From positions 1,903 to 65,902 of the IMG/VR virus record IMGVR_UViG_3300009703_002976: 64,000 bases of DNA; one strand, 5' to 3'. This document shows, one piece after another, positions 1 to 64,000 of this stretch. The stretch is from a virus. The notes beneath the pieces were generated by a model that saw nothing but the letters and a program-made list of their open reading frames with translations, had not been told where the DNA came from and did not search any database. Position 1 is the stretch's first letter, and every line of letters begins with the position of its first letter. The position numbers and the translations under genes were made by a program.

Positions 1-1
1 G

Positions 2-169
2 CAAGGGTCAGCATATTCTGTTATGTGGGAAGAAATGACTGGCATATCTATACCTTATATCGCAATAATTATTGCTGTAGCAGATGAAATGCCACAGATT
101 TTTATTGAACACAGAGATAATTGGATCGATAAGTTTATAGAGATTAGAAATAATTATGATAACACTTAA
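2..169 (+). CDS. 3' end of PD-(D/E)xK (Cas4-like) exonuclease of T4-like phages (partial, starts before window)
   Basis: Not in the ORF track. Frame 2 reads QGSAYSVMWEEMTGISIPYIAIIIAVADEMPQIFIEHRDNWIDKFIEIRNNYDNT* (TAA 167-169), matching the remembered Q-x-x-AY-x-x-M-x-EE-x-TG...II...Q-x-F pattern of this family. Confidence 0.6.
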   Translation, partial: QGSAYSVMWEEMTGISIPYIAIIIAVADEMPQIFIEHRDNWIDKFIEIRNNYDNT

Positions 170-1295
170 TCTTGATGAGATCAAAAGAAAACCACAATTA
201 TTATCAATATTAGAAGAATTGAAACATGAAAAAGATTCAATTTTACTATTTGATATGCCCGAAGGATCAAGATTATGGCCATTAGACGAAGAAGAAGACT
301 TTTCTTATATTTTATTTTCAAAAGCACATGAAATTTTACAATATCACAAATTTGATGTTTGGTATTTGTGTTCTGATGTAAATATTAAGACCAGATATAC
401 AAAATGGTGTAAAAAAGTAGGTGTTGAAAAAAAGTTTAATGTATTATATTTTCCATTTACTGTTAGATTAGATGTTATTGATTATATCAAACAAGAACAC
501 GTTGATTCTCTCGCCAATATTCCTAAGAAAAAAAATTTTATACAATTAATTTGTAATCCTGATGTTTCTAGAATAGCAACTGTTAATCGTTATTATAAAC
601 ATCTAAATTATGAATATTCTTTAGTTCCTCAGTTTCATAATGATCATGAAAATAATTTTGATATAAAAAATAGAATACTTACAGAAATTGAATTGTCTGA
701 TATATGGATTAATGATGTTGATGGAGGTAAAGAGTTAAAAGATTGGGAAACAATTACTGTAAATAATAAAAAACTTAATAAATATATTTTTAATGCATTT
801 CTTCCTAAAGAAAGTTTTGAATCTTGTTGTGATGTAGTATTAGAAACTTATTTAGATGGTCCACTTTATTTTACTGAAAAAACATGGAAACAATTTTTGT
901 TTCAAAAGCCTTTTATTATGATAGGCACAAAAGGTATTAATCATTATTTACAAGATTTAGGATTTGAATTATATGATGAAATTTTTGATTATGATTATGA
1001 CTTAGAAGATAATAATATAAGAAGATTAGAGGGGTTTTGGACTCAAATAGAACGATATTTAGACCTTGATGTTTCTGATTTTGAGAAGAAACTTATTATA
1101 TTGAAAAAAAAGCTAATACATAATAGAAATACCTACATTAAATGGATATCAAATATAGATAACGTATTAAATGATCATCGACCAGAATATGATGAGTTGG
1201 CTCATTATTTCTATCTTTATTCTACTTTTTACGAAAAAGAATATTTACCAGATAAGGGGTTTAACATAATTAAAAAAATTTGTTTGGGGTGTTAA
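156..1295 (+). CDS. Putative glycosyltransferase-like protein (GT10/GT-B-like 'E..F.TEK' family), paralog 1
   Basis: C-terminal ETY...YFTEKTWK...KPFIMIG...LGFELYDEIFDYDYD block shared with 11009 and 27179; resembles the ENS..Y.TEK donor-binding motif of GT10. Confidence 0.5.
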   Translation: MITLNLDEIKRKPQLLSILEELKHEKDSILLFDMPEGSRLWPLDEEEDFSYILFSKAHEILQYHKFDVWYLCSDVNIKTRYTKWCKKVGVEKKFNVLYFPFTVRLDVIDYIKQEHVDSLANIPKKKNFIQLICNPDVSRIATVNRYYKHLNYEYSLVPQFHNDHENNFDIKNRILTEIELSDIWINDVDGGKELKDWETITVNNKKLNKYIFNAFLPKESFESCCDVVLETYLDGPLYFTEKTWKQFLFQKPFIMIGTKGINHYLQDLGFELYDEIFDYDYDLEDNNIRRLEGFWTQIERYLDLDVSDFEKKLIILKKKLIHNRNTYIKWISNIDNVLNDHRPEYDELAHYFYLYSTFYEKEYLPDKGFNIIKKICLGC

Positions 1296-1981
1296 TGGAT
1301 TATGATTTTACAATAAGTAGTCATTGTAACGCCGCATGTCCTTCTTGTAAGAGATATGAAAGTCACAATAATCCGATTAATTTATATAATGAACCTTTGC
1401 ATCCAGGATTAAATCAAATTCATATGGATTTTGATGAATTTAAATATATTATTGAAAGAGATATTAATTTATTTAAAAACAAACTTGTAACATTTGAAGG
1501 TGAACTTGGGGATCCTATGGTTCATCCACATATAAAATCTTTTATAAATTTTAGTACAGGTGTTTTTAAAAAATTAAAAATAGTTACTAATGGTGGAATT
1601 AGAAATGCAAAATTTTTTAATGATTTGGGAAATACATATAATAATTTAGAAATTATGTTTTCTATAGATGGTCTAGAAGATGATTTAAATGGGTTGTATA
1701 GAGTAAAAGTAAATACTAAAAAAGCAATTGGTAATATGGTTGCATTTGCTAAAAGTAAGTATGGAAAATCATGGGGAGTGAGTTGGCAATATCTTATTTT
1801 TGAACACAACTGGTTTGAAATACCAGAAGTTTTAGATTTTGCAAAATTATACAATATACCTATTGTATTAAAAATAAATACTCGACCTAAATTTAGAATA
1901 GAAGATAGATTAATACCTAGTGTTGTTAAACAATATGAAAAAAATAAATTTAAATTAAGCAATCTTGTTTTAGCGAATTAA
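1295..1981 (+). CDS. Radical SAM protein (core domain only, no SPASM)
   Basis: CNAACPSC motif, GELGDP, TNGG, FSIDG, WQYLIFEHN. ATG 1295 overlaps the previous TAA (track start 1280 is a TTG). Confidence 0.9.
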   Translation: MDYDFTISSHCNAACPSCKRYESHNNPINLYNEPLHPGLNQIHMDFDEFKYIIERDINLFKNKLVTFEGELGDPMVHPHIKSFINFSTGVFKKLKIVTNGGIRNAKFFNDLGNTYNNLEIMFSIDGLEDDLNGLYRVKVNTKKAIGNMVAFAKSKYGKSWGVSWQYLIFEHNWFEIPEVLDFAKLYNIPIVLKINTRPKFRIEDRLIPSVVKQYEKNKFKLSNLVLAN

Positions 1982-2670
1982 TGTTACCTGCAGAAACTTT
2001 TATATACAATTTTGAAATTACATCGTATTGTAATGCTGATTGTCCTAGTTGTTTTAGAACAATGAATAAAAGTAAATTGCCACTTAGACATTTAAAAGTT
2101 GAAGATTTCGAATTTTTAATATTAAACAATATAAATTTTATAAAAAATAATCGATACGAAATACAAATTGCAAAATTTTGTGGAGAAGTTGGAGATCCTC
2201 TGTTACATCCTAAGATTGATCAATTAATTGGTATAGCTGAAAGTGTGTTTAATAGAGTTGAAATTTATACAAATGGTGGACTTAGAAATACAACTTGGAT
2301 AAAAAATCTATTTAGACGATATGGAAAAACTCGTTTTGTGTTTGGTATTGATGGATTGTCTGATGAAACAAATCAAATGTATAGAGTTAATGTGAGAACT
2401 GATATTGCATTAAAAAATATGATTGAATCTGCAAAATATAGACCTACTAGATGGGAATATACGATATTTAGTCACAATTATTTAGAATTATTTGATGTGA
2501 TAATGTTTGCAAAAAAACACGACTTAAAGTTATTATGTAGATTTAATGGCCGAACTTTTAATAAACTTGATGATGAAAATATAGTTAAGTGTGAAACATT
2601 ACTTAAAAAACATAATACAGACTATTACATATGCAAAGAAGATGTGAGAATGAAGAAGAAATTAAAATAA
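1981..2670 (+). CDS. Radical SAM protein (core domain only)
   Basis: CNADCPSC, CGEVGDP, TNGG, FGIDG; TAATG coupling with the upstream gene. Confidence 0.9.
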   Translation: MLPAETFIYNFEITSYCNADCPSCFRTMNKSKLPLRHLKVEDFEFLILNNINFIKNNRYEIQIAKFCGEVGDPLLHPKIDQLIGIAESVFNRVEIYTNGGLRNTTWIKNLFRRYGKTRFVFGIDGLSDETNQMYRVNVRTDIALKNMIESAKYRPTRWEYTIFSHNYLELFDVIMFAKKHDLKLLCRFNGRTFNKLDDENIVKCETLLKKHNTDYYICKEDVRMKKKLK

Positions 2671-2936
2671 AATGTGATTTTTATAATTATGAATCTGCTA
2701 GTTGGAGTCAATATGAAATAGATTTAGATTTAAATGTATTTCCTTGTTGTCATTATTATATGGACCACACTTTAACTAAAAAACCTAATAAGCATATTAG
2801 TCATATAGATAATAGTCTTAAAACCAATTCTTTAAATAATATTTTTAAAGAATATGATAAAGTATTAAATGAAAAACTTTGGAAAAATAAAAAAACATGT
2901 CCTCCTCTTTGTATGAAAATTTGCCGAAAAAAATAA
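2631..2936 (+). CDS. Stand-alone SPASM/twitch-type Fe-S domain protein
   Basis: C...YEIDLDLNVFPCCHY...CPPLCMKIC resembles the C-terminal domains of fused rSAMs 34477, 35450 and 42064. Confidence 0.7.
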   Translation: MQRRCENEEEIKIKCDFYNYESASWSQYEIDLDLNVFPCCHYYMDHTLTKKPNKHISHIDNSLKTNSLNNIFKEYDKVLNEKLWKNKKTCPPLCMKICRKK

Positions 2937-3256
2937 ATAATAATCAACATAATTTACCTGAAGAATTTGAAGATTTGGTTTATTGTATAGGATGGCATGA
3001 ACATAAAAAATGGGCAGAAGTTGAAATAGCATCTGATTTTTCTGTATATCCTTGTTGTGCTTTACATGCAGAGCATCAATTAAATAAAAGATTCTTAGAT
3101 AAAAAATTAGATAGTTTTGATAAGGAATGGAATAATTTAAAGAAACATAAATTGAAAGATATCTTAAAAATATGGAGAGAACATATTAAACCAGAATTTT
3201 GGAAAAAAGAAAAAACATTACCCGAATGCTGTAAAACATTATGCAAGATAAAATAA
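2897..3256 (+). CDS. Stand-alone SPASM/twitch-type Fe-S domain protein
   Basis: YC...VEIASDFSVYPCC...LPECCKTLC; paralog of 2631..2936. Confidence 0.7.
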   Translation: MSSSLYENLPKKINNNQHNLPEEFEDLVYCIGWHEHKKWAEVEIASDFSVYPCCALHAEHQLNKRFLDKKLDSFDKEWNNLKKHKLKDILKIWREHIKPEFWKKEKTLPECCKTLCKIK

Positions 3257-4047
3257 TAATATTTGGAGATAGTTTTGCAGATCCTGCAGACAGAAAATAC
3301 GAAAATAAAAATGTAACAACGTGGTATGAATTTTTGAAATCAGATTATAAAATAACAAATCATGCTTTATCTGGTACAGGTCCTCACTATTCATTTAAAG
3401 AATATTATAATTTTATTTCTAGTGATAATAATAAAGAAGAGTATATTTGTATTTTTTTATTAAGTGGAGAAGATAGAATTCATTTCTATAATGCTGATCC
3501 CCAAACTATTACACATATTAATTGGAACTTTGATAAAAAAGAAAGTTGGTGGGCAGAAGATTCAAATTTAACGAAACAAAAAATATATTATGATACATTT
3601 AAATCTGAAATTGATTTTTTCTTTTTAACAATGCATGATGAATTAAAATGGTCTAATTTTAAAAATTTAGGATTCCTTTATATGAATTCTTTATTATTAA
3701 ATATGAAAACATTTGTATTTTGTACTTATGGTATTAAAATATTAAGTGGAATGGGTAATTTTTTAAATCTTACGCAACTTAATAATTCAAATTTTTATTT
3801 ATATCCAACTGAATTGGGATATATTGCTCATCAAGAATTTGTTGATTTAGAAACTGCTGGTGGTTATGATTTTGTAGATTATAGAAGAAATCATTTATCA
3901 CAAGAAAATCATAAAGTTTTATATGAAAATATAAAAAAAATGATTAAAAATGATTATGAATATATTCCGTTTGTTAAAAATATAAATCATTCTCAAAATC
4001 TTGGACAATTTCGTAATTCAAAAACAGGAAAATTTATTTATGAATAG
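3241..4047 (+). CDS. SGNH/GDSL-like hydrolase or acyltransferase, paralog 1
   Basis: N-terminal IFGDSF, G-x-G-P block, C-terminal NHLSQENH, ends FIYE. Confidence 0.65.
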   Translation: MQDKIIIFGDSFADPADRKYENKNVTTWYEFLKSDYKITNHALSGTGPHYSFKEYYNFISSDNNKEEYICIFLLSGEDRIHFYNADPQTITHINWNFDKKESWWAEDSNLTKQKIYYDTFKSEIDFFFLTMHDELKWSNFKNLGFLYMNSLLLNMKTFVFCTYGIKILSGMGNFLNLTQLNNSNFYLYPTELGYIAHQEFVDLETAGGYDFVDYRRNHLSQENHKVLYENIKKMIKNDYEYIPFVKNINHSQNLGQFRNSKTGKFIYE

Positions 4048-4903
4048 ATTATTTGTTTTTGGAGATAGTTTTAGTCATCCAAATAGAGTTGATATTGATA
4101 AATTGCCTTTATGTGAGTTTATTGATGATAAATTTTTTACATTTTATCGTATAGTAGCAGAAAAGTTAAAAGCTGAATGTTATAATTTTTCATTAAGTGG
4201 TTCTGGCCCACAATATACAATGCTTAAATTTCATCAGGCTTTGTATCATTATAAATTTAAAAAAAATGATTATATAGTTTTATTATTGTCAGATCCTAGT
4301 AGAGATTATAACCCTATAGAAAATGATATAGAAGAAGTAAAATATGTTGAATTAGGGGACAGACCTCATTATGGATTTGAAAATATAAGAAATCTTATAT
4401 ATCTTCAATATATGTCAAAATATTTTTTTCCAGAAGTCAAGTTTTTTTGTAATGTTATATGGAAAGAAAGTTCATTTTTTGAAGGTGAATATTATTCAAG
4501 TAGAGAAGGTGAATTTGGAATACACCAAAATGATTTTCCATCTAAAGATTTTAAATTTGAAAAGTTATATAATTTAAATGATAGTAATAATTGGTTTTAT
4601 TTGTGCGATTGTGAATTAGGTATTATTCATATGAAAGAATTTAAAAAAAAATACAAGATTTATATGTCTCATGAACGATTGCATTTTACACACAATGAAG
4701 ATTCACAATTTAAAGTAAAAGCAGAAGTCAATGATAGTAGAGTAAATCATATGAGTCAAAGAACTCATAATACTTTTGCTAATATTATTTTGGATTTTTT
4801 TATTAATAATAAAAGACCTATAAATACTGATAATTTTTTCGAAACTGGTTTTTTAGATTATGATGATCCACATTTAATTCCACAGGAATTTATATATGAA
4901 TGA
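4040..4903 (+). CDS. SGNH/GDSL-like protein, paralog 2
   Basis: VFGDSF, SGSGPQY, NHMSQRTH, ends FIYE. ATG 4040 has an upstream AGGA (track start 4001). Confidence 0.65.
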   Translation: MNRLFVFGDSFSHPNRVDIDKLPLCEFIDDKFFTFYRIVAEKLKAECYNFSLSGSGPQYTMLKFHQALYHYKFKKNDYIVLLLSDPSRDYNPIENDIEEVKYVELGDRPHYGFENIRNLIYLQYMSKYFFPEVKFFCNVIWKESSFFEGEYYSSREGEFGIHQNDFPSKDFKFEKLYNLNDSNNWFYLCDCELGIIHMKEFKKKYKIYMSHERLHFTHNEDSQFKVKAEVNDSRVNHMSQRTHNTFANIILDFFINNKRPINTDNFFETGFLDYDDPHLIPQEFIYE

Positions 4904-5630
4904 TTTTCATATTTTTGGAGATAGTTTTGGGGAAAATCCATTACATAGTGATTCTCCTGAATTTTGCTGGTTCAATAATTTAAAATTAAAAGTTGATGGA
5001 ACAGTTTTTAATTATTGCTTAGGATGTACTGGTCCAATAGAAAATTTAAAACTGCTTCTAGAAAAAAAATTAAAAGATACTAATATAATATTTTTGTTAT
5101 CTATAAAATACAGAATACCATTTCCTTTTTCGAAAGAACGTGGTCATAGTGAAGATTTTAAAGAAATTCATGATTCTCGCACTTCTCCTAGAAAAGAAGT
5201 TAATTATGCACTAGAATGGTTATATGAAATTGATATGGTTTATAACATGTTTGGAGATGAAATAGAAATGTCTCCTTTCTTATGTATATTATATTTACAT
5301 TTTTATGCTTTAAAAAATAATTGTAAAATATTGATTTTTTTATGTGATCCAAATGATGTTGCAAATGAAAATTATTTTTATTTTAATAATGAACATTTTA
5401 AAGTACATAGAAAAAATATTTGGCATATGAGTCAAGAAGAATTTCGAAACAGAATAATTGATCCTATTGAAGAAGAAAAAAGAGTTTCGCATATAAGTGA
5501 ATGTAATCATACAATCATGTTTAATATTATTTTAAATTTTTTTATGAATACTTCTTATAATGAATCATTTTATCAAAATTTATATGACGGATCAAAAGAA
5601 AAAATAAAAAATAGATTTATTTATGATTGA
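4896..5630 (+). CDS. SGNH/GDSL-like protein, paralog 3
   Basis: IFGDSF, GCTGP, SHISECNH, ends FIYD. Confidence 0.6.
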   Translation: MNDFHIFGDSFGENPLHSDSPEFCWFNNLKLKVDGTVFNYCLGCTGPIENLKLLLEKKLKDTNIIFLLSIKYRIPFPFSKERGHSEDFKEIHDSRTSPRKEVNYALEWLYEIDMVYNMFGDEIEMSPFLCILYLHFYALKNNCKILIFLCDPNDVANENYFYFNNEHFKVHRKNIWHMSQEEFRNRIIDPIEEEKRVSHISECNHTIMFNIILNFFMNTSYNESFYQNLYDGSKEKIKNRFIYD

Positions 5631-6315
5631 AAAAATAGAATACGATACTAAAAAATATAATTTTGTTAAAGTTTTTCAAGAATATTTTGAAGAAGATTTA
5701 ACAAAATTACATAAAAAACTTCAATTTGAACGTGAATTTTCGGAAATGGCAGGAGGAACAGAAGAGTTTGAAGTAGTATCACAAACTTATACAGATGTTA
5801 TTAAAACTTTAGCTTTTAATGATTTATGGATTGAATTTGTTGAAAATGTTATTAAATCATATTTTGATAATAAATCTATTTACATTCAAAAACTTCCTTC
5901 TTTTAGAATATTTCCTGCAGGACATTCTGTAAAATATGTTGAAAATACAACTGATGGATATAATAAACATTTAGATGCAGAGCCTCCTTATTATCATCCT
6001 AAATTTGAGAGCAGTTTTTGGATACCATTGACAGAATGTAATTATTTAAATGATTTTTATTATCAAGATGAATATGGATCATATCGAAGAGCAGATATAC
6101 GTATAAATGAATTGCTAATTTTTAGTAGTGATGTGATACATGGAAATAGTGTACATAATAAATCTTCTCAAACTAGATGTTCTTTGGATTTTAAAGGTTT
6201 AGCAGTAGATGATTATGATGAAACTATGTTGAGTGATCAAATGATTTTAAAAAGAGGCTCACCATTTAAACAAAAAGATTGGTATAGTACAAAACATTAT
6301 TATATGGAAATGTGA
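5623..6315 (+). CDS. 2OG-Fe(II) dioxygenase, StrG-like
   Basis: QKLPSFRI, HLD (HxD), FWIPLT, distal HG..HN, TRCSLDF. Confidence 0.65.
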   Translation: MIEKIEYDTKKYNFVKVFQEYFEEDLTKLHKKLQFEREFSEMAGGTEEFEVVSQTYTDVIKTLAFNDLWIEFVENVIKSYFDNKSIYIQKLPSFRIFPAGHSVKYVENTTDGYNKHLDAEPPYYHPKFESSFWIPLTECNYLNDFYYQDEYGSYRRADIRINELLIFSSDVIHGNSVHNKSSQTRCSLDFKGLAVDDYDETMLSDQMILKRGSPFKQKDWYSTKHYYMEM

Positions 6316-7328
6316 TGGACGTTAATTCTCATAATGATTGGGATTCTCTTGAAGAAATAATTGTAGGTCGTGCAGATTTTGCACATATTCCTCCAGTGGA
6401 TTCTTCAATGAAAAATTTCATGTTTGCAAATCTGTCAAATGAAGAAATAAAAAAACATGTTGGATCATATAATCAGGATCTTCTTAAAGAAGCAAATGAG
6501 GATCTTGATATTTTATCTGAAGTATTGGAAGATTGTGGAGTTGTAGTTCATAGACCAGAAAGAACACAACATCATCAGCGAATTCAGACTCCAAAATGGA
6601 GAACTACTGGTTGGCATAATTATTGTCCCAGAGATATTTTTTTAATTTTGGGAAATAATATTATCGAAGTTCCTAGTGTTATGAGAAGTCGGGTGTTTGA
6701 AACTTGGTCTTATAATACAATTTTACACAAAGCATTTGAAGATGGTGCAAGATGGTTTTCTGCACCAAAGCAAATTATTAAAGATGAAAGTTTTGATTTT
6801 TCAGATTTATCAAAACCAACATTAATGAACAATGAGATTCTTTTTGATGCCCCTAATGTAATAAGAATTAATAAAGATTTAATTTTTCAAATAAGTAATA
6901 GTGGGAATGAAAAAGGAGCCGAATGGTTAGAAAGAATGTTTCCTGAATATAAAATTCATATTGAACATGATGCATATTCAGGCGCCCATTTTGATAGTAC
7001 AATAATTCCTTTAAGAGAAGGACTTGTATTATTAAATGGACTAAGATGTAATCAAGATAATTATCCTAAATTTTTTGATGATTGGGAAAGAATATTTTTT
7101 ACTGATATTATTTCAACTAATTCTGAAGACTCTGGAATATCAAGCGATTCAATTGGATTAAATTTATTAAACATTAATCCCAATTTAGTCATTGTTGATG
7201 AAAATCAAAAACCATTAATAAAAATTTTAGAACAATATAAAATAGATAGTATACCTTTATCTATGAAACATGCAAGAACATTAGGCGGTGGTTTCCACTG
7301 TGTAACATTGGATTTAAAGAGAAAATGA
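6315..7328 (+). CDS. Amidinotransferase (glycine / inosamine-phosphate amidinotransferase family)
   Basis: NSHNDWDSLEEIIVG, CPRD, FDAPN, HFDST, GGGFHCVTLDL with the catalytic Asp/His/Cys. Confidence 0.9.
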   Translation: MDVNSHNDWDSLEEIIVGRADFAHIPPVDSSMKNFMFANLSNEEIKKHVGSYNQDLLKEANEDLDILSEVLEDCGVVVHRPERTQHHQRIQTPKWRTTGWHNYCPRDIFLILGNNIIEVPSVMRSRVFETWSYNTILHKAFEDGARWFSAPKQIIKDESFDFSDLSKPTLMNNEILFDAPNVIRINKDLIFQISNSGNEKGAEWLERMFPEYKIHIEHDAYSGAHFDSTIIPLREGLVLLNGLRCNQDNYPKFFDDWERIFFTDIISTNSEDSGISSDSIGLNLLNINPNLVIVDENQKPLIKILEQYKIDSIPLSMKHARTLGGGFHCVTLDLKRK

Positions 7329-9106
7329 AACAAGTAGGATTTCTTGAACTTTCTCATATTTTCACAAATCAAGTAAAATTACCATATTCTACTGGATGTA
7401 TTTGGAGCTATTGTAAAACAGATGAAGAAATTTCAAATAATTATTCTTTTGATATTCATGATTGGTACTATGTACTTGATGGGTCTTTTGATGTTTCATC
7501 CACAGCTAGGAAACTCGCTGAATGTGATATTATAGGAGTATCATATTTTGTATGGAATACTCATACAAGCGATAGAGTTAGTGCAGAAATAAAAAGACTT
7601 AATCCCGCTTGTAGAATAATATATGGAGGATTGGGTACCCCTAAGTATGGTAGATGTCAAGAATTTTTGAATGATCGACCATATATTGATGCTATTGTAC
7701 ACAATGAAGGAGAATTAGTTTTTGCAAACCTCTTAAAGAATGATGACTGGTCTAAAGTTAACGGAATTACAACTCATTCTTTTCAAACTCCCCTTGCAAA
7801 TAGAATAAAAAATATTTCTGAAATGCCTAGTCCATATCTTGATGGGCTCTTTGATAATTTAGTTGCTACTAAAGATCATGATTATGAATGGGAAAGTTTA
7901 ATTGAACTTGAACGAGGATGTCCATATACTTGTACTTTTTGTGAAGTTGGAGATAGACATTGGACTAAAGTTATTAAACAAGATTATGATAAGATGGTTA
8001 AAGAAATAAATTGGATTTCAGATCATAAGATTGATTATCTACATTTAATCGATAATAATTTTGGAATGTATAAAGAACATAAAATTATATCAGATTTATT
8101 GATTGATAAATTAGAAACAAAAGGTTATCCAAATGCATTAAATATTACTTGGGCAAAACATAAAAAACCTTATCTTTTTGATATTGCCGAAGATTTGTGG
8201 AAAGTGGGTCTGAATAAAAGTGTAACTCTTGCCTTACAGTCCACTAATTCTTCTACTCTTAAAGCAGTTGAACGAGCAAATGAAAATACAAATTTGGAAC
8301 AGGTTATAGCTTATTTAAAAAAGAAAGGAATGCCTGCGTATATTGAGACTATTTTAGGATTACCAGAAGAGACTTTAAGTAGTTTTAAAGAAGGATTATA
8401 TAGATTGATTGATGATATAGGATATCATAATTATATTGGAATTTATACTATGGTAGCGTTACCAAATACACCATTTGGTGATCCCGAATATTTAAAAAAA
8501 TATGGAGTAAAGATAGTTAAAACTGCTCCTTGTTTTTTTCATCATGAACATCCTTCAGAAAAACTTATGGAAGATACAAATGATGTTGTTATTGGTTCTA
8601 GTGTTATGTCTTATGATGATTATTTAAAAGCATGTGGTTGGAAATGGTATATGATATCTGTTCATTTTCTTGGTTGGTTAAGAGTTCTTGCAATAGATTT
8701 AAAAAAGAAACATAATATTACTCATAGACAATTTTATGATGATTTATTTAATTGGTCTATACAAAATTCGTCTACTTTATTATATAAAGAATATTATGTG
8801 ACAATGAGATTATTAAATAAAGTATTTAAAAAAGAAATTCCTTGGGGAAGAAAAGTAAAAGGAGCTTCTGACATTTATTGGGAATATGAAGAAGCAACAG
8901 GTATTTATATCGCAAAAAACAAAAAAAGATTTTACAATGAAATCGGTGATTTTTTGGAGAATACATATAATAGTAGATATCCCGTATTAGTAAAAAAACA
9001 ATCAGACAAAATGCTTGATCCATTTCTTGTATATGAGGGAGATTTAGAAAAATATGCAAGAGAATGTTTGTGGTGGGGCAGACGAGCAGAAAGATTTTTT
9101 GTATGA
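7325..9106 (+). CDS. B12-binding-domain radical SAM protein (putative methyltransferase)
   Basis: N-terminal Rossmann-like domain (IGVSYFVWN, IIYGG, EGE), RGCPYTCTFC, DNNFG, ILGLPEET. Confidence 0.85.
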   Translation: MKQVGFLELSHIFTNQVKLPYSTGCIWSYCKTDEEISNNYSFDIHDWYYVLDGSFDVSSTARKLAECDIIGVSYFVWNTHTSDRVSAEIKRLNPACRIIYGGLGTPKYGRCQEFLNDRPYIDAIVHNEGELVFANLLKNDDWSKVNGITTHSFQTPLANRIKNISEMPSPYLDGLFDNLVATKDHDYEWESLIELERGCPYTCTFCEVGDRHWTKVIKQDYDKMVKEINWISDHKIDYLHLIDNNFGMYKEHKIISDLLIDKLETKGYPNALNITWAKHKKPYLFDIAEDLWKVGLNKSVTLALQSTNSSTLKAVERANENTNLEQVIAYLKKKGMPAYIETILGLPEETLSSFKEGLYRLIDDIGYHNYIGIYTMVALPNTPFGDPEYLKKYGVKIVKTAPCFFHHEHPSEKLMEDTNDVVIGSSVMSYDDYLKACGWKWYMISVHFLGWLRVLAIDLKKKHNITHRQFYDDLFNWSIQNSSTLLYKEYYVTMRLLNKVFKKEIPWGRKVKGASDIYWEYEEATGIYIAKNKKRFYNEIGDFLENTYNSRYPVLVKKQSDKMLDPFLVYEGDLEKYARECLWWGRRAERFFV

Positions 9107-9702
9107 AATATTATGAAGACTTTTTAAAATATTTTTTAGATGTAGATTTGTTGAATGAATTAAAGTCTATTTCAGAATGGGAAAATTTTGATCGTAATAC
9201 AAGTCATATGAAAGAATATTATGGCGAAGGTCAGTTAATTAATAAAACACGACAATATTTGCATTCTAAAAAATGTATAGAGTGGGTTGAAAAAGAATCA
9301 GGTGTAGATGGATTGGTTGTTGATGTTTATGGTACAGGTGAAGGAGTATCATTAATGGAATCAGGAGATCAGTTAGATCCTCATATAGATTTTAATTGGA
9401 ATAATCGAATAAAAATGAATCGTGCAGTAAATTTAACGGTTTATTTTGGTACTGTTACTGGTGGCGAATTTACAGTATGGGATGAAGATATGAAAACAGT
9501 AACTTTTTCTAAATCACCCAAACATAATTCTGCAATTTTATTTCAACATAGTGAAACAAATGCTCATGGAGTTAAACCCGTAACTTCAGGTCAACGATAT
9601 GCGATTAGACAATTTTATTATAAAAGCGAATCAACTTGTGATAATCCGCATCAGTCCCTTTATTGGTATAATCCAGAAAAAAATATGCCTACAAATACAT
9701 AA
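9103..9702 (+). CDS. 2OG-Fe(II) oxygenase (prolyl-hydroxylase-like)
   Basis: LDPHIDFNW (HxD), GGEF, HGV, RYAIRQFYY. ATG 9103 overlaps the upstream TGA (track start 9064). Confidence 0.85.
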   Translation: MKYYEDFLKYFLDVDLLNELKSISEWENFDRNTSHMKEYYGEGQLINKTRQYLHSKKCIEWVEKESGVDGLVVDVYGTGEGVSLMESGDQLDPHIDFNWNNRIKMNRAVNLTVYFGTVTGGEFTVWDEDMKTVTFSKSPKHNSAILFQHSETNAHGVKPVTSGQRYAIRQFYYKSESTCDNPHQSLYWYNPEKNMPTNT

Positions 9703-10418
9703 TGGAAATATTTCTTCACGGACCTGGGGGATGTATGACAACTTGGCCCCTAACAAGATTTGCTTATAATTGGTGGAAAGATAAACCAAAAAAAATGATA
9801 TTTGAATATTCTTGGAATCTTGAAGAAAATTGGAAAAATAACGAAGATTATTCATATTTACCTAGACAAAAACTTCTTAAAAAATTCGAAGTGCCTAGGG
9901 CCGCAGACTTTTTGTATGACAAATATTGGGCTGAAAATGATACGGCTTTATATATGTGTGATTATGATAATTGCATAATTTTTGTTGAATATGATAATCG
10001 AGTATCTATGCATTATCCTGATGAATTATCATGTGTGAATTATGATATAGAATATCAATTTTCAACCGAAATGTTTTATTCGGGAGTTTCTTCAGAAATA
10101 GGTAATTGGCAACATAAAAAATATAATACATTTATTCCGTTAAAAGATTTTAGATTACATGTTAAAAAGATTAATGGTCGAAAATGGATTTTTGATCTTG
10201 ATGTAGAAAAAACTAAAGCAATGTATAATCTCTATGTTGAAACACCACATGTAGTAGATTGGTATTATAGATTACATGTTAGAAATAAAACTGTTATTGA
10301 TAATTTTAGTGAATATACAGGTATAGATTTATCTTATGATATGAATTCAGGAGATAATTTGCGAGGAGATCCTGATACTTTAGATGTTTCTGATTTTAAA
10401 TTTCATATTAATCGTTAG
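9702..10418 (+). CDS. Hypothetical protein (possible P-loop/sulfotransferase-like N-terminus)
   Basis: TAATG-coupled ORF; begins IFLHGPGGCMTT. Function not otherwise supported. Confidence 0.4.
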   Translation: MEIFLHGPGGCMTTWPLTRFAYNWWKDKPKKMIFEYSWNLEENWKNNEDYSYLPRQKLLKKFEVPRAADFLYDKYWAENDTALYMCDYDNCIIFVEYDNRVSMHYPDELSCVNYDIEYQFSTEMFYSGVSSEIGNWQHKKYNTFIPLKDFRLHVKKINGRKWIFDLDVEKTKAMYNLYVETPHVVDWYYRLHVRNKTVIDNFSEYTGIDLSYDMNSGDNLRGDPDTLDVSDFKFHINR

Positions 10419-10424
10419 AAGTAT

Positions 10425-11012
10425 ATGTGGAAACATGTAGATTTATTTGAAAGAGAGGTTGCAAGAATAATAGGAGCGCCTTATGGAATTGCTACAGATT
10501 GTTGTACTCATGCAATTTTTATTTCTTTATTATGGGAAAAAGAACATGGATTAACTGAAATAGGATTACCTAAAAGAACATATATAAGTGTTCCTCAAGC
10601 ATGTAGACATCTTAATTTAAAAATTCATTATCATAATACGCCTTGGAAAGGTTCTTATGATATTATTGGAAGCAACGTTGTGGATTCTGCTTGTCATTTT
10701 TCAGAGAACACATATAATGAAGGGTTTAGTCATTGTTTAAGTTTTCATCATCGCAAAACTTTATCTACAATACGTGGTGGTATGATTTTGACAGATAATA
10801 AAGAGTTTGCAGATTGGGCTAGACTTATGATTTATGATGGTCGTGATAGAAATAAAATGATGAAAGACGACAATCCAACATTATGTGGATATCATTATTA
10901 TATGTCCCCCGAAACAGCAATATTGGGAATGCAAAATTTAATGAAATTGGATACCTATATTCAAAAATCTATTGCAACATATAAAGACTACAAAGATATA
11001 AGTCATATATGA
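10425..11012 (+). CDS. Short DegT/DnrJ/EryC1/StrS-family PLP aminotransferase
   Basis: CCTHAIFISL, VVDSA, CLSFHHRK (PLP lysine), GGMILTD, GYHYYM; only 195 aa. Confidence 0.8.
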   Translation: MWKHVDLFEREVARIIGAPYGIATDCCTHAIFISLLWEKEHGLTEIGLPKRTYISVPQACRHLNLKIHYHNTPWKGSYDIIGSNVVDSACHFSENTYNEGFSHCLSFHHRKTLSTIRGGMILTDNKEFADWARLMIYDGRDRNKMMKDDNPTLCGYHYYMSPETAILGMQNLMKLDTYIQKSIATYKDYKDISHI

Positions 11013-12247
11013 TTTTTTGTGATATTCCTAAAATAGAAGATATTATTCCTCATTGTTGGACAGATCCAGTTGAGGGTTCTTTTCATTTACAAAAATATCT
11101 TAAAGAAAACATTCCTATAGATTCTGATGTTTGTATTATTGATAGGTCTGAAGTTGAACGATTGTGGCCTTTAGATTTATCAGAAAGCAAAATTGTTCAT
11201 AATATACATGAAGCATTGTCAAACCATACAGGAAAAATATTTTATCTTAGCGGAGATTTGAATATTTTTAAACGTTATAATAAATGGGTATTGACAACAA
11301 AACCTGATCGAAAAGTAACACCTATTGTTTTTCCTTTTTGTTTTTTTCCAAAACCGGGTTTAGTAGAAGATTTTTGTGTTGAAAGTTTAGAATTAACTTA
11401 TTCTGATGAAGAACGAGAATTATATAAACAAATACGTTTAAAAGATAAAACTAAAAATTTTATAAATTTAACTTGTAGTCCAAAATTATTAAGACTATTA
11501 TTATTAAAAAGATATTATCATTATCAAAATTTTGATTATTCATTTTTTCCATGGCATCATGGAGAAAATTTTCCAGAAGTATCTATTGATTATCCTCTTG
11601 TATGGGATAAATCTGGTCAAAAAGTGAAAGGATCTGATGGTTTTTATCAATTGAGAGATACATGGTTTTTGTCTGAACCTATTCCTATAAGAGAATTGAC
11701 AGAATTTTCTGGTGAATGGAAATCGGGAAGTAAAGATAAAATATTTTTTGATGATTCAATGCCTCAGGAAGTTTTTACAAGTTGTTGTGATATAGTAACA
11801 GAATCGTATTATTGTAATGATTCTGTGTTTTTTACTGAAAAAACTTTTAAAGAAATTATATTTAGAAGACCTTTTCTTATGTTGGGCGCTAAAAATCAAT
11901 ATAAATTTTTTAAAAAATTGGGATTTGTATTATATGATGAAATTTTTAATTATGATTTTGATGATGCTGACAATCTTAAAGAAAGATATGAAGGATTTTG
12001 TGATCAAATAGATCGATATATACATTTATCACCAATCAAATTTAATAAAAAGTTAAAAATTTTAACTGAAAAAATAGAATATAATTTTCAATTATTAAAT
12101 CAAAAAATATTAGAAAGTGTAAACATCTATGAGATGATTTCTAGATGTCATGATGATGAAAATATATTTGTTGAAAATTCAAAAATGGATAAAATGTTTG
12201 AAGATGTTTTACCACAATTAGAAGATTATACAACAGAGGTATTATGA
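11009..12247 (+). CDS. Putative glycosyltransferase-like protein ('TEK' family), paralog 2
   Basis: CCDIVTESY...FFTEKTFK...RPFLMLG...LGFVLYDEIFNYDFD. Confidence 0.5.
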   Translation: MIFCDIPKIEDIIPHCWTDPVEGSFHLQKYLKENIPIDSDVCIIDRSEVERLWPLDLSESKIVHNIHEALSNHTGKIFYLSGDLNIFKRYNKWVLTTKPDRKVTPIVFPFCFFPKPGLVEDFCVESLELTYSDEERELYKQIRLKDKTKNFINLTCSPKLLRLLLLKRYYHYQNFDYSFFPWHHGENFPEVSIDYPLVWDKSGQKVKGSDGFYQLRDTWFLSEPIPIRELTEFSGEWKSGSKDKIFFDDSMPQEVFTSCCDIVTESYYCNDSVFFTEKTFKEIIFRRPFLMLGAKNQYKFFKKLGFVLYDEIFNYDFDDADNLKERYEGFCDQIDRYIHLSPIKFNKKLKILTEKIEYNFQLLNQKILESVNIYEMISRCHDDENIFVENSKMDKMFEDVLPQLEDYTTEVL

Positions 12248-13152
12248 CAATTTATCTTTTTGGTGATAGTTATGTAGAAAACGAGCCTGCTCACTTTCTT
12301 AATGTAAGAGATCATGAAAGATGGTATGATATTCTTTCGAAAAGAATGAATGAAGAAAATGTTAATTATGGTCAAGCTGGTGAAGGTCCTATAGAAACCA
12401 TGGAAAAATTTCAAACAGGTTTAGAGTCTGGTTATTATAATGAAAATGATAAATTTGTTATTGCATTATCTTCACCATTTCGTATACCTTGGAAATGGAG
12501 AAGGAAGGGTAGAAAAGAAGATAAAGCTAATCAATTAAGAGCCGATGATATTTTGAATTCTTCTGATTTTCTTTTTCGTTCTTTTAAACAAGAATTGGGT
12601 GTTGGGTTGGGGGGTGGTGTATCATCGGCTGTCATGGAAGATTCTTATTTTTCAGGAATTGATGATGCAGATGTAAAATTTAATGAAATGCAAATATTTA
12701 CTCTAAAATCTTTTTATGATTGTATGCATGATGAATTATCATATACAAATGTAAAAAATATATGCTTATTGAAACACATTTCGATACAAAATAATTTACC
12801 TATAATTGTTTTTACAGTTTTTGATTGGAATAATACTCCTATGGAAAAAAAATCGAATAATATGTCTGTATATAATTTAGAAAATATTAATGATGATTTA
12901 TTTTATTATTATCCTACGCCCTTATTTGAACATTCAATGCGTGAATGGAAAAATAAAGAAAAGATGAATGAAGGAATGTTAAATCATTTTTCTGAACGTA
13001 ATCATGAAATAGTTGCAAATATTATTTGTAATCATTTTACTGATTCTGATTATTCTGTAAAATTTCATGAGGGGTTTATTATAGGAGATAAAAATTCTGA
13101 TAATCGAGGAAATATAGATTCAACAAAATATGTAGATTTTATTTATGATTAA
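12244..13152 (+). CDS. SGNH/GDSL-like protein, paralog 4
   Basis: LFGDSY, GEGP, NHFSERNH, ends FIYD. Confidence 0.65.
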   Translation: MTIYLFGDSYVENEPAHFLNVRDHERWYDILSKRMNEENVNYGQAGEGPIETMEKFQTGLESGYYNENDKFVIALSSPFRIPWKWRRKGRKEDKANQLRADDILNSSDFLFRSFKQELGVGLGGGVSSAVMEDSYFSGIDDADVKFNEMQIFTLKSFYDCMHDELSYTNVKNICLLKHISIQNNLPIIVFTVFDWNNTPMEKKSNNMSVYNLENINDDLFYYYPTPLFEHSMREWKNKEKMNEGMLNHFSERNHEIVANIICNHFTDSDYSVKFHEGFIIGDKNSDNRGNIDSTKYVDFIYD

Positions 13153-14509
13153 ATGGGGAACAACATTTGGTTCTCATGATGGAGCATTAGCAGTTTTTGA
13201 AAATGATAAACTTGTATTTGCTTCTGATGCAGAACGATGGTCAAGAAAAAAAAATGATCCTATCATTCCAGGTAGATTGGTAGAATTTGCAGAGAATAAA
13301 TGGGGGGTTCCTGAAACAGTATATTTTTATGAAGATTGGAATCTTAAAAATGAACGAAGAAAATTTGCAGGACAAACATCTCTTGATGAAGTTTATTTTA
13401 AATATCCCATCAGATATTGTAATCATCATTTGTCTCATGCTCGTTATGGCTATTGGACTTCTCCTTTTGTAGATTGTACAGTTTTAGTGTTAGATGCAAT
13501 TGGTGAATGGAATACTATGACTCAATGGAAAGTGAAAGATGGTAATTTTTCATTAAGTAGAGAATGGAATTATCCTAAATCTCTTGGTTTGTTTTATTCT
13601 GCAATGACTCAGGCGGCAGGTTGGAAACCAAATGAAGAAGAATATATTTTGATGGGAGCATCAGCAGTCACACAAAACTACAATATACATGATTATCAAT
13701 ATATTAAATCAATGTGGGACGATAATAAAAGTTTTCATCAAGGAATAGATATAGAAGGATTGACTGATGAGTTTGAGATAGCCGCTATAGCACAAGACAT
13801 TTATGAAGAAGAATTTCAAAAAATTATAGGTGAAATTGATGATGAAAATCTTGTTTTTGTTGGAGGATGTGCTTTAAACGTATCAGCAAATCGTTTTCTT
13901 ACAAAATTTAATACATTTATTCCCTGCAATCCAGGTGATGGTGGATCTGCTATTGGGTGTGCTTTAGATCATAAAATAGAAGCAAATCCATATCTTGGTT
14001 ACGAAATTGCAGGAGAATATCCCGTCACAGAAATTATCAAAGAACTTAAAGAAAATCATATGGTAGGTGTGGCGAAGGGTCGAGCAGAATTTGGACCAAG
14101 AGCATTGGGTAATAGATCATTTCTTGCTGATCCATCTCTTCCTGATATGAAAGATAGAGTGAATAAAGTTAAAGGACGAGAAGAATTTAGACCATTTGCA
14201 CCAATGATATTAAAAGAAGATGTAGATAGATATTTTGAAAAAGGTATTTCATCACCTTTTATGAATACAATTCGTAAGGCAAAGAAAGAAACATTGGATA
14301 AATATATGTGTATAGTACATTTAGATGGAACATCAAGAATACAAGAAGTGTCTGAGGAACCACACAGAACCCTACTTGAAGAATGGAAAAAAGAAACAGG
14401 ATGTCCAATGCTATTGAATACTTCTTTGAATATTAAGGGAGAACCAATAGTAAATACTGAACAAGATGCTAAAAAGTTTAAATTAAAAACAGGCATAGAA
14501 GTTTTATAG
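13145..14509 (+). CDS. Carbamoyltransferase (NodU/CmcH/TobZ family)
   Basis: HDGA, HHLSHA, DAIGE, SLGLFYS, GGCALN, GDGGSAIG, GRAEFGPRALGNRS, RPFAP, DGTSRIQ, LLNTSLN. Confidence 0.95.
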   Translation: MIKWGTTFGSHDGALAVFENDKLVFASDAERWSRKKNDPIIPGRLVEFAENKWGVPETVYFYEDWNLKNERRKFAGQTSLDEVYFKYPIRYCNHHLSHARYGYWTSPFVDCTVLVLDAIGEWNTMTQWKVKDGNFSLSREWNYPKSLGLFYSAMTQAAGWKPNEEEYILMGASAVTQNYNIHDYQYIKSMWDDNKSFHQGIDIEGLTDEFEIAAIAQDIYEEEFQKIIGEIDDENLVFVGGCALNVSANRFLTKFNTFIPCNPGDGGSAIGCALDHKIEANPYLGYEIAGEYPVTEIIKELKENHMVGVAKGRAEFGPRALGNRSFLADPSLPDMKDRVNKVKGREEFRPFAPMILKEDVDRYFEKGISSPFMNTIRKAKKETLDKYMCIVHLDGTSRIQEVSEEPHRTLLEEWKKETGCPMLLNTSLNIKGEPIVNTEQDAKKFKLKTGIEVL

Positions 14510-14516
14510 GAGACAT

Positions 14517-15197
14517 ATGCACATGCATGGATCATTTAATAAGATGTTGAGAGAGACTATTCATGAATCTCAAAAATGTCAAAGAAACTGGGATTTAAGT
14601 AAGCAAATTTCAGAAGAAGATAAAAATTTAATAGTTGAAGCGGCTACAAATTCTCCTTCAAAACAAAATTTAAATTATTTTAAATTACATGTGATTGAAG
14701 ATAGAGATATGATCGAAGACATACATGAAAATACTAGAGGATTTGGTCCAATTTATAAAAATTTTGATGCTGATAAAACTCCAAAAAAATTATCAGAAGA
14801 AGGAAAAGCTCATTATGAAGAAGGGGATGGTGATGGGAATTGGTACACTAATTCTCAAGTTTTAGGACAACTGTTGTTAGCATTTACTAAAAATGAACCA
14901 ACACAAATACGAGAAGAAGATGATTCTTATGAAGAAGATCGAGCCATGGCTATTGGAATAGCGGCGGGTTATGTAAATGTGATTGCTACTCAATTGGGAT
15001 ATTCTACTGGATGTTGTAAATGTATGGATTCTGATACAATACAGAATATTTTAGGAGGAGAAGCCCCTATTTTGTTGATGGGAGTTGGTGTAGCAGATAA
15101 AACAAGAGATCGTAGAGAACATCATACAGAAACCAATTTTACATTTCCCTCATTAAAATCTCTGAAAAATATTGAGACTGTTACATATCCAGCATAA
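14517..15197 (+). CDS. Nitroreductase-family flavoprotein
   Basis: CQRNWD, AATNSPSKQN, A...GYSTGCC; SD AGGAG upstream. Confidence 0.75.
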   Translation: MHMHGSFNKMLRETIHESQKCQRNWDLSKQISEEDKNLIVEAATNSPSKQNLNYFKLHVIEDRDMIEDIHENTRGFGPIYKNFDADKTPKKLSEEGKAHYEEGDGDGNWYTNSQVLGQLLLAFTKNEPTQIREEDDSYEEDRAMAIGIAAGYVNVIATQLGYSTGCCKCMDSDTIQNILGGEAPILLMGVGVADKTRDRREHHTETNFTFPSLKSLKNIETVTYPA

Positions 15198-15216
15198 CAA
15201 AATAATATAGGATATT

Positions 15217-16452
15217 ATGAAAATATGCATAGTGGGAGGTAGTACCGCAGGTTGGTGGGCGGCAGGTTATCTGGAAAAAAATATGCCAGAGTGTGAAATT
15301 GTATTATATGATTCTCCTGATATACCAAATTTAGGTGTAGGGGAATCTACCTTACCTCAAATAAAAACTTGGTTTGATGATATAGGAATAAAAGAAGAAA
15401 ATTGGTTTGATAAGTGTAATGCCGTTAAGAAATATGGTAATTATAAGCAAGGTTGGAATACTCCCCCAATAGATGATTCAATGACATTGAGATTTTGGTA
15501 TGATAGGGGATTATTTGAAGATTTATTTAATGAACCTCAAAATTGGAATAAAGATCAAACTCCAAAGAAACAAAATTTTTATGATGTTTTTGAAACAAAT
15601 TATGATTATGCTTATCATATTTGTGCAGAGTCATCTGGAAAAATGTTGAAGAATTTTTGTGAACGTACTGAAACACGATATGAGACACTTGATAAATTAC
15701 CCCCTGGTTTTGATTTATATCTTGATTGTACAGGTTTTAGTAGAAAGTTTGTTAATGATTTTACTGAGATGTCTATCAGTAAATATCATATTCTAGATAA
15801 TGCATGGGTTATAAATCTACAAAGAGAAAATGATGTTCCCATTTGTGATTTTACAAAATCTATTGCAAAAAAATATGGATGGCAATTTCAAATAGATTTA
15901 CAAAACAGAACAGGTATAGGTTATGTTTTTAGTAGTCAACATATTGATGTTGAATCTGCTCTTTTAGAGTTTAGAACGTTTTATAAGAATCGTACTCCGG
16001 TGGAAAGTGGTCATTTATGTGAACCCAAATTATATCAATGGAAACCACTTGTACTTCAAAATCCTTGGTCAAATAATATTGTAGCACTTGGTACTTCAGC
16101 GGGTTTTGTAGAACCTTTAGAAGCTACCACACTTTTTAATTTGCAAGCAGGTATAACTACTTTAGTAAGATGTTTGAAACATAAAATTCCATCAAAAGTG
16201 TATAACCGACAAATGAGAAATATTTGGAGAGACAGTTTACGGTTTATAGAATGTCATTATACGTTGAGTGATCGAAAAGATTCTAGTTTTTGGAGATATA
16301 TAACAAAAGAAAAACCCAAATATCAAAAATTAATTTGGGAATATTATGATAAATATAGTTCTGAATTTACAAATATTTTTCCATCAGGCGTCTGGGCTCA
16401 ACAAATAATTTATATGAATGCATATGATAATAGGACCACTGCAACTAACTGA
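15217..16452 (+). CDS. Flavin-dependent (tryptophan-type) halogenase
   Basis: IVGGSTAGW, GVGEST, CNAVKK (Lys at the PrnA catalytic position), WQFQIDL, GYVFS, GFVEPLEAT. Confidence 0.85.
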   Translation: MKICIVGGSTAGWWAAGYLEKNMPECEIVLYDSPDIPNLGVGESTLPQIKTWFDDIGIKEENWFDKCNAVKKYGNYKQGWNTPPIDDSMTLRFWYDRGLFEDLFNEPQNWNKDQTPKKQNFYDVFETNYDYAYHICAESSGKMLKNFCERTETRYETLDKLPPGFDLYLDCTGFSRKFVNDFTEMSISKYHILDNAWVINLQRENDVPICDFTKSIAKKYGWQFQIDLQNRTGIGYVFSSQHIDVESALLEFRTFYKNRTPVESGHLCEPKLYQWKPLVLQNPWSNNIVALGTSAGFVEPLEATTLFNLQAGITTLVRCLKHKIPSKVYNRQMRNIWRDSLRFIECHYTLSDRKDSSFWRYITKEKPKYQKLIWEYYDKYSSEFTNIFPSGVWAQQIIYMNAYDNRTTATN

Positions 16453-16888
16453 TGATCATATTTTACAAGTTCATGAATTTTGTTCTAAGTGTAAAAAATA
16501 TAATTATGTTAATAATGAATCTCTAGAATCTATGAAATGGGAAAAAGCAGATTGGTTTGCACATTTTATTAGTGATAAGATAGTTTCATTAAGTGGAGTA
16601 CATGAATTTTTAGATGGTTTTAGAATAATGTTTAGAGGAGCAACATTACCTGGTACGACAAATAAGTTATTAAATAGAGAACAGGCATATGCTCAAATGG
16701 CTTTCATACGTAATATTCACGATAAGCCCATTTTTTATTTTACTTTGAATATATCAAATAATGTTGGAAGTAAGAGTAATAGATTAAGAAAATGGATGCA
16801 TAATGGTAAATTTGGTCTGGGAGAATATGTTAAAACTGAAAAAATATTTGGTATTGAACAAGAGATTTGGCAAGTAAATAATACATGA
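16418..16888 (+). CDS. Hypothetical protein (possible GNAT-like fold)
   Basis: In-array ORF; IVSLSGVHEF..GFRIMFRGATLPG is only weakly GNAT-like. Confidence 0.4.
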   Translation: MHMIIGPLQLTDDHILQVHEFCSKCKKYNYVNNESLESMKWEKADWFAHFISDKIVSLSGVHEFLDGFRIMFRGATLPGTTNKLLNREQAYAQMAFIRNIHDKPIFYFTLNISNNVGSKSNRLRKWMHNGKFGLGEYVKTEKIFGIEQEIWQVNNT

Positions 16889-17493
16889 AAATAACTATTT
16901 TTACAAGCGGTTCTACAGGACAATCTAAAAAGATTACACATGAAGAGACTGATTTTTATAAACCCGCTAGATTTTTGTGTGAAAAATGGAAGTTGACATC
17001 TAATGATGTGATTTTAAATCCGTTTCCTTCTTGGACTATTGCAAATTGGTCTTTTTGTTTTTTTCCAGCACAACTGAGTGGTTGTCAAATGATTAATGTG
17101 AAAATGGAACCTTTGAAATTTTGGGATTTGGTTACAGAACTCAGACCTACTGTATTAACTCTCCCCATACGTACTATACGTACAATATTAAAACGAAAAA
17201 ATCCAGATTTAAGTTTTTTAAATATTTTTGCTACAGGTTCTGCTCCTGTTTCGGAATATGATATACAATTGATGAAAAGTACAGGTGCAAAAAATATTTG
17301 GAATATTTATGGTTCTACAGAATGTATTCCTCCAGTTTTAATGTCAAATAATGATGAATTCGATTTTAAAGATTCTCCTTATTATCTTGAGTATGATAAT
17401 ACTTTAATCGTGAATGGTTTTGATACTAAAGATAAATTTGAATATAATAAATGTTTAGGAAGAATGATTGTAAATGAAACATGGAAGAGTTAA
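16885..17493 (+). CDS. Minimal AMP-binding (adenylate-forming) enzyme
   Basis: IFTSGSTGQSK (A3 loop), ATGSAP, NIYGSTEC (A5); only 202 aa. Confidence 0.75.
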   Translation: MKITIFTSGSTGQSKKITHEETDFYKPARFLCEKWKLTSNDVILNPFPSWTIANWSFCFFPAQLSGCQMINVKMEPLKFWDLVTELRPTVLTLPIRTIRTILKRKNPDLSFLNIFATGSAPVSEYDIQLMKSTGAKNIWNIYGSTECIPPVLMSNNDEFDFKDSPYYLEYDNTLIVNGFDTKDKFEYNKCLGRMIVNETWKS

Positions 17494-18671
17494 TCTGTAC
17501 ATATCAACAAAATCATTTATCGATAACACAACCTGAAGGTAAAATAACTCCATGTTGTCATTTCGACAATAAACCTTATCCACATTGGGATGAAGTAAAT
17601 TTAAACTCAGTAAATTCTTTAAGTAAATTACTCAAATCTTATAGATGGTTTGAATTGAGAGATATTTTTTCTGAAGGTATAAAATATGAAGGATGTATAA
17701 ATTGCTGGAATGCTGAAAAAATAGGATATTTGAGTAAAAGAGAATATTATAATCTTATTTCAGAGAAATATGAAAAAGAAAAAATAGAAGATTTAGAAAT
17801 TGCTCTAGATTTTAATTGTAATTTCATGTGTAGATCATGTAGACCAGGTATAAGTTCAAAATGGAATACAGCAACATCTGTTATAGATCAATTAAAAGAA
17901 TTTGAAAAAGATCATTATGAACCATTATCTATTGACAATTATTCTTTCAAGTTGCGAACAATATTAGAACAATCTGACCTTTCAAATTTAAAAAGAGTTG
18001 CGATAGTTGGAGGGGAGCCTTTTTTAAGTTATAATTTAAAATGGTTTTTAAATAGTTTAAATTTAGAAAATATACAATTAAAAATTACTACTAATGGAAG
18101 TATTTTTCCAGATAAAGAATTGATGGAATTGATGAATAGATGTAAAAATGTTTATTTAGATATAAGTATTGATGCAATTGATGATTTAGCAGAAGTGATG
18201 AGATTTGGGGCTCCTTGGAAAATGATAGTTAATAATATTGAGAAATTTTTAAAAACAGATTTTATTGTTAAATTGGTAACTACTGTGAGTATAATGAATA
18301 TAAATAAATTGCAAAGTATTTTAGAGTTTTCTAGAAAATATAATTTACCACAAACATGTTATTCGCTTTTTTGGCCCAATCATTTAAGATCAAATATTGT
18401 TCCTTTAGATATAAGAAAATCTTGGACTATTAATCTTCCTCAAAAATTGAATATAATAGAATTTATGGGATATAAACATAAAAATTATAATGATGTTGAA
18501 GATTTTAATACTATAATATTAGATGAAACACAATCAGAGAATAATTTATTAGAATTTGTCAAAACAATGAATTATCTTGATGAATTTCAAAATAAAAAAT
18601 TTTCTGATGTAAATTCTGAAATATGGGAGTTAGCACATACATGCGAGAGAGTAAAAAAATATTATGCTTAG
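17481..18671 (+). CDS. Radical SAM protein with N-terminal twitch/SPASM-like domain
   Basis: C...TPCC...CINC at the N-terminus, then CNFMCRSC, GGEPF, TTNGS, SIDA. Confidence 0.9.
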   Translation: MEELICTYQQNHLSITQPEGKITPCCHFDNKPYPHWDEVNLNSVNSLSKLLKSYRWFELRDIFSEGIKYEGCINCWNAEKIGYLSKREYYNLISEKYEKEKIEDLEIALDFNCNFMCRSCRPGISSKWNTATSVIDQLKEFEKDHYEPLSIDNYSFKLRTILEQSDLSNLKRVAIVGGEPFLSYNLKWFLNSLNLENIQLKITTNGSIFPDKELMELMNRCKNVYLDISIDAIDDLAEVMRFGAPWKMIVNNIEKFLKTDFIVKLVTTVSIMNINKLQSILEFSRKYNLPQTCYSLFWPNHLRSNIVPLDIRKSWTINLPQKLNIIEFMGYKHKNYNDVEDFNTIILDETQSENNLLEFVKTMNYLDEFQNKKFSDVNSEIWELAHTCERVKKYYA

Positions 18672-19366
18672 GATGTAGTTATACAGATAAAAATTATAGA
18701 CCCGATCTTACATTTTTAAGATGGCCTGAAATTTTAGGTCAAGAGTTAAATGTTGAAATTATTAATTTAGGTCAAACTGCAGTTGGAAATGAAAAAATTT
18801 TTTATATTTTATATGATTATTTATATGATAATTCTGATATAACTGATGTATGCATTTTATGGACAGGATGGGATAGACAAAGTTTTTTCGAAACAGATTC
18901 TAAAGACATAACCTCTTCTCTTATTATGAGAATGATACAAGAATATGAAAGAGGCCTGCCGCATGGTTTTGCATATAAACATTTTTCATTAGAAAAAGTG
19001 GTTAATTTAAATTTAAGAATGTTTTATATGACTAAACAATTATGTGAATCTAAAGATATAAATTATCTTTGTAGTCAAGGCATTAGTCCTTTACAAATAT
19101 CAAAACTTGAAAAATTTAAACTTCAAGGTTATAATGCTCCCTATGATATTTTTAATCTTGGTGAATTTACAAATTTATGTAAGAAAAATCGTTATTGGGA
19201 AGGACATATGCCCAATCTTTTACATATTTTAGATTATGAAAATAAAAAAGAGTTTCATATAAGTAAAGAAGATTTTCATCCTAATGAATTGGGACATAAA
19301 GCTATATCAAATTATTTTTTAACATATTATAAAAATGATATGGAAGGTGATTTTATATATGAATGA
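18623..19366 (+). CDS. SGNH/GDSL-like protein, paralog 5
   Basis: LCLGCSYT, GNEKI, DFHPNELGH, ends FIYE. Confidence 0.7.
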   Translation: MGVSTYMRESKKILCLGCSYTDKNYRPDLTFLRWPEILGQELNVEIINLGQTAVGNEKIFYILYDYLYDNSDITDVCILWTGWDRQSFFETDSKDITSSLIMRMIQEYERGLPHGFAYKHFSLEKVVNLNLRMFYMTKQLCESKDINYLCSQGISPLQISKLEKFKLQGYNAPYDIFNLGEFTNLCKKNRYWEGHMPNLLHILDYENKKEFHISKEDFHPNELGHKAISNYFLTYYKNDMEGDFIYE

Positions 19367-20189
19367 AACATATAGTGCTATAAAAGGAGGAAGAAGATAT
19401 TTTGGTGAAATGAAAAATAATATAGAACATGGATTGGGTTTTTATGATATTGAATTATGGAATCAAAAGTTTGTTGGAGAATTTTTAAATGATAAAGCAA
19501 CAGGAATAGGTTTAAAAATTCAAGGTTCAGGAACAGATTGGGAACGAAAAATTGTTTGTGAATTTAATAATAATTCACATGAAGGTATAGGAATGTATAA
19601 GTGGCCTTCGGGAGCAACATATGTTGGCGAATTTAAAGATGATCGTGCTTATGGTATGGGATGTTTCAGGATATGGAATGGAAATAAATATTTTGGAAAA
19701 ATGGGTATTGGTCCTATGGGAATGAAGGGTGATGATTTTTGGATAATGGGTGATGGAAAATGGACAGACTCTTTATCGCATAATTTTGATGAACATGGTT
19801 TTTGTAAAAAAAAGAATAAAGAGATATGGCCTGATGGAACTTACTATGTTGGCGAATTTGATGATCATGAAAATTATTGTGGAACTGGTACATTGATATT
19901 TTCTAAAAGTAGATTTTATGAAGGTGAATTTTTAAATGGGTATTTTCATGGACAGGGTATTTTTTATCATGGAAATGAATATGTGATGGGCGAATTTAAA
20001 GATGGTCATGTGCATGGATATGGTGAAGCAATATTTAACACAGGAAGTTATAAAGGATATTGGCAAAAAAATAGATTTCATGGAAAAGGAATTTTAAAAT
20101 TTAAAGATGAAACATATGATGGTGAATTTTATAACATAAACATAAATGATTCAGGAGGTCGTGATACAGGTTTTCGTAGGTTACGATAA
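19359..20189 (+). CDS. MORN-repeat protein
   Basis: Repeated Y-x-G-E-F...HG-x-G units (YVGEFKDDRAYGMG, YEGEFLNGYFHGQG, YKGYWQKNRFHGKG). Track start 19335. Confidence 0.85.
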   Translation: MNETYSAIKGGRRYFGEMKNNIEHGLGFYDIELWNQKFVGEFLNDKATGIGLKIQGSGTDWERKIVCEFNNNSHEGIGMYKWPSGATYVGEFKDDRAYGMGCFRIWNGNKYFGKMGIGPMGMKGDDFWIMGDGKWTDSLSHNFDEHGFCKKKNKEIWPDGTYYVGEFDDHENYCGTGTLIFSKSRFYEGEFLNGYFHGQGIFYHGNEYVMGEFKDGHVHGYGEAIFNTGSYKGYWQKNRFHGKGILKFKDETYDGEFYNININDSGGRDTGFRRLR

Positions 20190-20751
20190 TGAAAGATCAT
20201 GGATACATGATAATTGTATAGACAGTTTAAAAAAATTTGGATGTCAATCAAATCCCATAGGCTCTTCTTTATTAAGTTCAACTATATGGTATAGAGAAAG
20301 GAATATTAAAGATTCAACTGAGTTTTCTGTGTGTAGATTTTTAGTTCCGTTTCTTTCTAATTTTGAAGGATGGTCTATTTTTATGGATGATGATTTTATA
20401 TGGAAAGTAGATCCAATGGAATTAAAACAATTTTGTGATCCATCAAAATCAGTATTGGTATGTCAGCATAATTATACACCCAAAACTGAAAAAAAATGGG
20501 GTGATTTAATTCAGTTTAAATACGAAAGAAAAAATTGGTCTTCATTGATGTTATTTAATAATTCACATTCAGATTGCCGAAAATTATCAGTTCGAATGAT
20601 TAATAGCATTCAGCCTTTGTGGTTGCATCAATTTAAATGGACCTCATCAATTGGAAGCATACCTTTAGAATATAATCATCTTGTGGGAGAATATGATAAC
20701 ATAGAAGAAGCAAAAGCATTGCATTATACAAACGGATATGATAACAGTTAA
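20146..20751 (+). CDS. GT-A (GT8-like) glycosyltransferase
   Basis: VFVGYD, STEFSVCRFLVP, FMDDDF (DxD), RKNWSSLMLFN, LHYT. Confidence 0.75.
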   Translation: MIQEVVIQVFVGYDNERSWIHDNCIDSLKKFGCQSNPIGSSLLSSTIWYRERNIKDSTEFSVCRFLVPFLSNFEGWSIFMDDDFIWKVDPMELKQFCDPSKSVLVCQHNYTPKTEKKWGDLIQFKYERKNWSSLMLFNNSHSDCRKLSVRMINSIQPLWLHQFKWTSSIGSIPLEYNHLVGEYDNIEEAKALHYTNGYDNS

Positions 20752-21781
20752 AACAATAATAGAAAGTCCAAAAGAATTTAAAGATAAAGAATCTTTTAAA
20801 TCTTTTATGGTAAAAGAATATGCTCCAGAATCTTCTAGTATTAGAAAATATAATTTCGATTTAATGGATAAATATGGACATTGTTTCTTCAATTTACAAT
20901 TTCTTCCTCCAAATACAGGAGTTCTTTATCATAGATATCATACACAAGAAGAATATGAAAAAAGTATTCCTTTAAGAGAAGAACAGGAGAGAGAATTTAT
21001 AAATGCGGGATTAAAATATGAATATGAACTTAACTCAAAAATATCTATTATTGATGAAGAAGAATATGAAAAATTACATATATCAGAACTTGCCCCAATA
21101 GATATAAAAATTGATGTAGAATATTTTTTAGAAGAAATTGTACAATATAAAAAATATTTTAAACAATGGGGTGATAAATTTCAAGATTATGGAAGATTTG
21201 GATTACCATTAGTTAACATGAACGGAATGATTGATAATAAAATAGAACCTTCATGTTGGCCTTTAGATAGATGGAATTTTGTTAATTTGGGTTATAGAGA
21301 TACTCCAGAAGATTTTACTAAATTTTATACAAATTCTTTTGATATGTCTACTATGGTAAATGAAACAGATTTTACATTTAAAACAGAAGTTATGAACATA
21401 CCTTCATTAAAAGTTTTAAAGCCCATTGAAAAATATATGATTCGTTCTTGTATTTTAAAATTTCATACACTTGCACATTTTAAACCCCATGTAGACACCT
21501 GGAAAGAAAAATCTTCTTGGTTACGATTGTGGGGCACTACTCATCCTGATTCTGTAAAATTACGTTATAAATCTGATGAAGGGGAAAAATTAGTGTGGAA
21601 TGATATTAAAAAAGAATATGAAAGTTATATTCCTATAGAAAATATAGAAGCAGGAAGATTATATTTACATGATAGTTCAATATGGCATGATGCAATGTCA
21701 TTTGAAGATAATACATATCAATTTTTTATTGCATTATCACCAAATGCTTTTCAAACATTGGGAGCGTTATGTATAGAGTAG
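20738..21781 (+). CDS. Hypothetical protein with C-terminal cupin/2OG-oxygenase-like domain
   Basis: FKPHVD (HxD) and distal WHDA. Confidence 0.5.
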   Translation: MITVKTIIESPKEFKDKESFKSFMVKEYAPESSSIRKYNFDLMDKYGHCFFNLQFLPPNTGVLYHRYHTQEEYEKSIPLREEQEREFINAGLKYEYELNSKISIIDEEEYEKLHISELAPIDIKIDVEYFLEEIVQYKKYFKQWGDKFQDYGRFGLPLVNMNGMIDNKIEPSCWPLDRWNFVNLGYRDTPEDFTKFYTNSFDMSTMVNETDFTFKTEVMNIPSLKVLKPIEKYMIRSCILKFHTLAHFKPHVDTWKEKSSWLRLWGTTHPDSVKLRYKSDEGEKLVWNDIKKEYESYIPIENIEAGRLYLHDSSIWHDAMSFEDNTYQFFIALSPNAFQTLGALCIE

Positions 21782-22290
21782 AAGATAATTTTTATGATTT
21801 TCCAATATTTTTAGAAATATTGAATTTAATTAAAGATAGACCTCTTAATCAAATACCAGAGAAATATGATGGGAAGAGATGTTCTTATGGTGAAACTAGA
21901 CAATATTTAACTGAAGATTCTGTTCTTGCTGATCTTATACTTTCTAAATTTCCTTATAAAAAAGATTATAGAAGAAAAATAGAAATAGGTAATGATGTAA
22001 ATGGTTTTTGGTTAAAACCGCATTCTGATCATTCAGCAAAAAAAGATGTTACAGTAATTTATTTTGAAGGTCAACAAAATAACGGAACTACTTTTCATTA
22101 TGAAGATCATAATGAAACAACGGAATTTATTCCTAATAGAGCGGTTCATTTTTATCCTGATTTAAAAGATACTTATGATTCTGAAAGTTGGAAACATTCA
22201 GTTAAAAAAATTGATATGAATGTTAGACGAACTATAGTTGTAAATTATGTTGATAATACTTGGAGGGATATAGAAGATTGTTATGATTGA
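21769..22290 (+). CDS. 2OG-Fe(II) oxygenase
   Basis: WLKPHSD, KHSV, RRTIVVNY. Confidence 0.7.
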   Translation: MYRVEDNFYDFPIFLEILNLIKDRPLNQIPEKYDGKRCSYGETRQYLTEDSVLADLILSKFPYKKDYRRKIEIGNDVNGFWLKPHSDHSAKKDVTVIYFEGQQNNGTTFHYEDHNETTEFIPNRAVHFYPDLKDTYDSESWKHSVKKIDMNVRRTIVVNYVDNTWRDIEDCYD

Positions 22291-22867
22291 TCGAATAGGA
22301 AAATTGTTGGATCTGAATAAAATAAAAGAATTTTTTAACAGATCAGATAAAGAACAATTTGAATATACAGGATTAGAACGTACAGATGGATTAGCAAATC
22401 ATGGATATAGAGGATTAGGAGAAGAATTAGCGGCAAAGGAAAGTTATAATTTTTCAAGACATCATGGATATAATCCTTTTGAATCTGAAGAAATTTTTGA
22501 TTCTTTAGATGATATTGTTAGAAAATATTATGATGAAGATTTTGATGCAATTCTTAGAATAACACATTACCCTAAAATAAAATTAAAAATTACTGGCAAT
22601 GATAGTGAAGGAGAAGGTGATAAAATTTTTAGATTATGTTCACATAAAGATTATGGTCCCCTAACCTTATATTATGAATATACTCCCAATACAGGATTTC
22701 AAATTTTTAGAAATGAAGAATGGATAGATCCTGGATCTTGTATTATTTGGAATGAACTACATCGGGTAGTATATACAGATCCCATAAAAGAAAGATGGAC
22801 TGTGACTTATCATGTAGATTATAAAGATTGTAAGATTTCAATGAATACTAGATTAGGAATAAAATGA
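22283..22867 (+). CDS. 2OG-Fe(II) oxygenase (IPNS/DIOX-like)
   Basis: RITHYP, HKDYGPLTL, GFQI, LHRV, RWTVTY. Confidence 0.75.
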   Translation: MIDRIGKLLDLNKIKEFFNRSDKEQFEYTGLERTDGLANHGYRGLGEELAAKESYNFSRHHGYNPFESEEIFDSLDDIVRKYYDEDFDAILRITHYPKIKLKITGNDSEGEGDKIFRLCSHKDYGPLTLYYEYTPNTGFQIFRNEEWIDPGSCIIWNELHRVVYTDPIKERWTVTYHVDYKDCKISMNTRLGIK

Positions 22868-23682
22868 ATGAATTTACTTCTAGCAATCATATTAATTTTA
22901 GAGCCGCCCAATATAGTAATTTAAATTCTGTTTTAGGAATGTCTACTCTTGAAATAAATCCAACAGAACTTTGTAATAGGACATGTAGTTTTTGTCCCAG
23001 AGGAGATTGGTATCCCAATAAAAATGAACATTTATCAATAGATGATACATATTTAATTAAAAAAAGACTTGATGAATTTGAATATCAAGGAATTATTATT
23101 ATAAGCGGTAAAGGGGAGCCTCTACTACATCCAAATATTTTTAAGATTGTTAATGTATTTAAAAATGAATGGATAGAATTAATCACAAATGGTGATAATA
23201 TATTAGAATCACCAGATATATTAGATAAATTGTTTGATAGCGGATTAAGTAGAATAATTTTAGATGAATATGATAATGAAGAAAATTATAATAAAAAAAT
23301 AGAAATTTTGGGCGATAGATGTGGAGTAGTAAAAAATCATTTTACAGGAATATTACAATCTTCAATTTATAACAATAGATCGGGATCTTTTAAAACTATA
23401 GAAAAGTCATTAGATAGAAAATGTTATTTACCTTTTTATAAAGGATATATTGATTTGACCATGGACCTTAGATTTTGTTGTAATGATTGGAAATATAAAG
23501 AAAGTTTGGGAAATTTAAGAGAAAATACATTAAAAGAACTTTGGATGTCTGATAAAATGAATAGATATAGAAAAGAATTATCTAAAGGTAATAGATGTAA
23601 TATAATATCGTGTAAAGAATGTGATGCAAATGGATTGTTATTGGGTGAAAATAGTTATAATGAATTGATGGAGATTATATGA
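22864..23682 (+). CDS. Radical SAM/SPASM protein
   Basis: CNRTCSFCP, GKGEPL, TNGD; C-terminal CYLPF...FCCND...LGNL...CKEC. Confidence 0.9.
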   Translation: MNEFTSSNHINFRAAQYSNLNSVLGMSTLEINPTELCNRTCSFCPRGDWYPNKNEHLSIDDTYLIKKRLDEFEYQGIIIISGKGEPLLHPNIFKIVNVFKNEWIELITNGDNILESPDILDKLFDSGLSRIILDEYDNEENYNKKIEILGDRCGVVKNHFTGILQSSIYNNRSGSFKTIEKSLDRKCYLPFYKGYIDLTMDLRFCCNDWKYKESLGNLRENTLKELWMSDKMNRYRKELSKGNRCNIISCKECDANGLLLGENSYNELMEII

Positions 23683-24350
23683 AATATGCAATGATAGCTT
23701 GCAGACTTGGTAGCACAAGAGCAAAATTTAAAAATTTAGCATTAATAGGTGGAGAGCCCATGATGGCATGGGCTACAAAAGCCGCTCTTGAATCAAATTG
23801 TTTTGATAAAGTCATAATTAATGGAGATAATGATATTTTTAAGCAGATTGCAGAAGAATATGGTGTTGAATATTATGAAAGACCTATAGAATTGGGTTCA
23901 TCTGAAACATTAATTGATGATGTATTTTATGATTTTATAGAAAAAAATCCATGTGAAACTGCCGCAATAGTAAATACAGTTAATCCTCTGCAAACAGGAG
24001 AAGAAGTTGCTAAAGCAATGGCTTATTATGAAGATAATAAATTAGATTCTTGTAATACATATGAATTAAAATATGTTCATACGTGTTTAGGAGATACTCC
24101 TATTAATTTTGAATACGGTAAGATGTGTAAGACTCAAGATTTAGAACCTATAAAGTCAATAGCTTATTCTGTTCAAATAGTAAGAACGAAAGTTTTTATG
24201 AAAGAAAAACATATTTTTTGTGGAAAACATGGAATGTATGGTCCTATATCAAAAAAAGCAGGAATGTTAGTTAAAACTCCCGAAGATATTAAGATAATAA
24301 ATGCTATATTGCATTATCATTCATCAATTGGATATTATGAGGGACGATAA
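23679..24350 (+). CDS. Acylneuraminate cytidylyltransferase (CMP-nonulosonate synthetase, NeuA-like)
   Basis: IACRLGSTRAKFKNLALIGGEPMMAW, RP..L, NPL. Confidence 0.8.
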   Translation: MKYAMIACRLGSTRAKFKNLALIGGEPMMAWATKAALESNCFDKVIINGDNDIFKQIAEEYGVEYYERPIELGSSETLIDDVFYDFIEKNPCETAAIVNTVNPLQTGEEVAKAMAYYEDNKLDSCNTYELKYVHTCLGDTPINFEYGKMCKTQDLEPIKSIAYSVQIVRTKVFMKEKHIFCGKHGMYGPISKKAGMLVKTPEDIKIINAILHYHSSIGYYEGR

Positions 24351-25293
24351 AAAACATATAAAACTTCTTAAACGTGAAAGATCAAAAGGAGTTAATAAAA
24401 AAGGACTACCATTAGATAAAAATGAAAGAATTATTCCATTTTCTAAATTTGAATTAGATGATTTGAGAAAACATTTGGGTACTAATCTTTGGAAATATCC
24501 TGATGTAGATGCATATTATAAAATTTTTGCCGATTGGTTGAAAATAGATGAAAAGAAATTATTTTTTACTGAAGGAGTGTCTGGTGCTATTAGGTCTTTA
24601 ATGGAATTATATGCCTCAAAAACAGTATATTATGATACTCCTACTTATGCTATGTATGATGTTTATTCTGAAATTTTTAATTTGATTCATGCTCCTATGG
24701 AAAATGCTGATATAATATTTTTACAAAATCCAAATATTCCTTATGGCACTACTTATAGTGAAGATCAAATTCGTAAAATATGTTTACTTAATTCAATGAA
24801 ATTAATTGTATTAGATGATGTATATTTCGAATTTAATATGCCAGATCATCTTTGGTTGATAGATGAAATTAAAAATTTGGTAATTATGAGAAGTTTTTCT
24901 AAAGCATTTGGATTAGCAAGTATTAGATTGGGTTATATAGTTTCAAATGAAGAAAATATTAAATTTATTTCGAATAATAGAAATGGATATGAAACTAATT
25001 TATTATCTTTACAAACGGCTCATTATTTTATTCGTAATGAATCAATAAAAAATAATTATATTAATCAATTAAATTTTGGTCGTGATTATTTAATGGAACA
25101 ATTGGATAGAATGAATATTGAAAGAGAAGGAGGATATTGTGGTAATTTTGTTTTTATTCGTACAGATCCTAAAAATACAGACAAACTTGCGGAAAAAGGT
25201 ATTCTTGTAAGAAAATGTGATGATGGTATAAGAGTAACATTGGGTCCTAGAAATGAAATGGAGAAATTTATTGCTGTATTCAGAGACCTCTAA
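24337..25293 (+). CDS. Class I/II PLP aminotransferase (HisC-like)
   Basis: LDKNE, YPD, NPNIPYG, LDDVY, RSFSKAFGLASIRLGY. Track start 24301. Confidence 0.9.
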   Translation: MRDDKKHIKLLKRERSKGVNKKGLPLDKNERIIPFSKFELDDLRKHLGTNLWKYPDVDAYYKIFADWLKIDEKKLFFTEGVSGAIRSLMELYASKTVYYDTPTYAMYDVYSEIFNLIHAPMENADIIFLQNPNIPYGTTYSEDQIRKICLLNSMKLIVLDDVYFEFNMPDHLWLIDEIKNLVIMRSFSKAFGLASIRLGYIVSNEENIKFISNNRNGYETNLLSLQTAHYFIRNESIKNNYINQLNFGRDYLMEQLDRMNIEREGGYCGNFVFIRTDPKNTDKLAEKGILVRKCDDGIRVTLGPRNEMEKFIAVFRDL

Positions 25294-25933
25294 TTTTGCT
25301 TTTTTCTTATGTCATAGTAATGCTAATCATTCTATTTGTATGGCTTTAGAAACTTTAATGGATCGTGAACACGATTATTCTTGGGACTGGGAAAATAGAA
25401 GCGAATATGGTTATAAACATGTATCACCATCGGGATTATTGTCTACAGATTCTTTTAATTTTAAAGAAATAATAGGAGACGAATGGTATGATTTAAAAAA
25501 AATAACTACTGTTAGAAATCCCTGGTCTCGATTATATGATTTTTATACTTGGCATTTTACTATAGAACGACCAATAAAAAAAATAGAACAAAAAATTTAT
25601 GATTTTACAATATCAAAAAGTAGTTTTGATGAATGGATATCTTCTTTAGAAAAAGATAAAACTTTTGATTGGTGGGGAGAAATTTTTAATCAAGAAATTA
25701 TGAGAAGACATTGTAATTATGTTATTAGATATGAGTATTTGAATGAAGATATTAATAATATATTTCCAGGATTAAAGATTCCTTCTGCATCTGTATCTCA
25801 TCCTGGTCAATGGTATGCGGAAGACAATAAATATTTAATGACTATTAAAACTAAAAATATTATTAACTATTTTTGTAAAGAAGATATTATAAATTACGAA
25901 TATACATATGACGGAGAACAAACACTTAGTTAG
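25253..25933 (+). CDS. Sulfotransferase family 2-like protein (divergent)
   Basis: TTVRNPWSRLYDFY and IRYEYL; the 5' PAPS loop is degenerate. Confidence 0.55.
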   Translation: MKWRNLLLYSETSNFAFFLCHSNANHSICMALETLMDREHDYSWDWENRSEYGYKHVSPSGLLSTDSFNFKEIIGDEWYDLKKITTVRNPWSRLYDFYTWHFTIERPIKKIEQKIYDFTISKSSFDEWISSLEKDKTFDWWGEIFNQEIMRRHCNYVIRYEYLNEDINNIFPGLKIPSASVSHPGQWYAEDNKYLMTIKTKNIINYFCKEDIINYEYTYDGEQTLS

Positions 25934-26336
25934 AAAAGTGGGAGAAATAGATTTAGATAAATTGATCGCCGCTTGTGAAGAACGTAGCTGGTTGAATCCC
26001 ATTTTTGTTCATGATGATTCACCAAAAACATGGGAAGGTGGAGAGTTACCAGATATACTACAAGAAATTAGTGAAGAATTTAACGTTACTCAATCGAGAA
26101 TACTATGTTTGCCTCCTTTGTCTACATTAGATTATCACATGGATTCTAATAATAGAATTAATATTCCTATACTTACTAATGATTATTGTTTTTTTATTTT
26201 TGATGATGTATTATATAAGTTTCCTGCAGATGGTAGTGTTTATTTAACAAATACTAAAGTTTTACATACTGCAGTAAATGCATCTTATACACATCGTTTT
26301 CATTTAATAGGTTTTACAGATGTTGAATTTGATTGA
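25908..26336 (+). CDS. Aspartyl/asparaginyl beta-hydroxylase-like cupin oxygenase
   Basis: LDYHMD, RINIPILTN, DGSVYL, HTAVN, RFHL. Confidence 0.75.
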   Translation: MTENKHLVRKVGEIDLDKLIAACEERSWLNPIFVHDDSPKTWEGGELPDILQEISEEFNVTQSRILCLPPLSTLDYHMDSNNRINIPILTNDYCFFIFDDVLYKFPADGSVYLTNTKVLHTAVNASYTHRFHLIGFTDVEFD

Positions 26337-26694
26337 AGACATGAATATCGCATTAAAATATGGTTTAAAATTGATAAAAGAAGAATCTGTTCGAATGCCT
26401 GATATGACAACTTTACAATTACAATTGATTATAGAATGTGTGAGGGGAGGCGGTGGAACCGTTCCAGAAAGTACACAATCTGTTATTGGATATGATGACT
26501 TGACAGATAAAGATATAGATGTTTTTAGAAAAACAATTCAAAAAGAATTGAATTTGTCGGATGATGATATGATTATAAATGATAATGATGAATTAAAAAA
26601 TTATGTTTCAAAGACTGTTCATAGTAGTGCATGTTTGATAGGAAATGCTAAAAAAATTAATGGATCCACTGAATATTGGCAAGATGTCGGATGA
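26320..26694 (+). CDS. Hypothetical protein
   Basis: 124-aa ORF overlapping both neighbours in the array. Confidence 0.55.
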   Translation: MLNLIEDMNIALKYGLKLIKEESVRMPDMTTLQLQLIIECVRGGGGTVPESTQSVIGYDDLTDKDIDVFRKTIQKELNLSDDDMIINDNDELKNYVSKTVHSSACLIGNAKKINGSTEYWQDVG

Positions 26695-27182
26695 TTTTTG
26701 ATAAAATTTTACATAAAAATATTTATAATTATGGTATAGATTATGAATTTAGAAAAAGAAATAAAGGCGATAGTATAGAATTTTATATTATTGAAGAATG
26801 TAGTAATGAAAAAGAATATAAATTTTATGTTTCTTCATATAGACCTTTGATAAAAAAATCGGGTTTAAAAAATCGAAATGGAGATTCTGATTATGCTTTG
26901 TTGTGGACTGATTTTCCAGAAAGAATTGATGATGCATTTGATAAGCAAATGCAATGGCATTATAATAGAAATGTGGGTCTTGCTGATGTTGATTATAAAA
27001 TTTCTTCTTTGATAATAAATCCTCATGGTATATTTTTTTATAGTTTGGGTAGTAATTTATATGTTCATGATTTAAAAATTTCAAACTATCAATTTTTTAA
27101 TTCAACAGTATTAGAAAAAAATGTTTATTGGCAAATTGATCCTGTAAAATTAAACTTTATACGTAAATATGAGATAATATGA
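26691..27182 (+). CDS. Hypothetical protein
   Basis: ATGA-coupled at both ends (track start 26676). Confidence 0.55.
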   Translation: MIFDKILHKNIYNYGIDYEFRKRNKGDSIEFYIIEECSNEKEYKFYVSSYRPLIKKSGLKNRNGDSDYALLWTDFPERIDDAFDKQMQWHYNRNVGLADVDYKISSLIINPHGIFFYSLGSNLYVHDLKISNYQFFNSTVLEKNVYWQIDPVKLNFIRKYEII

Positions 27183-28459
27183 AATGGACTGGTGATCCCA
27201 ATTGGAATTATATTTTTGATGGCAGATTCTATACAAAAGAAGATTTAAAATGGATGGGGGCTAGTGAATCTCCGGGAGAAATATTAAAAACTCCTGAGGA
27301 TTGGGATGCTTCTATAAAAAAATTAAGTGAAAAAACGGATCGATATACGTGTATATATGAACCAGTGAAATGGGAACGTAATGATGTATTAAAAAAAATT
27401 TATGAAAATATACATCCCGAAAATGCTTCAAATACATTTTATTGTAATGGAGATTTGAGACTTGAACAAAATCATGAAAAATTATTAAAAACATATAATT
27501 TTGATTTTCGTATAAATGTATATACATTTCCATGGATACCTATACAATCTTGGATATGGAGAGATAAAAAATATACAGAAAAAAGTGGAATGAAGGGATG
27601 TTTTGGAGATACGTATATAAAACATGCGAAATTAGATTATCATAAAAAGTATAAAATAGTTTGTCCAGTTAATCATCCAAAAATTAACAGAGTAATGACT
27701 TTAGGTAAATTTGCTCAACATCATGAATTTGCATATTCATTTAAAAATACTGATACTGTAAATATTGATGGTTCTTTTAATGATGATGAGTTTTGGTATT
27801 ATTTAACTCATGACATAGAATGTAGAGATAAGAAAAAATGGTCTTGGTCTAAAGATGGTAATTATATTGAAGGAGATGATTTTGTATTACCGGTTGATCA
27901 TGGTATTAAATTTCCTATAAATGATTTTGATATTAGCACACAAAAAAGTTTAACAGATATATTACAAGTCCCATCAGTTTGGCCCGAAGATTTACAAGAA
28001 AATGATTATCACAATTATTTTCCAACATTGGAATGGTTACAATCTCATATTGAACTAATACATGAAACTTATTGTGTTAATAGTGGTGTTTTTAGTGAAA
28101 AAACAGCTAAGGTAATCGGACTTCAAAAACCCTTTCTTACCATTGGTTGTCAAAATTGGTATAAGCATTTTAAATCTTTTGGATTTAAATTATATGATGA
28201 ATTATTTGATTATACGTTTGATTCAATGCCTTCTTATAAAGATAGATGGGAAAATATTATGCAACAATGTGAAAATATTTTAGAAACTTCACATGATGAA
28301 TTGAATGATAAAATAGAAAAAATACAACCAAAACTTGACCACAATAAAGAAGTAATGAAAAGTATTGGAAGATCATATATGAATAGAGTTGTTGATGCTT
28401 GGTTATTAGCTAATAGAATTCTATCACTTTCTTTTGGATTTGCAAATGATAAAAAATGA
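27179..28459 (+). CDS. Putative glycosyltransferase-like protein ('TEK' family), paralog 3
   Basis: IHETY...FSEKTAK...KPFLTIG...FGFKLYDELFDYTFD. Confidence 0.5.
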   Translation: MKWTGDPNWNYIFDGRFYTKEDLKWMGASESPGEILKTPEDWDASIKKLSEKTDRYTCIYEPVKWERNDVLKKIYENIHPENASNTFYCNGDLRLEQNHEKLLKTYNFDFRINVYTFPWIPIQSWIWRDKKYTEKSGMKGCFGDTYIKHAKLDYHKKYKIVCPVNHPKINRVMTLGKFAQHHEFAYSFKNTDTVNIDGSFNDDEFWYYLTHDIECRDKKKWSWSKDGNYIEGDDFVLPVDHGIKFPINDFDISTQKSLTDILQVPSVWPEDLQENDYHNYFPTLEWLQSHIELIHETYCVNSGVFSEKTAKVIGLQKPFLTIGCQNWYKHFKSFGFKLYDELFDYTFDSMPSYKDRWENIMQQCENILETSHDELNDKIEKIQPKLDHNKEVMKSIGRSYMNRVVDAWLLANRILSLSFGFANDKK

Positions 28460-29426
28460 ATGGGATAAATTAAAAGAAGTTATTGTAGGAATTTCATATT
28501 CTAATTGTAATATAAATGGATTAGATAGAGTTATTGAAGAAACAAATGAAGATTTGGATGATCTAGAAAATATTTTTAAAGATTTAGGAGTAACTGTATA
28601 TCGACCAAATCAACCAAAATTTTCTTTAGATGTACATCATCCAATAATGCCTAGAGATATTTTAGGTTTTTTTGATGATGTAATTGTTAAAGCATATGGC
28701 GCAGTTTATTCACGTATTGAAGAACATAAATGTTATGAAGATATAATAAACGGACAATGTTTATTAGAAATGCCAGTTCCTAAAATAATTAAAACTGAGG
28801 AATATGAAATTGTACAAAATCATACGAATAAAATAAAAATGCAACAACGATATGATAAATATGAAGATGAAGTGCTTTTTGAAACTGCGAATATTTTGAA
28901 ATGTAATGATATGTTATTACATACACAGACCGCCAGTAAAGATACTGCAAATGGTAAAGGAACAGAAAAAGGATTAAACTGGTTGAAATCAAAATTTCCT
29001 GAAAAACAATGGGTGGAAATTCCTGCAGGAGGACATGCAGATGGAAAATTAGCATTATTAAGAGAAGGTCTATTGTTGACTTGGAGAGAAGATTATATTC
29101 CTGATGAGTTGAAACATTGGGATAAAATAATAGTTCAGGATAATGCAGAGTTTCCTAAAGAATTTGTTGAGCAAAGAAAAAAACAATATTATACAGAATA
29201 TGTAATGAAATATCTTTCTGATTGGGTTGGGTATGCAAGTGAAACTTGGTTTGATGTTAATTGTATTTCAGTAGATCCTAATACGATTATTACTGTAGGT
29301 AAAAATAAAGAAAATATTAAACAACTTGAAAAATATGATATTAATGTAGTTGTATGGAATTATAGACATCGTTATTTTTGGGATGGAGGGGCTCATTGTT
29401 GTACTCAGGACATATCAAGAATATAG
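28446..29426 (+). CDS. Amidinotransferase, second paralog
   Basis: NEWDKLKEVIVG, MPRD, HADG, WDGGAHCCTQDI. Track start 28434 is a TTG. Confidence 0.85.
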   Translation: MIKNEWDKLKEVIVGISYSNCNINGLDRVIEETNEDLDDLENIFKDLGVTVYRPNQPKFSLDVHHPIMPRDILGFFDDVIVKAYGAVYSRIEEHKCYEDIINGQCLLEMPVPKIIKTEEYEIVQNHTNKIKMQQRYDKYEDEVLFETANILKCNDMLLHTQTASKDTANGKGTEKGLNWLKSKFPEKQWVEIPAGGHADGKLALLREGLLLTWREDYIPDELKHWDKIIVQDNAEFPKEFVEQRKKQYYTEYVMKYLSDWVGYASETWFDVNCISVDPNTIITVGKNKENIKQLEKYDINVVVWNYRHRYFWDGGAHCCTQDISRI

Positions 29427-29433
29427 CAGGAAG

Positions 29434-29440
29434 ATAAATA
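29434..29440 (+). promoter_or_regulatory. Candidate T4-type late promoter (ATAAATA)
   Basis: Sits in one of the few real intergenic gaps of the array, ahead of SD GAGG and ATG 29479. The motif is common by chance in AT-rich DNA. Confidence 0.4.
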
Positions 29441-29478
29441 GTTAAAAATAATTAAGAACAATCTCAGAGGAACAAATT

Positions 29479-30078
29479 ATGTATATAACAAACAATAAAA
29501 TTACAACAGATTTGGATCTATCTTCTTCTATAGAACTATTAAATAAAATAAAATTTGCTCTTTTTTCTTCAGATGAAAGTTTGTTAAATTTTGATCTTTC
29601 TAATGCATTGAATTATGAACTTCCTAGATTGTATGTTATGGAAAGTAATAATATTATGAATTTTATTGAATTTTATAAATCTGAACCAGATATAGATACA
29701 AAGAATTCATTAAAATCCTATTGTGCCCAACATCTTACTTGGACAAATACTTTATTTCATGTAACTGTATCTGATGCATTAGTAACTACAATTAACAAAG
29801 TTTTTACTAATTTTACAACAGCAATGGGTAGTGATGTAGATGAAAGAATTGAATCTGCTACTGGTAGTCCATTATATGATGCAACAACTACAATAGGAAC
29901 AAATTTGGACTCTGTTGATTTGACTAATATTGATTCAGAGACAGCTAAAACTTCATGGACGGAAAAAGAATTAAAAGATTTGGGAATTTTTATGTTACAA
30001 GCATCAGGAAGTATTCCATATGATTTAATTAAAGATGATGTATTGGTTGTTTTAAGTGATTCACCTACAAGTTTATAG
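29479..30078 (+). CDS. Hypothetical protein (Ser/Thr/Asp-rich C-half)
   Basis: 199 aa, own SD (GAGG); no motif recognised. Confidence 0.7.
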   Translation: MYITNNKITTDLDLSSSIELLNKIKFALFSSDESLLNFDLSNALNYELPRLYVMESNNIMNFIEFYKSEPDIDTKNSLKSYCAQHLTWTNTLFHVTVSDALVTTINKVFTNFTTAMGSDVDERIESATGSPLYDATTTIGTNLDSVDLTNIDSETAKTSWTEKELKDLGIFMLQASGSIPYDLIKDDVLVVLSDSPTSL

Positions 30079-30102
30079 ATTTTTTTAAAAATATATTATT
30101 TA

Positions 30103-31533
30103 ATGATTGATAAAGATCCTGAAAATCTCCCCTCATCTACTTTTTGTGCATTACCGTGGATGCACATTTCTACTCGCCCCAATGGACATATGCGTGTATG
30201 TTGTACTGCAAATGCATCCGCAGTACAAGATAAAGATTCAACAAATAAAACAATTTCAGAAGCAGGTGTTCTTAGGAGAGATGATGGAAAGCCTGCCAAT
30301 TTAGCAACAACAAGTTTACTAGATGCATGGAATAATGAATATATGAAATCCGTGCGAAAGATGATGCTTAGAGGTGAACGTCCTGCATCTTGTCTAAAAT
30401 GTTTTAAGGAGGAAGATGCTGGACATAGATCAAAACGACAATGGGAAACAGCAAAATGGGTTAACGAAATTGGACTTGAAGAAATTATTGATGAAACCAC
30501 AGTTGAAGGAGCCGTTCCACCTAAAGTACGGTATATTGATCTTCGGCTTGGTAGTAAGTGTCAGCTTGCATGTGTTATGTGTAGTCCTCATGATTCATCT
30601 AAGTGGGTAAAAGAGTATAAAGAAATATATCCAGAAATAAAAAATCCTAGATTAAAAGATTCGCAATTATGGGAAAAGGAATCTGGAAAATTAGCTTGGT
30701 CTGGTGGATCATATGCTTGGCATAAATCAAATCCCAATTTCTGGGAAGAATTTTATACTCAAGTGCCAACTCTTAAACAATTATATTGGGCTGGCGGTGA
30801 ATCATTAATTATGAAAGAACATTATGAAGTTCTTGAAAAAATTATTGAGATGGGTTATGCTAAAGATATTGAAGTTAGATATAATTCGAATGGACTTGAA
30901 TGGGATTCTAATTTGTTTGATCTTTGGAAAGAATATAAGAATGTTATTTTTCATTTTAGTGTAGATTCATATAAAGAAAAAAATCATTTCATTAGATATC
31001 CTTCTCGTTGGAAAAGAATTGTAAAACAAATGCATGTGTTAGATGATTATCCTCATGGTAATCTTAGATTGACAACAGCAACTACAATTACTGCTCTCAA
31101 TATTTTTTATCTTCCAGAATTTATAAGTTGGAAATTAGAAGAAGATTGGAAATTACTTAATAAATTTCCTGCTGGTGCTGGTATGATTGATTTGCATCTT
31201 GCATATTGGCCCCCCCAATTAAATTGTAAGGTATTACCTAAATGGTTTAAACGAGATGTAACTGATAAATTCGAAGAGTTTTATCCATGGCTTGAAGAGA
31301 ATTGGAAAAAATGTAATGGAGTTGAGGTCGAAAATATCGACTTCAAAGAGTGGAGAGAATTGCCGTATGGTATAAAAAGACTTGAGGGCCTTGTGTCTTT
31401 TATGAACTCTGAAGATTGGTCTGAAAGATTGCCCGAAACTGCTGAATGGTGTTTTACTATTGCAAAGACAAGAAACTTAGATTTTATAAAAATATTTCCT
31501 GATTTAGAATGGCTGGAGTGGTATGCAAATTGA
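30103..31533 (+). CDS. Radical SAM protein with N-terminal twitch domain
   Basis: FCALPW...RVCC...CLKC, then DLRLGSKCQLACVMC, AGGES, SVDS. Confidence 0.92.
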   Translation: MIDKDPENLPSSTFCALPWMHISTRPNGHMRVCCTANASAVQDKDSTNKTISEAGVLRRDDGKPANLATTSLLDAWNNEYMKSVRKMMLRGERPASCLKCFKEEDAGHRSKRQWETAKWVNEIGLEEIIDETTVEGAVPPKVRYIDLRLGSKCQLACVMCSPHDSSKWVKEYKEIYPEIKNPRLKDSQLWEKESGKLAWSGGSYAWHKSNPNFWEEFYTQVPTLKQLYWAGGESLIMKEHYEVLEKIIEMGYAKDIEVRYNSNGLEWDSNLFDLWKEYKNVIFHFSVDSYKEKNHFIRYPSRWKRIVKQMHVLDDYPHGNLRLTTATTITALNIFYLPEFISWKLEEDWKLLNKFPAGAGMIDLHLAYWPPQLNCKVLPKWFKRDVTDKFEEFYPWLEENWKKCNGVEVENIDFKEWRELPYGIKRLEGLVSFMNSEDWSERLPETAEWCFTIAKTRNLDFIKIFPDLEWLEWYAN

Positions 31534-32275
31534 AATTCCCAAAACAATACGTAGATTGAAACAAAAATTCATTGAAGAACTTTATTCAAAATATGAGGGC
31601 GAAGATGTTTGGAAAAATCTAAGACATTATAAAGACAAATGTTATGAAGAAAAGTTTGTAAATACTATAGGTATTTGGATGTCGGGTGGAGCAGATAGTT
31701 CAATGTTAGCATATTTACTTGCTAAAAAAATTAAAGAAGAAAATTTAAATATAAAAATTCAACCTTTGTCTGTTAGAAGAGGAAGACCTAATAATCCAAT
31801 ATATGCTGGAAATGTTATAGATTGGATTGAAGAAGAATTAAATATTAAAATGAATGATCATATCATATATTTTCCAGATATTACAGATAAGCATCAACGA
31901 GAAATAAAAGAATTTTGGGATAGAGATGATGAAAATTTTAGAAATGATTTATTTCAAATTCTTTATTCTGGAATAACGTGTAATCCTCCTGTTAATGATA
32001 AAACTATTCCTTTAAATAAAGAACGTAGTAGAGATGAAAATGCGGATAGACCTTTAATATCAGAAAATGGAATTCGTTATTATTTAAATCCTTTTTTTGA
32101 TATAAACAAAAAACAATTAGCAGAATTATATAAAGAAAATAATTTATTAAATACTCTTTTTTCTCAAACTTATAGTTGTGAGGGAGAGGCCGAAGACACT
32201 AAAACACATACTCAGCATTGTGAAAAATGTTGGTGGTGTCAAGAAAGATTTTGGGCGTTTGGAAGATATGTATAA
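31523..32275 (+). CDS. QueC-like PP-loop ATP pyrophosphatase
   Basis: MSGGADS PP-loop, NPF...K, TYSC...HCEKCWWCQER Zn-site cluster. Confidence 0.7.
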   Translation: MQIEIPKTIRRLKQKFIEELYSKYEGEDVWKNLRHYKDKCYEEKFVNTIGIWMSGGADSSMLAYLLAKKIKEENLNIKIQPLSVRRGRPNNPIYAGNVIDWIEEELNIKMNDHIIYFPDITDKHQREIKEFWDRDDENFRNDLFQILYSGITCNPPVNDKTIPLNKERSRDENADRPLISENGIRYYLNPFFDINKKQLAELYKENNLLNTLFSQTYSCEGEAEDTKTHTQHCEKCWWCQERFWAFGRYV

Positions 32276-33404
32276 TATTGAAGATCAATCAAATCGATAT
32301 CAAATAATATGGGATCTTGGAAGAAGATGTTCATATGCATGTTCCTATTGTCCGCCTCATAGAAATAATAAAACATCCTCGTTTGTAAATTATAAAACAT
32401 TATGTAAGTCTATGGATAATGTTGCAGAATATGCGTTGCTTTATGATACATTTAGAAAAAAACCTGCTAAGAAAAAATTGAGCTTTACTGGTGGTGAACC
32501 AACAGTACACCCTGATTTTTTTAGATTTTTAAAATATGTAAAAAAAGAATATCCTGATTTTAGTCGAGGATTGACAACTAATGGATGGTTTGGTAATAAT
32601 ATTTTAGATAAAGTTTTATCATTGACTACGGGAGGAACATTATCTTATCATTGTGAAGCAACAAAGAAACAAAAACAACAAGTAATATCAAATGCAATAT
32701 ATTTAAGACAAAAATATAAAGTTAATGTGATGTTTCATAAAGATTATTTTGAAGAATGTATAGATGTATGTGAACAATTAGAAAAAAATAGTGTAGATTA
32801 TGTACCAAGAATTATAGGAGATGATAATCCTAACGATAAAAAGTCTATAATATTGGGTTATACACATAAGTATAATAAAGATCAAATGAAATGGTTTCGT
32901 AACTATTGGAAACAAAGGGGACAAAATGTCTCAGAAAAAGGAAACACTCAAAAAGGACTGGGAAGACCGTGTTGTGGAGGAAGATGTTTCAAGGCAGACG
33001 GTGTGGATACTTATTTTTTGCCTGACACTAATTTTTTGGGGTGGAATTGCATGGTTAATTGGTACTTTCTTTTTTTAAATTCTGAATTAGATGCAGTTTA
33101 TACACATCAAACTTGTGGAGTTAATTTAAATGGTGAAGTTGCTCCTTTAGGAAAAATATCAGAGTTTGATAAAATCATAGATGACTTAGCAGATAATATG
33201 TATCAAAAAAAGGTACCTATGATTACTTGCCCAAAAACTTTTTGTGGATGCGGTATGTGCATTACAAAATCTAAAGACTCTATAGATGAAATGTTTAATC
33301 GACACGTAATTGATGAGTTAAATTATGAAAAAGTATCTCAAAAAACAAGTGATTGGAATACAGATTTAACAGTTAAAAAATTATTTGAAAATAATGTGTT
33401 ATGA
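32268..33404 (+). CDS. Radical SAM protein
   Basis: WDLGRRCSYACSYCP, FTGGEPT, TTNG, Cys-rich C-terminus (CPKTFCGCGMC). Track start 32178. Confidence 0.9.
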   Translation: MYNIEDQSNRYQIIWDLGRRCSYACSYCPPHRNNKTSSFVNYKTLCKSMDNVAEYALLYDTFRKKPAKKKLSFTGGEPTVHPDFFRFLKYVKKEYPDFSRGLTTNGWFGNNILDKVLSLTTGGTLSYHCEATKKQKQQVISNAIYLRQKYKVNVMFHKDYFEECIDVCEQLEKNSVDYVPRIIGDDNPNDKKSIILGYTHKYNKDQMKWFRNYWKQRGQNVSEKGNTQKGLGRPCCGGRCFKADGVDTYFLPDTNFLGWNCMVNWYFLFLNSELDAVYTHQTCGVNLNGEVAPLGKISEFDKIIDDLADNMYQKKVPMITCPKTFCGCGMCITKSKDSIDEMFNRHVIDELNYEKVSQKTSDWNTDLTVKKLFENNVL

Positions 33405-34489
33405 AACATTTTTGCATGGCTCCCTTTGTACACATTCAAAGAAATTCTTTTGGTGAATTTAATCCTTGTTGTATGTTTAGTGATAGAATTTATTCTGAAT
33501 ATAATTCTATATACGAAGCATTCAATAGTGGAGAGAATAATAATCTTAGACAAAGAATGTTAAATGATGAAAAAATAGAAGGATGTAATAAATGTTATAG
33601 AGATGAGTCTTTGGGAAAACACAGTTATAGACAACGTTTTAATGAAAGATATAAACAAGAATATATTGATAATCCAAAAATAAAAGAATTAGAATTAGCA
33701 TTAAGTAATAAATGTAATTATAAATGTGTAGACTGTAATACGAAATTTAGTTCTTCTTGGTATGAAGATGATCTGTTATTAGAAAGAACTCACTATACTT
33801 TTAAAGGACGAGATGTAAAAAATACAATTCATGAAGAAGATTTTAAAATCATGGATTTGAATGAAATAAAAATTTTAGGGGGCGAGCCATTTTTAGATAA
33901 AAGATATATTGATGTTTTTAAAAAAATAGATGCTGAAAATATTAAGTTGTTTCTTGTTACAAATAATTCTGTTTTCCCTAATAAAGAATGGATAGAACAA
34001 TTAAAAAGATTTAAACATATTAATTTTAATATTAGTATTGATGGTGTTCATGAAGTTGCAGAATTTGTAAGATATGGAACTAAATTTATAAAATTTGAAA
34101 AAAATTATAAAAAATGGTTGGATTTAAATTTTCATAATATAGACATAATTCCTCATTTTGTTTTTCATTCTTTAAATGTTTTAAACTTTGATCAGACGAT
34201 AGATTGGTTAATTGATGTTTATGATTCAGATATAGAAACAATATTAAATTATATTTCCTATGATTTTTTATCAATGCCTGAAATGTTAAATTGTTCATTT
34301 TTAACGGATGAATGTAAAAATATGATTGTTGATAATAGTGTTTATTTTAAAAATGAATTAGAAAATTTTCTTGAAAGCAATTCATATAATTCGACATATA
34401 TTGATGAATTGAAAAAATTTGTTTCTTTTTTGAATTTAAGAAGTGAAATACCCAATCAATCTTTTCAAGTTATATCATGTTTAAAATAA
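33401..34489 (+). CDS. Radical SAM protein with N-terminal twitch domain
   Basis: FCMAPF...PCC...CNKC; CNYKCVDC; GGEPF; SIDG. Confidence 0.9.
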   Translation: MKHFCMAPFVHIQRNSFGEFNPCCMFSDRIYSEYNSIYEAFNSGENNNLRQRMLNDEKIEGCNKCYRDESLGKHSYRQRFNERYKQEYIDNPKIKELELALSNKCNYKCVDCNTKFSSSWYEDDLLLERTHYTFKGRDVKNTIHEEDFKIMDLNEIKILGGEPFLDKRYIDVFKKIDAENIKLFLVTNNSVFPNKEWIEQLKRFKHINFNISIDGVHEVAEFVRYGTKFIKFEKNYKKWLDLNFHNIDIIPHFVFHSLNVLNFDQTIDWLIDVYDSDIETILNYISYDFLSMPEMLNCSFLTDECKNMIVDNSVYFKNELENFLESNSYNSTYIDELKKFVSFLNLRSEIPNQSFQVISCLK

Positions 34490-35463
34490 ATGTTATAGAA
34501 ATAGAATTGTCATCTCTTTGTAACGCAAAATGTTCTGCATGTATGCGTACTATATTAGATGAACGTGGAAAATATTATTTAAAAGATAATTTGCCTTTGA
34601 ATGAAATTGAATCGTGGTTTAATGACATAGATTTATCAAATACTAAAATAAAAATGTGTGGAGTATTGGGTGATCCAATGATTAATCCGGAATTGCATGA
34701 TATTGTTTTTTATTTTTTATATGAAAAACATGTAAGAGATATTGAAATGTCTACGAATGGTGGTACTCGTACACTTGATTTCTGGAAAGAATTGGGTATG
34801 TTATCAAAAAATTCGAATAAAAGATTTTATGTTCATTGGGCTATTGATGGAGTTACAAAAAATGACTATAGAGAAAACGTTGTACTCGATAGAGTATGGA
34901 ATAATATTAATGCTTACCATTCTACTGGCGGCCATAGTATCTGGCAGTATATCATTTTTGATTATAATGAAGACGAAGTTGAAATGGCCAGAGAAAAAGC
35001 AAAAGAAAATGGAATGAAATTTGCAACTCGTAAAAGTTGGAGAAATAATTCAGATTTTGCTAAAGTTAAATCTAGGGCCGCTAAAGAAATTGATGCTGAA
35101 AAGTATGAAGAAGTTGAAAAACGAGCATATGAGAAATCATATGAAGATGCAAAAATTGTATGTAGACATAAAGTAAAAGGAGAAATATACATTGGTGCAA
35201 ATAGAAGATTGTGGCCTTGTTGTCATTTATATGATGAAGATGTTGCTCAAAAAAATAATTCTATGAAACATTTATTTGAGTCTGTGGGACACAATTTTAA
35301 TGATTTAAATAAACATAGTATAAAAGATATTTTATCTGGTGAGTGGTATAAAAAGACTTTAGAAGATAGTTGGAATAAATTTCATCCTATGCATTTGCCT
35401 AGATGTTATTTGACATGTGGAGATGAAGGAAAACGAGCGGTTATTAAAAATGTGGAAAACTAA
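34477..35463 (+). CDS. Radical SAM/SPASM protein
   Basis: CNAKCSAC, CGVLGDP, TNGG, WQYIIF; C-terminal C...WPCC...CYLTC. Confidence 0.9.
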   Translation: MFKINVIEIELSSLCNAKCSACMRTILDERGKYYLKDNLPLNEIESWFNDIDLSNTKIKMCGVLGDPMINPELHDIVFYFLYEKHVRDIEMSTNGGTRTLDFWKELGMLSKNSNKRFYVHWAIDGVTKNDYRENVVLDRVWNNINAYHSTGGHSIWQYIIFDYNEDEVEMAREKAKENGMKFATRKSWRNNSDFAKVKSRAAKEIDAEKYEEVEKRAYEKSYEDAKIVCRHKVKGEIYIGANRRLWPCCHLYDEDVAQKNNSMKHLFESVGHNFNDLNKHSIKDILSGEWYKKTLEDSWNKFHPMHLPRCYLTCGDEGKRAVIKNVEN

Positions 35464-36379
35464 AACAGTAGAATGGATCGATGTTGAATTAACATCATTT
35501 TGTAATATAGCATGTCCTGGTTGTTTGAGACAAGAAAAAAGAAAACAAGTAGATCATATTTTAGATAAAGATATGATACAATTTTCTGATTTGCAAAAAT
35601 GGATCAGAAAAGAAGATTTCCCTAATTTAAAATTGCTTAATTTTTGTGGATCTGTAGATGAGCCCACAACACATCCTGAATTATTAGATATAGTAGAATA
35701 TTTTTTAACATTTACAGAGATAAATATTGCATCCAATGGATCGACTAAGACAAAAGATTTTTGGAAAAAATTAGGAGAATATGGTGTATCTGTATTTTTT
35801 GGTATTGATGGTATAGATCAGAAATCGTTAGAGAAATATAGAATAGGTTCTAGTTTTAAAAAAATACAGGAAAATTATAGAGCATTTATTAAAGCGGGGG
35901 GTAATGCTACTTGGCAATTTATAGTATTTGAACATAATGAACATCTTTTGGAAGATGCAAAAGCTCTTTCAGAAAAAGAAGGATTTACAAATTTTAGAAC
36001 AATATTTTCTCATAGAAAAGGAAGTGGAGAGATTGAAAAAAAGACAGTTGAAGAACAAGAGATATATTGTAAGTATGGACATCAAAAAAGACTTTTTATA
36101 AATCATACAGGAGCTTTGATACCATGTTGTTATTTAAACTCTGAAGCACTTGAATTACATGCTAATGAAACTATTAAAACTAAATTTGGGACAAAATATA
36201 TGGAATTAGATGGAGTGTTATCAAATAATCTTAAATATAATACAGTATCGGAAGTATTGAATGGAGAATTATTTAAATATATTATTGAATCTTGGAATGA
36301 TGATCCAGTTGAAAAGTGTTGGCAAACATGTAAACAGAAAAAAAGAGATATTTTTATAGATGAGAAAGTAACATGCTGA
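35450..36379 (+). CDS. Radical SAM/SPASM protein
   Basis: CNIACPGC, CGSVDEP, SNGS, WQFIVFEHN; C-terminal C...IPCC...CWQTC. Track start 35417. Confidence 0.9.
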   Translation: MWKTKTVEWIDVELTSFCNIACPGCLRQEKRKQVDHILDKDMIQFSDLQKWIRKEDFPNLKLLNFCGSVDEPTTHPELLDIVEYFLTFTEINIASNGSTKTKDFWKKLGEYGVSVFFGIDGIDQKSLEKYRIGSSFKKIQENYRAFIKAGGNATWQFIVFEHNEHLLEDAKALSEKEGFTNFRTIFSHRKGSGEIEKKTVEEQEIYCKYGHQKRLFINHTGALIPCCYLNSEALELHANETIKTKFGTKYMELDGVLSNNLKYNTVSEVLNGELFKYIIESWNDDPVEKCWQTCKQKKRDIFIDEKVTC

Positions 36380-37719
36380 CTTGTTTTTACGCCCTTGGTG
36401 GAATTAATTATAAAAATGGAGTTATAACAACTTGTCCAAGACAAGCAAATCAATTAGTATTTGCTCATGAAACAATATTGCCCTCAGAAATATTTAATCA
36501 TAAAAATTTTAAAGAACTTAGAAAATCATTATATCAAAATAAATGGCCTAGTGGATGTGATACATGTGAGAATATGGAACAGGTAGGAGCAAAGTCTATG
36601 AGAAAAGATTATGTTTTAAATTCTGATAATTTTTTTCATAAGCCACAAAAAGACGATTATTCGGACGGAGATCCACAAAAAAATAAATTAAAAGATGAAA
36701 AAACAGAAATAAGATTATATGATTGTTATAATCCTATAACACATGAAGTAAACACAAAAGGATTGCGACATGTTGAGTTTAGATTTAGTACGGCTTGTAA
36801 TTTTTCTTGTTTACATTGTTCAAAAGTTTATTCCTCGGGATGGACTAAAAAATTACGTAATTATGAACCCGATCAAGAAGTTATACTAAATGATTTAAGA
36901 CAATTGTTAGGAACAGAACATAGACATGGCCCAAATGATAGAAATGAAATGTCTTTATCTATTGAAGAATCTTTAAAAATTGTAGAAGACCTGAATGAAA
37001 ATTTTCCATTATTACAATATGTGGATTTTGCAGGAGGAGAATTACTATATCAAAAGCAATTTTTTCCCACATTGAAAAAATTAGCAGATCATCCTAATGC
37101 AAAAAATATAAAAATATCTTTTCATACAAATTTTAATGCTGATTTTGATGTTGCACTTTTGTCTAAACATCTGGAATGTTTTGGCTCTTCAGCAATAATA
37201 ATATCTGTTGATGCGGGTAAAACATTTTATTCTTATTTTAGAAATGGGGGTGAATGGGACAAATTGAAAAATAATATTCAAGAATTTAAAAAAATAAATG
37301 ATTTTACTTGGGTTGATATGAGTTGTACAACTTCAATTTATCAAATGTTGGATATATATGATGTTTTTGATTCGTTTTATGATTTGAATTTAAACTTTGA
37401 TGCATCTATAGTTCAAACTCCACAATATTTGGATCCGTCATTAATACTTTATGATTTTTATGATGAGACTATGAAAGATATTGAAAAAACATATGAGTTA
37501 ATTGAAAAAAGACAAAAAAATCCTGAAGGAAAAAGTGATTATTCAAAATATTGGTTTAATTATATTGTGGATTATGTAAAGCAAACGAAAATAAGTTATA
37601 ATAATTTTAATAGATTTTTAATATATCGAAAAAAATCAGATGAGATTTGGAATCAAGATTTTAATGATTATTTTGAAAATTATCAAATCGAAAATAATGA
37701 ATTAGTGAGAGTTAAGTGA
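36373..37719 (+). CDS. Radical SAM protein with N-terminal twitch-like domain
   Basis: CFYA...TTCP...CDTC; CNFSCLHC; AGGE; SVDA. Confidence 0.88.
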   Translation: MLTCFYALGGINYKNGVITTCPRQANQLVFAHETILPSEIFNHKNFKELRKSLYQNKWPSGCDTCENMEQVGAKSMRKDYVLNSDNFFHKPQKDDYSDGDPQKNKLKDEKTEIRLYDCYNPITHEVNTKGLRHVEFRFSTACNFSCLHCSKVYSSGWTKKLRNYEPDQEVILNDLRQLLGTEHRHGPNDRNEMSLSIEESLKIVEDLNENFPLLQYVDFAGGELLYQKQFFPTLKKLADHPNAKNIKISFHTNFNADFDVALLSKHLECFGSSAIIISVDAGKTFYSYFRNGGEWDKLKNNIQEFKKINDFTWVDMSCTTSIYQMLDIYDVFDSFYDLNLNFDASIVQTPQYLDPSLILYDFYDETMKDIEKTYELIEKRQKNPEGKSDYSKYWFNYIVDYVKQTKISYNNFNRFLIYRKKSDEIWNQDFNDYFENYQIENNELVRVK

Positions 37720-38783
37720 AATTAAGTGAATATGATTTTACCAAGATACCTTGGAATAAAATTGAACGAGTTGGGACTTGGAAGATGCTGGAGTCTGACT
37801 TATTTACAGTTTCATGGTTGTTAGGGAGATTTTGTAATTATAGATGTTCATATTGCTGGCCATATGCAAGAAGTAATACTAAAGATCATCGTCCTGTGAA
37901 ATTATGTCTCAATACAATTGATGAAATTAAACGACAGGCCAGAGAAAGAAATTTTAATTCCTTTCATTTTAGTCTATCTGGAGGTGAGCCCACTTTTCAT
38001 CCAGCATATCTTGATATACTTGAACATCTTGCAGATGATGTAGTATACACTAATTATTCATCTGTCCATATGACTTCAAATTGTTCTCGACCTATGAAGT
38101 GGTTTGAACGATATGTTGAGTCAGCAAAGAAATTTTCAAGAGCATCTATTACTGCATCATTTCATCGTGAATATATTACAAAAAATAAACTTAATGATTT
38201 TGCAGATAAACTTGATTTTTGTCAACGTAATGGTGTAAGAGTAACAATTAATTCTGTAATGGTACCAGAAAAATTTGATGAAATATATAAAGACTTATTG
38301 TATTTTTATGAACGAGGCATAAACGTAACACTTAAACCACAAAGTGATCCTACTGCATCATTTGTTGTTGATGGATATTCTGAAGAACAGATGCAAGTAT
38401 TGCATAATGGTATGCCTCAGATTACAAACATGGAAGTTAAATCAAAAAAACTTCAAAACATTCGTCAAGAATTTGAAATTGTTATGAATGATGATGAAGG
38501 AAAAGAGTGGTATCTTGATCAAGCAGAAAGATTTAATGCATTTAATTTTAATAATTTTAAAGGATGGACTTGCTCTACTGGTTATCGTAGTTGCATTATT
38601 CGTGAACCTGATGGAAGCATTAAACGATCTTATTCTTGTGGAGATGCTCCTTTAGGAAATATAGAAACAGGATTTAAATTATTTGATTCGCCTGTGATAT
38701 GTACTACAAATGCGTGTGTAAGTTCTGCTGATAGTAAAATTCCTAAAAAGAAATCTAATTGTACCTTACCATTATGGAAATAG
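37716..38783 (+). CDS. Radical SAM protein (paralog of 32268)
   Basis: GTG start overlapping upstream TGA; WLLGRFCNYRCSYCWP, SGGEPT, C-terminal CSTG...SC...C...CVSSAD. Confidence 0.9.
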   Translation: MKLSEYDFTKIPWNKIERVGTWKMLESDLFTVSWLLGRFCNYRCSYCWPYARSNTKDHRPVKLCLNTIDEIKRQARERNFNSFHFSLSGGEPTFHPAYLDILEHLADDVVYTNYSSVHMTSNCSRPMKWFERYVESAKKFSRASITASFHREYITKNKLNDFADKLDFCQRNGVRVTINSVMVPEKFDEIYKDLLYFYERGINVTLKPQSDPTASFVVDGYSEEQMQVLHNGMPQITNMEVKSKKLQNIRQEFEIVMNDDEGKEWYLDQAERFNAFNFNNFKGWTCSTGYRSCIIREPDGSIKRSYSCGDAPLGNIETGFKLFDSPVICTTNACVSSADSKIPKKKSNCTLPLWK

Positions 38784-38983
38784 ATAATATTATAAATGAT
38801 TATTCTTTGAGAGAATTACAAATTATTTCTTCAAGAATATTATCAGAACATGAAGCTACAAATAATTTTATAAAACAATTTAAAGCAGATCATGATAGTC
38901 ATCAATTTTATAAAAACGTTATTAAATGGTATATTGAAAAATATAAACATTTTCCTGAATTGAAAAAATATGATTCCTTCTAA
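38774..38983 (+). CDS. Small hypothetical protein (69 aa)
   Basis: Fills the gap between two rSAM genes, overlapping both (track start 38759). Confidence 0.55.
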   Translation: MEIDNIINDYSLRELQIISSRILSEHEATNNFIKQFKADHDSHQFYKNVIKWYIEKYKHFPELKKYDSF

Positions 38984-40499
38984 AGATAATACTTTTTGTT
39001 TTTATCCTTTTTATGCCATGGTTTTTAAACTATGGAAAAAGAATAGTAATGAATTAAGAGCAGTTGCACCATGTTGTATGATGCATGACACTAAAGATAT
39101 AACAGGAATTAAAATAGATGTTTCATATACTGCTACAAATCCTGTGGTTATTACAAGTATAAATCATGAATTAATTGATGATGATAAAATAGAAATTTAT
39201 GAAGTAAATGGAGATGGAGTTGATGTGGGGCCATATACAGTAACAGTACTTTCTTCAGATACATTTTCTATTCCTGAAGATGCTACAAAGGGCAATGTTG
39301 GTAAATTGAATTATCATATGAGAGAACCGAATTCAATTTTAACTAGAAGAGATTTAAAAGGATTGTCTCCTCATGATATTTTTCATCATAAAAAATTTGA
39401 AGAATTAAGAAAAAACTTACTTAATAATGTGCGGGATTCTCGTTGTTCCACATGTTGGAATCAGGAAGATTTGGGAATAATGTCTCATAGAATGTATACA
39501 CGATGGCAATTTCCAGAAAAATTTAAAACAAGTTTAAAAGAAATAGACATATCAATATCTAATAAGTGTAATTTAGCATGTAGAATGTGTAATACAGGAT
39601 CTTCACATCAACTAAATGAAGATGTGAATAAATTAAGAAAAAATAATAAATTGCTTTTATTTGAAGAAGTTTCAGATAATGGTTTAGGATCACTTAATTT
39701 ACCATTGGATGTTAAAAATAATCATTTAATACAATGGATATATCACAATACTGATAAAATAAAAATTTTAAAAGCATCTGGAGGAGAGCCACTATATGAT
39801 AGAAATATATTAAATTTGTTAAGAAAATATGTGAAAGATGGTAATAGTAAATCAACAGAATTACAATTCCATACAAATGCAATGTTAATAACAGATAAAA
39901 TTATTAAACTCATGGACGAATTTAAATTACAAAGACATTCATTTAGTATAGATGGAGTTGATAAGACTTATAATTACATAAGACATAAAGCAAATTTTTC
40001 GATTTTAGAAAAAAATATTAAAAATTGGTTTAACAAATCTAATAACATTTATGCAGTAAATATTAATTTAGTATTGTCTGCGTTAAATATAGGTAATGTT
40101 GTTGAGTTTTTGGAATGGACAGCTTTGATGTTTCATGATAAGATTAGATGTAATGTTTTTATTTCTGAAGTGCGGCCTCATGGTAGAGGACTCGATATTG
40201 CAAATTTACCAATCTCTTATTTAGAAAAAATACGAAAAGATATTATAGAATATAGAGATGGTTTTGAAACATTTAGAACTAAAATATATAATTATATGCA
40301 TAAAGGAAATTTTTTCCATTATGAAATTGATAAATTATTATCGTTAATTGATCATGCAATAACAAATAATGTATGTGATATTTTTCGTTTATATACTGAA
40401 ATAACATTATTAGATGAAACAAGAAATCAAAGTTATAAAAATTTTTTAGATTCTTCTTTAGTTTCTATTTTAGAAAACTATGAATCGCAAGAAAAATAA
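38970..40499 (+). CDS. Radical SAM protein with N-terminal twitch domain interrupted by a ~75-aa beta-rich insertion
   Basis: FCFYPF...APCC[insert]...CSTC; CNLACRMC; SGGEP; SIDG. Confidence 0.9.
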   Translation: MIPSKDNTFCFYPFYAMVFKLWKKNSNELRAVAPCCMMHDTKDITGIKIDVSYTATNPVVITSINHELIDDDKIEIYEVNGDGVDVGPYTVTVLSSDTFSIPEDATKGNVGKLNYHMREPNSILTRRDLKGLSPHDIFHHKKFEELRKNLLNNVRDSRCSTCWNQEDLGIMSHRMYTRWQFPEKFKTSLKEIDISISNKCNLACRMCNTGSSHQLNEDVNKLRKNNKLLLFEEVSDNGLGSLNLPLDVKNNHLIQWIYHNTDKIKILKASGGEPLYDRNILNLLRKYVKDGNSKSTELQFHTNAMLITDKIIKLMDEFKLQRHSFSIDGVDKTYNYIRHKANFSILEKNIKNWFNKSNNIYAVNINLVLSALNIGNVVEFLEWTALMFHDKIRCNVFISEVRPHGRGLDIANLPISYLEKIRKDIIEYRDGFETFRTKIYNYMHKGNFFHYEIDKLLSLIDHAITNNVCDIFRLYTEITLLDETRNQSYKNFLDSSLVSILENYESQEK

Positions 40500-41259
40500 T
40501 CTTAGATTTGTATTTCCAGTAAATCAACCTGGACTTGGTGATAGATTTATCATGACTTCAAATATTCTTTATGCTAGAAAAGAAGTTGAGCATGAATGTT
40601 GTATTATTGATATTTTTCTTAAAAATATCAAGCCAAGTAAGAATTATGAGTTTGATCAAAAACAATATTTAAATCTTACAGATTTTTATGATATTATAGA
40701 TTTTTTTCATTTTAAAAGACCAGATAAAAGTGAACCATTAATAATTTCAAATATAATAGATGAAGAACCTCCTCCATTTCATGCCAGCACAGGTCACCGT
40801 AATATTGAGTATGAAATAACAAATAATGAATATAAGAGAAGCCACAATTTTCTTTATAATCGAGAACAATATTGGCCTATAAATTATGATAAAACTATAA
40901 AAAAAGATATTATAACATTTATGTTTTATGTAGATGATTCATTACCCGAACATAAATTTATTACAGTAGAGGAAGAAAAAGAATTTCAATTATTAAAAAC
41001 GAATTTATCATCATTTAATTTTCATCGTTTAGAAGATTTTAATTTTAAAAAAAATGTAGAATTATTATCTAGAAGTAAGTTATTAATATCATCAGAAGGA
41101 ATGTGGACACATCTTTCAAGAGCAATGGATATTGATACTATTACGATTTCAAGAGATTCTAAGTTTATTAAAGAATTTACTCGACAAGGTTATTTTTGTT
41201 CTGGAATTCAAGAATGTTTAAATGAATTAGAAAAAAGATGTCATGAATCACAGGTCTAG
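40480..41259 (+). CDS. GT-B (GT9-like) glycosyltransferase-like protein, tandem copy A
   Basis: PGLGDRFIM and SEGMWTHLSRAM resemble the GT9 GxGD and DSG..HLA.A motifs. Confidence 0.45.
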   Translation: MNRKKNNLRFVFPVNQPGLGDRFIMTSNILYARKEVEHECCIIDIFLKNIKPSKNYEFDQKQYLNLTDFYDIIDFFHFKRPDKSEPLIISNIIDEEPPPFHASTGHRNIEYEITNNEYKRSHNFLYNREQYWPINYDKTIKKDIITFMFYVDDSLPEHKFITVEEEKEFQLLKTNLSSFNFHRLEDFNFKKNVELLSRSKLLISSEGMWTHLSRAMDIDTITISRDSKFIKEFTRQGYFCSGIQECLNELEKRCHESQV

Positions 41260-42112
41260 TTATTGGGAAACAGGTTATTTTAAAAAAAAGAATCTTAGAT
41301 TTGTATTTCCAGTAAATCAACCTGGACTGGGTGATAGATTTATCATGGCCTCAAATATTCTTTTTACTATGAAAGAAGTTGAACACGAATCTTGTATTGT
41401 TGATATTTTTCTTAAAAACACAAAGACGGTGCATAAAAGCCAGTATTTAAATCTTATAGATTTTTATGATATTATAGATTTTTTTCATTTTAAAAGACCA
41501 GATGAAAGTGAATCATCAATAATTACAAATATAATAGATGAAGCTCCTCCTACATATAAAGAGATATTGGCTTCAAAACGAAAAAATATTACAGGTGATG
41601 TTGCTTGTCATGATTTTAATTCTAGATATAATGAATATGTTATAAGTAATTATTTTCTTTATAACGAAGCACGATATTGGCCTATAAATTATGATAAAAC
41701 TGCAAAAAAGCAACTTATAACATTTATGTTTTATGTAGATGATTCAGTACCCGAACATAAATTTATCACAACAGAGGAAGAAAAAGAATTTAATAAGGTA
41801 AAAGATTATTATGGACATTATTTTCATCGACATGAATATTATTTTGTTCGTTTAGAAGATTTTAATTATAAAAGAAATATAGAATTATTATCTAAAAGTT
41901 TGTTTTTAATAGCATCAGAAGGAATGTGGACCCATTTATCTAGAGCAATGAAAGTTAATACCATAGCATATTCTAGGGATATTACTTTTATTGAGGAATT
42001 TAATAAACAGGGACATTTTTGTTCTGGATTTTTTGAAAAATGTTTAATTGAATTAGAAAAAAAATGTATAGAATTAAAAAAGAAGAGCAACTTTATAAGT
42101 TTGAAGAGATAA
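41243..42112 (+). CDS. GT-B (GT9-like) glycosyltransferase-like protein, tandem copy B
   Basis: Same motifs; long near-identical DNA blocks with copy A. Confidence 0.45.
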   Translation: MNHRSSYWETGYFKKKNLRFVFPVNQPGLGDRFIMASNILFTMKEVEHESCIVDIFLKNTKTVHKSQYLNLIDFYDIIDFFHFKRPDESESSIITNIIDEAPPTYKEILASKRKNITGDVACHDFNSRYNEYVISNYFLYNEARYWPINYDKTAKKQLITFMFYVDDSVPEHKFITTEEEKEFNKVKDYYGHYFHRHEYYFVRLEDFNYKRNIELLSKSLFLIASEGMWTHLSRAMKVNTIAYSRDITFIEEFNKQGHFCSGFFEKCLIELEKKCIELKKKSNFISLKR

Positions 42113-43131
42113 AACATATACATTTTGAACCTACGCAAAGATGTCAGGCGGCGTGTCCTATGTGTGATAGAACTAATAATCCACATATAAAAAATGCTGA
42201 ACTTTCTATAGAACAATTTAAACAAATTGTAAATGCTAATTTAGCAAAACAATTAAATAGTTTTCTTATGTGTGGTAATCATGGAGATCCTATGATTGCA
42301 AAGGATACCCTTGAAATGTTTGACTGGTTACGCTATAATAATAATGAACTATATCTTCATATGACTACAAATGCTGGAGGACGATCTGATGATTGGTGGA
42401 AAAGACTTGCGGAAATTTTTGGTGATTATGGAAAAGTATCTTTTTCAGTAGATGGTTTAGAAGACACAAATCATTTATATCGAGTAAATGTAGATTGGAA
42501 TCGTGTTGAAAATTCAATGGATGTTTTTACTCAAGCAGGAGGAAAAGGTTATTGGGTATTTTTAATATTTGAACATAATGAACATCAAGTAGAAGAAGCA
42601 GAACGAATGGCTAAATTATTTGGACTTGAATTTGTGAGAAAAAAGTCTGGAAGATGGGTGCAAAGTTATAAAAATAAGAAAATTGACAAAAAGATAACCA
42701 CTAAGGGGAATGAGATTAAGCCACCAGCTAATCCAGAGAATCAGAATAAGAGTGTTAACAGTTATGATAAATTGATTAAAAGTCATGGTTCCTTTCAAGA
42801 GTATTTAGATAAAACAAAAATAAAATGTAAGTCAATAGATACTAAAGAAATTTTTATTTCAGCAGAAGGTCTTGTGACTCCTTGTTGTTGGACTGCTGGA
42901 AAATTATATAAAGTATATGAAAAAATAGGACAAAATCAAATATGGTCTTATATAGATGATATTAAAAATATTAATGCTTTATATAAACCTTTAAATGAAA
43001 TTATTGAAGGAGATTTTTTTAAAAAGATTAAACAATCTTGGAATTTGCCTTCTTGTTCACAAGGAAAATCAAAAGTTTGTGCAGAGAAGTGTGGTACTGA
43101 TTTTAACGCATTTGCAGATCAATGGAAATAA
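42064..43131 (+). CDS. Radical SAM/SPASM protein
   Basis: CQAACPMC, CGNHGDP, TNAG, FLIFEHNEHQ; C-terminal C...TPCC...CAEKC. Confidence 0.92.
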   Translation: MYRIKKEEQLYKFEEIKHIHFEPTQRCQAACPMCDRTNNPHIKNAELSIEQFKQIVNANLAKQLNSFLMCGNHGDPMIAKDTLEMFDWLRYNNNELYLHMTTNAGGRSDDWWKRLAEIFGDYGKVSFSVDGLEDTNHLYRVNVDWNRVENSMDVFTQAGGKGYWVFLIFEHNEHQVEEAERMAKLFGLEFVRKKSGRWVQSYKNKKIDKKITTKGNEIKPPANPENQNKSVNSYDKLIKSHGSFQEYLDKTKIKCKSIDTKEIFISAEGLVTPCCWTAGKLYKVYEKIGQNQIWSYIDDIKNINALYKPLNEIIEGDFFKKIKQSWNLPSCSQGKSKVCAEKCGTDFNAFADQWK

Positions 43132-43844
43132 AAATTAATTGTCTTAAATGGGGAACAAAATATGATTCTTCATATGTTAATAGAACATATGGTGGGTTAT
43201 TAAAACATTGTAATGAATCATTTCATTTCGTTTGTTATACTGATAATCCTAAGGGAATATCTTCTAAAATTGAAACAAAAGATATTGAAGAACTTAGACC
43301 ATATAATACAAATATGATGTTTACATATGAAAAATTAATGCTGATAGACAAAGACGAATATGATAAGAATCTCTGGATAGATTTAGATGTATTAGTACAT
43401 GAAAATGTAACTGAATTAATAACAAGAAAGCATAATAATATTACATTTATATGGAATTATTGGAATGATTATGAAAAAATAAGTTTATTTAATTTTGGTA
43501 GGGGAGTTTCTTGTCATGTAAATTCTTCATTTGTTGCATGGGATAAGGGAACAGCTTCTTGGCTTTTAAAATATACTAAAGAAAATTGGAAAAAAATAGA
43601 ATGGACATATAAAAGTCTTGATAAGTATTTGTTTTATCAACATTACAGAAATAATAAAATTAATTTATGGGAAGATGGATTTTTTTCAAATTATAATAAA
43701 GAAAATTATAAATTAAAAAATAAAGTAACATTATTTAATACATCACATCTTTATAACAATAAAAATATGAAAGAAATTAAACATTACGAATTAGATGAAT
43801 CACCAGTACAGGAATTATGGAAAAGTTATTCTCTTGGGTTGTAA
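43122..43844 (+). CDS. GT-A nucleotide-diphospho-sugar transferase-like protein
   Basis: CLKWGTKY, CYTD, WIDLD (DxD), NSS. Confidence 0.65.
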   Translation: MEIKINCLKWGTKYDSSYVNRTYGGLLKHCNESFHFVCYTDNPKGISSKIETKDIEELRPYNTNMMFTYEKLMLIDKDEYDKNLWIDLDVLVHENVTELITRKHNNITFIWNYWNDYEKISLFNFGRGVSCHVNSSFVAWDKGTASWLLKYTKENWKKIEWTYKSLDKYLFYQHYRNNKINLWEDGFFSNYNKENYKLKNKVTLFNTSHLYNNKNMKEIKHYELDESPVQELWKSYSLGL

Positions 43845-44236
43845 ATCATGAAAAAATTTCTGTATTATGTTGTCCAAGTTTTAAATTTATTAAAACATTA
43901 AAAGGACTGGATATGGAGATTGATAATATAAATTATGATATTAATTTTAGAGATATGCCAAATGTGATTTGTAAAGATTTTGTATTTGATAATGTTAAAT
44001 TATATAATTGTGTATTGCATTATAATTGTGAGAAAACATATCCTGTGGGACGAATGCATGAAGGAATTTTTATATTAAGGGGTGATGATAAAGAACATAA
44101 TGGTGATTGTAATCCTATTCATTCGATTGATAAATTAATAGATGATAATGAATTGACAGAAGTTTTTGATTCATTTGAAATACAAAGTAAAAATAAAAAA
44201 TACAAACATTATTGTGTATATGGAACAAATCTATAA
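43817..44236 (+). CDS. Hypothetical protein
   Basis: In-array ORF, 139 aa; NCEK weakly parallels the NTSSEH of the next gene. Confidence 0.45.
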   Translation: MEKLFSWVVNHEKISVLCCPSFKFIKTLKGLDMEIDNINYDINFRDMPNVICKDFVFDNVKLYNCVLHYNCEKTYPVGRMHEGIFILRGDDKEHNGDCNPIHSIDKLIDDNELTEVFDSFEIQSKNKKYKHYCVYGTNL

Positions 44237-44990
44237 TTGGAGAAAAAATAAAAACGATATAAGTTTGCACAATATTGAAATAGGTTCTTATAATGAAAAG
44301 ATTGGAGAACTTAAAGAAGAAATAGGTTCTATTAGAGAGACTATTGGAGAACATAGAGAACAAATTTCTATATGTGAAAATGATAATAGAGAAACACCAT
44401 ATTATTGGGTCAATCAATGGGTTAATAATAATTTGCCTTCATATTCTAATAGTTTTGAAGACTCTGTATCTCAAGGACAATATGAATCTAAATTATGGTT
44501 AAATGAAAAATTAGAAAAATTTATTTCTATGCCAGAACTTCATATTGATATTATCGGTTCTTGGTTTGGATTTCCTTTAATAGAAATGTTAGCAAATGCG
44601 TTTGATATAAAACAAATAGATTTATATGATATTGATGAGGATTGTCATAAAGTAACTGCTCAATATATAAATCATTTTGATTGTGATTTTAAAATAGTGC
44701 AATTTAAAGATTTTTTTGAACGTAAAGAAATGAGAAGAAGACATTTAATTATTAATACATCATCTGAACATATGTCTGATATAGTTCTTATGAAAGAATA
44801 TTATAAAGATTATCCAGTAAAACCTATTTTAGCAATACAATCAAATAATTATTTTGATGTTGAAGATCATATAAATTGTGTAAAAGAGGTTGATGAATTA
44901 ATAGAAAAAAATCAAATTAAAAATGTTTTGTATAAAGGAAAACGTTCTTTGCCATTATATGATAGATTTATGGTGATAGGTAAATGGTAG
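44220..44990 (+). CDS. Class I SAM-dependent methyltransferase-like protein
   Basis: SKLWL, DIIGSWFG (motif I-like), DLYDID, INTSSEHM, QSNNY. Track start 44166. Confidence 0.55.
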   Translation: MEQIYNWRKNKNDISLHNIEIGSYNEKIGELKEEIGSIRETIGEHREQISICENDNRETPYYWVNQWVNNNLPSYSNSFEDSVSQGQYESKLWLNEKLEKFISMPELHIDIIGSWFGFPLIEMLANAFDIKQIDLYDIDEDCHKVTAQYINHFDCDFKIVQFKDFFERKEMRRRHLIINTSSEHMSDIVLMKEYYKDYPVKPILAIQSNNYFDVEDHINCVKEVDELIEKNQIKNVLYKGKRSLPLYDRFMVIGKW

Positions 44991-45553
44991 TTATTGTTCT
45001 TGTACGCACAGGAAGTAAATATGATGAATGGTATGAAAATAATATCATTTATATGATACGTAAATTTGGAGAAATGAAAAGATGTGAATATTATATTATA
45101 AGAGAGGGAGAAGGTAGTGTATATGATAAACTTAAAATGTTTAAGGAATGTACTGATGATGTAAATTATTTATATTTTGACTTAGATATTATTATTAAGA
45201 AGCCCATAGACTATTTAATTAAAGATGATTTTACACTTGTTAATGCTTGGTGGAGGGCGCCATTTCATACTCCTTTGAATTCTTCAATAATGTCATGGAA
45301 AGGAAATTATTCTCATATTTATGACAAATTTTATGAAGATGAAGATTATAGCAGAGTAAAATATTGGAAAGGTATTGATGAATATATTTACAAAGAAATG
45401 GAGTATAATACTTATGATGATAAAGTATGTTGGTCTTATCCCTGGAATAGACAAGAATTAGATTATTCTATTTGTTTGTTCAATCATGAATTTGCTCCTG
45501 CAATGAGAATAAAAGGATGGATGGAAAAATATGTGTTATTAGAAACTTCTTAA
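44984..45553 (+). CDS. GT-A transferase-like protein (paralog of 43122)
   Basis: RTGSKY, LYFDLD, NSSIMSW. Confidence 0.6.
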   Translation: MVVIVLVRTGSKYDEWYENNIIYMIRKFGEMKRCEYYIIREGEGSVYDKLKMFKECTDDVNYLYFDLDIIIKKPIDYLIKDDFTLVNAWWRAPFHTPLNSSIMSWKGNYSHIYDKFYEDEDYSRVKYWKGIDEYIYKEMEYNTYDDKVCWSYPWNRQELDYSICLFNHEFAPAMRIKGWMEKYVLLETS

Positions 45554-46050
45554 CAGAAGAAGAATGTTTTAATTTTATTATAACTTATAGAAAAAAAGTT
45601 CGGCGAGCCGGAGTTATAAATGAAGAATTTTCTGATTATCGAAGATCAAAAGTTTTTATTTGGCATAAAGATTCTTTTTTAGAAAACAAATTTAATTGTT
45701 CTAATATGATATTTCAATTTTCAGAATATTCTAAATTAAATTATTATCATTGGCATAATGATTTTAATACTACTCAATCGGAGCGTAAAAGAATAGAAAC
45801 ATGTGTGGTGCCTTTAAATGAGGAATATCAAGGAGGTCTTTTTGAAATTAAAGATCAAGATCCAATTGAATTAAATGTAGGAGATTGTCTTAGATTTGAT
45901 TCAAAATTAGAACATAGAGTTAATCCTGTATTAAAAGGAAAAAGATATTCTTTAACTGCTTGGGTTATTGAACAAAAGTCAATAAAACATTATTTTGAAG
46001 ATGAAATTTATAAACATCTTGTAATTGCAAACGATTTGGAATTAATATGA
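45517..46050 (+). CDS. 2OG-Fe(II) oxygenase (prolyl 4-hydroxylase-like)
   Basis: YYHWHND, YQGG, HRVNPV.KG.RYSL.AW. Confidence 0.88.
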   Translation: MDGKICVIRNFLTEEECFNFIITYRKKVRRAGVINEEFSDYRRSKVFIWHKDSFLENKFNCSNMIFQFSEYSKLNYYHWHNDFNTTQSERKRIETCVVPLNEEYQGGLFEIKDQDPIELNVGDCLRFDSKLEHRVNPVLKGKRYSLTAWVIEQKSIKHYFEDEIYKHLVIANDLELI

Positions 46051-47126
46051 CAGATAAAACATCCGATATAGTTTTGATACATGCTTATTTGTCTGATGAA
46101 GAAAGAAAATCAGTTTGTCATAAATTTATAAAACAATTTAAATCTTTTGGGTATGATGTTATAATCACAAGTCATTTGCCCCTTGATAAAGATACACAAG
46201 AATTGGTTGATTATGCAATTTATGATAAAGATAATATTTTGTTAAATGATCCTACACTTAAAGGATATTTGGTAAATTATGCTTATGCTCCTGATGATGA
46301 AGGAAATCCTATACCCCTTTTTAATATTGCAAGTAGAGAATTTTTTAAAAATAATACAATACTTGCAGTTTTACGTTTATTGCTTGCTGGTGTTACGTAT
46401 GCAAAACTTCTTAATAAAAAAATAATACATTTATTTGATTATGATGGATTTTTGCCTACTGATGAAGAGTTAATAAAAAATAGCGATATTATATTGAATC
46501 AAGGAAAACAAGCAGTATTTTATGAACGTGAGACAGAAAATTTAGATGCCGAACATTGGGGCGAAAGAAGAATTAGACATTGGCAAATTATGACATTAAT
46601 TATGTCTTGTAATGTAGATTTTTTATATCGAAGATTGAATATGTATTCTGATGATCATCTTAAAAAAATGATTACTTATAAAGGTATGCAAATGGGAGAA
46701 GAGTTATTAGGATATGTTCTTGGGGTGTCTTATTTAAATAAAGAAAAAGATACTTTTGAAGAAAACATTGAAATAAAAAATCTTGAAGAAAGTTCTCAAA
46801 GAATAGGTTTTGAAAAACAAAAAGTTTATACTGATGCTGAATTTCCTTGGATATGTCTTGCAAAAGATCCGGCACAAGATGGATATAGATTTTTTGCTAT
46901 GCCACCGAAAGGAACAATTCATGTGAAAGTTTTTTATAATCATAATTTATATTCTGCATTTACTTGTTCTGATTGGGGATATAGAACAGATTATTTTGCT
47001 TCAGAAGGACTTGAAAATATAACAATTCATGTGAATGATGAATTTTTTAGAGAATATGATTTTACTGATCCAAAAACAGAAGCACTTATTTTAATGAATA
47101 GTATTTGGACTGATGCACCAAAATAA
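46047..47126 (+). CDS. Hypothetical protein (possible GT-A-like N-terminus)
   Basis: IHAYL...VIITSH...YDKDN...FDYD; function uncertain. Confidence 0.45.
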   Translation: MTDKTSDIVLIHAYLSDEERKSVCHKFIKQFKSFGYDVIITSHLPLDKDTQELVDYAIYDKDNILLNDPTLKGYLVNYAYAPDDEGNPIPLFNIASREFFKNNTILAVLRLLLAGVTYAKLLNKKIIHLFDYDGFLPTDEELIKNSDIILNQGKQAVFYERETENLDAEHWGERRIRHWQIMTLIMSCNVDFLYRRLNMYSDDHLKKMITYKGMQMGEELLGYVLGVSYLNKEKDTFEENIEIKNLEESSQRIGFEKQKVYTDAEFPWICLAKDPAQDGYRFFAMPPKGTIHVKVFYNHNLYSAFTCSDWGYRTDYFASEGLENITIHVNDEFFREYDFTDPKTEALILMNSIWTDAPK

Positions 47127-47901
47127 AATAACTATTATAATTCATACATGTGATGAATACAGTCATTTTTGGGATGGTTGGTATACCATGTTCGATCATT
47201 TTGGATTTTTAGATTTAGGATGGCCCATACATTTTTGCAATGAAGAAGTAGATTTGCCTTTTAATGATCAGAGAATAACTCAGATTAAAACAGGTAAAAG
47301 TAAAAAGTATATGGGAGTTGAATGGAGAGAATGGTTACCTACTTTTGGGGGACCTAAACAAGTTGATGAAGGATGGAGTGATAGACTTATAGCATCTTTA
47401 AATTCAACTCAAACAAAGTATGTTTTATACATGCAAGAAGATCAATGGCCTTTTAAACAGATTAATGTAAATTTATTTAATAAATTATTAAATTTCGTAT
47501 CTATTCATGATATAAATGGATTAAGATTACATCGACTTATATCTTCTTATGATCTAAATGAATTTGAAGAAACAGACTATTATATAGACAATAAAAAAGT
47601 TTTAAGAGTCAAAAGGGATGCCGGTTTTTTATTATGTCATCAACCTACTATTTGGAATAAAGACTTTTTATTAGATGTGAGTATTCATGGAGAAGGGTTT
47701 AGAGATAATGAATATGCTGGAAGTGAAAGAGTTAGAGAAAAATATAAAGATCCAAAAATTTTTGTATATAATCATCATTGGTTTTTAGAAAAATCTGCTT
47801 CTTCTGCTGGTTTATGGATACCAGAAATTGAATGGGAATATAGAGAAGTTGCAAGAGAACGTGATGTTTATAAACATTTTAATATGATTAAAAATGAATA
47901 A
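47113..47901 (+). CDS. GT2-like glycosyltransferase-like protein
   Basis: IIHTCDEY, WSDRL, YVLYMQED, HQPTIW. Confidence 0.55.
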   Translation: MHQNKITIIIHTCDEYSHFWDGWYTMFDHFGFLDLGWPIHFCNEEVDLPFNDQRITQIKTGKSKKYMGVEWREWLPTFGGPKQVDEGWSDRLIASLNSTQTKYVLYMQEDQWPFKQINVNLFNKLLNFVSIHDINGLRLHRLISSYDLNEFEETDYYIDNKKVLRVKRDAGFLLCHQPTIWNKDFLLDVSIHGEGFRDNEYAGSERVREKYKDPKIFVYNHHWFLEKSASSAGLWIPEIEWEYREVARERDVYKHFNMIKNE

Positions 47902-48619
47902 AACAAAAGTTTTTGCAGTTAGAATAGGCGACAAGTATGGACAAGATGTAGAAAATTACATTGAATCCAAAATTTCAAATGTAACTTGGATTCGTGATGA
48001 ATTACCAGATGTAAAATTACAATGGAATAAGTTACGAGTTATGAATATGGACATAGATGAACCTGTTCTTGTGATTGATATAGATATGCTTTTTATGAAT
48101 GATTATGTTAAAGCAATAGATTATCCAATTAAAAAAGGTGAATTTTTAACTGCAAAGTCTTGGTGGAAAGATACTTGGAATGAAAATTATTCTTTATGTG
48201 GGGGATTTCAAAAATATTATCCAAAAGATTGTAAATACATTTATGATGAATTTATGAGTGATATTGATTATTGGTCACAATATTATATTACACGTAAAAT
48301 AACAATTGGACCAGTTAATGGAGAGCAATATTTTGTAGAAGATCAAGTAAAGAATCGACTAAAATTAAAATATCTTCCAGAAACATGGATGTCTAGGATG
48401 TGTAATAAAAATGATTTAGAAGAACTTGCTTTAATAAATTCTCAATATCCAGGAGAATATGTTTATTTAGATGGGTTTCATAATGATATCAAAATAATAC
48501 ATTTTAAAGATTATGAAATAGATTATTCTTTTTCTTCTGGATATAGTTCCGCATCTCTTTCTGCTTCAACATCAGGTGTTTCTTCTTCACCTTCACCCTC
48601 ATTAAGAATTTCAGAATAA
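47894..48619 (+). CDS. GT-A transferase-like protein (paralog of 43122/44984)
   Basis: RIGDKYG, WNKL, VIDIDM (DxD), GEQ, IIHF. Confidence 0.6.
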   Translation: MNKTKVFAVRIGDKYGQDVENYIESKISNVTWIRDELPDVKLQWNKLRVMNMDIDEPVLVIDIDMLFMNDYVKAIDYPIKKGEFLTAKSWWKDTWNENYSLCGGFQKYYPKDCKYIYDEFMSDIDYWSQYYITRKITIGPVNGEQYFVEDQVKNRLKLKYLPETWMSRMCNKNDLEELALINSQYPGEYVYLDGFHNDIKIIHFKDYEIDYSFSSGYSSASLSASTSGVSSSPSPSLRISE

Positions 48620-49410
48620 GCCGCAAATAATGAAACTAAATCTTCAGCTTTTCTAATTCTGGATCTGGCATCTTTATTTTCACTATTTTGTACATTTTCT
48701 TTTTCGAAAAGTTGTAATTTCCATTTAAAAATTTGTTCGGAACTTCCACCAAGTAATACTTCTATATTTGTAGGAATTTTTTCTGCTGTATCTTCCGGTA
48801 CATCACCATTAACTATCAAATAATACCAATACATTGCTTCAATAATTGAACTAGCTTTTCTGATATTTTGACGATACTCTTTATTTTCACATTCTTGTAC
48901 TGGAGGGGATTCAAATATTTCAAGTTTTGTTTGAAATAATTCTTCTGTTGAAGCATTTCTTATTGAGTCCCATGTAATAGGTCTTGTTTCATCAATAGTT
49001 TCTATTTTAATATTGCCATTTGCTCTATATTCTAGATACTCTTGAAAATCTTTTTCTCTTTGTAAATTATCATTATGCCATGCCTCAGTAAATTTTTCTA
49101 TTTCTTCAAATGTCTTGAATTTGTGATCATCAGGCATAGAATCTATCAATGCTCGACATAATTCTGTTTCAACCATTGTTTCTAATTGTTGTACATCAAT
49201 CTCGGGATGAGGAACAGTCAAATCTTCACCTTCAGGAATTTCTCTCCAACGAACCCATAAGGGATTATCTACATCAGGTGTATTCAATGGATATTTGTAA
49301 AATATACCAGTAATTCTACATTGCTTCCAATATGATGTCCATGTTTCATAATCTGAAGCGTGATATGCTTCTGCAAGAGTAGTTCTTTTTTGGACACTTT
49401 GTTCAGCCAT
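48523..49410 (-). CDS. Hypothetical protein with two internal repeats and acidic tail
   Basis: SD AAAGGAG; two LF/IF..KL..FE...V....NK..R..IRKA repeats. Confidence 0.75.
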   Translation of the reverse strand: MAEQSVQKRTTLAEAYHASDYETWTSYWKQCRITGIFYKYPLNTPDVDNPLWVRWREIPEGEDLTVPHPEIDVQQLETMVETELCRALIDSMPDDHKFKTFEEIEKFTEAWHNDNLQREKDFQEYLEYRANGNIKIETIDETRPITWDSIRNASTEELFQTKLEIFESPPVQECENKEYRQNIRKASSIIEAMYWYYLIVNGDVPEDTAEKIPTNIEVLLGGSSEQIFKWKLQLFEKENVQNSENKDARSRIRKAEDLVSLFAAYSEILNEGEGEEETPDVEAERDAELYPEEKE

Positions 49411-49423
49411 TATATTTTCTCCT

Positions 49424-50377
49424 TTAAGGTGTTCTTTGTCCTGGTGTTATAAAATAATATGGTCCGCCATTATCTACTAATGATCCGCTTGGAGTATATG
49501 TTCTTGTATAGACTCCTCCAGAAGGCCCACTTAATGAGTTAGTGTAACTATTATATATTTTATCGTAAAAAGTTCCTCTATTTGTTCCTGAATTTGTTGT
49601 TGATACATTATACAATAAATGTCTTCTATAAAGTACTTGTAAATAAACATCATTTACCAATTTATTAGTGGAAGCATTTGTACTTGATTCTAATTGTATT
49701 TCAGAATTGGTGCTGTCCCATCTAATATAATTATCAGGAGATGAGGGTTCAGTTGTATTTGCAGTTTTTAGATATAATTTATAAGTTGCATTTGTTGCAC
49801 CATAGTATGTGTCAGTAAACCATGTTCCCTTATCGGACCAAGTTCCTCCTCCTGGATCAGATGTTGCCACTCTATAAGTTCCCACTTCATCACCAGAAAG
49901 CATTTGAGTAAGACAATGAGTTGCGAGAGTGTCTAGTAAGTCTGCTTCAACTATTGGTCCCATTTTTAAATCTGGAGAAGTCCAATACAATAATCCTGTG
50001 GCATTTATATCGGTATCATTGATACTTCCTGGATGATTGTTTGATGTATTTTGGTAAAATGTAGATGTTGAATTAGCTAAAGTTGTTTGATCACTACTGA
50101 AGTTTGTGTCTGGTTCTGCTCCACTGCTAGGAGAATTATCATCAGGTTCTGTGTGAGATCCTTGAGCCCGTACCCCATTAATAGCCGTTCCTATAGTTAC
50201 ATCATCAGCACCGTTTGGTTGAGAAAGTCCCACATGTCCTGGAGTGGTATTAGTAGAATCTAAAAGGGCCGCATATCTTTTTCTTAGAAAATAGCTAAGA
50301 ACTTCTAATTCAGAATCAGAAAACATTCTGAGATCGGCATTTCCTGAATCCCAGTATAAGTGTCTATATTGTGTCAT
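49424..50377 (-). CDS. Putative virion structural protein (Ser/Thr/Gly/Asn-rich)
   Basis: Composition typical of tail/virion accessory proteins; downstream of a perfect T4 late motif. Confidence 0.55.
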   Translation of the reverse strand: MTQYRHLYWDSGNADLRMFSDSELEVLSYFLRKRYAALLDSTNTTPGHVGLSQPNGADDVTIGTAINGVRAQGSHTEPDDNSPSSGAEPDTNFSSDQTTLANSTSTFYQNTSNNHPGSINDTDINATGLLYWTSPDLKMGPIVEADLLDTLATHCLTQMLSGDEVGTYRVATSDPGGGTWSDKGTWFTDTYYGATNATYKLYLKTANTTEPSSPDNYIRWDSTNSEIQLESSTNASTNKLVNDVYLQVLYRRHLLYNVSTTNSGTNRGTFYDKIYNSYTNSLSGPSGGVYTRTYTPSGSLVDNGGPYYFITPGQRTP

Positions 50378-50387
50378 AAATAGTCCA

Positions 50388-50416
50388 TTGACAAGTGGTT
50401 CAAAATAGTGTAAACT
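50388..50416 (+). promoter_or_regulatory. Sigma70-type (early) promoter
   Basis: TTGACA (50388-50393), exactly 17 bp, TAAACT (50411-50416), upstream of ATG 50480. Confidence 0.65.
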
Positions 50417-50447
50417 ATATAATTGTATATCTTGTTTATATTATATG

Positions 50448-50464
50448 TATTTATATTTATTTAG
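50448..50464 (-). promoter_or_regulatory. T4-type late promoter(s)
   Basis: Minus strand reads CTAAATAAATATAAATA: a perfect TATAAATA (50455-50448) plus CTAAATA (50464-50458), upstream of 50377. Confidence 0.6.
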
Positions 50465-50479
50465 TCATCAAAAGTGCTT

Positions 50480-53140
50480 ATGAAAATCCTATATATTACT
50501 CCTCACCTATCTACAGGTGGTGCCCCACAGTATCTTCTTAAAAAAATAGAATTCTTACATAGTGACAATGATATTTATGTCATCGAATATAATGATTATG
50601 GTATCTATAGAGTTCAAAAAGATAAAATATTAAACATTTTAAATGACCGATTAATAACTTTGTCTGAAGACAAAACTGATATACTGAAATATTTAGATGA
50701 AATAAAACCCCATATTGTTCACTTTGAGGAGATGCCTGAATTTTTTGTGGACGATGAAATAGCAGAACAAATTTATCAAAAAGAAAGAAGATATTTAATT
50801 TTTGAAACTTCTCATGATTCTTCATTCAATCCTGATGAAAAAAGATTTTTACCAGATAAATTTTTATTCTGTAGTGATAATCAATTAATAAAATTTAGAT
50901 CATTAGATGTTCCTGCATGTGTTATAGAATATCCTGTTGATAAAAAAGTAGAAGAGAAACGAAGAGATGTTGCTTTAAGAGAATTAGGAGTTGATCCTGC
51001 CTTGAAGCACGTATTGAATGTTGGATTATGGACATCTAGAAAAAATCAAGCAGAAATTATTGAATATGCCAAACTTTTACCTGATGTACAATTTCATTTT
51101 GTAGGGAATCTTGCAGAAAATTTCAAAGAATATTGGGAACCCCTAACAAAAGATTTGCCTGATAATTGTATCGTTTGGGGAGAACGAGAAGATGTAGACA
51201 GATTTTATTCATGTATGGATTTATTTTTATTTGCTTCAAGGGGGAATGAACACGATAAAGAAACGAATCCATTAGTATTAAAAGAAGCATTATCTTGGAA
51301 GATACCTGTTTTAGCACATAAACTTGATTCATATCTTGACAAATATAATGATAAAGTTACTTGGCTTTCTGATAATGTTGAAATTAATACAATTAAAATA
51401 TGCAGAATGTTGAATATAAGTGATCGAATTGTAAATTGTTCCATTGATGAAACTAAAGTAACTTTACACTTCACGAATTTTTATGAATGTTTTCATGAAA
51501 AATTATTATGTATCTATGAAATAGATACTGAATTGTTGGCGTATAGATCCCATATTATATGCAATTCGATGTGGGCTCAACCGCATTGTGGTAAAGATGT
51601 TACAAATGGATTTATAGTAAAAATATATGATGCTCCTAAAAATTATTTTTCGAATATAAATGATGAAAATTTAGTAGATGATCATCATCTTTTATTCGAA
51701 AAAACGTTTTCATGGAAAAATGAAGTAGATATTGCAGTTCTTGGTGAAAGAAAAAAATTTCATGGAATACCAGATGATCCCTCTTCTTGGTATACTCTTT
51801 ATGAAACGTTAATATTAAAATATTATAATAAATTAAATTTAATAGAAGGCGATACTGTAATTGATATTGGAGGTCACTATGGATTTTTTACTATGTACGC
51901 CTTAAACAAAGGTGCTTCTCAGGTTCATACAATTGAACCCACAAAAACAACTTTTGATGTTTTATGTAAAAATTTAAAAGATTATGATAATGTTAAAAAA
52001 TATAATTTAGCAATTTCTTCTGATAATGAAAGTAGAGAACTTATTGCTATTGGTTCTAGTTCATGTAATTCTTTTCATGAAAACTTTAATAATAGTCCAG
52101 ACAATAAAGAAAATTTAGGAATAAGAAAAAAACAAGTTGTTAATTGTGTTACACTTGAACAATTTATGAAAAATAATAATATTGATAGAATAGATGCATT
52201 GAAATTAGATTGTGAAGGAGCAGAATGGGATATGTTACCAGCAATTAGTGATGATTTTTTTAAGTATAAGATAAGAAAACTTTCTATGGAAGCACATCCA
52301 GATGGTGTGGGTCAAGAAGGAATGAAAAATAGGGCAATTGAATTTATAGAACGATTAGAGGGTTTAAATTATCATGTCATTGCTGATTCTCAAATAACAT
52401 CAAATGGAGAATTGGGTAATTTATGGGCATCAAGAAAACCAAAAATAAAAATAGTTCATATGCTTGTTGATCCTGATGGAGAAAGAGAAAAAGAATCGAT
52501 AAGACATCTTACAAAATTATCTGAATATTCGAACTGGAAATATGAACAAATAATAAATCCCTTATATAAAGATTTTCCACCAAAAGAAACATGTGCTAGA
52601 CCAGAATCTGTCCAAATGAAGCCAGGAGAATATAAATTAACTCCTGCACATTATGGTAATTATTCTGCTCATAAAGATGCTATAAACAAACATTTAAATG
52701 ATGAATTTGATGCGATTTTATTTTGTGAATGTGATGCTATTTTTATAAAACCGGTTCATGTGGTTTATAGAGAAATTATGGATAGATTAGATGATATAAA
52801 TCAATATGATTTGTATTATATGTCTTTTGGAAAAAGAATTCCTGATTGGGAACACGAAGACTATGAATATTTTGGTGTGACGAATAGAATGTCTGAAGCA
52901 CATTGTTATTTACTGCCCACAGATAAAAAGAGAAAATTATATTTTAGAAAGAAATTAAAAGACACGAAGTGGGATACATATGATTTATGGTTGAATAACA
53001 ATATATTTCCAGATAAGAAATGTGGCATAGTTAAATCTCCTATTTCAATTCAATGTTCAGGTGAGTCATATCTAGACAAATCTTTTAAAGATGGAACTAC
53101 TTTATTAACTGATGAAGAACTAACACATGAAACGTTTTAA
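50480..53140 (+). CDS. Multidomain protein: GT4-type glycosyltransferase + FkbM-family methyltransferase + C-terminal GT-A-like domain
   Basis: HLSTGGAPQY...KNQ...F.S....ETNPLVLKEALS (GT4); IDIGGHYG, EP, KLDCEGAE (FkbM); LFCECDA...HCY (GT25/GT-A-like). Track start 50474 is a GTG. Confidence 0.8.
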   Translation: MKILYITPHLSTGGAPQYLLKKIEFLHSDNDIYVIEYNDYGIYRVQKDKILNILNDRLITLSEDKTDILKYLDEIKPHIVHFEEMPEFFVDDEIAEQIYQKERRYLIFETSHDSSFNPDEKRFLPDKFLFCSDNQLIKFRSLDVPACVIEYPVDKKVEEKRRDVALRELGVDPALKHVLNVGLWTSRKNQAEIIEYAKLLPDVQFHFVGNLAENFKEYWEPLTKDLPDNCIVWGEREDVDRFYSCMDLFLFASRGNEHDKETNPLVLKEALSWKIPVLAHKLDSYLDKYNDKVTWLSDNVEINTIKICRMLNISDRIVNCSIDETKVTLHFTNFYECFHEKLLCIYEIDTELLAYRSHIICNSMWAQPHCGKDVTNGFIVKIYDAPKNYFSNINDENLVDDHHLLFEKTFSWKNEVDIAVLGERKKFHGIPDDPSSWYTLYETLILKYYNKLNLIEGDTVIDIGGHYGFFTMYALNKGASQVHTIEPTKTTFDVLCKNLKDYDNVKKYNLAISSDNESRELIAIGSSSCNSFHENFNNSPDNKENLGIRKKQVVNCVTLEQFMKNNNIDRIDALKLDCEGAEWDMLPAISDDFFKYKIRKLSMEAHPDGVGQEGMKNRAIEFIERLEGLNYHVIADSQITSNGELGNLWASRKPKIKIVHMLVDPDGEREKESIRHLTKLSEYSNWKYEQIINPLYKDFPPKETCARPESVQMKPGEYKLTPAHYGNYSAHKDAINKHLNDEFDAILFCECDAIFIKPVHVVYREIMDRLDDINQYDLYYMSFGKRIPDWEHEDYEYFGVTNRMSEAHCYLLPTDKKRKLYFRKKLKDTKWDTYDLWLNNNIFPDKKCGIVKSPISIQCSGESYLDKSFKDGTTLLTDEELTHETF

Positions 53141-56100
53141 ATTATCTCTTGTAACTTCTTGTTACAATGCTGAGTCTTATTTGGAAGAGTTAGCGAATTC
53201 TGTTTTTTATCAAAATTATGATCATTGGGAATGGATTCTTGCTGATGATTTTTCTGTTGATAATACTCGTACATTAATGGAAGAATTAAAAAGAAAAGAT
53301 TCTAGAATAAGAATTGTAGAACCCAAACATAAAAAAGAAATTTGGTGGAATCCACAACTTCATGCTGTTGGTGAAATAGTATGTCATTTAGATGCTGATG
53401 ATGCAATTTTACCTGGAACATTTGATAAAATAATACATTATTTTAATTTATTTCCAGAAGCAGTTTTACTTCATTTTAATGCAAACAAATATTTTAATAC
53501 CCTACCCCAAAATACAACTAATCTCTTTGATAATTTTAAAGACAATGTATACATGACAAGAGATAACAATTCTTTTTTAGAAGGATTTGAAAAGTTGTGG
53601 CCCCAACGAACAAATATTTTTGGATATTTGAGAATATTTAAAAATTTACCAGGATTGCATTTTCCAGAACATAAAGATGATGATGCTTGTTTATCAAATG
53701 ATGGACAATGGCTTTTACATTTAGAAAGATATGGAAAATGGTTAACTATTCCTAGAACATCATATCTTGCAAGAGAACACGGTGAATGTGAAAACTTTAG
53801 AAACTGGAATCCTCGTGGAGAAGCACAATTAGTAATAAATGAAAAAAGAGATAGAAATAATTTTATTTTAGAATATCCAAGAAATATTAAATATTTTGAT
53901 GATATCTATGATTTAGCAGAATCTACTTATTTGAGCAAATTGAATTATGAAACAGAAAGAAAAAATGTAAGTTTTTTAAATTTTAATTATGGTGAAGAAC
54001 AACGAACAAAAGTAAAACAATTATTTTTTGATCATGATATAGTTTTTGAAAAGTATCTAGACAATATTTCTTATTATTTTGTTAAAATAAATTTAGAAGA
54101 TACATCAGATACAATAAGAACAATTATATCTAAATTACCTGTAGCAAATTTTGAATTAAGTTTTTTTTCAGATAATGTGCATTTACATCAAAATAATCGT
54201 ACACAATCAGACAATATTGAAAATATAAAAGAGACTATTACATCAGATGGTCGAAGTGTTTTTTGGTATGCACAAGATAATCGAATACAATTTATTTCTG
54301 CTGTTCAACAAATAAAAGATGTTTCTGATATTGTTTTATCTACAGGAAATGCATATGTTTTAGAAAGAAAAAAAGAAAGAGAAGAAGAAAATAATAATTT
54401 AAAAATAATGCAAGTACATATTGGTTGTGGGCTTGATATTCCACCCAAAGGATATGGGGGATTAGAAGAAGTCATGTATCAATATATGAGAGTAGCAAAG
54501 GGTAGAGGACATGAAGTAGAGTTAAAATGGTTAGATGATATAACGCAAAGTGATTTAGAAAAATATGATGTATTTCATAATCATACTGGTGGATTTTATG
54601 ATTTATTGAGAGATAGATGTATACCTTATATTTTTACAATGCATGATGCTTTTGTGAAAATACATGGAAAAGATTCTCATTTTTATATGACTAATAATGA
54701 GACTATAAAAAATTCTTTATTCAGTTTAATTCCAACTGAAGATATGATAGATTTTTTTCTATATCCAGATAAGTTAAGAAGATTGCATCATGGTGTAGAT
54801 ACGAATTTTTATTTTCCTGTAAAAAACAAAAATGATGTACGATTGATTTGCGTGGGTGGAGGAGATGATAGAAAAGGATTTCATTTAGCAGTTCAGGCGG
54901 CAAAAACATTAGGACTTCCTATAACGATTGTTGGACCAGATTCAATACATGCAGTATATAATAAAACTTTTTATGATATTGTAGAAGAATGTAAAAATCA
55001 TATTGATATAACTCTTACAGGTAATGTAGAAAAATATGAATTAAGAAATATATTAAATGAACATCATATAATGATTCATCCAGCATCATTAGAAACAGGG
55101 CAACCCTGTCTTGCAGTTCTTGAAGCAATGGCGTGTGGATTACCTGTAGTTGGAACAATGCAAGATAAAATTTCTTTGAAAGGATTTGAATTATGTACTA
55201 GAGAAGTTGATGATATTGTAAATAAGGTTAAACTTGTTTTAAATGACTATGATGAATATTCAAAGAAAGCAAGAGAATTTGCTAAAGAAAGAGATTGGGA
55301 AAATATTTTTGATGAATTGGAAAAATATTATTATGAAGCAAAAGAATTAAAATATACTAAGCCATTTGATATGAAAGATAGATTGTTATTTGCGTATCAA
55401 AATACAGATGCAGATGGTAAAAATATTTTCGATTTAAATATGCAAAAAAATCCTTATTTGGCTGTTAAAGGATCTATTCCTGGAAATTATAAAATTAATT
55501 TTATTGATAGAGATACGGGTGGGGTTCATTATTCAAATGATGTTTCTGCGGGTGGCTGGGTTGCTTGTGGTATTGATTATTATGTTAATTGGAGAGTTGA
55601 AGCAATAAATGTTCAAACAGAAGAAATAGAATTTGAATATGAACAAGATTTTACAAATAAAAATATTTTTGTTTGGTTTGATTCAGTAGCATTGGGAGAT
55701 ACTTTAGCTTGGGTACCAGTTGTTGAAGCATTTCGCAAGAAACATAAATGTAAAATGTATTGTAGTACATTTTGGAACGATTTAGTATCTGAATCATACC
55801 CAGAAATAACCTTTATAACCCCTGAATCTGGATTTAATGATTTTGTATCTTCTTATCGAATAGGTTTTTTTGAAGAAAGTCTTCAATCTCCAGTAGATAT
55901 GAAAAATGTTTCGTTACAGAAATTATGTGCAGGTATTCTTGGTTTTAAAGATTTTGAAGAAACAAAATGTGAAATAATAGTTAAAGAAAGAGAGGAAGAT
56001 CCACAATTAATTCGAAAGCCTTATGTGTGCATTGGTATGCAATCAACTGCTCAAGCAAAATATTGGAATTATCCAGGAGGATGGGATGAGGTGGTTGACT

Positions 56101-56540
56101 TTTTATCCAAAAAGGGATATAATATAGTATGTATAGATAAACACCATTCTTTTGGACAAGGAGAATATTTTAATAAATCACCAAAAAATGTGATAGGAAG
56201 ACATGAACGAACTTTAGATCAAACAATTGCTACTTTAAATGGTGCTGAATTTTTTATTGGATTGGGTTCTGGTTTATCGTGGTTGGCGTGGTCTTTAAAT
56301 AAATATGTAGTAATGATATCGGGATTTAGTAATCCTATATCTGAATTCTCTTCAAAATGTTTTAGAATCCATAATGATACAGTTTGTAATAGTTGTTATA
56401 ATCGGCATAAATTTGATCCCGGTGATTGGTTGTGGTGTCCAGATCATAAAAATACTGACAGAATGTTTGAATGCACAAAAAACATTGAACCAGTAAAAGT
56501 TTGTGATGCTATTGAAGAAGTAATAAAACTAATAGACTAA
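53127..56540 (+). CDS. Multidomain glycosyltransferase: GT2 + GT4 + autotransporter O-heptosyltransferase (TibC/Aah-like)
   Basis: VTSCYN..ADDFS.D..DADD (GT2); PPKGYGGLE...RKG...ETGQPCLAVLEAMACG (GT4); DSVALGDTLAW, STAQAKYWN, FIGLGSGLSWLAW, VCNSCYN, WCP, FECTK (heptosyltransferase with Fe-binding cysteines). Confidence 0.85.
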   Translation: MKRFKLSLVTSCYNAESYLEELANSVFYQNYDHWEWILADDFSVDNTRTLMEELKRKDSRIRIVEPKHKKEIWWNPQLHAVGEIVCHLDADDAILPGTFDKIIHYFNLFPEAVLLHFNANKYFNTLPQNTTNLFDNFKDNVYMTRDNNSFLEGFEKLWPQRTNIFGYLRIFKNLPGLHFPEHKDDDACLSNDGQWLLHLERYGKWLTIPRTSYLAREHGECENFRNWNPRGEAQLVINEKRDRNNFILEYPRNIKYFDDIYDLAESTYLSKLNYETERKNVSFLNFNYGEEQRTKVKQLFFDHDIVFEKYLDNISYYFVKINLEDTSDTIRTIISKLPVANFELSFFSDNVHLHQNNRTQSDNIENIKETITSDGRSVFWYAQDNRIQFISAVQQIKDVSDIVLSTGNAYVLERKKEREEENNNLKIMQVHIGCGLDIPPKGYGGLEEVMYQYMRVAKGRGHEVELKWLDDITQSDLEKYDVFHNHTGGFYDLLRDRCIPYIFTMHDAFVKIHGKDSHFYMTNNETIKNSLFSLIPTEDMIDFFLYPDKLRRLHHGVDTNFYFPVKNKNDVRLICVGGGDDRKGFHLAVQAAKTLGLPITIVGPDSIHAVYNKTFYDIVEECKNHIDITLTGNVEKYELRNILNEHHIMIHPASLETGQPCLAVLEAMACGLPVVGTMQDKISLKGFELCTREVDDIVNKVKLVLNDYDEYSKKAREFAKERDWENIFDELEKYYYEAKELKYTKPFDMKDRLLFAYQNTDADGKNIFDLNMQKNPYLAVKGSIPGNYKINFIDRDTGGVHYSNDVSAGGWVACGIDYYVNWRVEAINVQTEEIEFEYEQDFTNKNIFVWFDSVALGDTLAWVPVVEAFRKKHKCKMYCSTFWNDLVSESYPEITFITPESGFNDFVSSYRIGFFEESLQSPVDMKNVSLQKLCAGILGFKDFEETKCEIIVKEREEDPQLIRKPYVCIGMQSTAQAKYWNYPGGWDEVVDFLSKKGYNIVCIDKHHSFGQGEYFNKSPKNVIGRHERTLDQTIATLNGAEFFIGLGSGLSWLAWSLNKYVVMISGFSNPISEFSSKCFRIHNDTVCNSCYNRHKFDPGDWLWCPDHKNTDRMFECTKNIEPVKVCDAIEEVIKLID

Positions 56541-56542
56541 AA

Positions 56543-56767
56543 ATGATTAAAACAATAAAGCCTCAAGATTTTGCAATTATTATAGAAGATATTGTTGCTA
56601 ATAAAAAAATGACTTATTTAGATGCAATATCTCATTACTGTGAAGAAACAAAAATGGAACCAGAAACAGTTGGAAAACTTGTTCAAGGAAATTTAAAAGC
56701 CAAGCTAAGAGAAGAAGTTACGGCCTTGCATTTTCTCCCAAAAACTGCTACAATACCAGGACTATGA
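56543..56767 (+). CDS. gp33: Late transcription coactivator gp33
   Basis: IEDIV...TYLDAI.HYCE...LKAKL..E...L.FL; canonical 33-59-32 order. Confidence 0.85.
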   Translation: MIKTIKPQDFAIIIEDIVANKKMTYLDAISHYCEETKMEPETVGKLVQGNLKAKLREEVTALHFLPKTATIPGL

Positions 56768-57384
56768 TAAAAATGGATCCGTTTGATTGTTATAAAGAAT
56801 ACGTTTCAATCAAGACTCATTTTCATGCTAATAAGTATGATTACTTTAAGCATAAAAAAAGAAAAATCTCATTGAATGCTTTTAAAAAACGTAATGATCA
56901 ATTCTTTTTTGTAAGATTGTCAAAAAGTTATAAAGATGATGAGATATCGAAATTCTTTGTTGCTAACTTTATTGAGAATGAAAACTTGTGGATAGGTGAT
57001 GCACTTGATTCACAAGCAGAAATGAAATATAAAGAATGGCAAAAAAGAATACAAAGCATGAGTTATATTTTTAGCAATGATATTGAAAAATTGTTGAACA
57101 AAGAAGATTTTGAAAATTGGTTCAAAGTTGAAAAGGGTCAACATCCTTTATTGCTGAAACAAACGATTGCTAAATATATTTGTATGGAAACTTTTTCCAT
57201 ACTTAATATGATACTTAACTTTGTTCCTGATTGGGATCAAAAGATAAAAGAAACTTTTGTCTGGCCTCAGTTTAGAGATAAAGTTTTAAAATACACTCCA
57301 TTTTTGGAGGTGGATAAGACGAAATTTCGTAAAATACTACGAGATACAATTAATACAACGAATATAACGAATATGAAAGGTTAA
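56764..57384 (+). CDS. gp59: Helicase loader gp59
   Basis: Y..Y.SIK.HF...YDYFK...F.KRND.FFF.RLSK; synteny. Confidence 0.9.
   Translation: MIKMDPFDCYKEYVSIKTHFHANKYDYFKHKKRKISLNAFKKRNDQFFFVRLSKSYKDDEISKFFVANFIENENLWIGDALDSQAEMKYKEWQKRIQSMSYIFSNDIEKLLNKEDFENWFKVEKGQHPLLLKQTIAKYICMETFSILNMILNFVPDWDQKIKETFVWPQFRDKVLKYTPFLEVDKTKFRKILRDTINTTNITNMKG
57333..57373 (+). repeat. Imperfect ~9-nt tandem repeats directly upstream of the gene 32 SD
   Basis: AATACTACG / AGATACAAT / AATACAACG / AATATAACG / AATA, then TGAAAGG. Confidence 0.55.
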
Positions 57385-57385
57385 C

Positions 57386-58270
57386 ATGGCACAACTATCT
57401 GCACTAAAAAAATCCCGCAAATCCTTTATGCAAAATCTTCACAAAGAAATTGAGAAGATTGATACTCCTTCTGAATCGAAGAGTTATATCGATGATCGAT
57501 TTTGGAAGCCAGAAATAGATAAGTCTGGAAATGGATATGCTGTTATTCGATTTCTTCCCCCAGTAGATGGAGAAGATATTCCATGGGCGAGAGTTTTCAA
57601 CCATGGTTTTCAAGGACCAACAGGTCTTTGGTACATTGAAAATTCTTTGACAACTCTTGGTAAGAAAGATCCTGTCTCAGAATATAATTCTCAACTCTGG
57701 AATTCTGGAATCGAGGCGAACAAAGAGATTGCTCGTAAGCAAAAACGCCGTCTAACTTATATCAGTAACATTTATATTGTTTCTGATTCAAAGAATCCTC
57801 AGAACGAAGGAAAAGTTTTTCTATACAAATTTGGAAAAAAGATTTTCGATAAAGTCAATGATTTGATGAATCCCGAATTTGAAGATGAAACTCCTGTAAA
57901 TCCTTTTGATCTTTGGGAAGGTGCGAACTTCAAATTGAAGATTCGTAAAGTTGAGGGTTATCAAAATTATGATAAGAGTGAATTTGATAAACCTGCACAA
58001 CTTGTAGAAGATGAAACTGAGCTTGAAAAAGTTTGGAATTCACAGTATGCTCTTACAGAATTTACTGGTGATGATCAATTTAAGTCTTATGAGGATTTGA
58101 AAGCGAGATTAGATTCTGTTCTTGCAGTAGAAACTCCTCCTATTACTGAGCCTGTTTCTCGACCTGTTACTAAACCTAAAACTGCTGAAGATGTATCATC
58201 AGAAGATAAAACAACTTCTGAAGATGATGAAGATATGTCTTATTTTGCTAAGTTAGCAGAAGATAATTAA
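57386..58270 (+). CDS. gp32: Single-stranded DNA-binding protein gp32
   Basis: DDRFWKP.IDKSGNGYAVIRFLP, HGFQGP.G.WYIENSLTT, KFGKKIFDK, NPFDLWEGANFKLK, acidic tail. Confidence 0.97.
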   Translation: MAQLSALKKSRKSFMQNLHKEIEKIDTPSESKSYIDDRFWKPEIDKSGNGYAVIRFLPPVDGEDIPWARVFNHGFQGPTGLWYIENSLTTLGKKDPVSEYNSQLWNSGIEANKEIARKQKRRLTYISNIYIVSDSKNPQNEGKVFLYKFGKKIFDKVNDLMNPEFEDETPVNPFDLWEGANFKLKIRKVEGYQNYDKSEFDKPAQLVEDETELEKVWNSQYALTEFTGDDQFKSYEDLKARLDSVLAVETPPITEPVSRPVTKPKTAEDVSSEDKTTSEDDEDMSYFAKLAEDN

Positions 58271-58275
58271 TCTAA

Positions 58276-58296
58276 GAGTGCTTAGTACTCACTTTA
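58276..58296 (+). terminator. Weak hairpin after gene 32 (possible terminator or processing site)
   Basis: GAGTGC-TTA-GTACTC stem (one G.U) followed by ACTTTA; short U tract. Confidence 0.3.
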
Positions 58297-58297
58297 A

Positions 58298-58338
58298 TTA
58301 GGGGGCCTGGAGTGTCGTTCCAGCGGCACGCCTCCTAA
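58298..58338 (+). ncRNA. GC-rich structured RNA element between convergent genes
   Basis: 9-bp outer stem TTAGGGGGC/GCCTCCTAA enclosing two competing helices, CTGGA/TCCAG and GTGTCG/CGGCAC. G.U pairs work only on the + strand. Confidence 0.5.
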
Positions 58339-58341
58339 TCA

Positions 58342-60195
58342 TCAACGAGCCCCATCAAATAAACCATCACCCATATAATTAAAGTCTACATTTTGTTGAA
58401 TATCAGATCGAACAGTATTATGAGTAGTTTCTTGTAAAACTACATTATCTCCTCCTCCTCCTCGATTAACTGATCTTCTTCTTGTCTCTTCCCATTGTGC
58501 CAATATTTGTTGTGCTTTTAATTCACGTAGTTTATGCAATTGGTCCACATCTACATTTCCTGCTTCTAACAATTTTTGCATAACTAGACTATTTTTTAAT
58601 GCTCCTGGACCAATTTGATGATCTGGAATAGGTGGAGCGTTTTTACCTGGAAACCATATATCCCATAAACCTCCAGCATTTTTTATTGCTGAAAGTATCG
58701 TTGACAGTCCTAAACTGGTTGTTGGACTAACTCCTTGAGCCCGTAATGCATCATCTATTACTTCTAAATCTTGTTGAGCTTGATGCATTTTTGTCTGTGT
58801 AGTTTGAGCCCCCCCATATGTAGCAAGTTCTTCTTCCAATTTCGCCGCTACTACTGCTTTCTTTTTGGATATACCAAAAAGTGCATCAAGTTCATCAGTC
58901 ACGACTTGCAATGCATATCCTAGTGCCGCTCCTAAAATCATACCTCCAAGTATTCCAGGTATACTTCCTGCAGTTAAAAATGCACCAGCTATACCGCCCA
59001 AAGCTCCCCCAGCAACCATTTTCCTAGCATATGGACTGGCTTTAAAATATTCAACTAAAGCCTTTTTATAGGCATTTGCCATTCCTTTTCCTTCAGCTTT
59101 GTCAATTCTTAATGCTTCTGCTAAGACTGGTCCTGCTAATAGTCCAGCTCCAGCTCCAAGTATTAAACCAGCCATCATTCCTGCTGGACCAAATTTACTT
59201 AATACTAATGCACCAAAAAGTGCGCCACCTCCAGGAGCAAATTCTAAAACACCTTTCATTTGATCACTTGAAAACCATTTCACTAAACCTGCAGTCATTG
59301 CCGATTTCCAATCTGCTCCAGTAGCTCTTTCTATCTCCATCATTTCTTTTATTGTACCAGCACCTATTATTCCAATACCTGCTCCAAGAATTGCTCCAGC
59401 CACCATTCCTGCAGGACCAAATAACATTCCCATTTTACCAAACAGAGCCGCCCCGCCCAATCCCATATAAGGAATAAAATTTTTGTATAAATGCTCTTTC
59501 ACTTTATTCATTACATTTTTGGAATCTACTTTTGATTTATCTTCTGCAAAAATATGATTTAATCCAGTTAATGCCCCTCCAAGTACTCCGCCAATTATTG
59601 CTCCTCTTGGTCCCAATAAACCAAAACCGATCAAAGCTCCTTTTCCAGCACCTCCTGCCGCGGCTTCAGCAAGTGATTTATATGCTCCTCCTGATGGAGA
59701 AAAAAATGAATCTATAAATGCTCTAACGCCACCACTAAAGGTGTCTTGATCAAATCCTGCTTGTAATGCTTGAACTAATGCTGGTCCTGCAACGAGTAAA
59801 GCAATACCTCTTGCTAATTTGGGCAATAGTGCCATACCTAAAGATGCGGGCATGAATCTTCTTAATCCTCCAGGAATTCCCATAAGTGCAGTAGATAAGA
59901 AATTTCCCAACATTCCCATGAAACCCTTTCCTGAGAATCTTGGTAAATTCATCTTGGATTTCATATTTAATTCTTTTCTGCCTTCTTTTTTTTCCTCAAG
60001 TTCGTTTTCTCTATCTTTTCGGTCCTTAACTTTATCTGCATTTACCCCTTTTAGCAGAAGTCCTCTCATACTGTATAATAAAGCGGACTGTACTTCCATC
60101 TGTTTTTCGATGGTTGCAATATTATTTTTATTTTGATCTTTTAGTTCATTGACAAGATTTTGAAAATGAGAATAATTGTGGGGTTTACGTGCCAT
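58342..60195 (-). CDS. Tape measure / baseplate hub protein (gp29-like position and size)
   Basis: 617 aa, N-terminal coiled-coil-like segment, four Gly/Ala-zipper hydrophobic repeats; follows gp26/gp51. Confidence 0.6.
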   Translation of the reverse strand: MARKPHNYSHFQNLVNELKDQNKNNIATIEKQMEVQSALLYSMRGLLLKGVNADKVKDRKDRENELEEKKEGRKELNMKSKMNLPRFSGKGFMGMLGNFLSTALMGIPGGLRRFMPASLGMALLPKLARGIALLVAGPALVQALQAGFDQDTFSGGVRAFIDSFFSPSGGAYKSLAEAAAGGAGKGALIGFGLLGPRGAIIGGVLGGALTGLNHIFAEDKSKVDSKNVMNKVKEHLYKNFIPYMGLGGAALFGKMGMLFGPAGMVAGAILGAGIGIIGAGTIKEMMEIERATGADWKSAMTAGLVKWFSSDQMKGVLEFAPGGGALFGALVLSKFGPAGMMAGLILGAGAGLLAGPVLAEALRIDKAEGKGMANAYKKALVEYFKASPYARKMVAGGALGGIAGAFLTAGSIPGILGGMILGAALGYALQVVTDELDALFGISKKKAVVAAKLEEELATYGGAQTTQTKMHQAQQDLEVIDDALRAQGVSPTTSLGLSTILSAIKNAGGLWDIWFPGKNAPPIPDHQIGPGALKNSLVMQKLLEAGNVDVDQLHKLRELKAQQILAQWEETRRRSVNRGGGGDNVVLQETTHNTVRSDIQQNVDFNYMGDGLFDGAR

Positions 60196-60197
60196 TA

Positions 60198-60386
60198 TTA
60201 GGCCCTTCTTTCTTGATCTTTTTGTTTACTATTTTCTTGTTCTATATGAGCAATTAGCATTTCTACGTATATGTCTCTTTCAAAAGGCATTAAATTTTCT
60301 ATTTCTGTTAAACTATATTTATGATGTTGCATCAATTGAAACGTTAGTTGATAATAGTTTGCTAAAGTATTATGACTACACATCAT
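60198..60386 (-). CDS. gp51: Baseplate hub assembly catalyst gp51-like
   Basis: YY...F.LMQHHKYSLTEIENLMPFERDIYV.ML. Confidence 0.8.
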   Translation of the reverse strand: MMCSHNTLANYYQLTFQLMQHHKYSLTEIENLMPFERDIYVEMLIAHIEQENSKQKDQERRA

Positions 60387-61126
60387 AAAAAAAAATCGCC
60401 AATTCCATTCAAAGTTTGTTTTTCATGACATTTACATTTAGAACATGTAAATTCAATATCGTGTAATATAGCAGGCATTGTGCCAAAAAACAGTTTAAGT
60501 TTTTCAAATTGATCACTTGATAAACTACTAATAAATTCTTCCAGTTCTTCTTTATTATATTCACCTGCATTAAATACTTCTTCACCAGAATATATGTTAT
60601 CAATACAATCAATAACAATACTAAACAATTCTGCTACAGTTGAAGTTTTTTCATTTTCCATGTCTGCTAAACGATTATAAACTTCCATTGTTGGATATTT
60701 CATTTCAACAGTAATTGTATCTGTTAATTTAATGTTCTTAGAATGTTTATCGTTTGTAGTAAGTTTTATATCAGCAAGATTTATTTTTACTTTTGTTTGA
60801 GCATCACAAGATTCCCCATTACTATTTGTTTCTTCTCGATGTTTTATCATTAGTTCAACAACTTCACCAACAGATTTTGCTCTTATATTTAATAATGCCA
60901 TCTGTAAATCAAATAATGGTAATTCTTCAGCATTTACTTCTTCTGATAAAATACAATTATTGATTATTTGTTTTGAAGTTCTTACTATTTCATCTTGTTC
61001 TCCCCCCTCCATAGCCATCAATAAAAGTTTCTCTTCTTTGACTAGAAAGGGTCTGTAAGTTACTGGTTTTTTTATTGAAGTCAAGTTCATTGTAAATGTA
61101 GGTGCTTCAATTTTGGGTAAACTCAT
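60383..61126 (-). CDS. gp26: Baseplate hub subunit/chaperone gp26
   Basis: MSLPKI..P.F......YRPFLVKEEKLLLMA, D...L.IRAKSVGE, MKYP, C..C, G..DFF end. Confidence 0.9.
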   Translation of the reverse strand: MSLPKIEAPTFTMNLTSIKKPVTYRPFLVKEEKLLLMAMEGGEQDEIVRTSKQIINNCILSEEVNAEELPLFDLQMALLNIRAKSVGEVVELMIKHREETNSNGESCDAQTKVKINLADIKLTTNDKHSKNIKLTDTITVEMKYPTMEVYNRLADMENEKTSTVAELFSIVIDCIDNIYSGEEVFNAGEYNKEELEEFISSLSSDQFEKLKLFFGTMPAILHDIEFTCSKCKCHEKQTLNGIGDFFL

Positions 61127-61151
61127 TATATCTCCATTTTTTAATTATTTT

Positions 61152-61694
61152 TTACGCAACACTAGGGGGATTGGCTCCAGTTGAAATTCTGCTCATTTCC
61201 CATTTTCGATATGCAAAGGTAACACTAAGTCTTGCATATTCATTATTTTGTGACCATCCCAAATTTATTGCTCCCACATTTAGGGGAAATGCTTCTCTAA
61301 ATCTTATTCCATAACTTCTAACATTTTCTTCTGTAAATGTTCTTAACCAAATATCAGTTGTATAATCATTATAATATGAAGCATCATATAGATCGGGATC
61401 AACTATATCATTTTGCCAATTGTCAAAAAACTCTTTTTCTTTCCATCCCTCTGCAGAACAAATAAATGTCATTGTAGTATCAATGAACATTTGACCATAA
61501 CCTATTTTTCTTACTGGTCCATATAATTTATCTTCAACTGTAAGCATAGTTTTACCAGGAAGTTCTGCTTGTTCGCATTGAAATACGCTAAAATCAGAAT
61601 CTTGTCTACCGATATAGACTTCATATCTATTTAATGGTGCGGGACCATGTTTAACATTTAATTTGCTTCTAAAATTATCTACACTTAAAGGCAT
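61152..61694 (-). CDS. gp54: Tail tube initiator gp54 / gp19-like tube protein
   Basis: NRYEV, C..AELPG, YGP.RKI.YG, W...I, F.EAFP, L.V.FAYR.W. Confidence 0.75.
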   Translation of the reverse strand: MPLSVDNFRSKLNVKHGPAPLNRYEVYIGRQDSDFSVFQCEQAELPGKTMLTVEDKLYGPVRKIGYGQMFIDTTMTFICSAEGWKEKEFFDNWQNDIVDPDLYDASYYNDYTTDIWLRTFTEENVRSYGIRFREAFPLNVGAINLGWSQNNEYARLSVTFAYRKWEMSRISTGANPPSVA

Positions 61695-62275
61695 TAAATC
61701 ATTCTCCTACTATCTCCCCAAACAACGAGTTTGTTTTCTTTTTTGAATCTTTCTGTTGGTAAAAATAATGCAATTTCTTTTTCATCATCATCTACAATTA
61801 CAACTCTAGATGTTATGTGTTTATATAGATATCTTTTTACTGTTGGTTTAATTTGTTTAATTCTTGCAAGTCCTTCATAATTTACTGATTTTGACCGATC
61901 AATAGCATCCATTAATTTTGCCCTAAGTAATGGAGGAAGATAATGAAAATTTAAACCAAGAAAACCATTTCCATACATTTTTACGCACATGATTAATGGG
62001 AATCTATCATAATACTTCATTTTATCTTTAGTTTTTGGATCATAAAAATATGATGCCATTGCACCAGGTGCTATTGTTCCCTTACCTGATTTTTTAGCAG
62101 TTTTATAAAATTCATCTGCAGTATCTACTTCACTAAATCTACTTCTTAATTCTGCTCTTAAAGCGCCAACTTTTCTGCGAAACCATTGTGATGCATTACT
62201 TGTTCTTGGTTGTCCTTCATTTCTTCTTATTGCAGTCTTTAATTTATCTAAAAACGTTTGATCTTGTTGTGCCAT
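61694..62275 (-). CDS. gp2: DNA end protector gp2
   Basis: YFYDPKTK..MKYYDRFPLI, GFLGLNFHYLPP.LR, K.YL..H, LPTERF.K. Confidence 0.9.
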   Translation of the reverse strand: MAQQDQTFLDKLKTAIRRNEGQPRTSNASQWFRRKVGALRAELRSRFSEVDTADEFYKTAKKSGKGTIAPGAMASYFYDPKTKDKMKYYDRFPLIMCVKMYGNGFLGLNFHYLPPLLRAKLMDAIDRSKSVNYEGLARIKQIKPTVKRYLYKHITSRVVIVDDDEKEIALFLPTERFKKENKLVVWGDSRRMI

Positions 62276-62280
62276 AATTA

Positions 62281-62287
62281 TATTTAG
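62281..62287 (-). promoter_or_regulatory. Candidate late promoter CTAAATA, 5 nt upstream of the gene 2 ATG
   Basis: Occupies the short gp4-gp2 intergenic gap; no SD present. Confidence 0.5.
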
Positions 62288-62719
62288 TTAAAAAAGATGA
62301 TCTTCTGTAATGATTTTAAATCTCCATTTTCTGTCGCTACAATACTCTGTAGCCGCTTTCCATTTTGCTTCATTTACACCAAATGTGTATACTTCAGATA
62401 AATATCTTCTAGTGATTCTTTTAGGTTTTTTGGGTTGTGATAGTTGCTTTTTGGGTTTAACTTCTATAAGCACACATTCTGTTAATCCATTTTCTTTTTT
62501 TATTTTGATCCAAAAATCAGGAAAATATCTATGTATTCGTTTATCAATAGGAGATTTGTAGGGAACAACTATCTCTTCACTTGACCATTCAATAACATCG
62601 GGATTGTTTTCACAATAATTCATGAATTTTTTTTCCCATAAAGAACGGTAAGTAACTTTAGTAGGATCTCCCCGATATTTTTTCAAATTTTTTATTTTAT
62701 ATTTTCCTTTGTAACTCAT
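62288..62719 (-). CDS. gp4: Head completion nuclease gp4 (TnsA-like)
   Basis: MSYKGKY, YRSLWE, WSSEE, PY.SP.D...HRYFPDF, EVKP, N.AKW.AA, TED. Track start 62776 is too far upstream. Confidence 0.92.
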   Translation of the reverse strand: MSYKGKYKIKNLKKYRGDPTKVTYRSLWEKKFMNYCENNPDVIEWSSEEIVVPYKSPIDKRIHRYFPDFWIKIKKENGLTECVLIEVKPKKQLSQPKKPKRITRRYLSEVYTFGVNEAKWKAATEYCSDRKWRFKIITEDHLF

Positions 62720-62720
62720 G

Positions 62721-62727
62721 CTAAATA
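62721..62727 (+). promoter_or_regulatory. Candidate late promoter CTAAATA
   Basis: Divergent intergenic gap, upstream of SD GAGGAG and ATG 62754. Confidence 0.5.
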
Positions 62728-62753
62728 TTATGTATATAACGTAGAGGAGAATA

Positions 62754-63641
62754 ATGGCCCAGAATCCGGCAACCAAATTAAGAGAAGTAGTAAATGTAAA
62801 AACTGGTGTTAGAATATATAGATTTCCAGAAAATATAGGATCAACTACAGCAGAACCAGAATCAAGAAAATTTTGTTTATTTCGTTTTCATAATGTAGAT
62901 GATAGTGGAAATCCAGGAGAAACATCTACTTGTGTAGTATTGCCTTTTCCAGAAATAAATGATGCGATTAATATAAAATATGAGAATGTTGAATTTGATG
63001 TTGTTGGAGCAATTGCAGTAGGGGCCTCGGCGGGAAATGTAAGTATAGATCGTTTATCGGATATTGCAAAAACAGGATTAAAATCTTTTAATAGAGATTC
63101 TTTTGCACGAATAGCCGCAGATACAGTATTAAGTGGAACTCCTGGACTAAAAGCAGGAGTTGCAAAAGGATTAAATACAATACAAAATCCTTATATTACA
63201 AACGTATTTAATAGTTCAGGATTTAGAGATTTTTCTTTTACTTTTACTCTTATACCAAAAAGGGCTCATGAAAGTGATCATATACAAGATATTATTAGAA
63301 CTTTTAAAGAAGCAATGTTACCCGAAAAAAAATTAATAAAAGAAGGAAGAAATATAAATCAGAGTACAGGAATTATAAAAATGCCAGATAAAGTTGATAT
63401 TACTTTTTTTCCTACTACAGGAGCAGATTATAACAAAAATAAATCAATAATAAAAATTCGAAATGCAGTCGTAACAGATTTGACAGTTGAATTTTCATCA
63501 GGAACACAAAATCCTACTTTTTTTAAAGACACGGGTGCTCCTTTATCTGCAGTATTGAATGTATCAGTTAAAGAAACCGAAATTTATACTAAAGAAAGTC
63601 TTATAAAAGATTATCCAGAACACAGAAAGGATTTCAAATAG
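62754..63641 (+). CDS. gp48: Baseplate tail-tube cap gp48-like
   Basis: LPFP..I.D...Y, NPY...F....FRDFSFTFTLIPK...ES..I..II..FK..MLP, L.V..KE. Confidence 0.8.
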   Translation: MAQNPATKLREVVNVKTGVRIYRFPENIGSTTAEPESRKFCLFRFHNVDDSGNPGETSTCVVLPFPEINDAINIKYENVEFDVVGAIAVGASAGNVSIDRLSDIAKTGLKSFNRDSFARIAADTVLSGTPGLKAGVAKGLNTIQNPYITNVFNSSGFRDFSFTFTLIPKRAHESDHIQDIIRTFKEAMLPEKKLIKEGRNINQSTGIIKMPDKVDITFFPTTGADYNKNKSIIKIRNAVVTDLTVEFSSGTQNPTFFKDTGAPLSAVLNVSVKETEIYTKESLIKDYPEHRKDFK

Positions 63642-63645
63642 TAAA

Positions 63646-64000
63646 ATGGAACCATATGCTAATTTGAATAGAATAGTAGGACTTAAAAAAAGATATGAAT
63701 ATCCTAAAGGTATAGGTAGTACTAAAGGACTACATCATTTTATGTTAATAAAAGAATTAAGATGGAAAAAACCTGAAAAAGGAAGTGATGCGTTTAGTGG
63801 AAGTGGAATAACAAATTTTGAAAATGTTACTGGTGGAAATGAATCAAAAGATTTTTATGAACCTGGGAAAAATTTTATTTTACATTTGCCACCTGGTTCA
63901 TTAAAAACACAATATTCTGCTGATTATGCTGATGTAAATTTGGGTATTTTTGGAGATATATTATCACAAAATGCAATGCAAATAACAGAAGATATGAAAA
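63646..64000 (+). CDS. Second gp48-like protein (partial, runs off window)
   Basis: Not in the track. ATG 63646 open to window end: ...RYEYPKGIG...HHFML...ILHLPPGSLKTQYSADYADVNLGIFG, the gp48 N-terminal pattern. Confidence 0.6.
   Translation, partial: MEPYANLNRIVGLKKRYEYPKGIGSTKGLHHFMLIKELRWKKPEKGSDAFSGSGITNFENVTGGNESKDFYEPGKNFILHLPPGSLKTQYSADYADVNLGIFGDILSQNAMQITEDMK

Follow-up and report, generated by a model that had tools for sequence, protein, structure and literature searches.

The source virus of the DNA analysed here is an uncultured marine T4-like myovirus with a 48-kb island rich in radical SAM (rSAM) genes, and the product of this island is most likely an unusual glycan. The analysed stretch, referred to as the window, comprises 64,000 nucleotides of IMG/VR record IMGVR_UViG_3300009703_002976, an incomplete metagenomic contig of 87 kb (CheckV completeness 39%). 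A glycan or nucleotide sugar was the best-supported substrate class. There is about an even chance that the island is a cytoplasmic glycan-building region, where nucleotide-activated sugars are modified by soluble enzymes and then attached to a macromolecule.

The island (156-48619) contained 58 ORFs, all on the plus strand, in agreement with the approximately 58 co-directional, overlapping genes counted in an earlier note on this DNA. Neighbouring ORFs overlapped by 1-98 nt at 51 of the 57 junctions, and the widest gap was 186 nt. A small conserved ORF of about 68-74 aa (38759-38983, plus strand) was located in the sole sizeable gap; its product was helical and corresponded in relatives to the N-terminal domain of a protein resembling o48/o49. 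The flanks were T4-like, as had been noted, with gp59, gp32 and baseplate genes, and the island was located upstream of gp59/gp32. Beyond the upstream end of the window, it continued with genes for a Cas4-like exonuclease, a Zn-ribbon protein and an NTP_transferase.

The possibility, raised in the earlier note, that the locus is a host/phage chimera or a set of decaying pseudogenes was tested. The incompleteness of the contig and the fragment-like o14 and o21 could point in this direction. However, the GC content was uniform (about 27% over the island, the same as in the remaining record, with ranges of 24-32% in the island and 28-39% in the flanks), and the junction of the island with gp59, gp32 and the baseplate genes recurred in an independent assembly, G004:C1. 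The same stretch was present in 20 DNA sequencing runs from at least six studies, and the genes were under purifying selection (dN/dS 0.08-0.31, and 0.08-0.47 when all genes tested are included; 0.25 for o14 and 0.17 for o21). The short o14 was also equally long in the cultured cyanophage S-SCSM2R. Because of the purifying selection, the 20 runs and the junctions with T4 core genes in independent assemblies, it may be concluded that the island is neither chimeric nor decayed, and an artefact is essentially refuted.

The CxxxCxxC motif was found in all 14 proteins that had been listed as rSAM enzymes, and 13 of them exceeded the gathering score of PF04055. The fourteenth, o2 (1280-1981), scored 20.1 against a cut-off of 29.5 and was a paralogue of the neighbouring o3 (1981-2670; 36% identity). 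Four of the listed starts were said to differ slightly from those of the longest ORFs (1295 corresponds to 1280, 32268 to 32178 and 35450 to 35417), and the remainder were identical. The 14 enzymes spanned at least four subfamilies. No reaction was assigned to any of them because none reached the NCBIfam equivalog cut-off of a characterised enzyme.

The rSAM cores o2 and o3 formed a split module (1280-3256) with two small SPASM-like proteins, o4 (2631-2936) and o5 (2897-3256), which are the two free SPASM proteins reported previously; this order was kept in L068-L072 with 72-80% identity and dN/dS of 0.25-0.40. The large rSAM protein o11 (7325-9106; PF04055, 50.5 bits) resembled cobalamin-dependent C-methyltransferases, with scores against the KedN5 family NF033712 (214.7 bits) and against B12-binding (19.5 bits) that were below the respective cut-offs of 700 and 32.1. 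The cut-off of 170 for the N-terminal-twitch family NF033640 was passed by five proteins, o22 (17481-18671; 201.6 bits), o39 (397.5 bits), o42, o45 and o47 (38970-40499; 208.8 bits, with an insert). These proteins shared an N-terminal Cys pattern preceding the CxxxCxxC core; NF033640 is, however, a sequence family without an assigned reaction for any member, and the other nine island rSAMs fell outside it. The rSAM genes o39 and o41 enclosed o40, encoding a PP-loop/QueC-like amidotransferase, in a conserved trio (30103-33404), the order of which was repeated in L047. This trio was followed by o42, by o43 and o44 with C-terminal SPASM/twitch domains and by o45 (33401-37719). The rSAM-SPASM gene o29 preceded o30 and o31 (22864-25293), and a second one, o50, was grouped with o51 and o52, for which there was no assignment (o52 contains 7 Cys), and with the class-I methyltransferase-like o53 (42064-44990). 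The most conserved rSAM protein, o46 (37716-38783), had four invariant C-terminal Cys residues and was twitch-like; together with o50, o53 and o39, it formed the deep core of the island.

The AF2 model of o46 (pLDDT 85) was closest to the solved structures of BlsE (Z 16.6, 279 residues aligned), SkfB (15.7), MoaA (14.9) and DesII (14.5), and AbmM and viperin were also among its neighbours. The predicted fold aligned over its whole length, including the auxiliary-cluster domain, with twitch enzymes acting on sugar nucleosides and nucleotides (BlsE, DesII, BtrN, MoaA and viperin). However, identity to these enzymes was 10-16%, and peptide maturases scored nearly as high: the second-best neighbour, SkfB, was less than 1 Z unit from BlsE, and SkfB, PqqE, ChlB, anSME, CteB and SuiB were found at Z 14-15.7. 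Viperin-type enzymes were the best NCBIfam match of o46, o41 and o3.

HMM and structure annotation, which had been suggested as a check, supported the tailoring families as well as the rSAMs and reduced several counts. Pfam and NCBIfam searches bore out a NodU/CmcH-type carbamoyltransferase (o17, 13145-14509; PF16861, 179 bits; PF02543, 97 bits), a flavin (Trp-type) halogenase (o19, 15217-16452; Trp_halogenase), a cytidylyltransferase of the CMP-sugar synthetase type (o30, 23679-24350; CTP_transf_3) and two PLP enzymes, the DegT/DnrJ/EryC1-like o14 of 195 aa (10425-11012; PF01041, 70.5 bits) and the class I/II aminotransferase o31 (24301-25293; Aminotran_1_2). The QueC-like PP-loop protein o40 (31523-32275) carried an SGGADS motif and a C-terminal Cys cluster (C-x13-C-x2-C-x2-C); its match to QueC covered only the C-terminal 60 residues, and the score of 26.8 bits was below the cut-off of 150. 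The halogenase gene was located in a run (14517-17493) with the nitroreductase gene o18, o20, which had no assignment, and o21, encoding an AMP-binding fragment of 202 aa. Both o14 and o21 resembled fragments of larger families. The two proposed amidinotransferases corresponded to pentein/amidinotransferase-like paralogues, o10 (6312-7328) and o37 (28434-29426), the latter with a weak Pfam ADI match. Four of the five proposed SGNH proteins, o6, o7 and o8 (3241-5630) and o16 (12244-13152), were paralogues with invariant G-D-S, N, G and H columns in an alignment, found with an HMM search of the window ORFs; the fifth, o23 (18623-19366), was weak. The atlas neighbours of the SGNH proteins were DUF6071/Lipase_GDSL. 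Instead of about seven Fe/2OG oxygenases, two were above the cut-off of PF13640, the P4H-like o12 (9064-9702; 56.1 bits) and o55 (45517-46050; 55.7 bits), and two matches were below threshold (22283-22867 and 25908-26336). An Asp/Asn-hydroxylase-like oxygenase match was present besides the P4H-like ones.

More than ten glycosyltransferase-like proteins had been proposed; fold or motif support was obtained for 3-5 within the island, and clear GT domains were located outside its range. A GT-B fold was predicted for o1 (156-1295), paralogues of which, o15 (11009-12247) and o36 (27179-28459), were found by BLASTP. All of the top 50 PDB neighbours of the o15 model (AF2, pTM 0.74) were GT-B enzymes; the best was T4 beta-glucosyltransferase (Z 9.9), a rank shared with dozens of further GT-B enzymes, and another phage GT was also among the best. 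No Pfam GT domain was detected inside the island at E<=1 except for one GT9 match, which was not significant (E 0.11). The tandem paralogues o48 and o49 (40480-42112; 62% identical) contained the motifs GLGDRF and EGMWTHLSRAM, which recall GT9 heptosyltransferases; they are GT9 candidates, and this assignment is unproven because an hhalign comparison did not link them to the GT9 domain of o62. GT1, GT2, GT4, GT9 and FkbM domains were detected just outside the island in the flanking o61 (GT4 and FkbM methyltransferase) and o62 (GT2, GT4 and GT9/TibC-like; 50474-56540, plus strand), which were conserved at 86-87% in G004:C1. The Ser/Thr/Asn-rich protein o60 (49424-50377, minus strand), encoded behind a late-promoter-like box, is by its composition a candidate acceptor.

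Taken from these assignments, a pathway would begin with the activation of host sugar phosphates or ulosonic acids by the NTP_transferase encoded just upstream and the CTP_transf_3 protein encoded inside the island. The nucleotide sugars could then receive amino groups through the DegT-like and class I/II aminotransferases and amidino groups or other N-modifications through the pentein paralogues, and could be carbamoylated by o17, acylated or de-acylated by the SGNH paralogues, amidated at a carboxylate by o40 and methylated by o11, o53 and the FkbM domain. The rSAMs would contribute C-H chemistry beyond the reach of ordinary enzymes (epimerisation, deoxygenation, decarboxylation, C-methylation or oxidation), and transfer to the macromolecular acceptor would be performed by the GT-B proteins o1, o15 and o36, the multi-domain o61 and o62 and possibly o48 and o49. 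The acceptor is most likely a protein of the virion or of the host surface, o60 being one candidate. The activating, DegT-like and carbamoyltransferase families, the SGNH motifs and the GT domains support a sugar substrate at the level of sequence, and the predicted likeness of o46 to BlsE, MoaA, DesII, AbmM and viperin supports it by modelling. Counting against it are the closeness of SkfB to BlsE among the modelled neighbours together with SPASM/twitch domains typical of RiPP pathways, the lack of a significant in-island Pfam GT and of NeuB/KdsA, and the fact that the apparent best neighbour of o15 modifies DNA, though tied with many. As had been stated previously, no PKS/NRPS or NeuB scaffold synthase was found, nor was KdsA. 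Essentially no membrane segments and no membrane assembly gene were found among the 58 island proteins, which fits chemistry on soluble substrates. For this reason, the evidence tends to speak against an autonomous, lipid-linked route to an envelope polysaccharide.

Alternatively, the rSAM/SPASM/twitch enzymes, 2OG hydroxylases, halogenase and TibC-like transferase might modify residues of phage or host proteins, sugars being one decoration among several. The SPASM/twitch domains, weak NCBIfam matches to the peptide maturases HxsC, WgkB, ScmE/F and PapB, the peptide-type neighbours of o46 and the combination of P4H-like and Asp/Asn-hydroxylase-like oxygenases with a Trp-type halogenase are consistent with such maturation. 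It is nevertheless unlikely: the island contained no short Cys/Ser/Gly-rich precursor ORF, in line with the earlier note, and the ORF in the gap encodes a helical product that relatives carry as one domain of a larger protein; SNSSSSSF tags, poly-Ser tails and CHxS/RGRR tails were absent from the 87-kb record; Pfam detected no RRE, protease or exporter; and the bacterial core module adjoins GT2 rather than a precursor gene. Improbable, too, is hypermodification of DNA or of the nucleotide pool, in which GT-B, rSAM and PP-loop enzymes would decorate phage bases or make modified nucleotides. T4 glucosylates hmC, and the neighbours of o15, the position of o40 beside rSAM genes and the viperin-type matches would agree with this possibility. 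The DNA of CP220, a phage with a related rSAM/amidinotransferase module, is fully modified, G being replaced by a 7-deazaguanine (bioRxiv 10.1101/2023.04.13.536721). However, neither the record nor its 161-kb close relative G004:C1 encoded a detectable TGT/DpdA, QueD or ThyA-like hydroxymethylase, with the reservation that PF01702 could miss divergent classes of DpdA and that the record is 39% complete; TGT and QueD were likewise not found on the 73%-complete G001. These absences from the record and G004:C1 make the phage's own DNA a less likely target. The short QueC match, the tied Z score of the beta-glucosyltransferase and the presence of the core module in a bacterial chromosome, next to GT2, argue in the same direction. 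The earlier proposal of macromolecule hypermodification was thus supported in part: the locus is a phage-borne tailoring island that probably acts on glycans or nucleotide sugars, and phage DNA is among the less likely targets.

The chance is similarly small that the island makes a diffusible metabolite, resembling an aminoglycoside, aminocyclitol or nucleoside antibiotic, against competitors, the host or grazers. The amidinotransferase-like, DegT-like, B12-rSAM-like, 2OG oxygenase, carbamoyltransferase and halogenase proteins mirror the tailoring steps of such pathways, the antibiotic-sugar rSAMs BlsE, DesII and AbmM are neighbours of o46, and the S-SCSM2R homologues were labelled 'antibiotic synthesis genes' by its authors (PMC12801897). 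On the other hand, the searches revealed neither a cyclitol or scaffold synthase nor genes for export or self-resistance; the abundance of glycosyltransferases, together with the multi-domain o61 and o62, suggests that the acceptor is a polymer or a protein; a lytic phage has little time for production; and all family matches were far under equivalog cut-offs. It is still less probable that the island is a collection of independent auxiliary metabolic genes, with no single pathway, that enhance the Fe-S or anaerobic-type metabolism of the host; a metabolic boost was proposed for CP220 by Timms et al. (PMC2853527). Differing gene content between relatives and the Fe-S carrier gene of some of them (PMC5332604) would fit. 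However, the genes are tightly coupled translationally, the synteny of the left and right blocks and of the four-gene core persists at identities as low as about 50% and reaches bacteria, and no island rSAM matched BioB, LipA, MoaA or HemN at the equivalog cut-off.

Tailoring and transfer of nucleotide sugars agrees with the setting of related cassettes, which adjoin glycosyltransferases in three independent cases: CP220, S-SCSM2R and Bdellovibrionales. The T4-related Campylobacter phages CP220 and CPt10 (Firehammervirus) carry 11-12 rSAM genes and an amidinotransferase, as described in 2010 (PMC2853527). In CP220, gp080-089 comprise five co-directional rSAMs and a pentein amidinotransferase, a module described as interchangeable, then two GT-A proteins, and a PAP2 phosphatase; gp086 was 29% identical to o10, and gp080/081/083/084 were matched by o44 and o41 (E 1e-8 to 1e-26). 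The CP220 module differs in length (about 9 kb versus 48 kb), host and habitat, and the stretch compared gave no N-terminal-twitch, B12-like rSAM, carbamoyltransferase, halogenase or PP-loop matches. In T4-like S-SCSM2R, ORF301-310 include five GTs around DegT-like, rSAM and amidinotransferase genes, and 2OG oxygenases are also present. ORF305 was 41% identical to o14 over the full length (both 195 aa), ORF309 was 36% identical to o10, and the rSAM ORF306 weakly matched o29 (25% over 110 residues, E 4e-4). Unlike the island, S-SCSM2R has a single rSAM, no N-twitch members and no o46/o50/o53/o39 core. This core was found in bacteria: a contig of a Bdellovibrionales MAG, which also carried an ATP synthase operon, encoded o46-like (54%), o53-like, o50-like, GT2 and o39-like (49%) proteins, and at two loci of the same genome, GT2 was directly upstream of N_Twi rSAM genes. 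Virus-encoded virion glycosylation is known from mycobacteriophages, and chlorovirus PBCV-1 reportedly uses A064R-type multi-domain GT/methyltransferases for its capsid; in both, soluble viral enzymes comparable to o61 and o62 are said to decorate virion proteins in the cytoplasm. These systems are not known to contain radical SAM enzymes.

Comparable many-rSAM arrays are widespread in ocean phages. The marine T4-like genome TARA_ERS488813_N000010, with about 12 rSAM genes and cas4-like and Fe-S-related genes, was noted by Nishimura et al. in 2017 (PMC5332604), and rSAM cassettes varying between close relatives were noted in the variable regions of pelagimyophages in 2020 (PMC7029224); these sources gave gene counts only, so the likeness is by description and not by sequence. 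The present island lies upstream of gp59/gp32, outside the VrlC-gp14 'host recognition cluster'. Therefore, the earlier statement that the pathway was not recognised as described was overstated: T4-like phages with many rSAMs have been known since 2010 and 2017, and what is undescribed is the chemistry of such arrays, in which no reaction has been characterised, not their existence. The proposed synteny check showed that the left and right blocks were syntenic across many viral contigs. Homologues of o39 (E<=1e-10) numbered 3360 and those of o46 numbered 4847. Contigs from RNA libraries mapping to the island were short and restricted to o39, which is weak evidence of expression. The gene content of the island varied strongly among close relatives, a pattern suggestive of diversifying selection where phages interact with hosts or with defence systems. 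Some relatives additionally encoded an Fe-S carrier gene.

The island at 156-48619 (+) consisted of 58 ORFs on one strand (o1-o58), which overlapped at 51 of 57 junctions, the biggest gap being 186 nt. This was the co-directional block of overlapping genes described in the earlier note, whose observation was confirmed and whose interpretation was supported in part. The GC content was 24-32% in the island and 28-39% in its flanks; the window covers positions 1903-65902 of the linear record, which is 87,167 bp long and had a CheckV completeness of 39%. On the 5' side, the same strand carried genes for an NTP_transferase, a Zn-ribbon protein and a Cas4-like exonuclease, the last of which overlapped the first island gene. 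On the 3' side were T4-type genes for the gp59 helicase loader, the gp32 SSB, a Gly/Ala-rich tape-measure-like protein and homologues of baseplate hub, tube and DNA-end-protector proteins, followed by further baseplate genes of the gp48/gp53/gp5/gp6/gp8 type. The gp32 protein was 54-65% identical to cyanomyovirus gp32. An identity as a cyanophage was rejected, as psbA was found neither on this record nor on four related ones. In a patch of 39% GC, the 617-aa protein at 58342-60195 (-) was Cys-free and Gly/Ala-rich and had three hydrophobic segments; it had no PHROG match and looks like a gp29-type tape-measure/baseplate-hub protein.

Evidence for an intact locus was obtained from several sources. 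In pairwise comparisons with the closest non-identical homologues, dN/dS was 0.08-0.31 for the radical SAM (rSAM) genes, and the other island genes sampled gave 0.10-0.47, among them o14, DegT-like but unusually short, and o21, an AMP-binding fragment. A protein of the same 195-aa length as o14, with 41% identity, was found in the cultured cyanophage S-SCSM2R. For a 10-kb piece of the rSAM array, 20 DNA sequencing runs, drawn from six or more studies, contained 64-99% of the 31-mers. The same transition from the island to o61/o62, gp59, gp32 and baseplate genes was found in an independent 161-kb assembly (G004:C1), mis-binned in a Chloroflexota MAG. Therefore, the host/phage chimera or pseudogenised rSAM genes that the earlier note had foreseen as a contrary outcome were excluded, and the probability that the locus is an artefact, whether a chimeric contig or decaying pseudogenes, is practically nil. 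The RNA evidence consisted only of short contigs from four libraries that mapped to o39 and, DNA carry-over being possible, is weak evidence of transcription.

All 14 proteins named as rSAM enzymes in the earlier note contained the CxxxCxxC motif, and 13 passed the PF04055 gathering threshold of 29.5 bits (30.1-58.4 bits). The remaining one, o2 (1280-1981), scored 20.1 bits, under the cut-off, yet was 36% identical to its neighbour o3 and is a clear paralogue. Five proteins exceeded the curated cut-off of 170 bits for NF033640 N_Twi_rSAM ("twitch domain-containing radical SAM protein"), namely o39 (397.5 bits), o42 (235.6), o47 (208.8), o22 (201.6) and o45 (198.8); the other nine scored at most 47 bits. 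Alignment of the NF033640 members revealed invariant C15, C33, C97 and C100 ahead of the CxxxCxxC motif at 153-160, that is, an N-terminal twitch domain before the rSAM core. A further NCBIfam group, with C-terminal SPASM/twitch domains, comprised o29, o43, o44 and o50; the split pair o2/o3, which precedes the free SPASM-like proteins o4 and o5, belonged with these four. For the pair o41/o46, the best NCBIfam matches, which were weak, were viperin-type enzymes. The large B12-rSAM-like protein o11 reached 214.7 bits against the KedN5 family NF033712 (cut-off, 700) and 19.5 bits against the B12-binding domain PF02310 (cut-off, 32.1); by these scores it would resemble the cobalamin-dependent rSAM methyltransferases while falling outside their families. 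The predicted structure of o46 (pLDDT 85) was nearest to the cytosylglucuronate decarboxylase BlsE (Z 16.6), with MoaA, DesII, AbmM and viperin also high among its neighbours; peptide maturases such as SkfB (Z 15.7) were inside the tie range with BlsE.

Among the other enzymes, the carbamoyltransferase, the flavin halogenase, the two PLP enzymes, the cytidylyltransferase and the two pentein/amidinotransferase-like paralogues (o10/o37) were found as described, and the reported QueC-like enzyme, o40, was a PP-loop protein with an SGGADS motif. The number of 2OG oxygenases, put at about seven in the earlier note, was too high: two passed the cut-off and two more were borderline. Four of the five SGNH proteins (o6, o7, o8 and o16) were paralogues with invariant G7-D8-S9, N41, G48 and H248/H254, while the fifth was doubtful; the assignment of the four is based on these motifs because Pfam showed only Lipase_GDSL at E 0.12. 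The claim of more than 10 glycosyltransferase-like proteins held for three as regards the GT-B fold, whereas no GT family was detected by HMM inside 156-48619. These three, the o1/o15/o36 family, were predicted to adopt a GT-B fold with two Rossmann-like domains (pTM 0.74), and the top 50 structural neighbours of the model were all GT-B proteins (Z 7.5-9.9); no sequence-level GT family was found for them by Pfam or a PDB profile search. The proteins o48/o49, considered as possible GT9 heptosyltransferases, carried GLGD and (S)EGMWTHLSRA motifs, and hhalign of these proteins against the GT9 domain of o62 was negative, with a probability of 1%. When 34 proteins without annotation were compared with Pfam at E<=1, almost nothing was gained, one protein matching GT9 at E 0.11, and PDB sequence-profile searches with o53 and the SGNH and GT-B families returned chance-level matches only.

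Outside the island, o61 combined GT4 with an FkbM methyltransferase, and o62 (53127-56540) combined GT2, GT4 and a GT9/TibC-like domain; as judged from sequence, the GT domains of both proteins are unmistakable. The GT4 plus TibC/GT9-like part of o62 was 35-36% identical to proteins of uncultured megaphages of 636-735 kb (LR756501/03/04), and its TibC/GT9-like part by itself shared 40% identity with a protein from Microcystis phage Mel-JY01.

Homologues of the island enzymes were numerous in marine viral DNA. Searches with o39 (E<=1e-10) and o46 (E<=1e-5) gave 3360 and 4847 homologues, respectively, nearly all on marine metagenomic contigs of up to ~400 kb, and o46 had zero matches in 50,697 GenBank phage records. 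Related IMG/VR records contained 11, 13 and 19-20 Radical_SAM matches (the last in one record, where domain splits may inflate the count), and a 200-kb ENA contig contained at least 10 inside 21 kb. A left block (o1-o6, o9-o12, o14, o17, o19-o22) and a right block (o39-o58) were syntenic elsewhere in viral contigs and co-occurred on the same long contigs. A core comprising the rSAM o46, the rSAM-SPASM o50, the class-I methyltransferase-like o53 and the N-twitch rSAM o39 was kept down to ~50% identity. Relative to the 161-kb assembly, gp59 and gp32 were 98-99% identical and island genes 33%-97%, some being swapped for paralogues; thus, island gene content varies sharply among close relatives. 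Chloroflexota, Acidimicrobiaceae and Flavobacteriales, suggested as hosts by MAG labels, were rejected, since the contigs concerned were long, mis-binned T4-like island contigs (PAAV01000055.1, PBYV01000081.1 and L055).

Arrays of this type are already in the literature. Campylobacter phages CP220/CPt10 carry 11-12 rSAMs, described as an "interchangeable module" (Timms 2010, PMC2853527), a marine T4-like genome contains 12 rSAMs plus cas4 and Fe-S genes (Nishimura 2017, PMC5332604), and pelagimyophages differ in rSAM cassettes (Zaragoza-Solas 2020, PMC7029224). The present window is a large, well-preserved variant of this known kind; no reaction, substrate or product is established for many-rSAM phage arrays. 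What is new here is the joining of an amidino/carbamoyl/halogenase left block and a split rSAM/SPASM module to an N-twitch array.

It was found that rSAM cassettes were tied to glycosyltransferases in three independent contexts. In phage CP220, one co-directional cluster comprised five rSAMs, an o10 homologue, two GT-A-fold proteins and a PAP2 phosphatase; the present locus likewise has, in a T4-related phage, several co-directional rSAMs clustered with a pentein amidinotransferase, and genes of GT fold alongside. Phage S-SCSM2R carried o14 and o10 homologues amid five annotated glycosyltransferases, and its rSAM ORF306 matched o29 only weakly. In a Bdellovibrionales MAG (JBKDHV01; 2.9 Mb, 47-52% GC), an F1 ATP synthase operon on a 48%-GC contig adjoined genes for o46-like (54%), o53-like, o50-like, GT2 and o39-like (49%) proteins. 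NF033640 members numbered at least 12 in this MAG, spread over seven contigs (C22, C30, C41, C104, C114, C135 and C141), and two of these members were directly 3' of a GT2.

Taken together, the island encodes a set of soluble enzymes that is conserved and under selection and in which rSAMs and enzymes of sugar metabolism abound. With its flanks, it encodes two sugar nucleotidylyltransferases, aminotransferases, a carbamoyltransferase, SGNH proteins and methyltransferases. The reading that these enzymes tailor a glycan has about an even chance of being correct. Host sugars would be activated by the island-encoded enzymes and then edited by amination, amidination, carbamoylation, (de)acylation, amidation, methylation and radical C-H chemistry, after which GT-B and multi-domain transferases would move them onto a macromolecule. 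No NeuB or KdsA/DAHP-synthase family scaffold synthase was found, so the activated sugars must derive from host metabolites. Hydrophobic 19-residue segments over the threshold were absent from 57 of the 58 island proteins, and Pfam gave no match to Wzx/Wzy- or ABC-type membrane components (initiating phosphoglycosyltransferase, flippase, polymerase). The lack of clear membrane segments therefore indicates cytoplasmic chemistry and no autonomous Wzx/Wzy-type pathway.

Maturation of a protein or peptide, for which SkfB-like enzymes among the neighbours of o46 might speak, was considered unlikely. The precursor peptide gene expected of a RiPP locus was absent; the window contained seven gaps of at least 30 nt, three of them touching the island. 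The only conserved small ORF, at 38759-38983 (+), encodes a helical, Cys-free 74-aa protein that was 47-80% identical in nine contigs and always adjoined rSAM genes. In contigs L001 and L003, its homologue was fused into an o48/o49-like protein as the N-terminal domain; it is thus a detached domain rather than a precursor. SNSSSSSF tags, poly-Ser tails and CHxS/RGRR tails were absent from all six frames of the 87-kb record, and Pfam gave no match to an RRE/PqqD-like domain, a leader protease or an exporter among island proteins, many of which are unannotated and only two of which were folded.

Modification of DNA or nucleotides, which the QueC-like o40 would fit, was given a low probability. 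Against the QueC equivalog, o40 scored 26.8 bits (cut-off, 150.3), and the match was limited to the last ~60 residues. Neither TGT/DpdA nor QueD was found on this record, the 161-kb relative or three related viral records (G001-G003), all of them incomplete, and DpdA of a divergent class could escape such a search; a ThyA-like hydroxymethylase was absent from this record and the 161-kb relative. A match to the thymidylate-synthase family at G001:C1:114820-115341 contained a single in-frame TAA, so the gene there may be broken or recoded. Synthesis of a diffusible small molecule was rated just as low, and the probability that the genes form no single pathway, being independent auxiliary metabolic genes, is smaller still.

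Within the glycan-tailoring reading, it is possible, if rather doubtful, that the N-twitch and o46-type rSAMs form a large class of radical sugar-editing enzymes paired with glycosyltransferases, whose cassettes are shuffled by ocean T4-like phages to give a glycan of combinatorially variable and chemically unprecedented structure on a protein of the virion or the cell surface. Such cassettes would amount to a viral equivalent of O-antigen diversification, based on radical chemistry and operating in oxic waters poor in iron. Although rSAM enzymes are sensitive to oxygen and demand much iron, purifying selection maintains 14 of them in a phage of the surface ocean. Since the core enzymes have thousands of marine homologues and o46 has none among ~50,000 GenBank phages, the island represents a very common viral function that experiments do not yet see. 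If the glycan reading is true, the island enzymes would offer much new radical carbohydrate chemistry, and glycans on virions or infected cells may affect host range, superinfection exclusion, grazing and particle stickiness at sea. Miniature versions occur in two cultured phages, CP220 of Campylobacter and S-SCSM2R of Synechococcus, and offer a starting point for experiments.

A candidate acceptor was found between the island and o61/o62. The protein encoded by o60 (49424-50377, -) had a Ser/Thr content of 25% (window median, 10.5%), the highest among the 71 window ORFs; it was also the densest in N-x-S/T and very low in Lys and Glu. It had no match in GenBank phages. Speculatively, o60 may be a virion protein and a glycosylation acceptor. 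A T4-late-promoter-like box, TATAAATA, was located at 50448-50460, ~70 nt 5' of the o60 start. This core was depleted in the window, where 8 copies were seen against an expectation of 20.8 in shuffled sequence; the coding strand of the island had just two, and the scan indicated no clear timing of island expression. A sigma-70-like box, TTGACA-N17-TAAACT, was read by eye at 50388-50416 (+), 5' of o61/o62, and points away from the late-type box that precedes o60.

Follow-up and report, generated by a model that had tools for sequence, protein, structure and literature searches.

The locus considered here, near the start of a 64,000-nt stretch of viral DNA (referred to below as the window), contains two radical SAM genes that end before the usual auxiliary Fe-S domain, followed by two small genes for cysteine-rich proteins, and thus raises the question of whether the small proteins supply that domain in trans. 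To our knowledge, the auxiliary domain of characterised twitch and SPASM radical SAM enzymes is always on the catalytic polypeptide. Because of this fusion, the role of the auxiliary cluster, be it electron relay, substrate ligation or structural lid, is hard to isolate. A conserved two-piece enzyme would be an experimental system in which the core could be studied with or without its auxiliary subunit and subunits exchanged between paralogous pairs, so that the contribution of the auxiliary cluster could be asked directly.

Layout of the four-gene module

Four overlapping genes on the plus strand were identified in the ORF listing of the window, in the order core1 (1295..1981), core2 (1981..2670), spA (2631..2936) and spB (2897..3256), with each gene after core1 in the -1 frame relative to the preceding gene. 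Both the listing and the sequence agreed with the ORFs and coordinates described in an earlier note on this DNA. Core1 and core2 are paralogous radical SAM catalytic subunits of 228 and 229 aa (38% identity), each without an auxiliary domain, and spA and spB are proteins of 101 and 119 aa (33% identity). The TAA stop of core1 overlaps the ATG start of core2 in the sequence TAATG (1979..1983, plus strand), and this 1-nt overlap, as TAATG or TGATG, was retained in most related contigs with two cores and two small genes (the 2+2 layout; junction table). The core2/spA overlap (2631..2670, plus strand, 40 nt) includes a 30-nt in-frame insertion (2638-2667) that leaves both frames open and was missing from all five aligned relatives, in which the overlap was 10 nt, ATGCAAATAA (alignment A2, junction table). 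The spA/spB overlap (2897..2936, plus strand) is 40 nt, and within it the N-terminus of spB overprints the CxxxCxxxC motif of spA (alignment A3). According to the junction table, this overlap was 40 nt in closer lineages, or 58 nt in L018 when its first ATG is taken as the start, and spanned 4-13 nt in L031, L032 and L040, which are deeper lineages. Since the GC content of the window is approximately 27% and stops account for approximately 8.5% of random codons, frames that stay open for 101 and 119 codons are unlikely to occur by chance, with probabilities calculated from composition of approximately 1e-4 and 3e-5, respectively.

Catalytic cores and free auxiliary-domain proteins

The CxxxCxxC motif of the SAM-binding [4Fe-4S] cluster was present in both cores, as CNAACPSC in core1 and CNADCPSC in core2, and C11, C15 and C18 of this motif were unchanged across 28 homologs. 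Scores against Pfam Radical_SAM (PF04055, gathering score 29.5) were 32.0 bits for core2, over the gathering score, and 20.2 bits (E 7e-4) for core1, under it. The AF2 model of core1 (pLDDT 83) contained a full (beta/alpha)6 fold plus a C-terminal strand and in Foldseek matched SkfB, the best structural match, as well as viperin, DesII, SuiB, anSME and MoaA at a probability of 1.0. As predicted from this model, each core is a complete radical SAM barrel that lacks an auxiliary domain. The ends of core1 and core2 coincided with the point where fused paralogs in the window run on into a C...PCC...CxxxC domain (alignment A1), as the earlier note had stated.

These fused paralogs, all on the plus strand, are located at 34477..35463, 35417..36379 and 42064..43131. 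The first and third matched Pfam Radical_SAM and SPASM, and the second was the only one over the Pfam SPASM gathering score (25.0 bits versus a cut-off of 21.5). Weak matches to NCBIfam N_Twi_rSAM (NF033640), all under the curated cut-off of 170 bits, were noted for the core region of core1 (37 bits) and for the fused paralogs (27-47 bits). An HMM of the family that includes spA and spB (the sp family) matched just five places in the whole window, namely the two sp genes and the C-terminal end of each of the three fused paralogs. The domain closest to the sp family was that of the first paralog (iE 3.7e-13, residues 219-328 of the stop-to-stop ORF 34447-35460), and the values for the second and third were 5.9e-07 and 1.4e-04, respectively. 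The N-terminal domains of N_Twi_rSAM candidates in the window were not matched by this HMM. Alignment of the sp family with the fused C-terminal domains in hhalign gave 98.8% (E 1.2e-16). As judged from these sequence comparisons, spA and spB share homology with the auxiliary domain that the fused relatives carry.

The class of auxiliary domain represented by the small proteins was considered in light of published definitions. Thus, a twitch domain consists of a beta-hairpin then a helix, with cysteines flanking the hairpin and following the helix, and holds one auxiliary cluster, while the SPASM motif includes seven cysteines, CX9-15GX4C-gap-CX2CX5CX3C-gap-C, and binds two clusters (PMC6231123). 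The seven-cysteine motif was absent from spA and spB, each of which has instead six conserved cysteines: C15, C39, C40, C91, C95 and C99 in spA (C-x23-CC-x50-C-x3-C-x3-C) and C30, C53, C54, C110, C111 and C115 in spB (C-x22-CC-x55-CC-x3-C). With Pfam SPASM (PF13186), spB gave an E value of 0.014 (16.1 bits, under the gathering score of 21.5) and spA gave no match; matches at E below 0.1 were noted for seven of 18 members of the sp family (best 3.8e-4), and no free small protein reached the gathering score. Given six conserved cysteines and an unmet seven-cysteine motif, SPASM is a loose label for the free domain and twitch-like is closer. Of the earlier proposal that the small ORFs are free SPASM domains, the alignment with the fused C-terminal domain therefore stood but the label, in view of the missing motif, was an overstatement.

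The AF2 model of spB (pLDDT 88.6) was that of a confident folded domain, preceded by 26 N-terminal residues that are probably disordered. The order of cysteines, hairpin and helix in this model was compatible with that of twitch domains, but structural searches with the model gave no significant match: the best Foldseek E value was approximately 5, with SpeY and CteB in the top rows, and VIA-align returned nothing at a Z of at least 2. Searches of PDB sequences with both family profiles matched no chain. As the structural searches gave no significant match, the twitch assignment comes from homology to the fused domains together with the order of cysteines and secondary structure.

Among known systems, twitch enzymes (BtrN, SkfB, MoaA and SpeY) have, like the module cores, a (beta/alpha)6 core with CxxxCxxC, and their cysteines before the hairpin, after the hairpin and after a later helix occur in an order compatible with that of the spB model. 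In contrast with the module, in which the domain is encoded by a separate gene and has six conserved cysteines, the auxiliary domain of these enzymes is fused and has 3-4 cysteines. SPASM enzymes (anSME, PqqE, AlbA, MftC, CteB and SuiB; PF13186) are related to the module through the weak PF13186 matches of the sp family and through anSME, SuiB and CteB as structural matches of the cores, but these enzymes are fused and have seven cysteines whereas the sp proteins are free and have too few cysteines for two fully ligated clusters. NCBIfam TIGR04304 (GeoRSP_SPASM, a 293-position model) is a curated family whose name marks it as a SPASM protein, and it had no match in this genome. A precedent for a domain that is fused in some radical SAM enzymes and separate in others is provided by PqqD, a standalone RRE (PMC6231123), although PqqD is a peptide-binding domain and the sp proteins are homologs of an Fe-S domain. 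No paper describing a free twitch or SPASM Fe-S subunit was found in a literature search.

Separation of core and auxiliary-domain genes

The fused form was absent among 61 homologs of the core1 type, 42 homologs of the core2 type and 28 relatives of spB. Thus, core1 homologs were all approximately 226-242 aa except for one with an N-terminal extension, core2 homologs were 213-277 aa and spB relatives, from a HMMER search of 1.84 billion proteins without a restriction on length, were 48-188 aa. A metagenome protein of 347 aa (P0040) was rejected as a candidate fused form, its extra length being an N-terminal extension without an auxiliary domain. Fused relatives were evident elsewhere. Like the split module, the fused paralogs of the window and fused viral relatives (in L044, L052, L059, L065 and others) occur in similar phage islands, and they share with the module both the core and the C...PCC...CxxxC auxiliary domain. 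However, the fused phage relatives are single polypeptides of 320-420 aa that share no more than 38% identity with the split cores and are placed across a branch from them, with 33 domain-less cores all on one side of the tree, 14 fused relatives on the other and branch support of 100/99.

The dN/dS values of the module genes (core1, 0.13-0.37; core2, 0.16-0.66; spA, 0.15-0.60; spB, 0.13-0.40) ranged from 0.13 to 0.66 overall and from 0.13 to 0.43 at larger divergences, which indicates purifying selection on all four. These values bear on the suggestion that the four ORFs are non-functional, either as decaying gene fragments or as products of sequencing or assembly frameshifts. Fragments do accumulate in hypervariable phage islands, L050 has a frameshift in its copy of a gene that L052, L053, L058 and L070 carry in a fused form of 422 aa, and the dN/dS values of core2 and spA between close relatives (up to 0.66) are somewhat relaxed. 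This suggestion is nevertheless extremely improbable given the purifying selection, the occurrence of the same boundaries at 50-80% identity in metagenome assemblies that are independent of one another, the conservation of the catalytic motifs and all six cysteines, and the presence in databases of dozens of short-form clusters and zero fused-form clusters.

Programmed -1 frameshifting or stop read-through could in principle join core2 to spA, and perhaps the genes at other junctions, to give an enzyme that is fused after all. The window has spA in frame -1 relative to core2, with 40 nt of overlap, and A-AAA-TAA (2664-2670) is a sequence at which a Lys-tRNA slip would be possible, and in L043 the core and sp genes share one frame. 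However, the putative slip site lies within the 30-nt insertion that is lacking in the five aligned relatives, which read TGC-AAA-TAA, and no conserved slippery heptamer was found at the core2/spA junction (alignment A2, junction table). The overlap at this junction varied among lineages (4, 8, 10 or 40 nt), with an ATG of its own for spA in each, and the spA ATG was kept in all related contigs. In addition, the core2/spA frame relation in L031 is +1 rather than -1, the core and sp genes of L043 are separated by TAA-TAA-ATG and so by two consecutive stops, and sp is upstream of core in L025-28, an order in which no shift could give a normal fusion. Joining by these means is therefore very unlikely. 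The caveat raised in the earlier note, that core2 and spA might together be a single gene with a -1 shift between them, was not borne out, as separate ORFs with their own ATGs and differing overlaps were kept in approximately 10 related contigs, L031 would need a +1 shift and the slippery heptamer was not conserved. Inspection of homologs for a fused core2 and spA revealed none, and the fragments were under purifying selection rather than decayed. In agreement with its interpretation of the TAATG junction between core1 and core2 as real fission, this junction was confirmed and the same conclusion holds for the second enzyme. The split of both enzymes is thus confirmed not to be an artefact, decay or a frameshift.

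Partner pairing and a proposed mechanism

Relatives in viral contigs were located by a pattern scan for spB and an alignment scan for core1; a pattern scan for core2 only found nothing in these contigs. In all, approximately 120 viral contigs carried relatives. The 2+2 layout, for which the earlier note had recommended a search of related genomes, was present in approximately 10 distinct viral contigs with core1 identities of 50-79%. No relative of the module was found among GenBank phages by blastn of positions 1000-5000 or tblastn of core1 and spB, and a scan of genome contigs with alignment A4 identified only three distant cellular relatives (30-32% identity). Contigs with a single pair (L025-28, L039 and L043) all retained a core of the core1 type and a small protein of the spB type, in the order core then sp in L039 and L043 and sp then core in L025-28. 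The latter order has a parallel in the N-terminal-twitch radical SAM proteins (N_Twi_rSAM, NF033640), which show that an auxiliary domain can flank the core on either side. In L047, the order was core-sp-core-sp. The core and sp trees matched overall, the spA clade (support 98) mirroring the core2 clade, and a mismatched core-sp pair was noted in no contig examined. The mirrored trees and the constant association of core1-type with spB-type genes in single-pair contigs point to fixed and nested partners, core1 with spB and core2 with spA. No sign was seen of the swapping between cores that had been suggested as possible.

These results also bear on two proposals in which the small proteins are shared. 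In one, all four proteins would form a single hetero-oligomer, or the two small proteins could replace one another on the cores, and perhaps on further radical SAM enzymes encoded in the island. All four genes lie side by side with overlaps in approximately 10 lineages and the island contains many other radical SAM genes, but single-pair contigs show core1 and spB to be sufficient, mismatched pairs occur in no contig, the trees mirror each other and the identities of only 33% between spA and spB and 38% between core1 and core2 imply specialisation, so this proposal is unlikely. The other, which is similarly improbable, is that the free proteins of approximately 100 aa are dissociable, trans-acting auxiliary-cluster cofactor proteins that serve, regulate or redox-gate several radical SAM enzymes of the island, with mixing of clusters and cores.

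RiPP clusters typically have small cysteine-rich ORFs beside radical SAM genes, and the same arrangement in the module would fit small proteins that are either RiPP-like precursor substrates of the cores or free ferredoxin-like electron carriers, particularly as sequence cannot tell a dissociable redox partner from a subunit. Set against this quite unlikely reading are the full-length homology between the small proteins and the auxiliary domain found in fused enzymes, their conservation throughout, which is not a feature of leader and core peptides, their compact predicted fold (pLDDT 88.6) and the one-to-one co-divergence of each with a particular core.

The best explanation, to which we assign a probability of roughly three in four, is that marine T4-like phages have a radical SAM family in which the split is ancient and stable and the small proteins are auxiliary subunits; the module looks like a natural two-piece form of a well-known enzyme type. 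With fission evidently real for both enzymes, no fused homologs and purifying selection, the natural inference from sequence is that the auxiliary domain is supplied in trans. According to this explanation, a single fission would have cut a radical SAM enzyme between its (beta/alpha)6 core and the twitch/SPASM-like auxiliary domain at its C-terminus, today a free protein of approximately 100 aa with six conserved cysteines. That the event was fission and not fusion would follow from the fused state being the rule elsewhere rather than from a rooted tree. Subsequent duplication of the split pair may then have given the nested arrangement seen here, core1 [core2 spA] spB, with the four cistrons translated separately and probably coupled by their stop/start overlaps. 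Each small protein would bind an auxiliary Fe-S cluster, most likely one [4Fe-4S] in the twitch pattern, the predicted ligands being single cysteines on either side of the beta-hairpin and a pair in the last helix, and would dock non-covalently on its own core to restore an ordinary enzyme with two clusters. The probable role of these enzymes is in tailoring a sugar-like or glycan substrate that the surrounding island of approximately 48 kb would produce.

Gene callers and domain databases label such cores plain radical SAM and their partners hypothetical proteins, so the family is invisible in annotation. Islands rich in radical SAM genes are an unexplained feature of marine T4-like phages (PMC5332604, PMC7029224), to which the split module contributes a concrete piece. 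The genes on either side of the module, both on the plus strand and both without a Pfam or NCBIfam match, were also examined by tblastn. The upstream gene (156..1295, 379 aa), syntenic with the module in the 2+2 contigs checked, had homologs immediately before core1 in L006-L011 and L016 (48-77% identity). The downstream gene (3241..4047, 268 aa) had homologs of 50-75% identity downstream of spB in L006-L011 and was syntenic with the module in most 2+2 contigs checked. Its product contains an FGDSF motif and had been termed SGNH-like in the earlier note.

Four genes and a detached domain

The module consists of four open reading frames on the plus strand, i.e., two radical SAM catalytic cores without an auxiliary domain, core1 (1295-1981, 228 aa) and core2 (1981-2670, 229 aa), followed by two small proteins, spA (2631-2936, 101 aa) and spB (2897-3256, 119 aa). 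Each of the last three genes lies in the -1 frame relative to the preceding one, the core1/core2 junction being TAATG and the core2/spA and spA/spB junctions 40-nt overlaps. Both cores, which are 38% identical (spA and spB, 33%), contain CxxxCxxC, match Pfam Radical_SAM and end where three fused paralogs, 34477 (34477-35463), 35417 (35417-36379) and 42064 (42064-43131), run on into a C...PCC...CxxxC domain. The small proteins align to exactly this domain, and across the entire window an HMM built from free small proteins gave no more than five matches, to the two small proteins themselves and to the C-terminal end of each of the three paralogs. Thus, an earlier note was correct in its observation of two cores followed by two free domains. 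Its naming of the latter as SPASM goes too far: by hhalign (98.8%, E 1.2e-16) the free family shares ancestry with the C-terminal domains of the fused relatives, but it lacks the seven-Cys SPASM motif and scores below the Pfam SPASM gathering score.

The core1 model (pLDDT 83) was a complete (beta/alpha)6 barrel with a conserved C-terminal strand (residues 222-227) and matched SkfB, viperin, DesII, SuiB, CteB, anSME and MoaA. The spB model (pLDDT 88.6), which as an isolated chain gave no significant match in structure searches, was of low confidence at residues 1-26 and continued with C30, a beta-hairpin (43-51), P52-C53-C54 and several helices, the last of which carries C110, C111 and C115. 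As modelled, this order agrees with the description of twitch domains (PMC6231123), in which the hairpin has a Cys on either side and two more follow a later helix. Apart from those of CxxxCxxC, the cores showed no conserved Cys, so that the ligands of any auxiliary cluster would have to come entirely from the small protein.

The 26 N-terminal residues of spB, predicted to be disordered, are encoded (2897-2975) in the overlap with the spA CxxxCxxxC motif. In the deeper lineages L031, L032 and L040, where spB is shorter, spA and spB share only 4-13 nt, and it looks as though the spB start codon moved upstream by overprinting. The core2/spA overlap contains a 30-nt in-frame insertion (2638-2667), missing from five aligned relatives, that is open in both frames and encodes EDVRMKKKLK in core2 and RRCENEEEIK, with one extra Cys, in spA.

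Conservation of the split

Viral contigs scanned with spB and with aligned core1 homologs yielded 91 loci, and stop-to-stop ORFs of the 80 loci from the core1 scan (L017-L096) were scored with core and small-protein HMMs. The same core1-core2-spA-spB order was found in about ten distinct sequences (the window, L017, L018, L019, L022, L023, L029, L031, L032-38 and L040), with core1 50 to 79% identical to that of the window. Three types of contig kept a single pair, either core then small protein (L039 and L043) or the reverse with a 1-nt overlap (L025-28), and the layout of L047 was core, small protein, core, small protein. Relatives at 38% identity or less were all fused proteins of 340-420 aa except in L050, where ORFs of 304 and 122 aa occupy different frames (3444-4708). 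The corresponding 422-aa gene is fused in the close relatives L052, L053, L058 and L070; the L050 break, unlike the conserved split, probably reflects a frameshift error or recent loss of the gene to pseudogene status.

In each lineage each gene has its own ATG, and overlaps between genes vary among lineages (1, 4, 8, 10, 13, 14, 20 or 40 nt), the L043 junction being TAA TAA ATG. Nei-Gojobori dN/dS values were 0.13-0.37 for core1, 0.16-0.66 for core2, 0.15-0.60 for spA and 0.13-0.40 for spB. Database homologs were likewise short: core1 homologs (n=61, 46-100% identity) were about 226-242 aa each with one exception, core2 homologs (n=42) 213-277 aa, and spB relatives (n=28), obtained with HMMER from 1.84 billion representatives with no restriction on length, 48-188 aa. 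The exception, metagenome protein P0040 (54% identity to core1), has a 110-aa N-terminal extension instead of any auxiliary domain.

The recurrent layout, junctions, dN/dS values and homolog lengths led to rejection of sequencing error, gene decay and programmed frameshifting. The suggestion that 1981 and 2631 form one gene through a -1 shift was contradicted by the separate ATGs, the varied overlaps and L031, in which spA lies in the +1 frame of core2 as opposed to the -1 frame expected for a frameshift pair; moreover, the sole possible slip site (A-AAA-TAA) lies within the insertion that the five relatives lack. Thus, the four genes are separate, conserved and co-inherited, and the small proteins are the detached auxiliary domain.

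Descent and pairing of cores and small proteins

A careful maximum-likelihood tree of 47 cores had a branch with support of 100/99 between the 14 fused and the 33 domain-less ones. This fits a single fission, the direction being taken from the prevalence of the fused state elsewhere. First to branch off were the cores of L047, both of them; the remainder then divided into a core2 clade (support 100/99 for 12 rows around the core2 of the window, and 97/91 for 14 rows once metagenome proteins P0104 and P0105 are included) and a core1 clade (99/91). This order indicates that duplication acted on already split genes. The small-protein tree had the same shape, the spA clade (98) sharing inner groups with core2 and the spB clade (98) with core1.

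Every single-pair contig carried a core1-type core and an spB-type protein. L025 was sister to the four-gene contig L023 in both trees (core, 100/99; small protein, 98) and has therefore lost the contiguous middle pair and changed its gene order; the position of L039 was not resolved in the core tree. Trees and single-pair contigs together identify spB as the partner of core1 and spA as that of core2, in the nested arrangement core1 [core2 spA] spB. The proposal that the domains might be swappable between cores found no support, since pairing was constant in single-pair contigs, the trees mirror each other and no mismatched pair occurred in any contig examined.

In the contigs with spB before core1 (L013, 2471-4002 and 5031-6047), the pair lies between two genes for radical SAM proteins of a different type (CNRxCxFC, Cys-rich C-terminal tail) and an amidinotransferase-like 338-aa protein with GGVHC at its end. 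The pair has thus moved elsewhere in the island.

Predicted working and genomic setting

Each small protein would bind an auxiliary cluster, most probably a single [4Fe-4S], and by docking on its cognate core would restore an enzyme of the twitch type; more speculatively, the core's conserved C-terminal strand might share in docking. The stop/start overlaps would couple translation and help equalise amounts of each protein. The mode of working would thus be that of twitch/SPASM enzymes, but in all characterised members of that group the auxiliary domain is covalently fused rather than encoded separately. Literature searches found no paper on a free twitch/SPASM Fe-S subunit; stand-alone RRE/PqqD proteins are among the nearest precedents, and the curated family GeoRSP_SPASM, a near precedent by name, had no match in the window. 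The split module is a real feature, and its predicted enzymes offer a naturally occurring system that is of use in the study of radical SAM enzymes.

Placed relatives were from viral contigs or of unassigned origin, and cellular genomes gave only three distant ones (30-32% identity). The window comes from an 87-kb IMG/VR virus record of about 27% GC and encodes a baseplate hub and a T4-type gp32, the latter 55-65% identical to gp32 of T4-like cyanophages. The module belongs to a large island of co-directional, mostly overlapping genes (156-48619, about 48 kb) with many radical SAM, glycosyltransferase and sugar-tailoring-like genes, and comparable radical-SAM-rich regions have been reported in marine T4-like genomes (PMC5332604; PMC7029224). 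Sugar or glycan tailoring is a plausible role for the module.

Several radical SAM proteins of the island (33401, 36373 and 38970) carry a C...PCC...CxxC domain ahead of the core, so that in the window similar Cys patterns occur at the N-terminus, at the C-terminus and in free proteins; the small-protein HMM did not detect the N-terminal forms. A weak NCBIfam match at 5623-6315 to 'sporadic carbohydrate cluster 2OG-Fe(II) oxygenase' (TIGR04324, E 3.5e-06, below cut-off) hints at carbohydrate tailoring by the island. Directly past it lie two very large ORFs (53127-56540, 1137 aa; 50474-53140, 888 aa), for which PHROGs matches were a glycosyltransferase and a methyltransferase.
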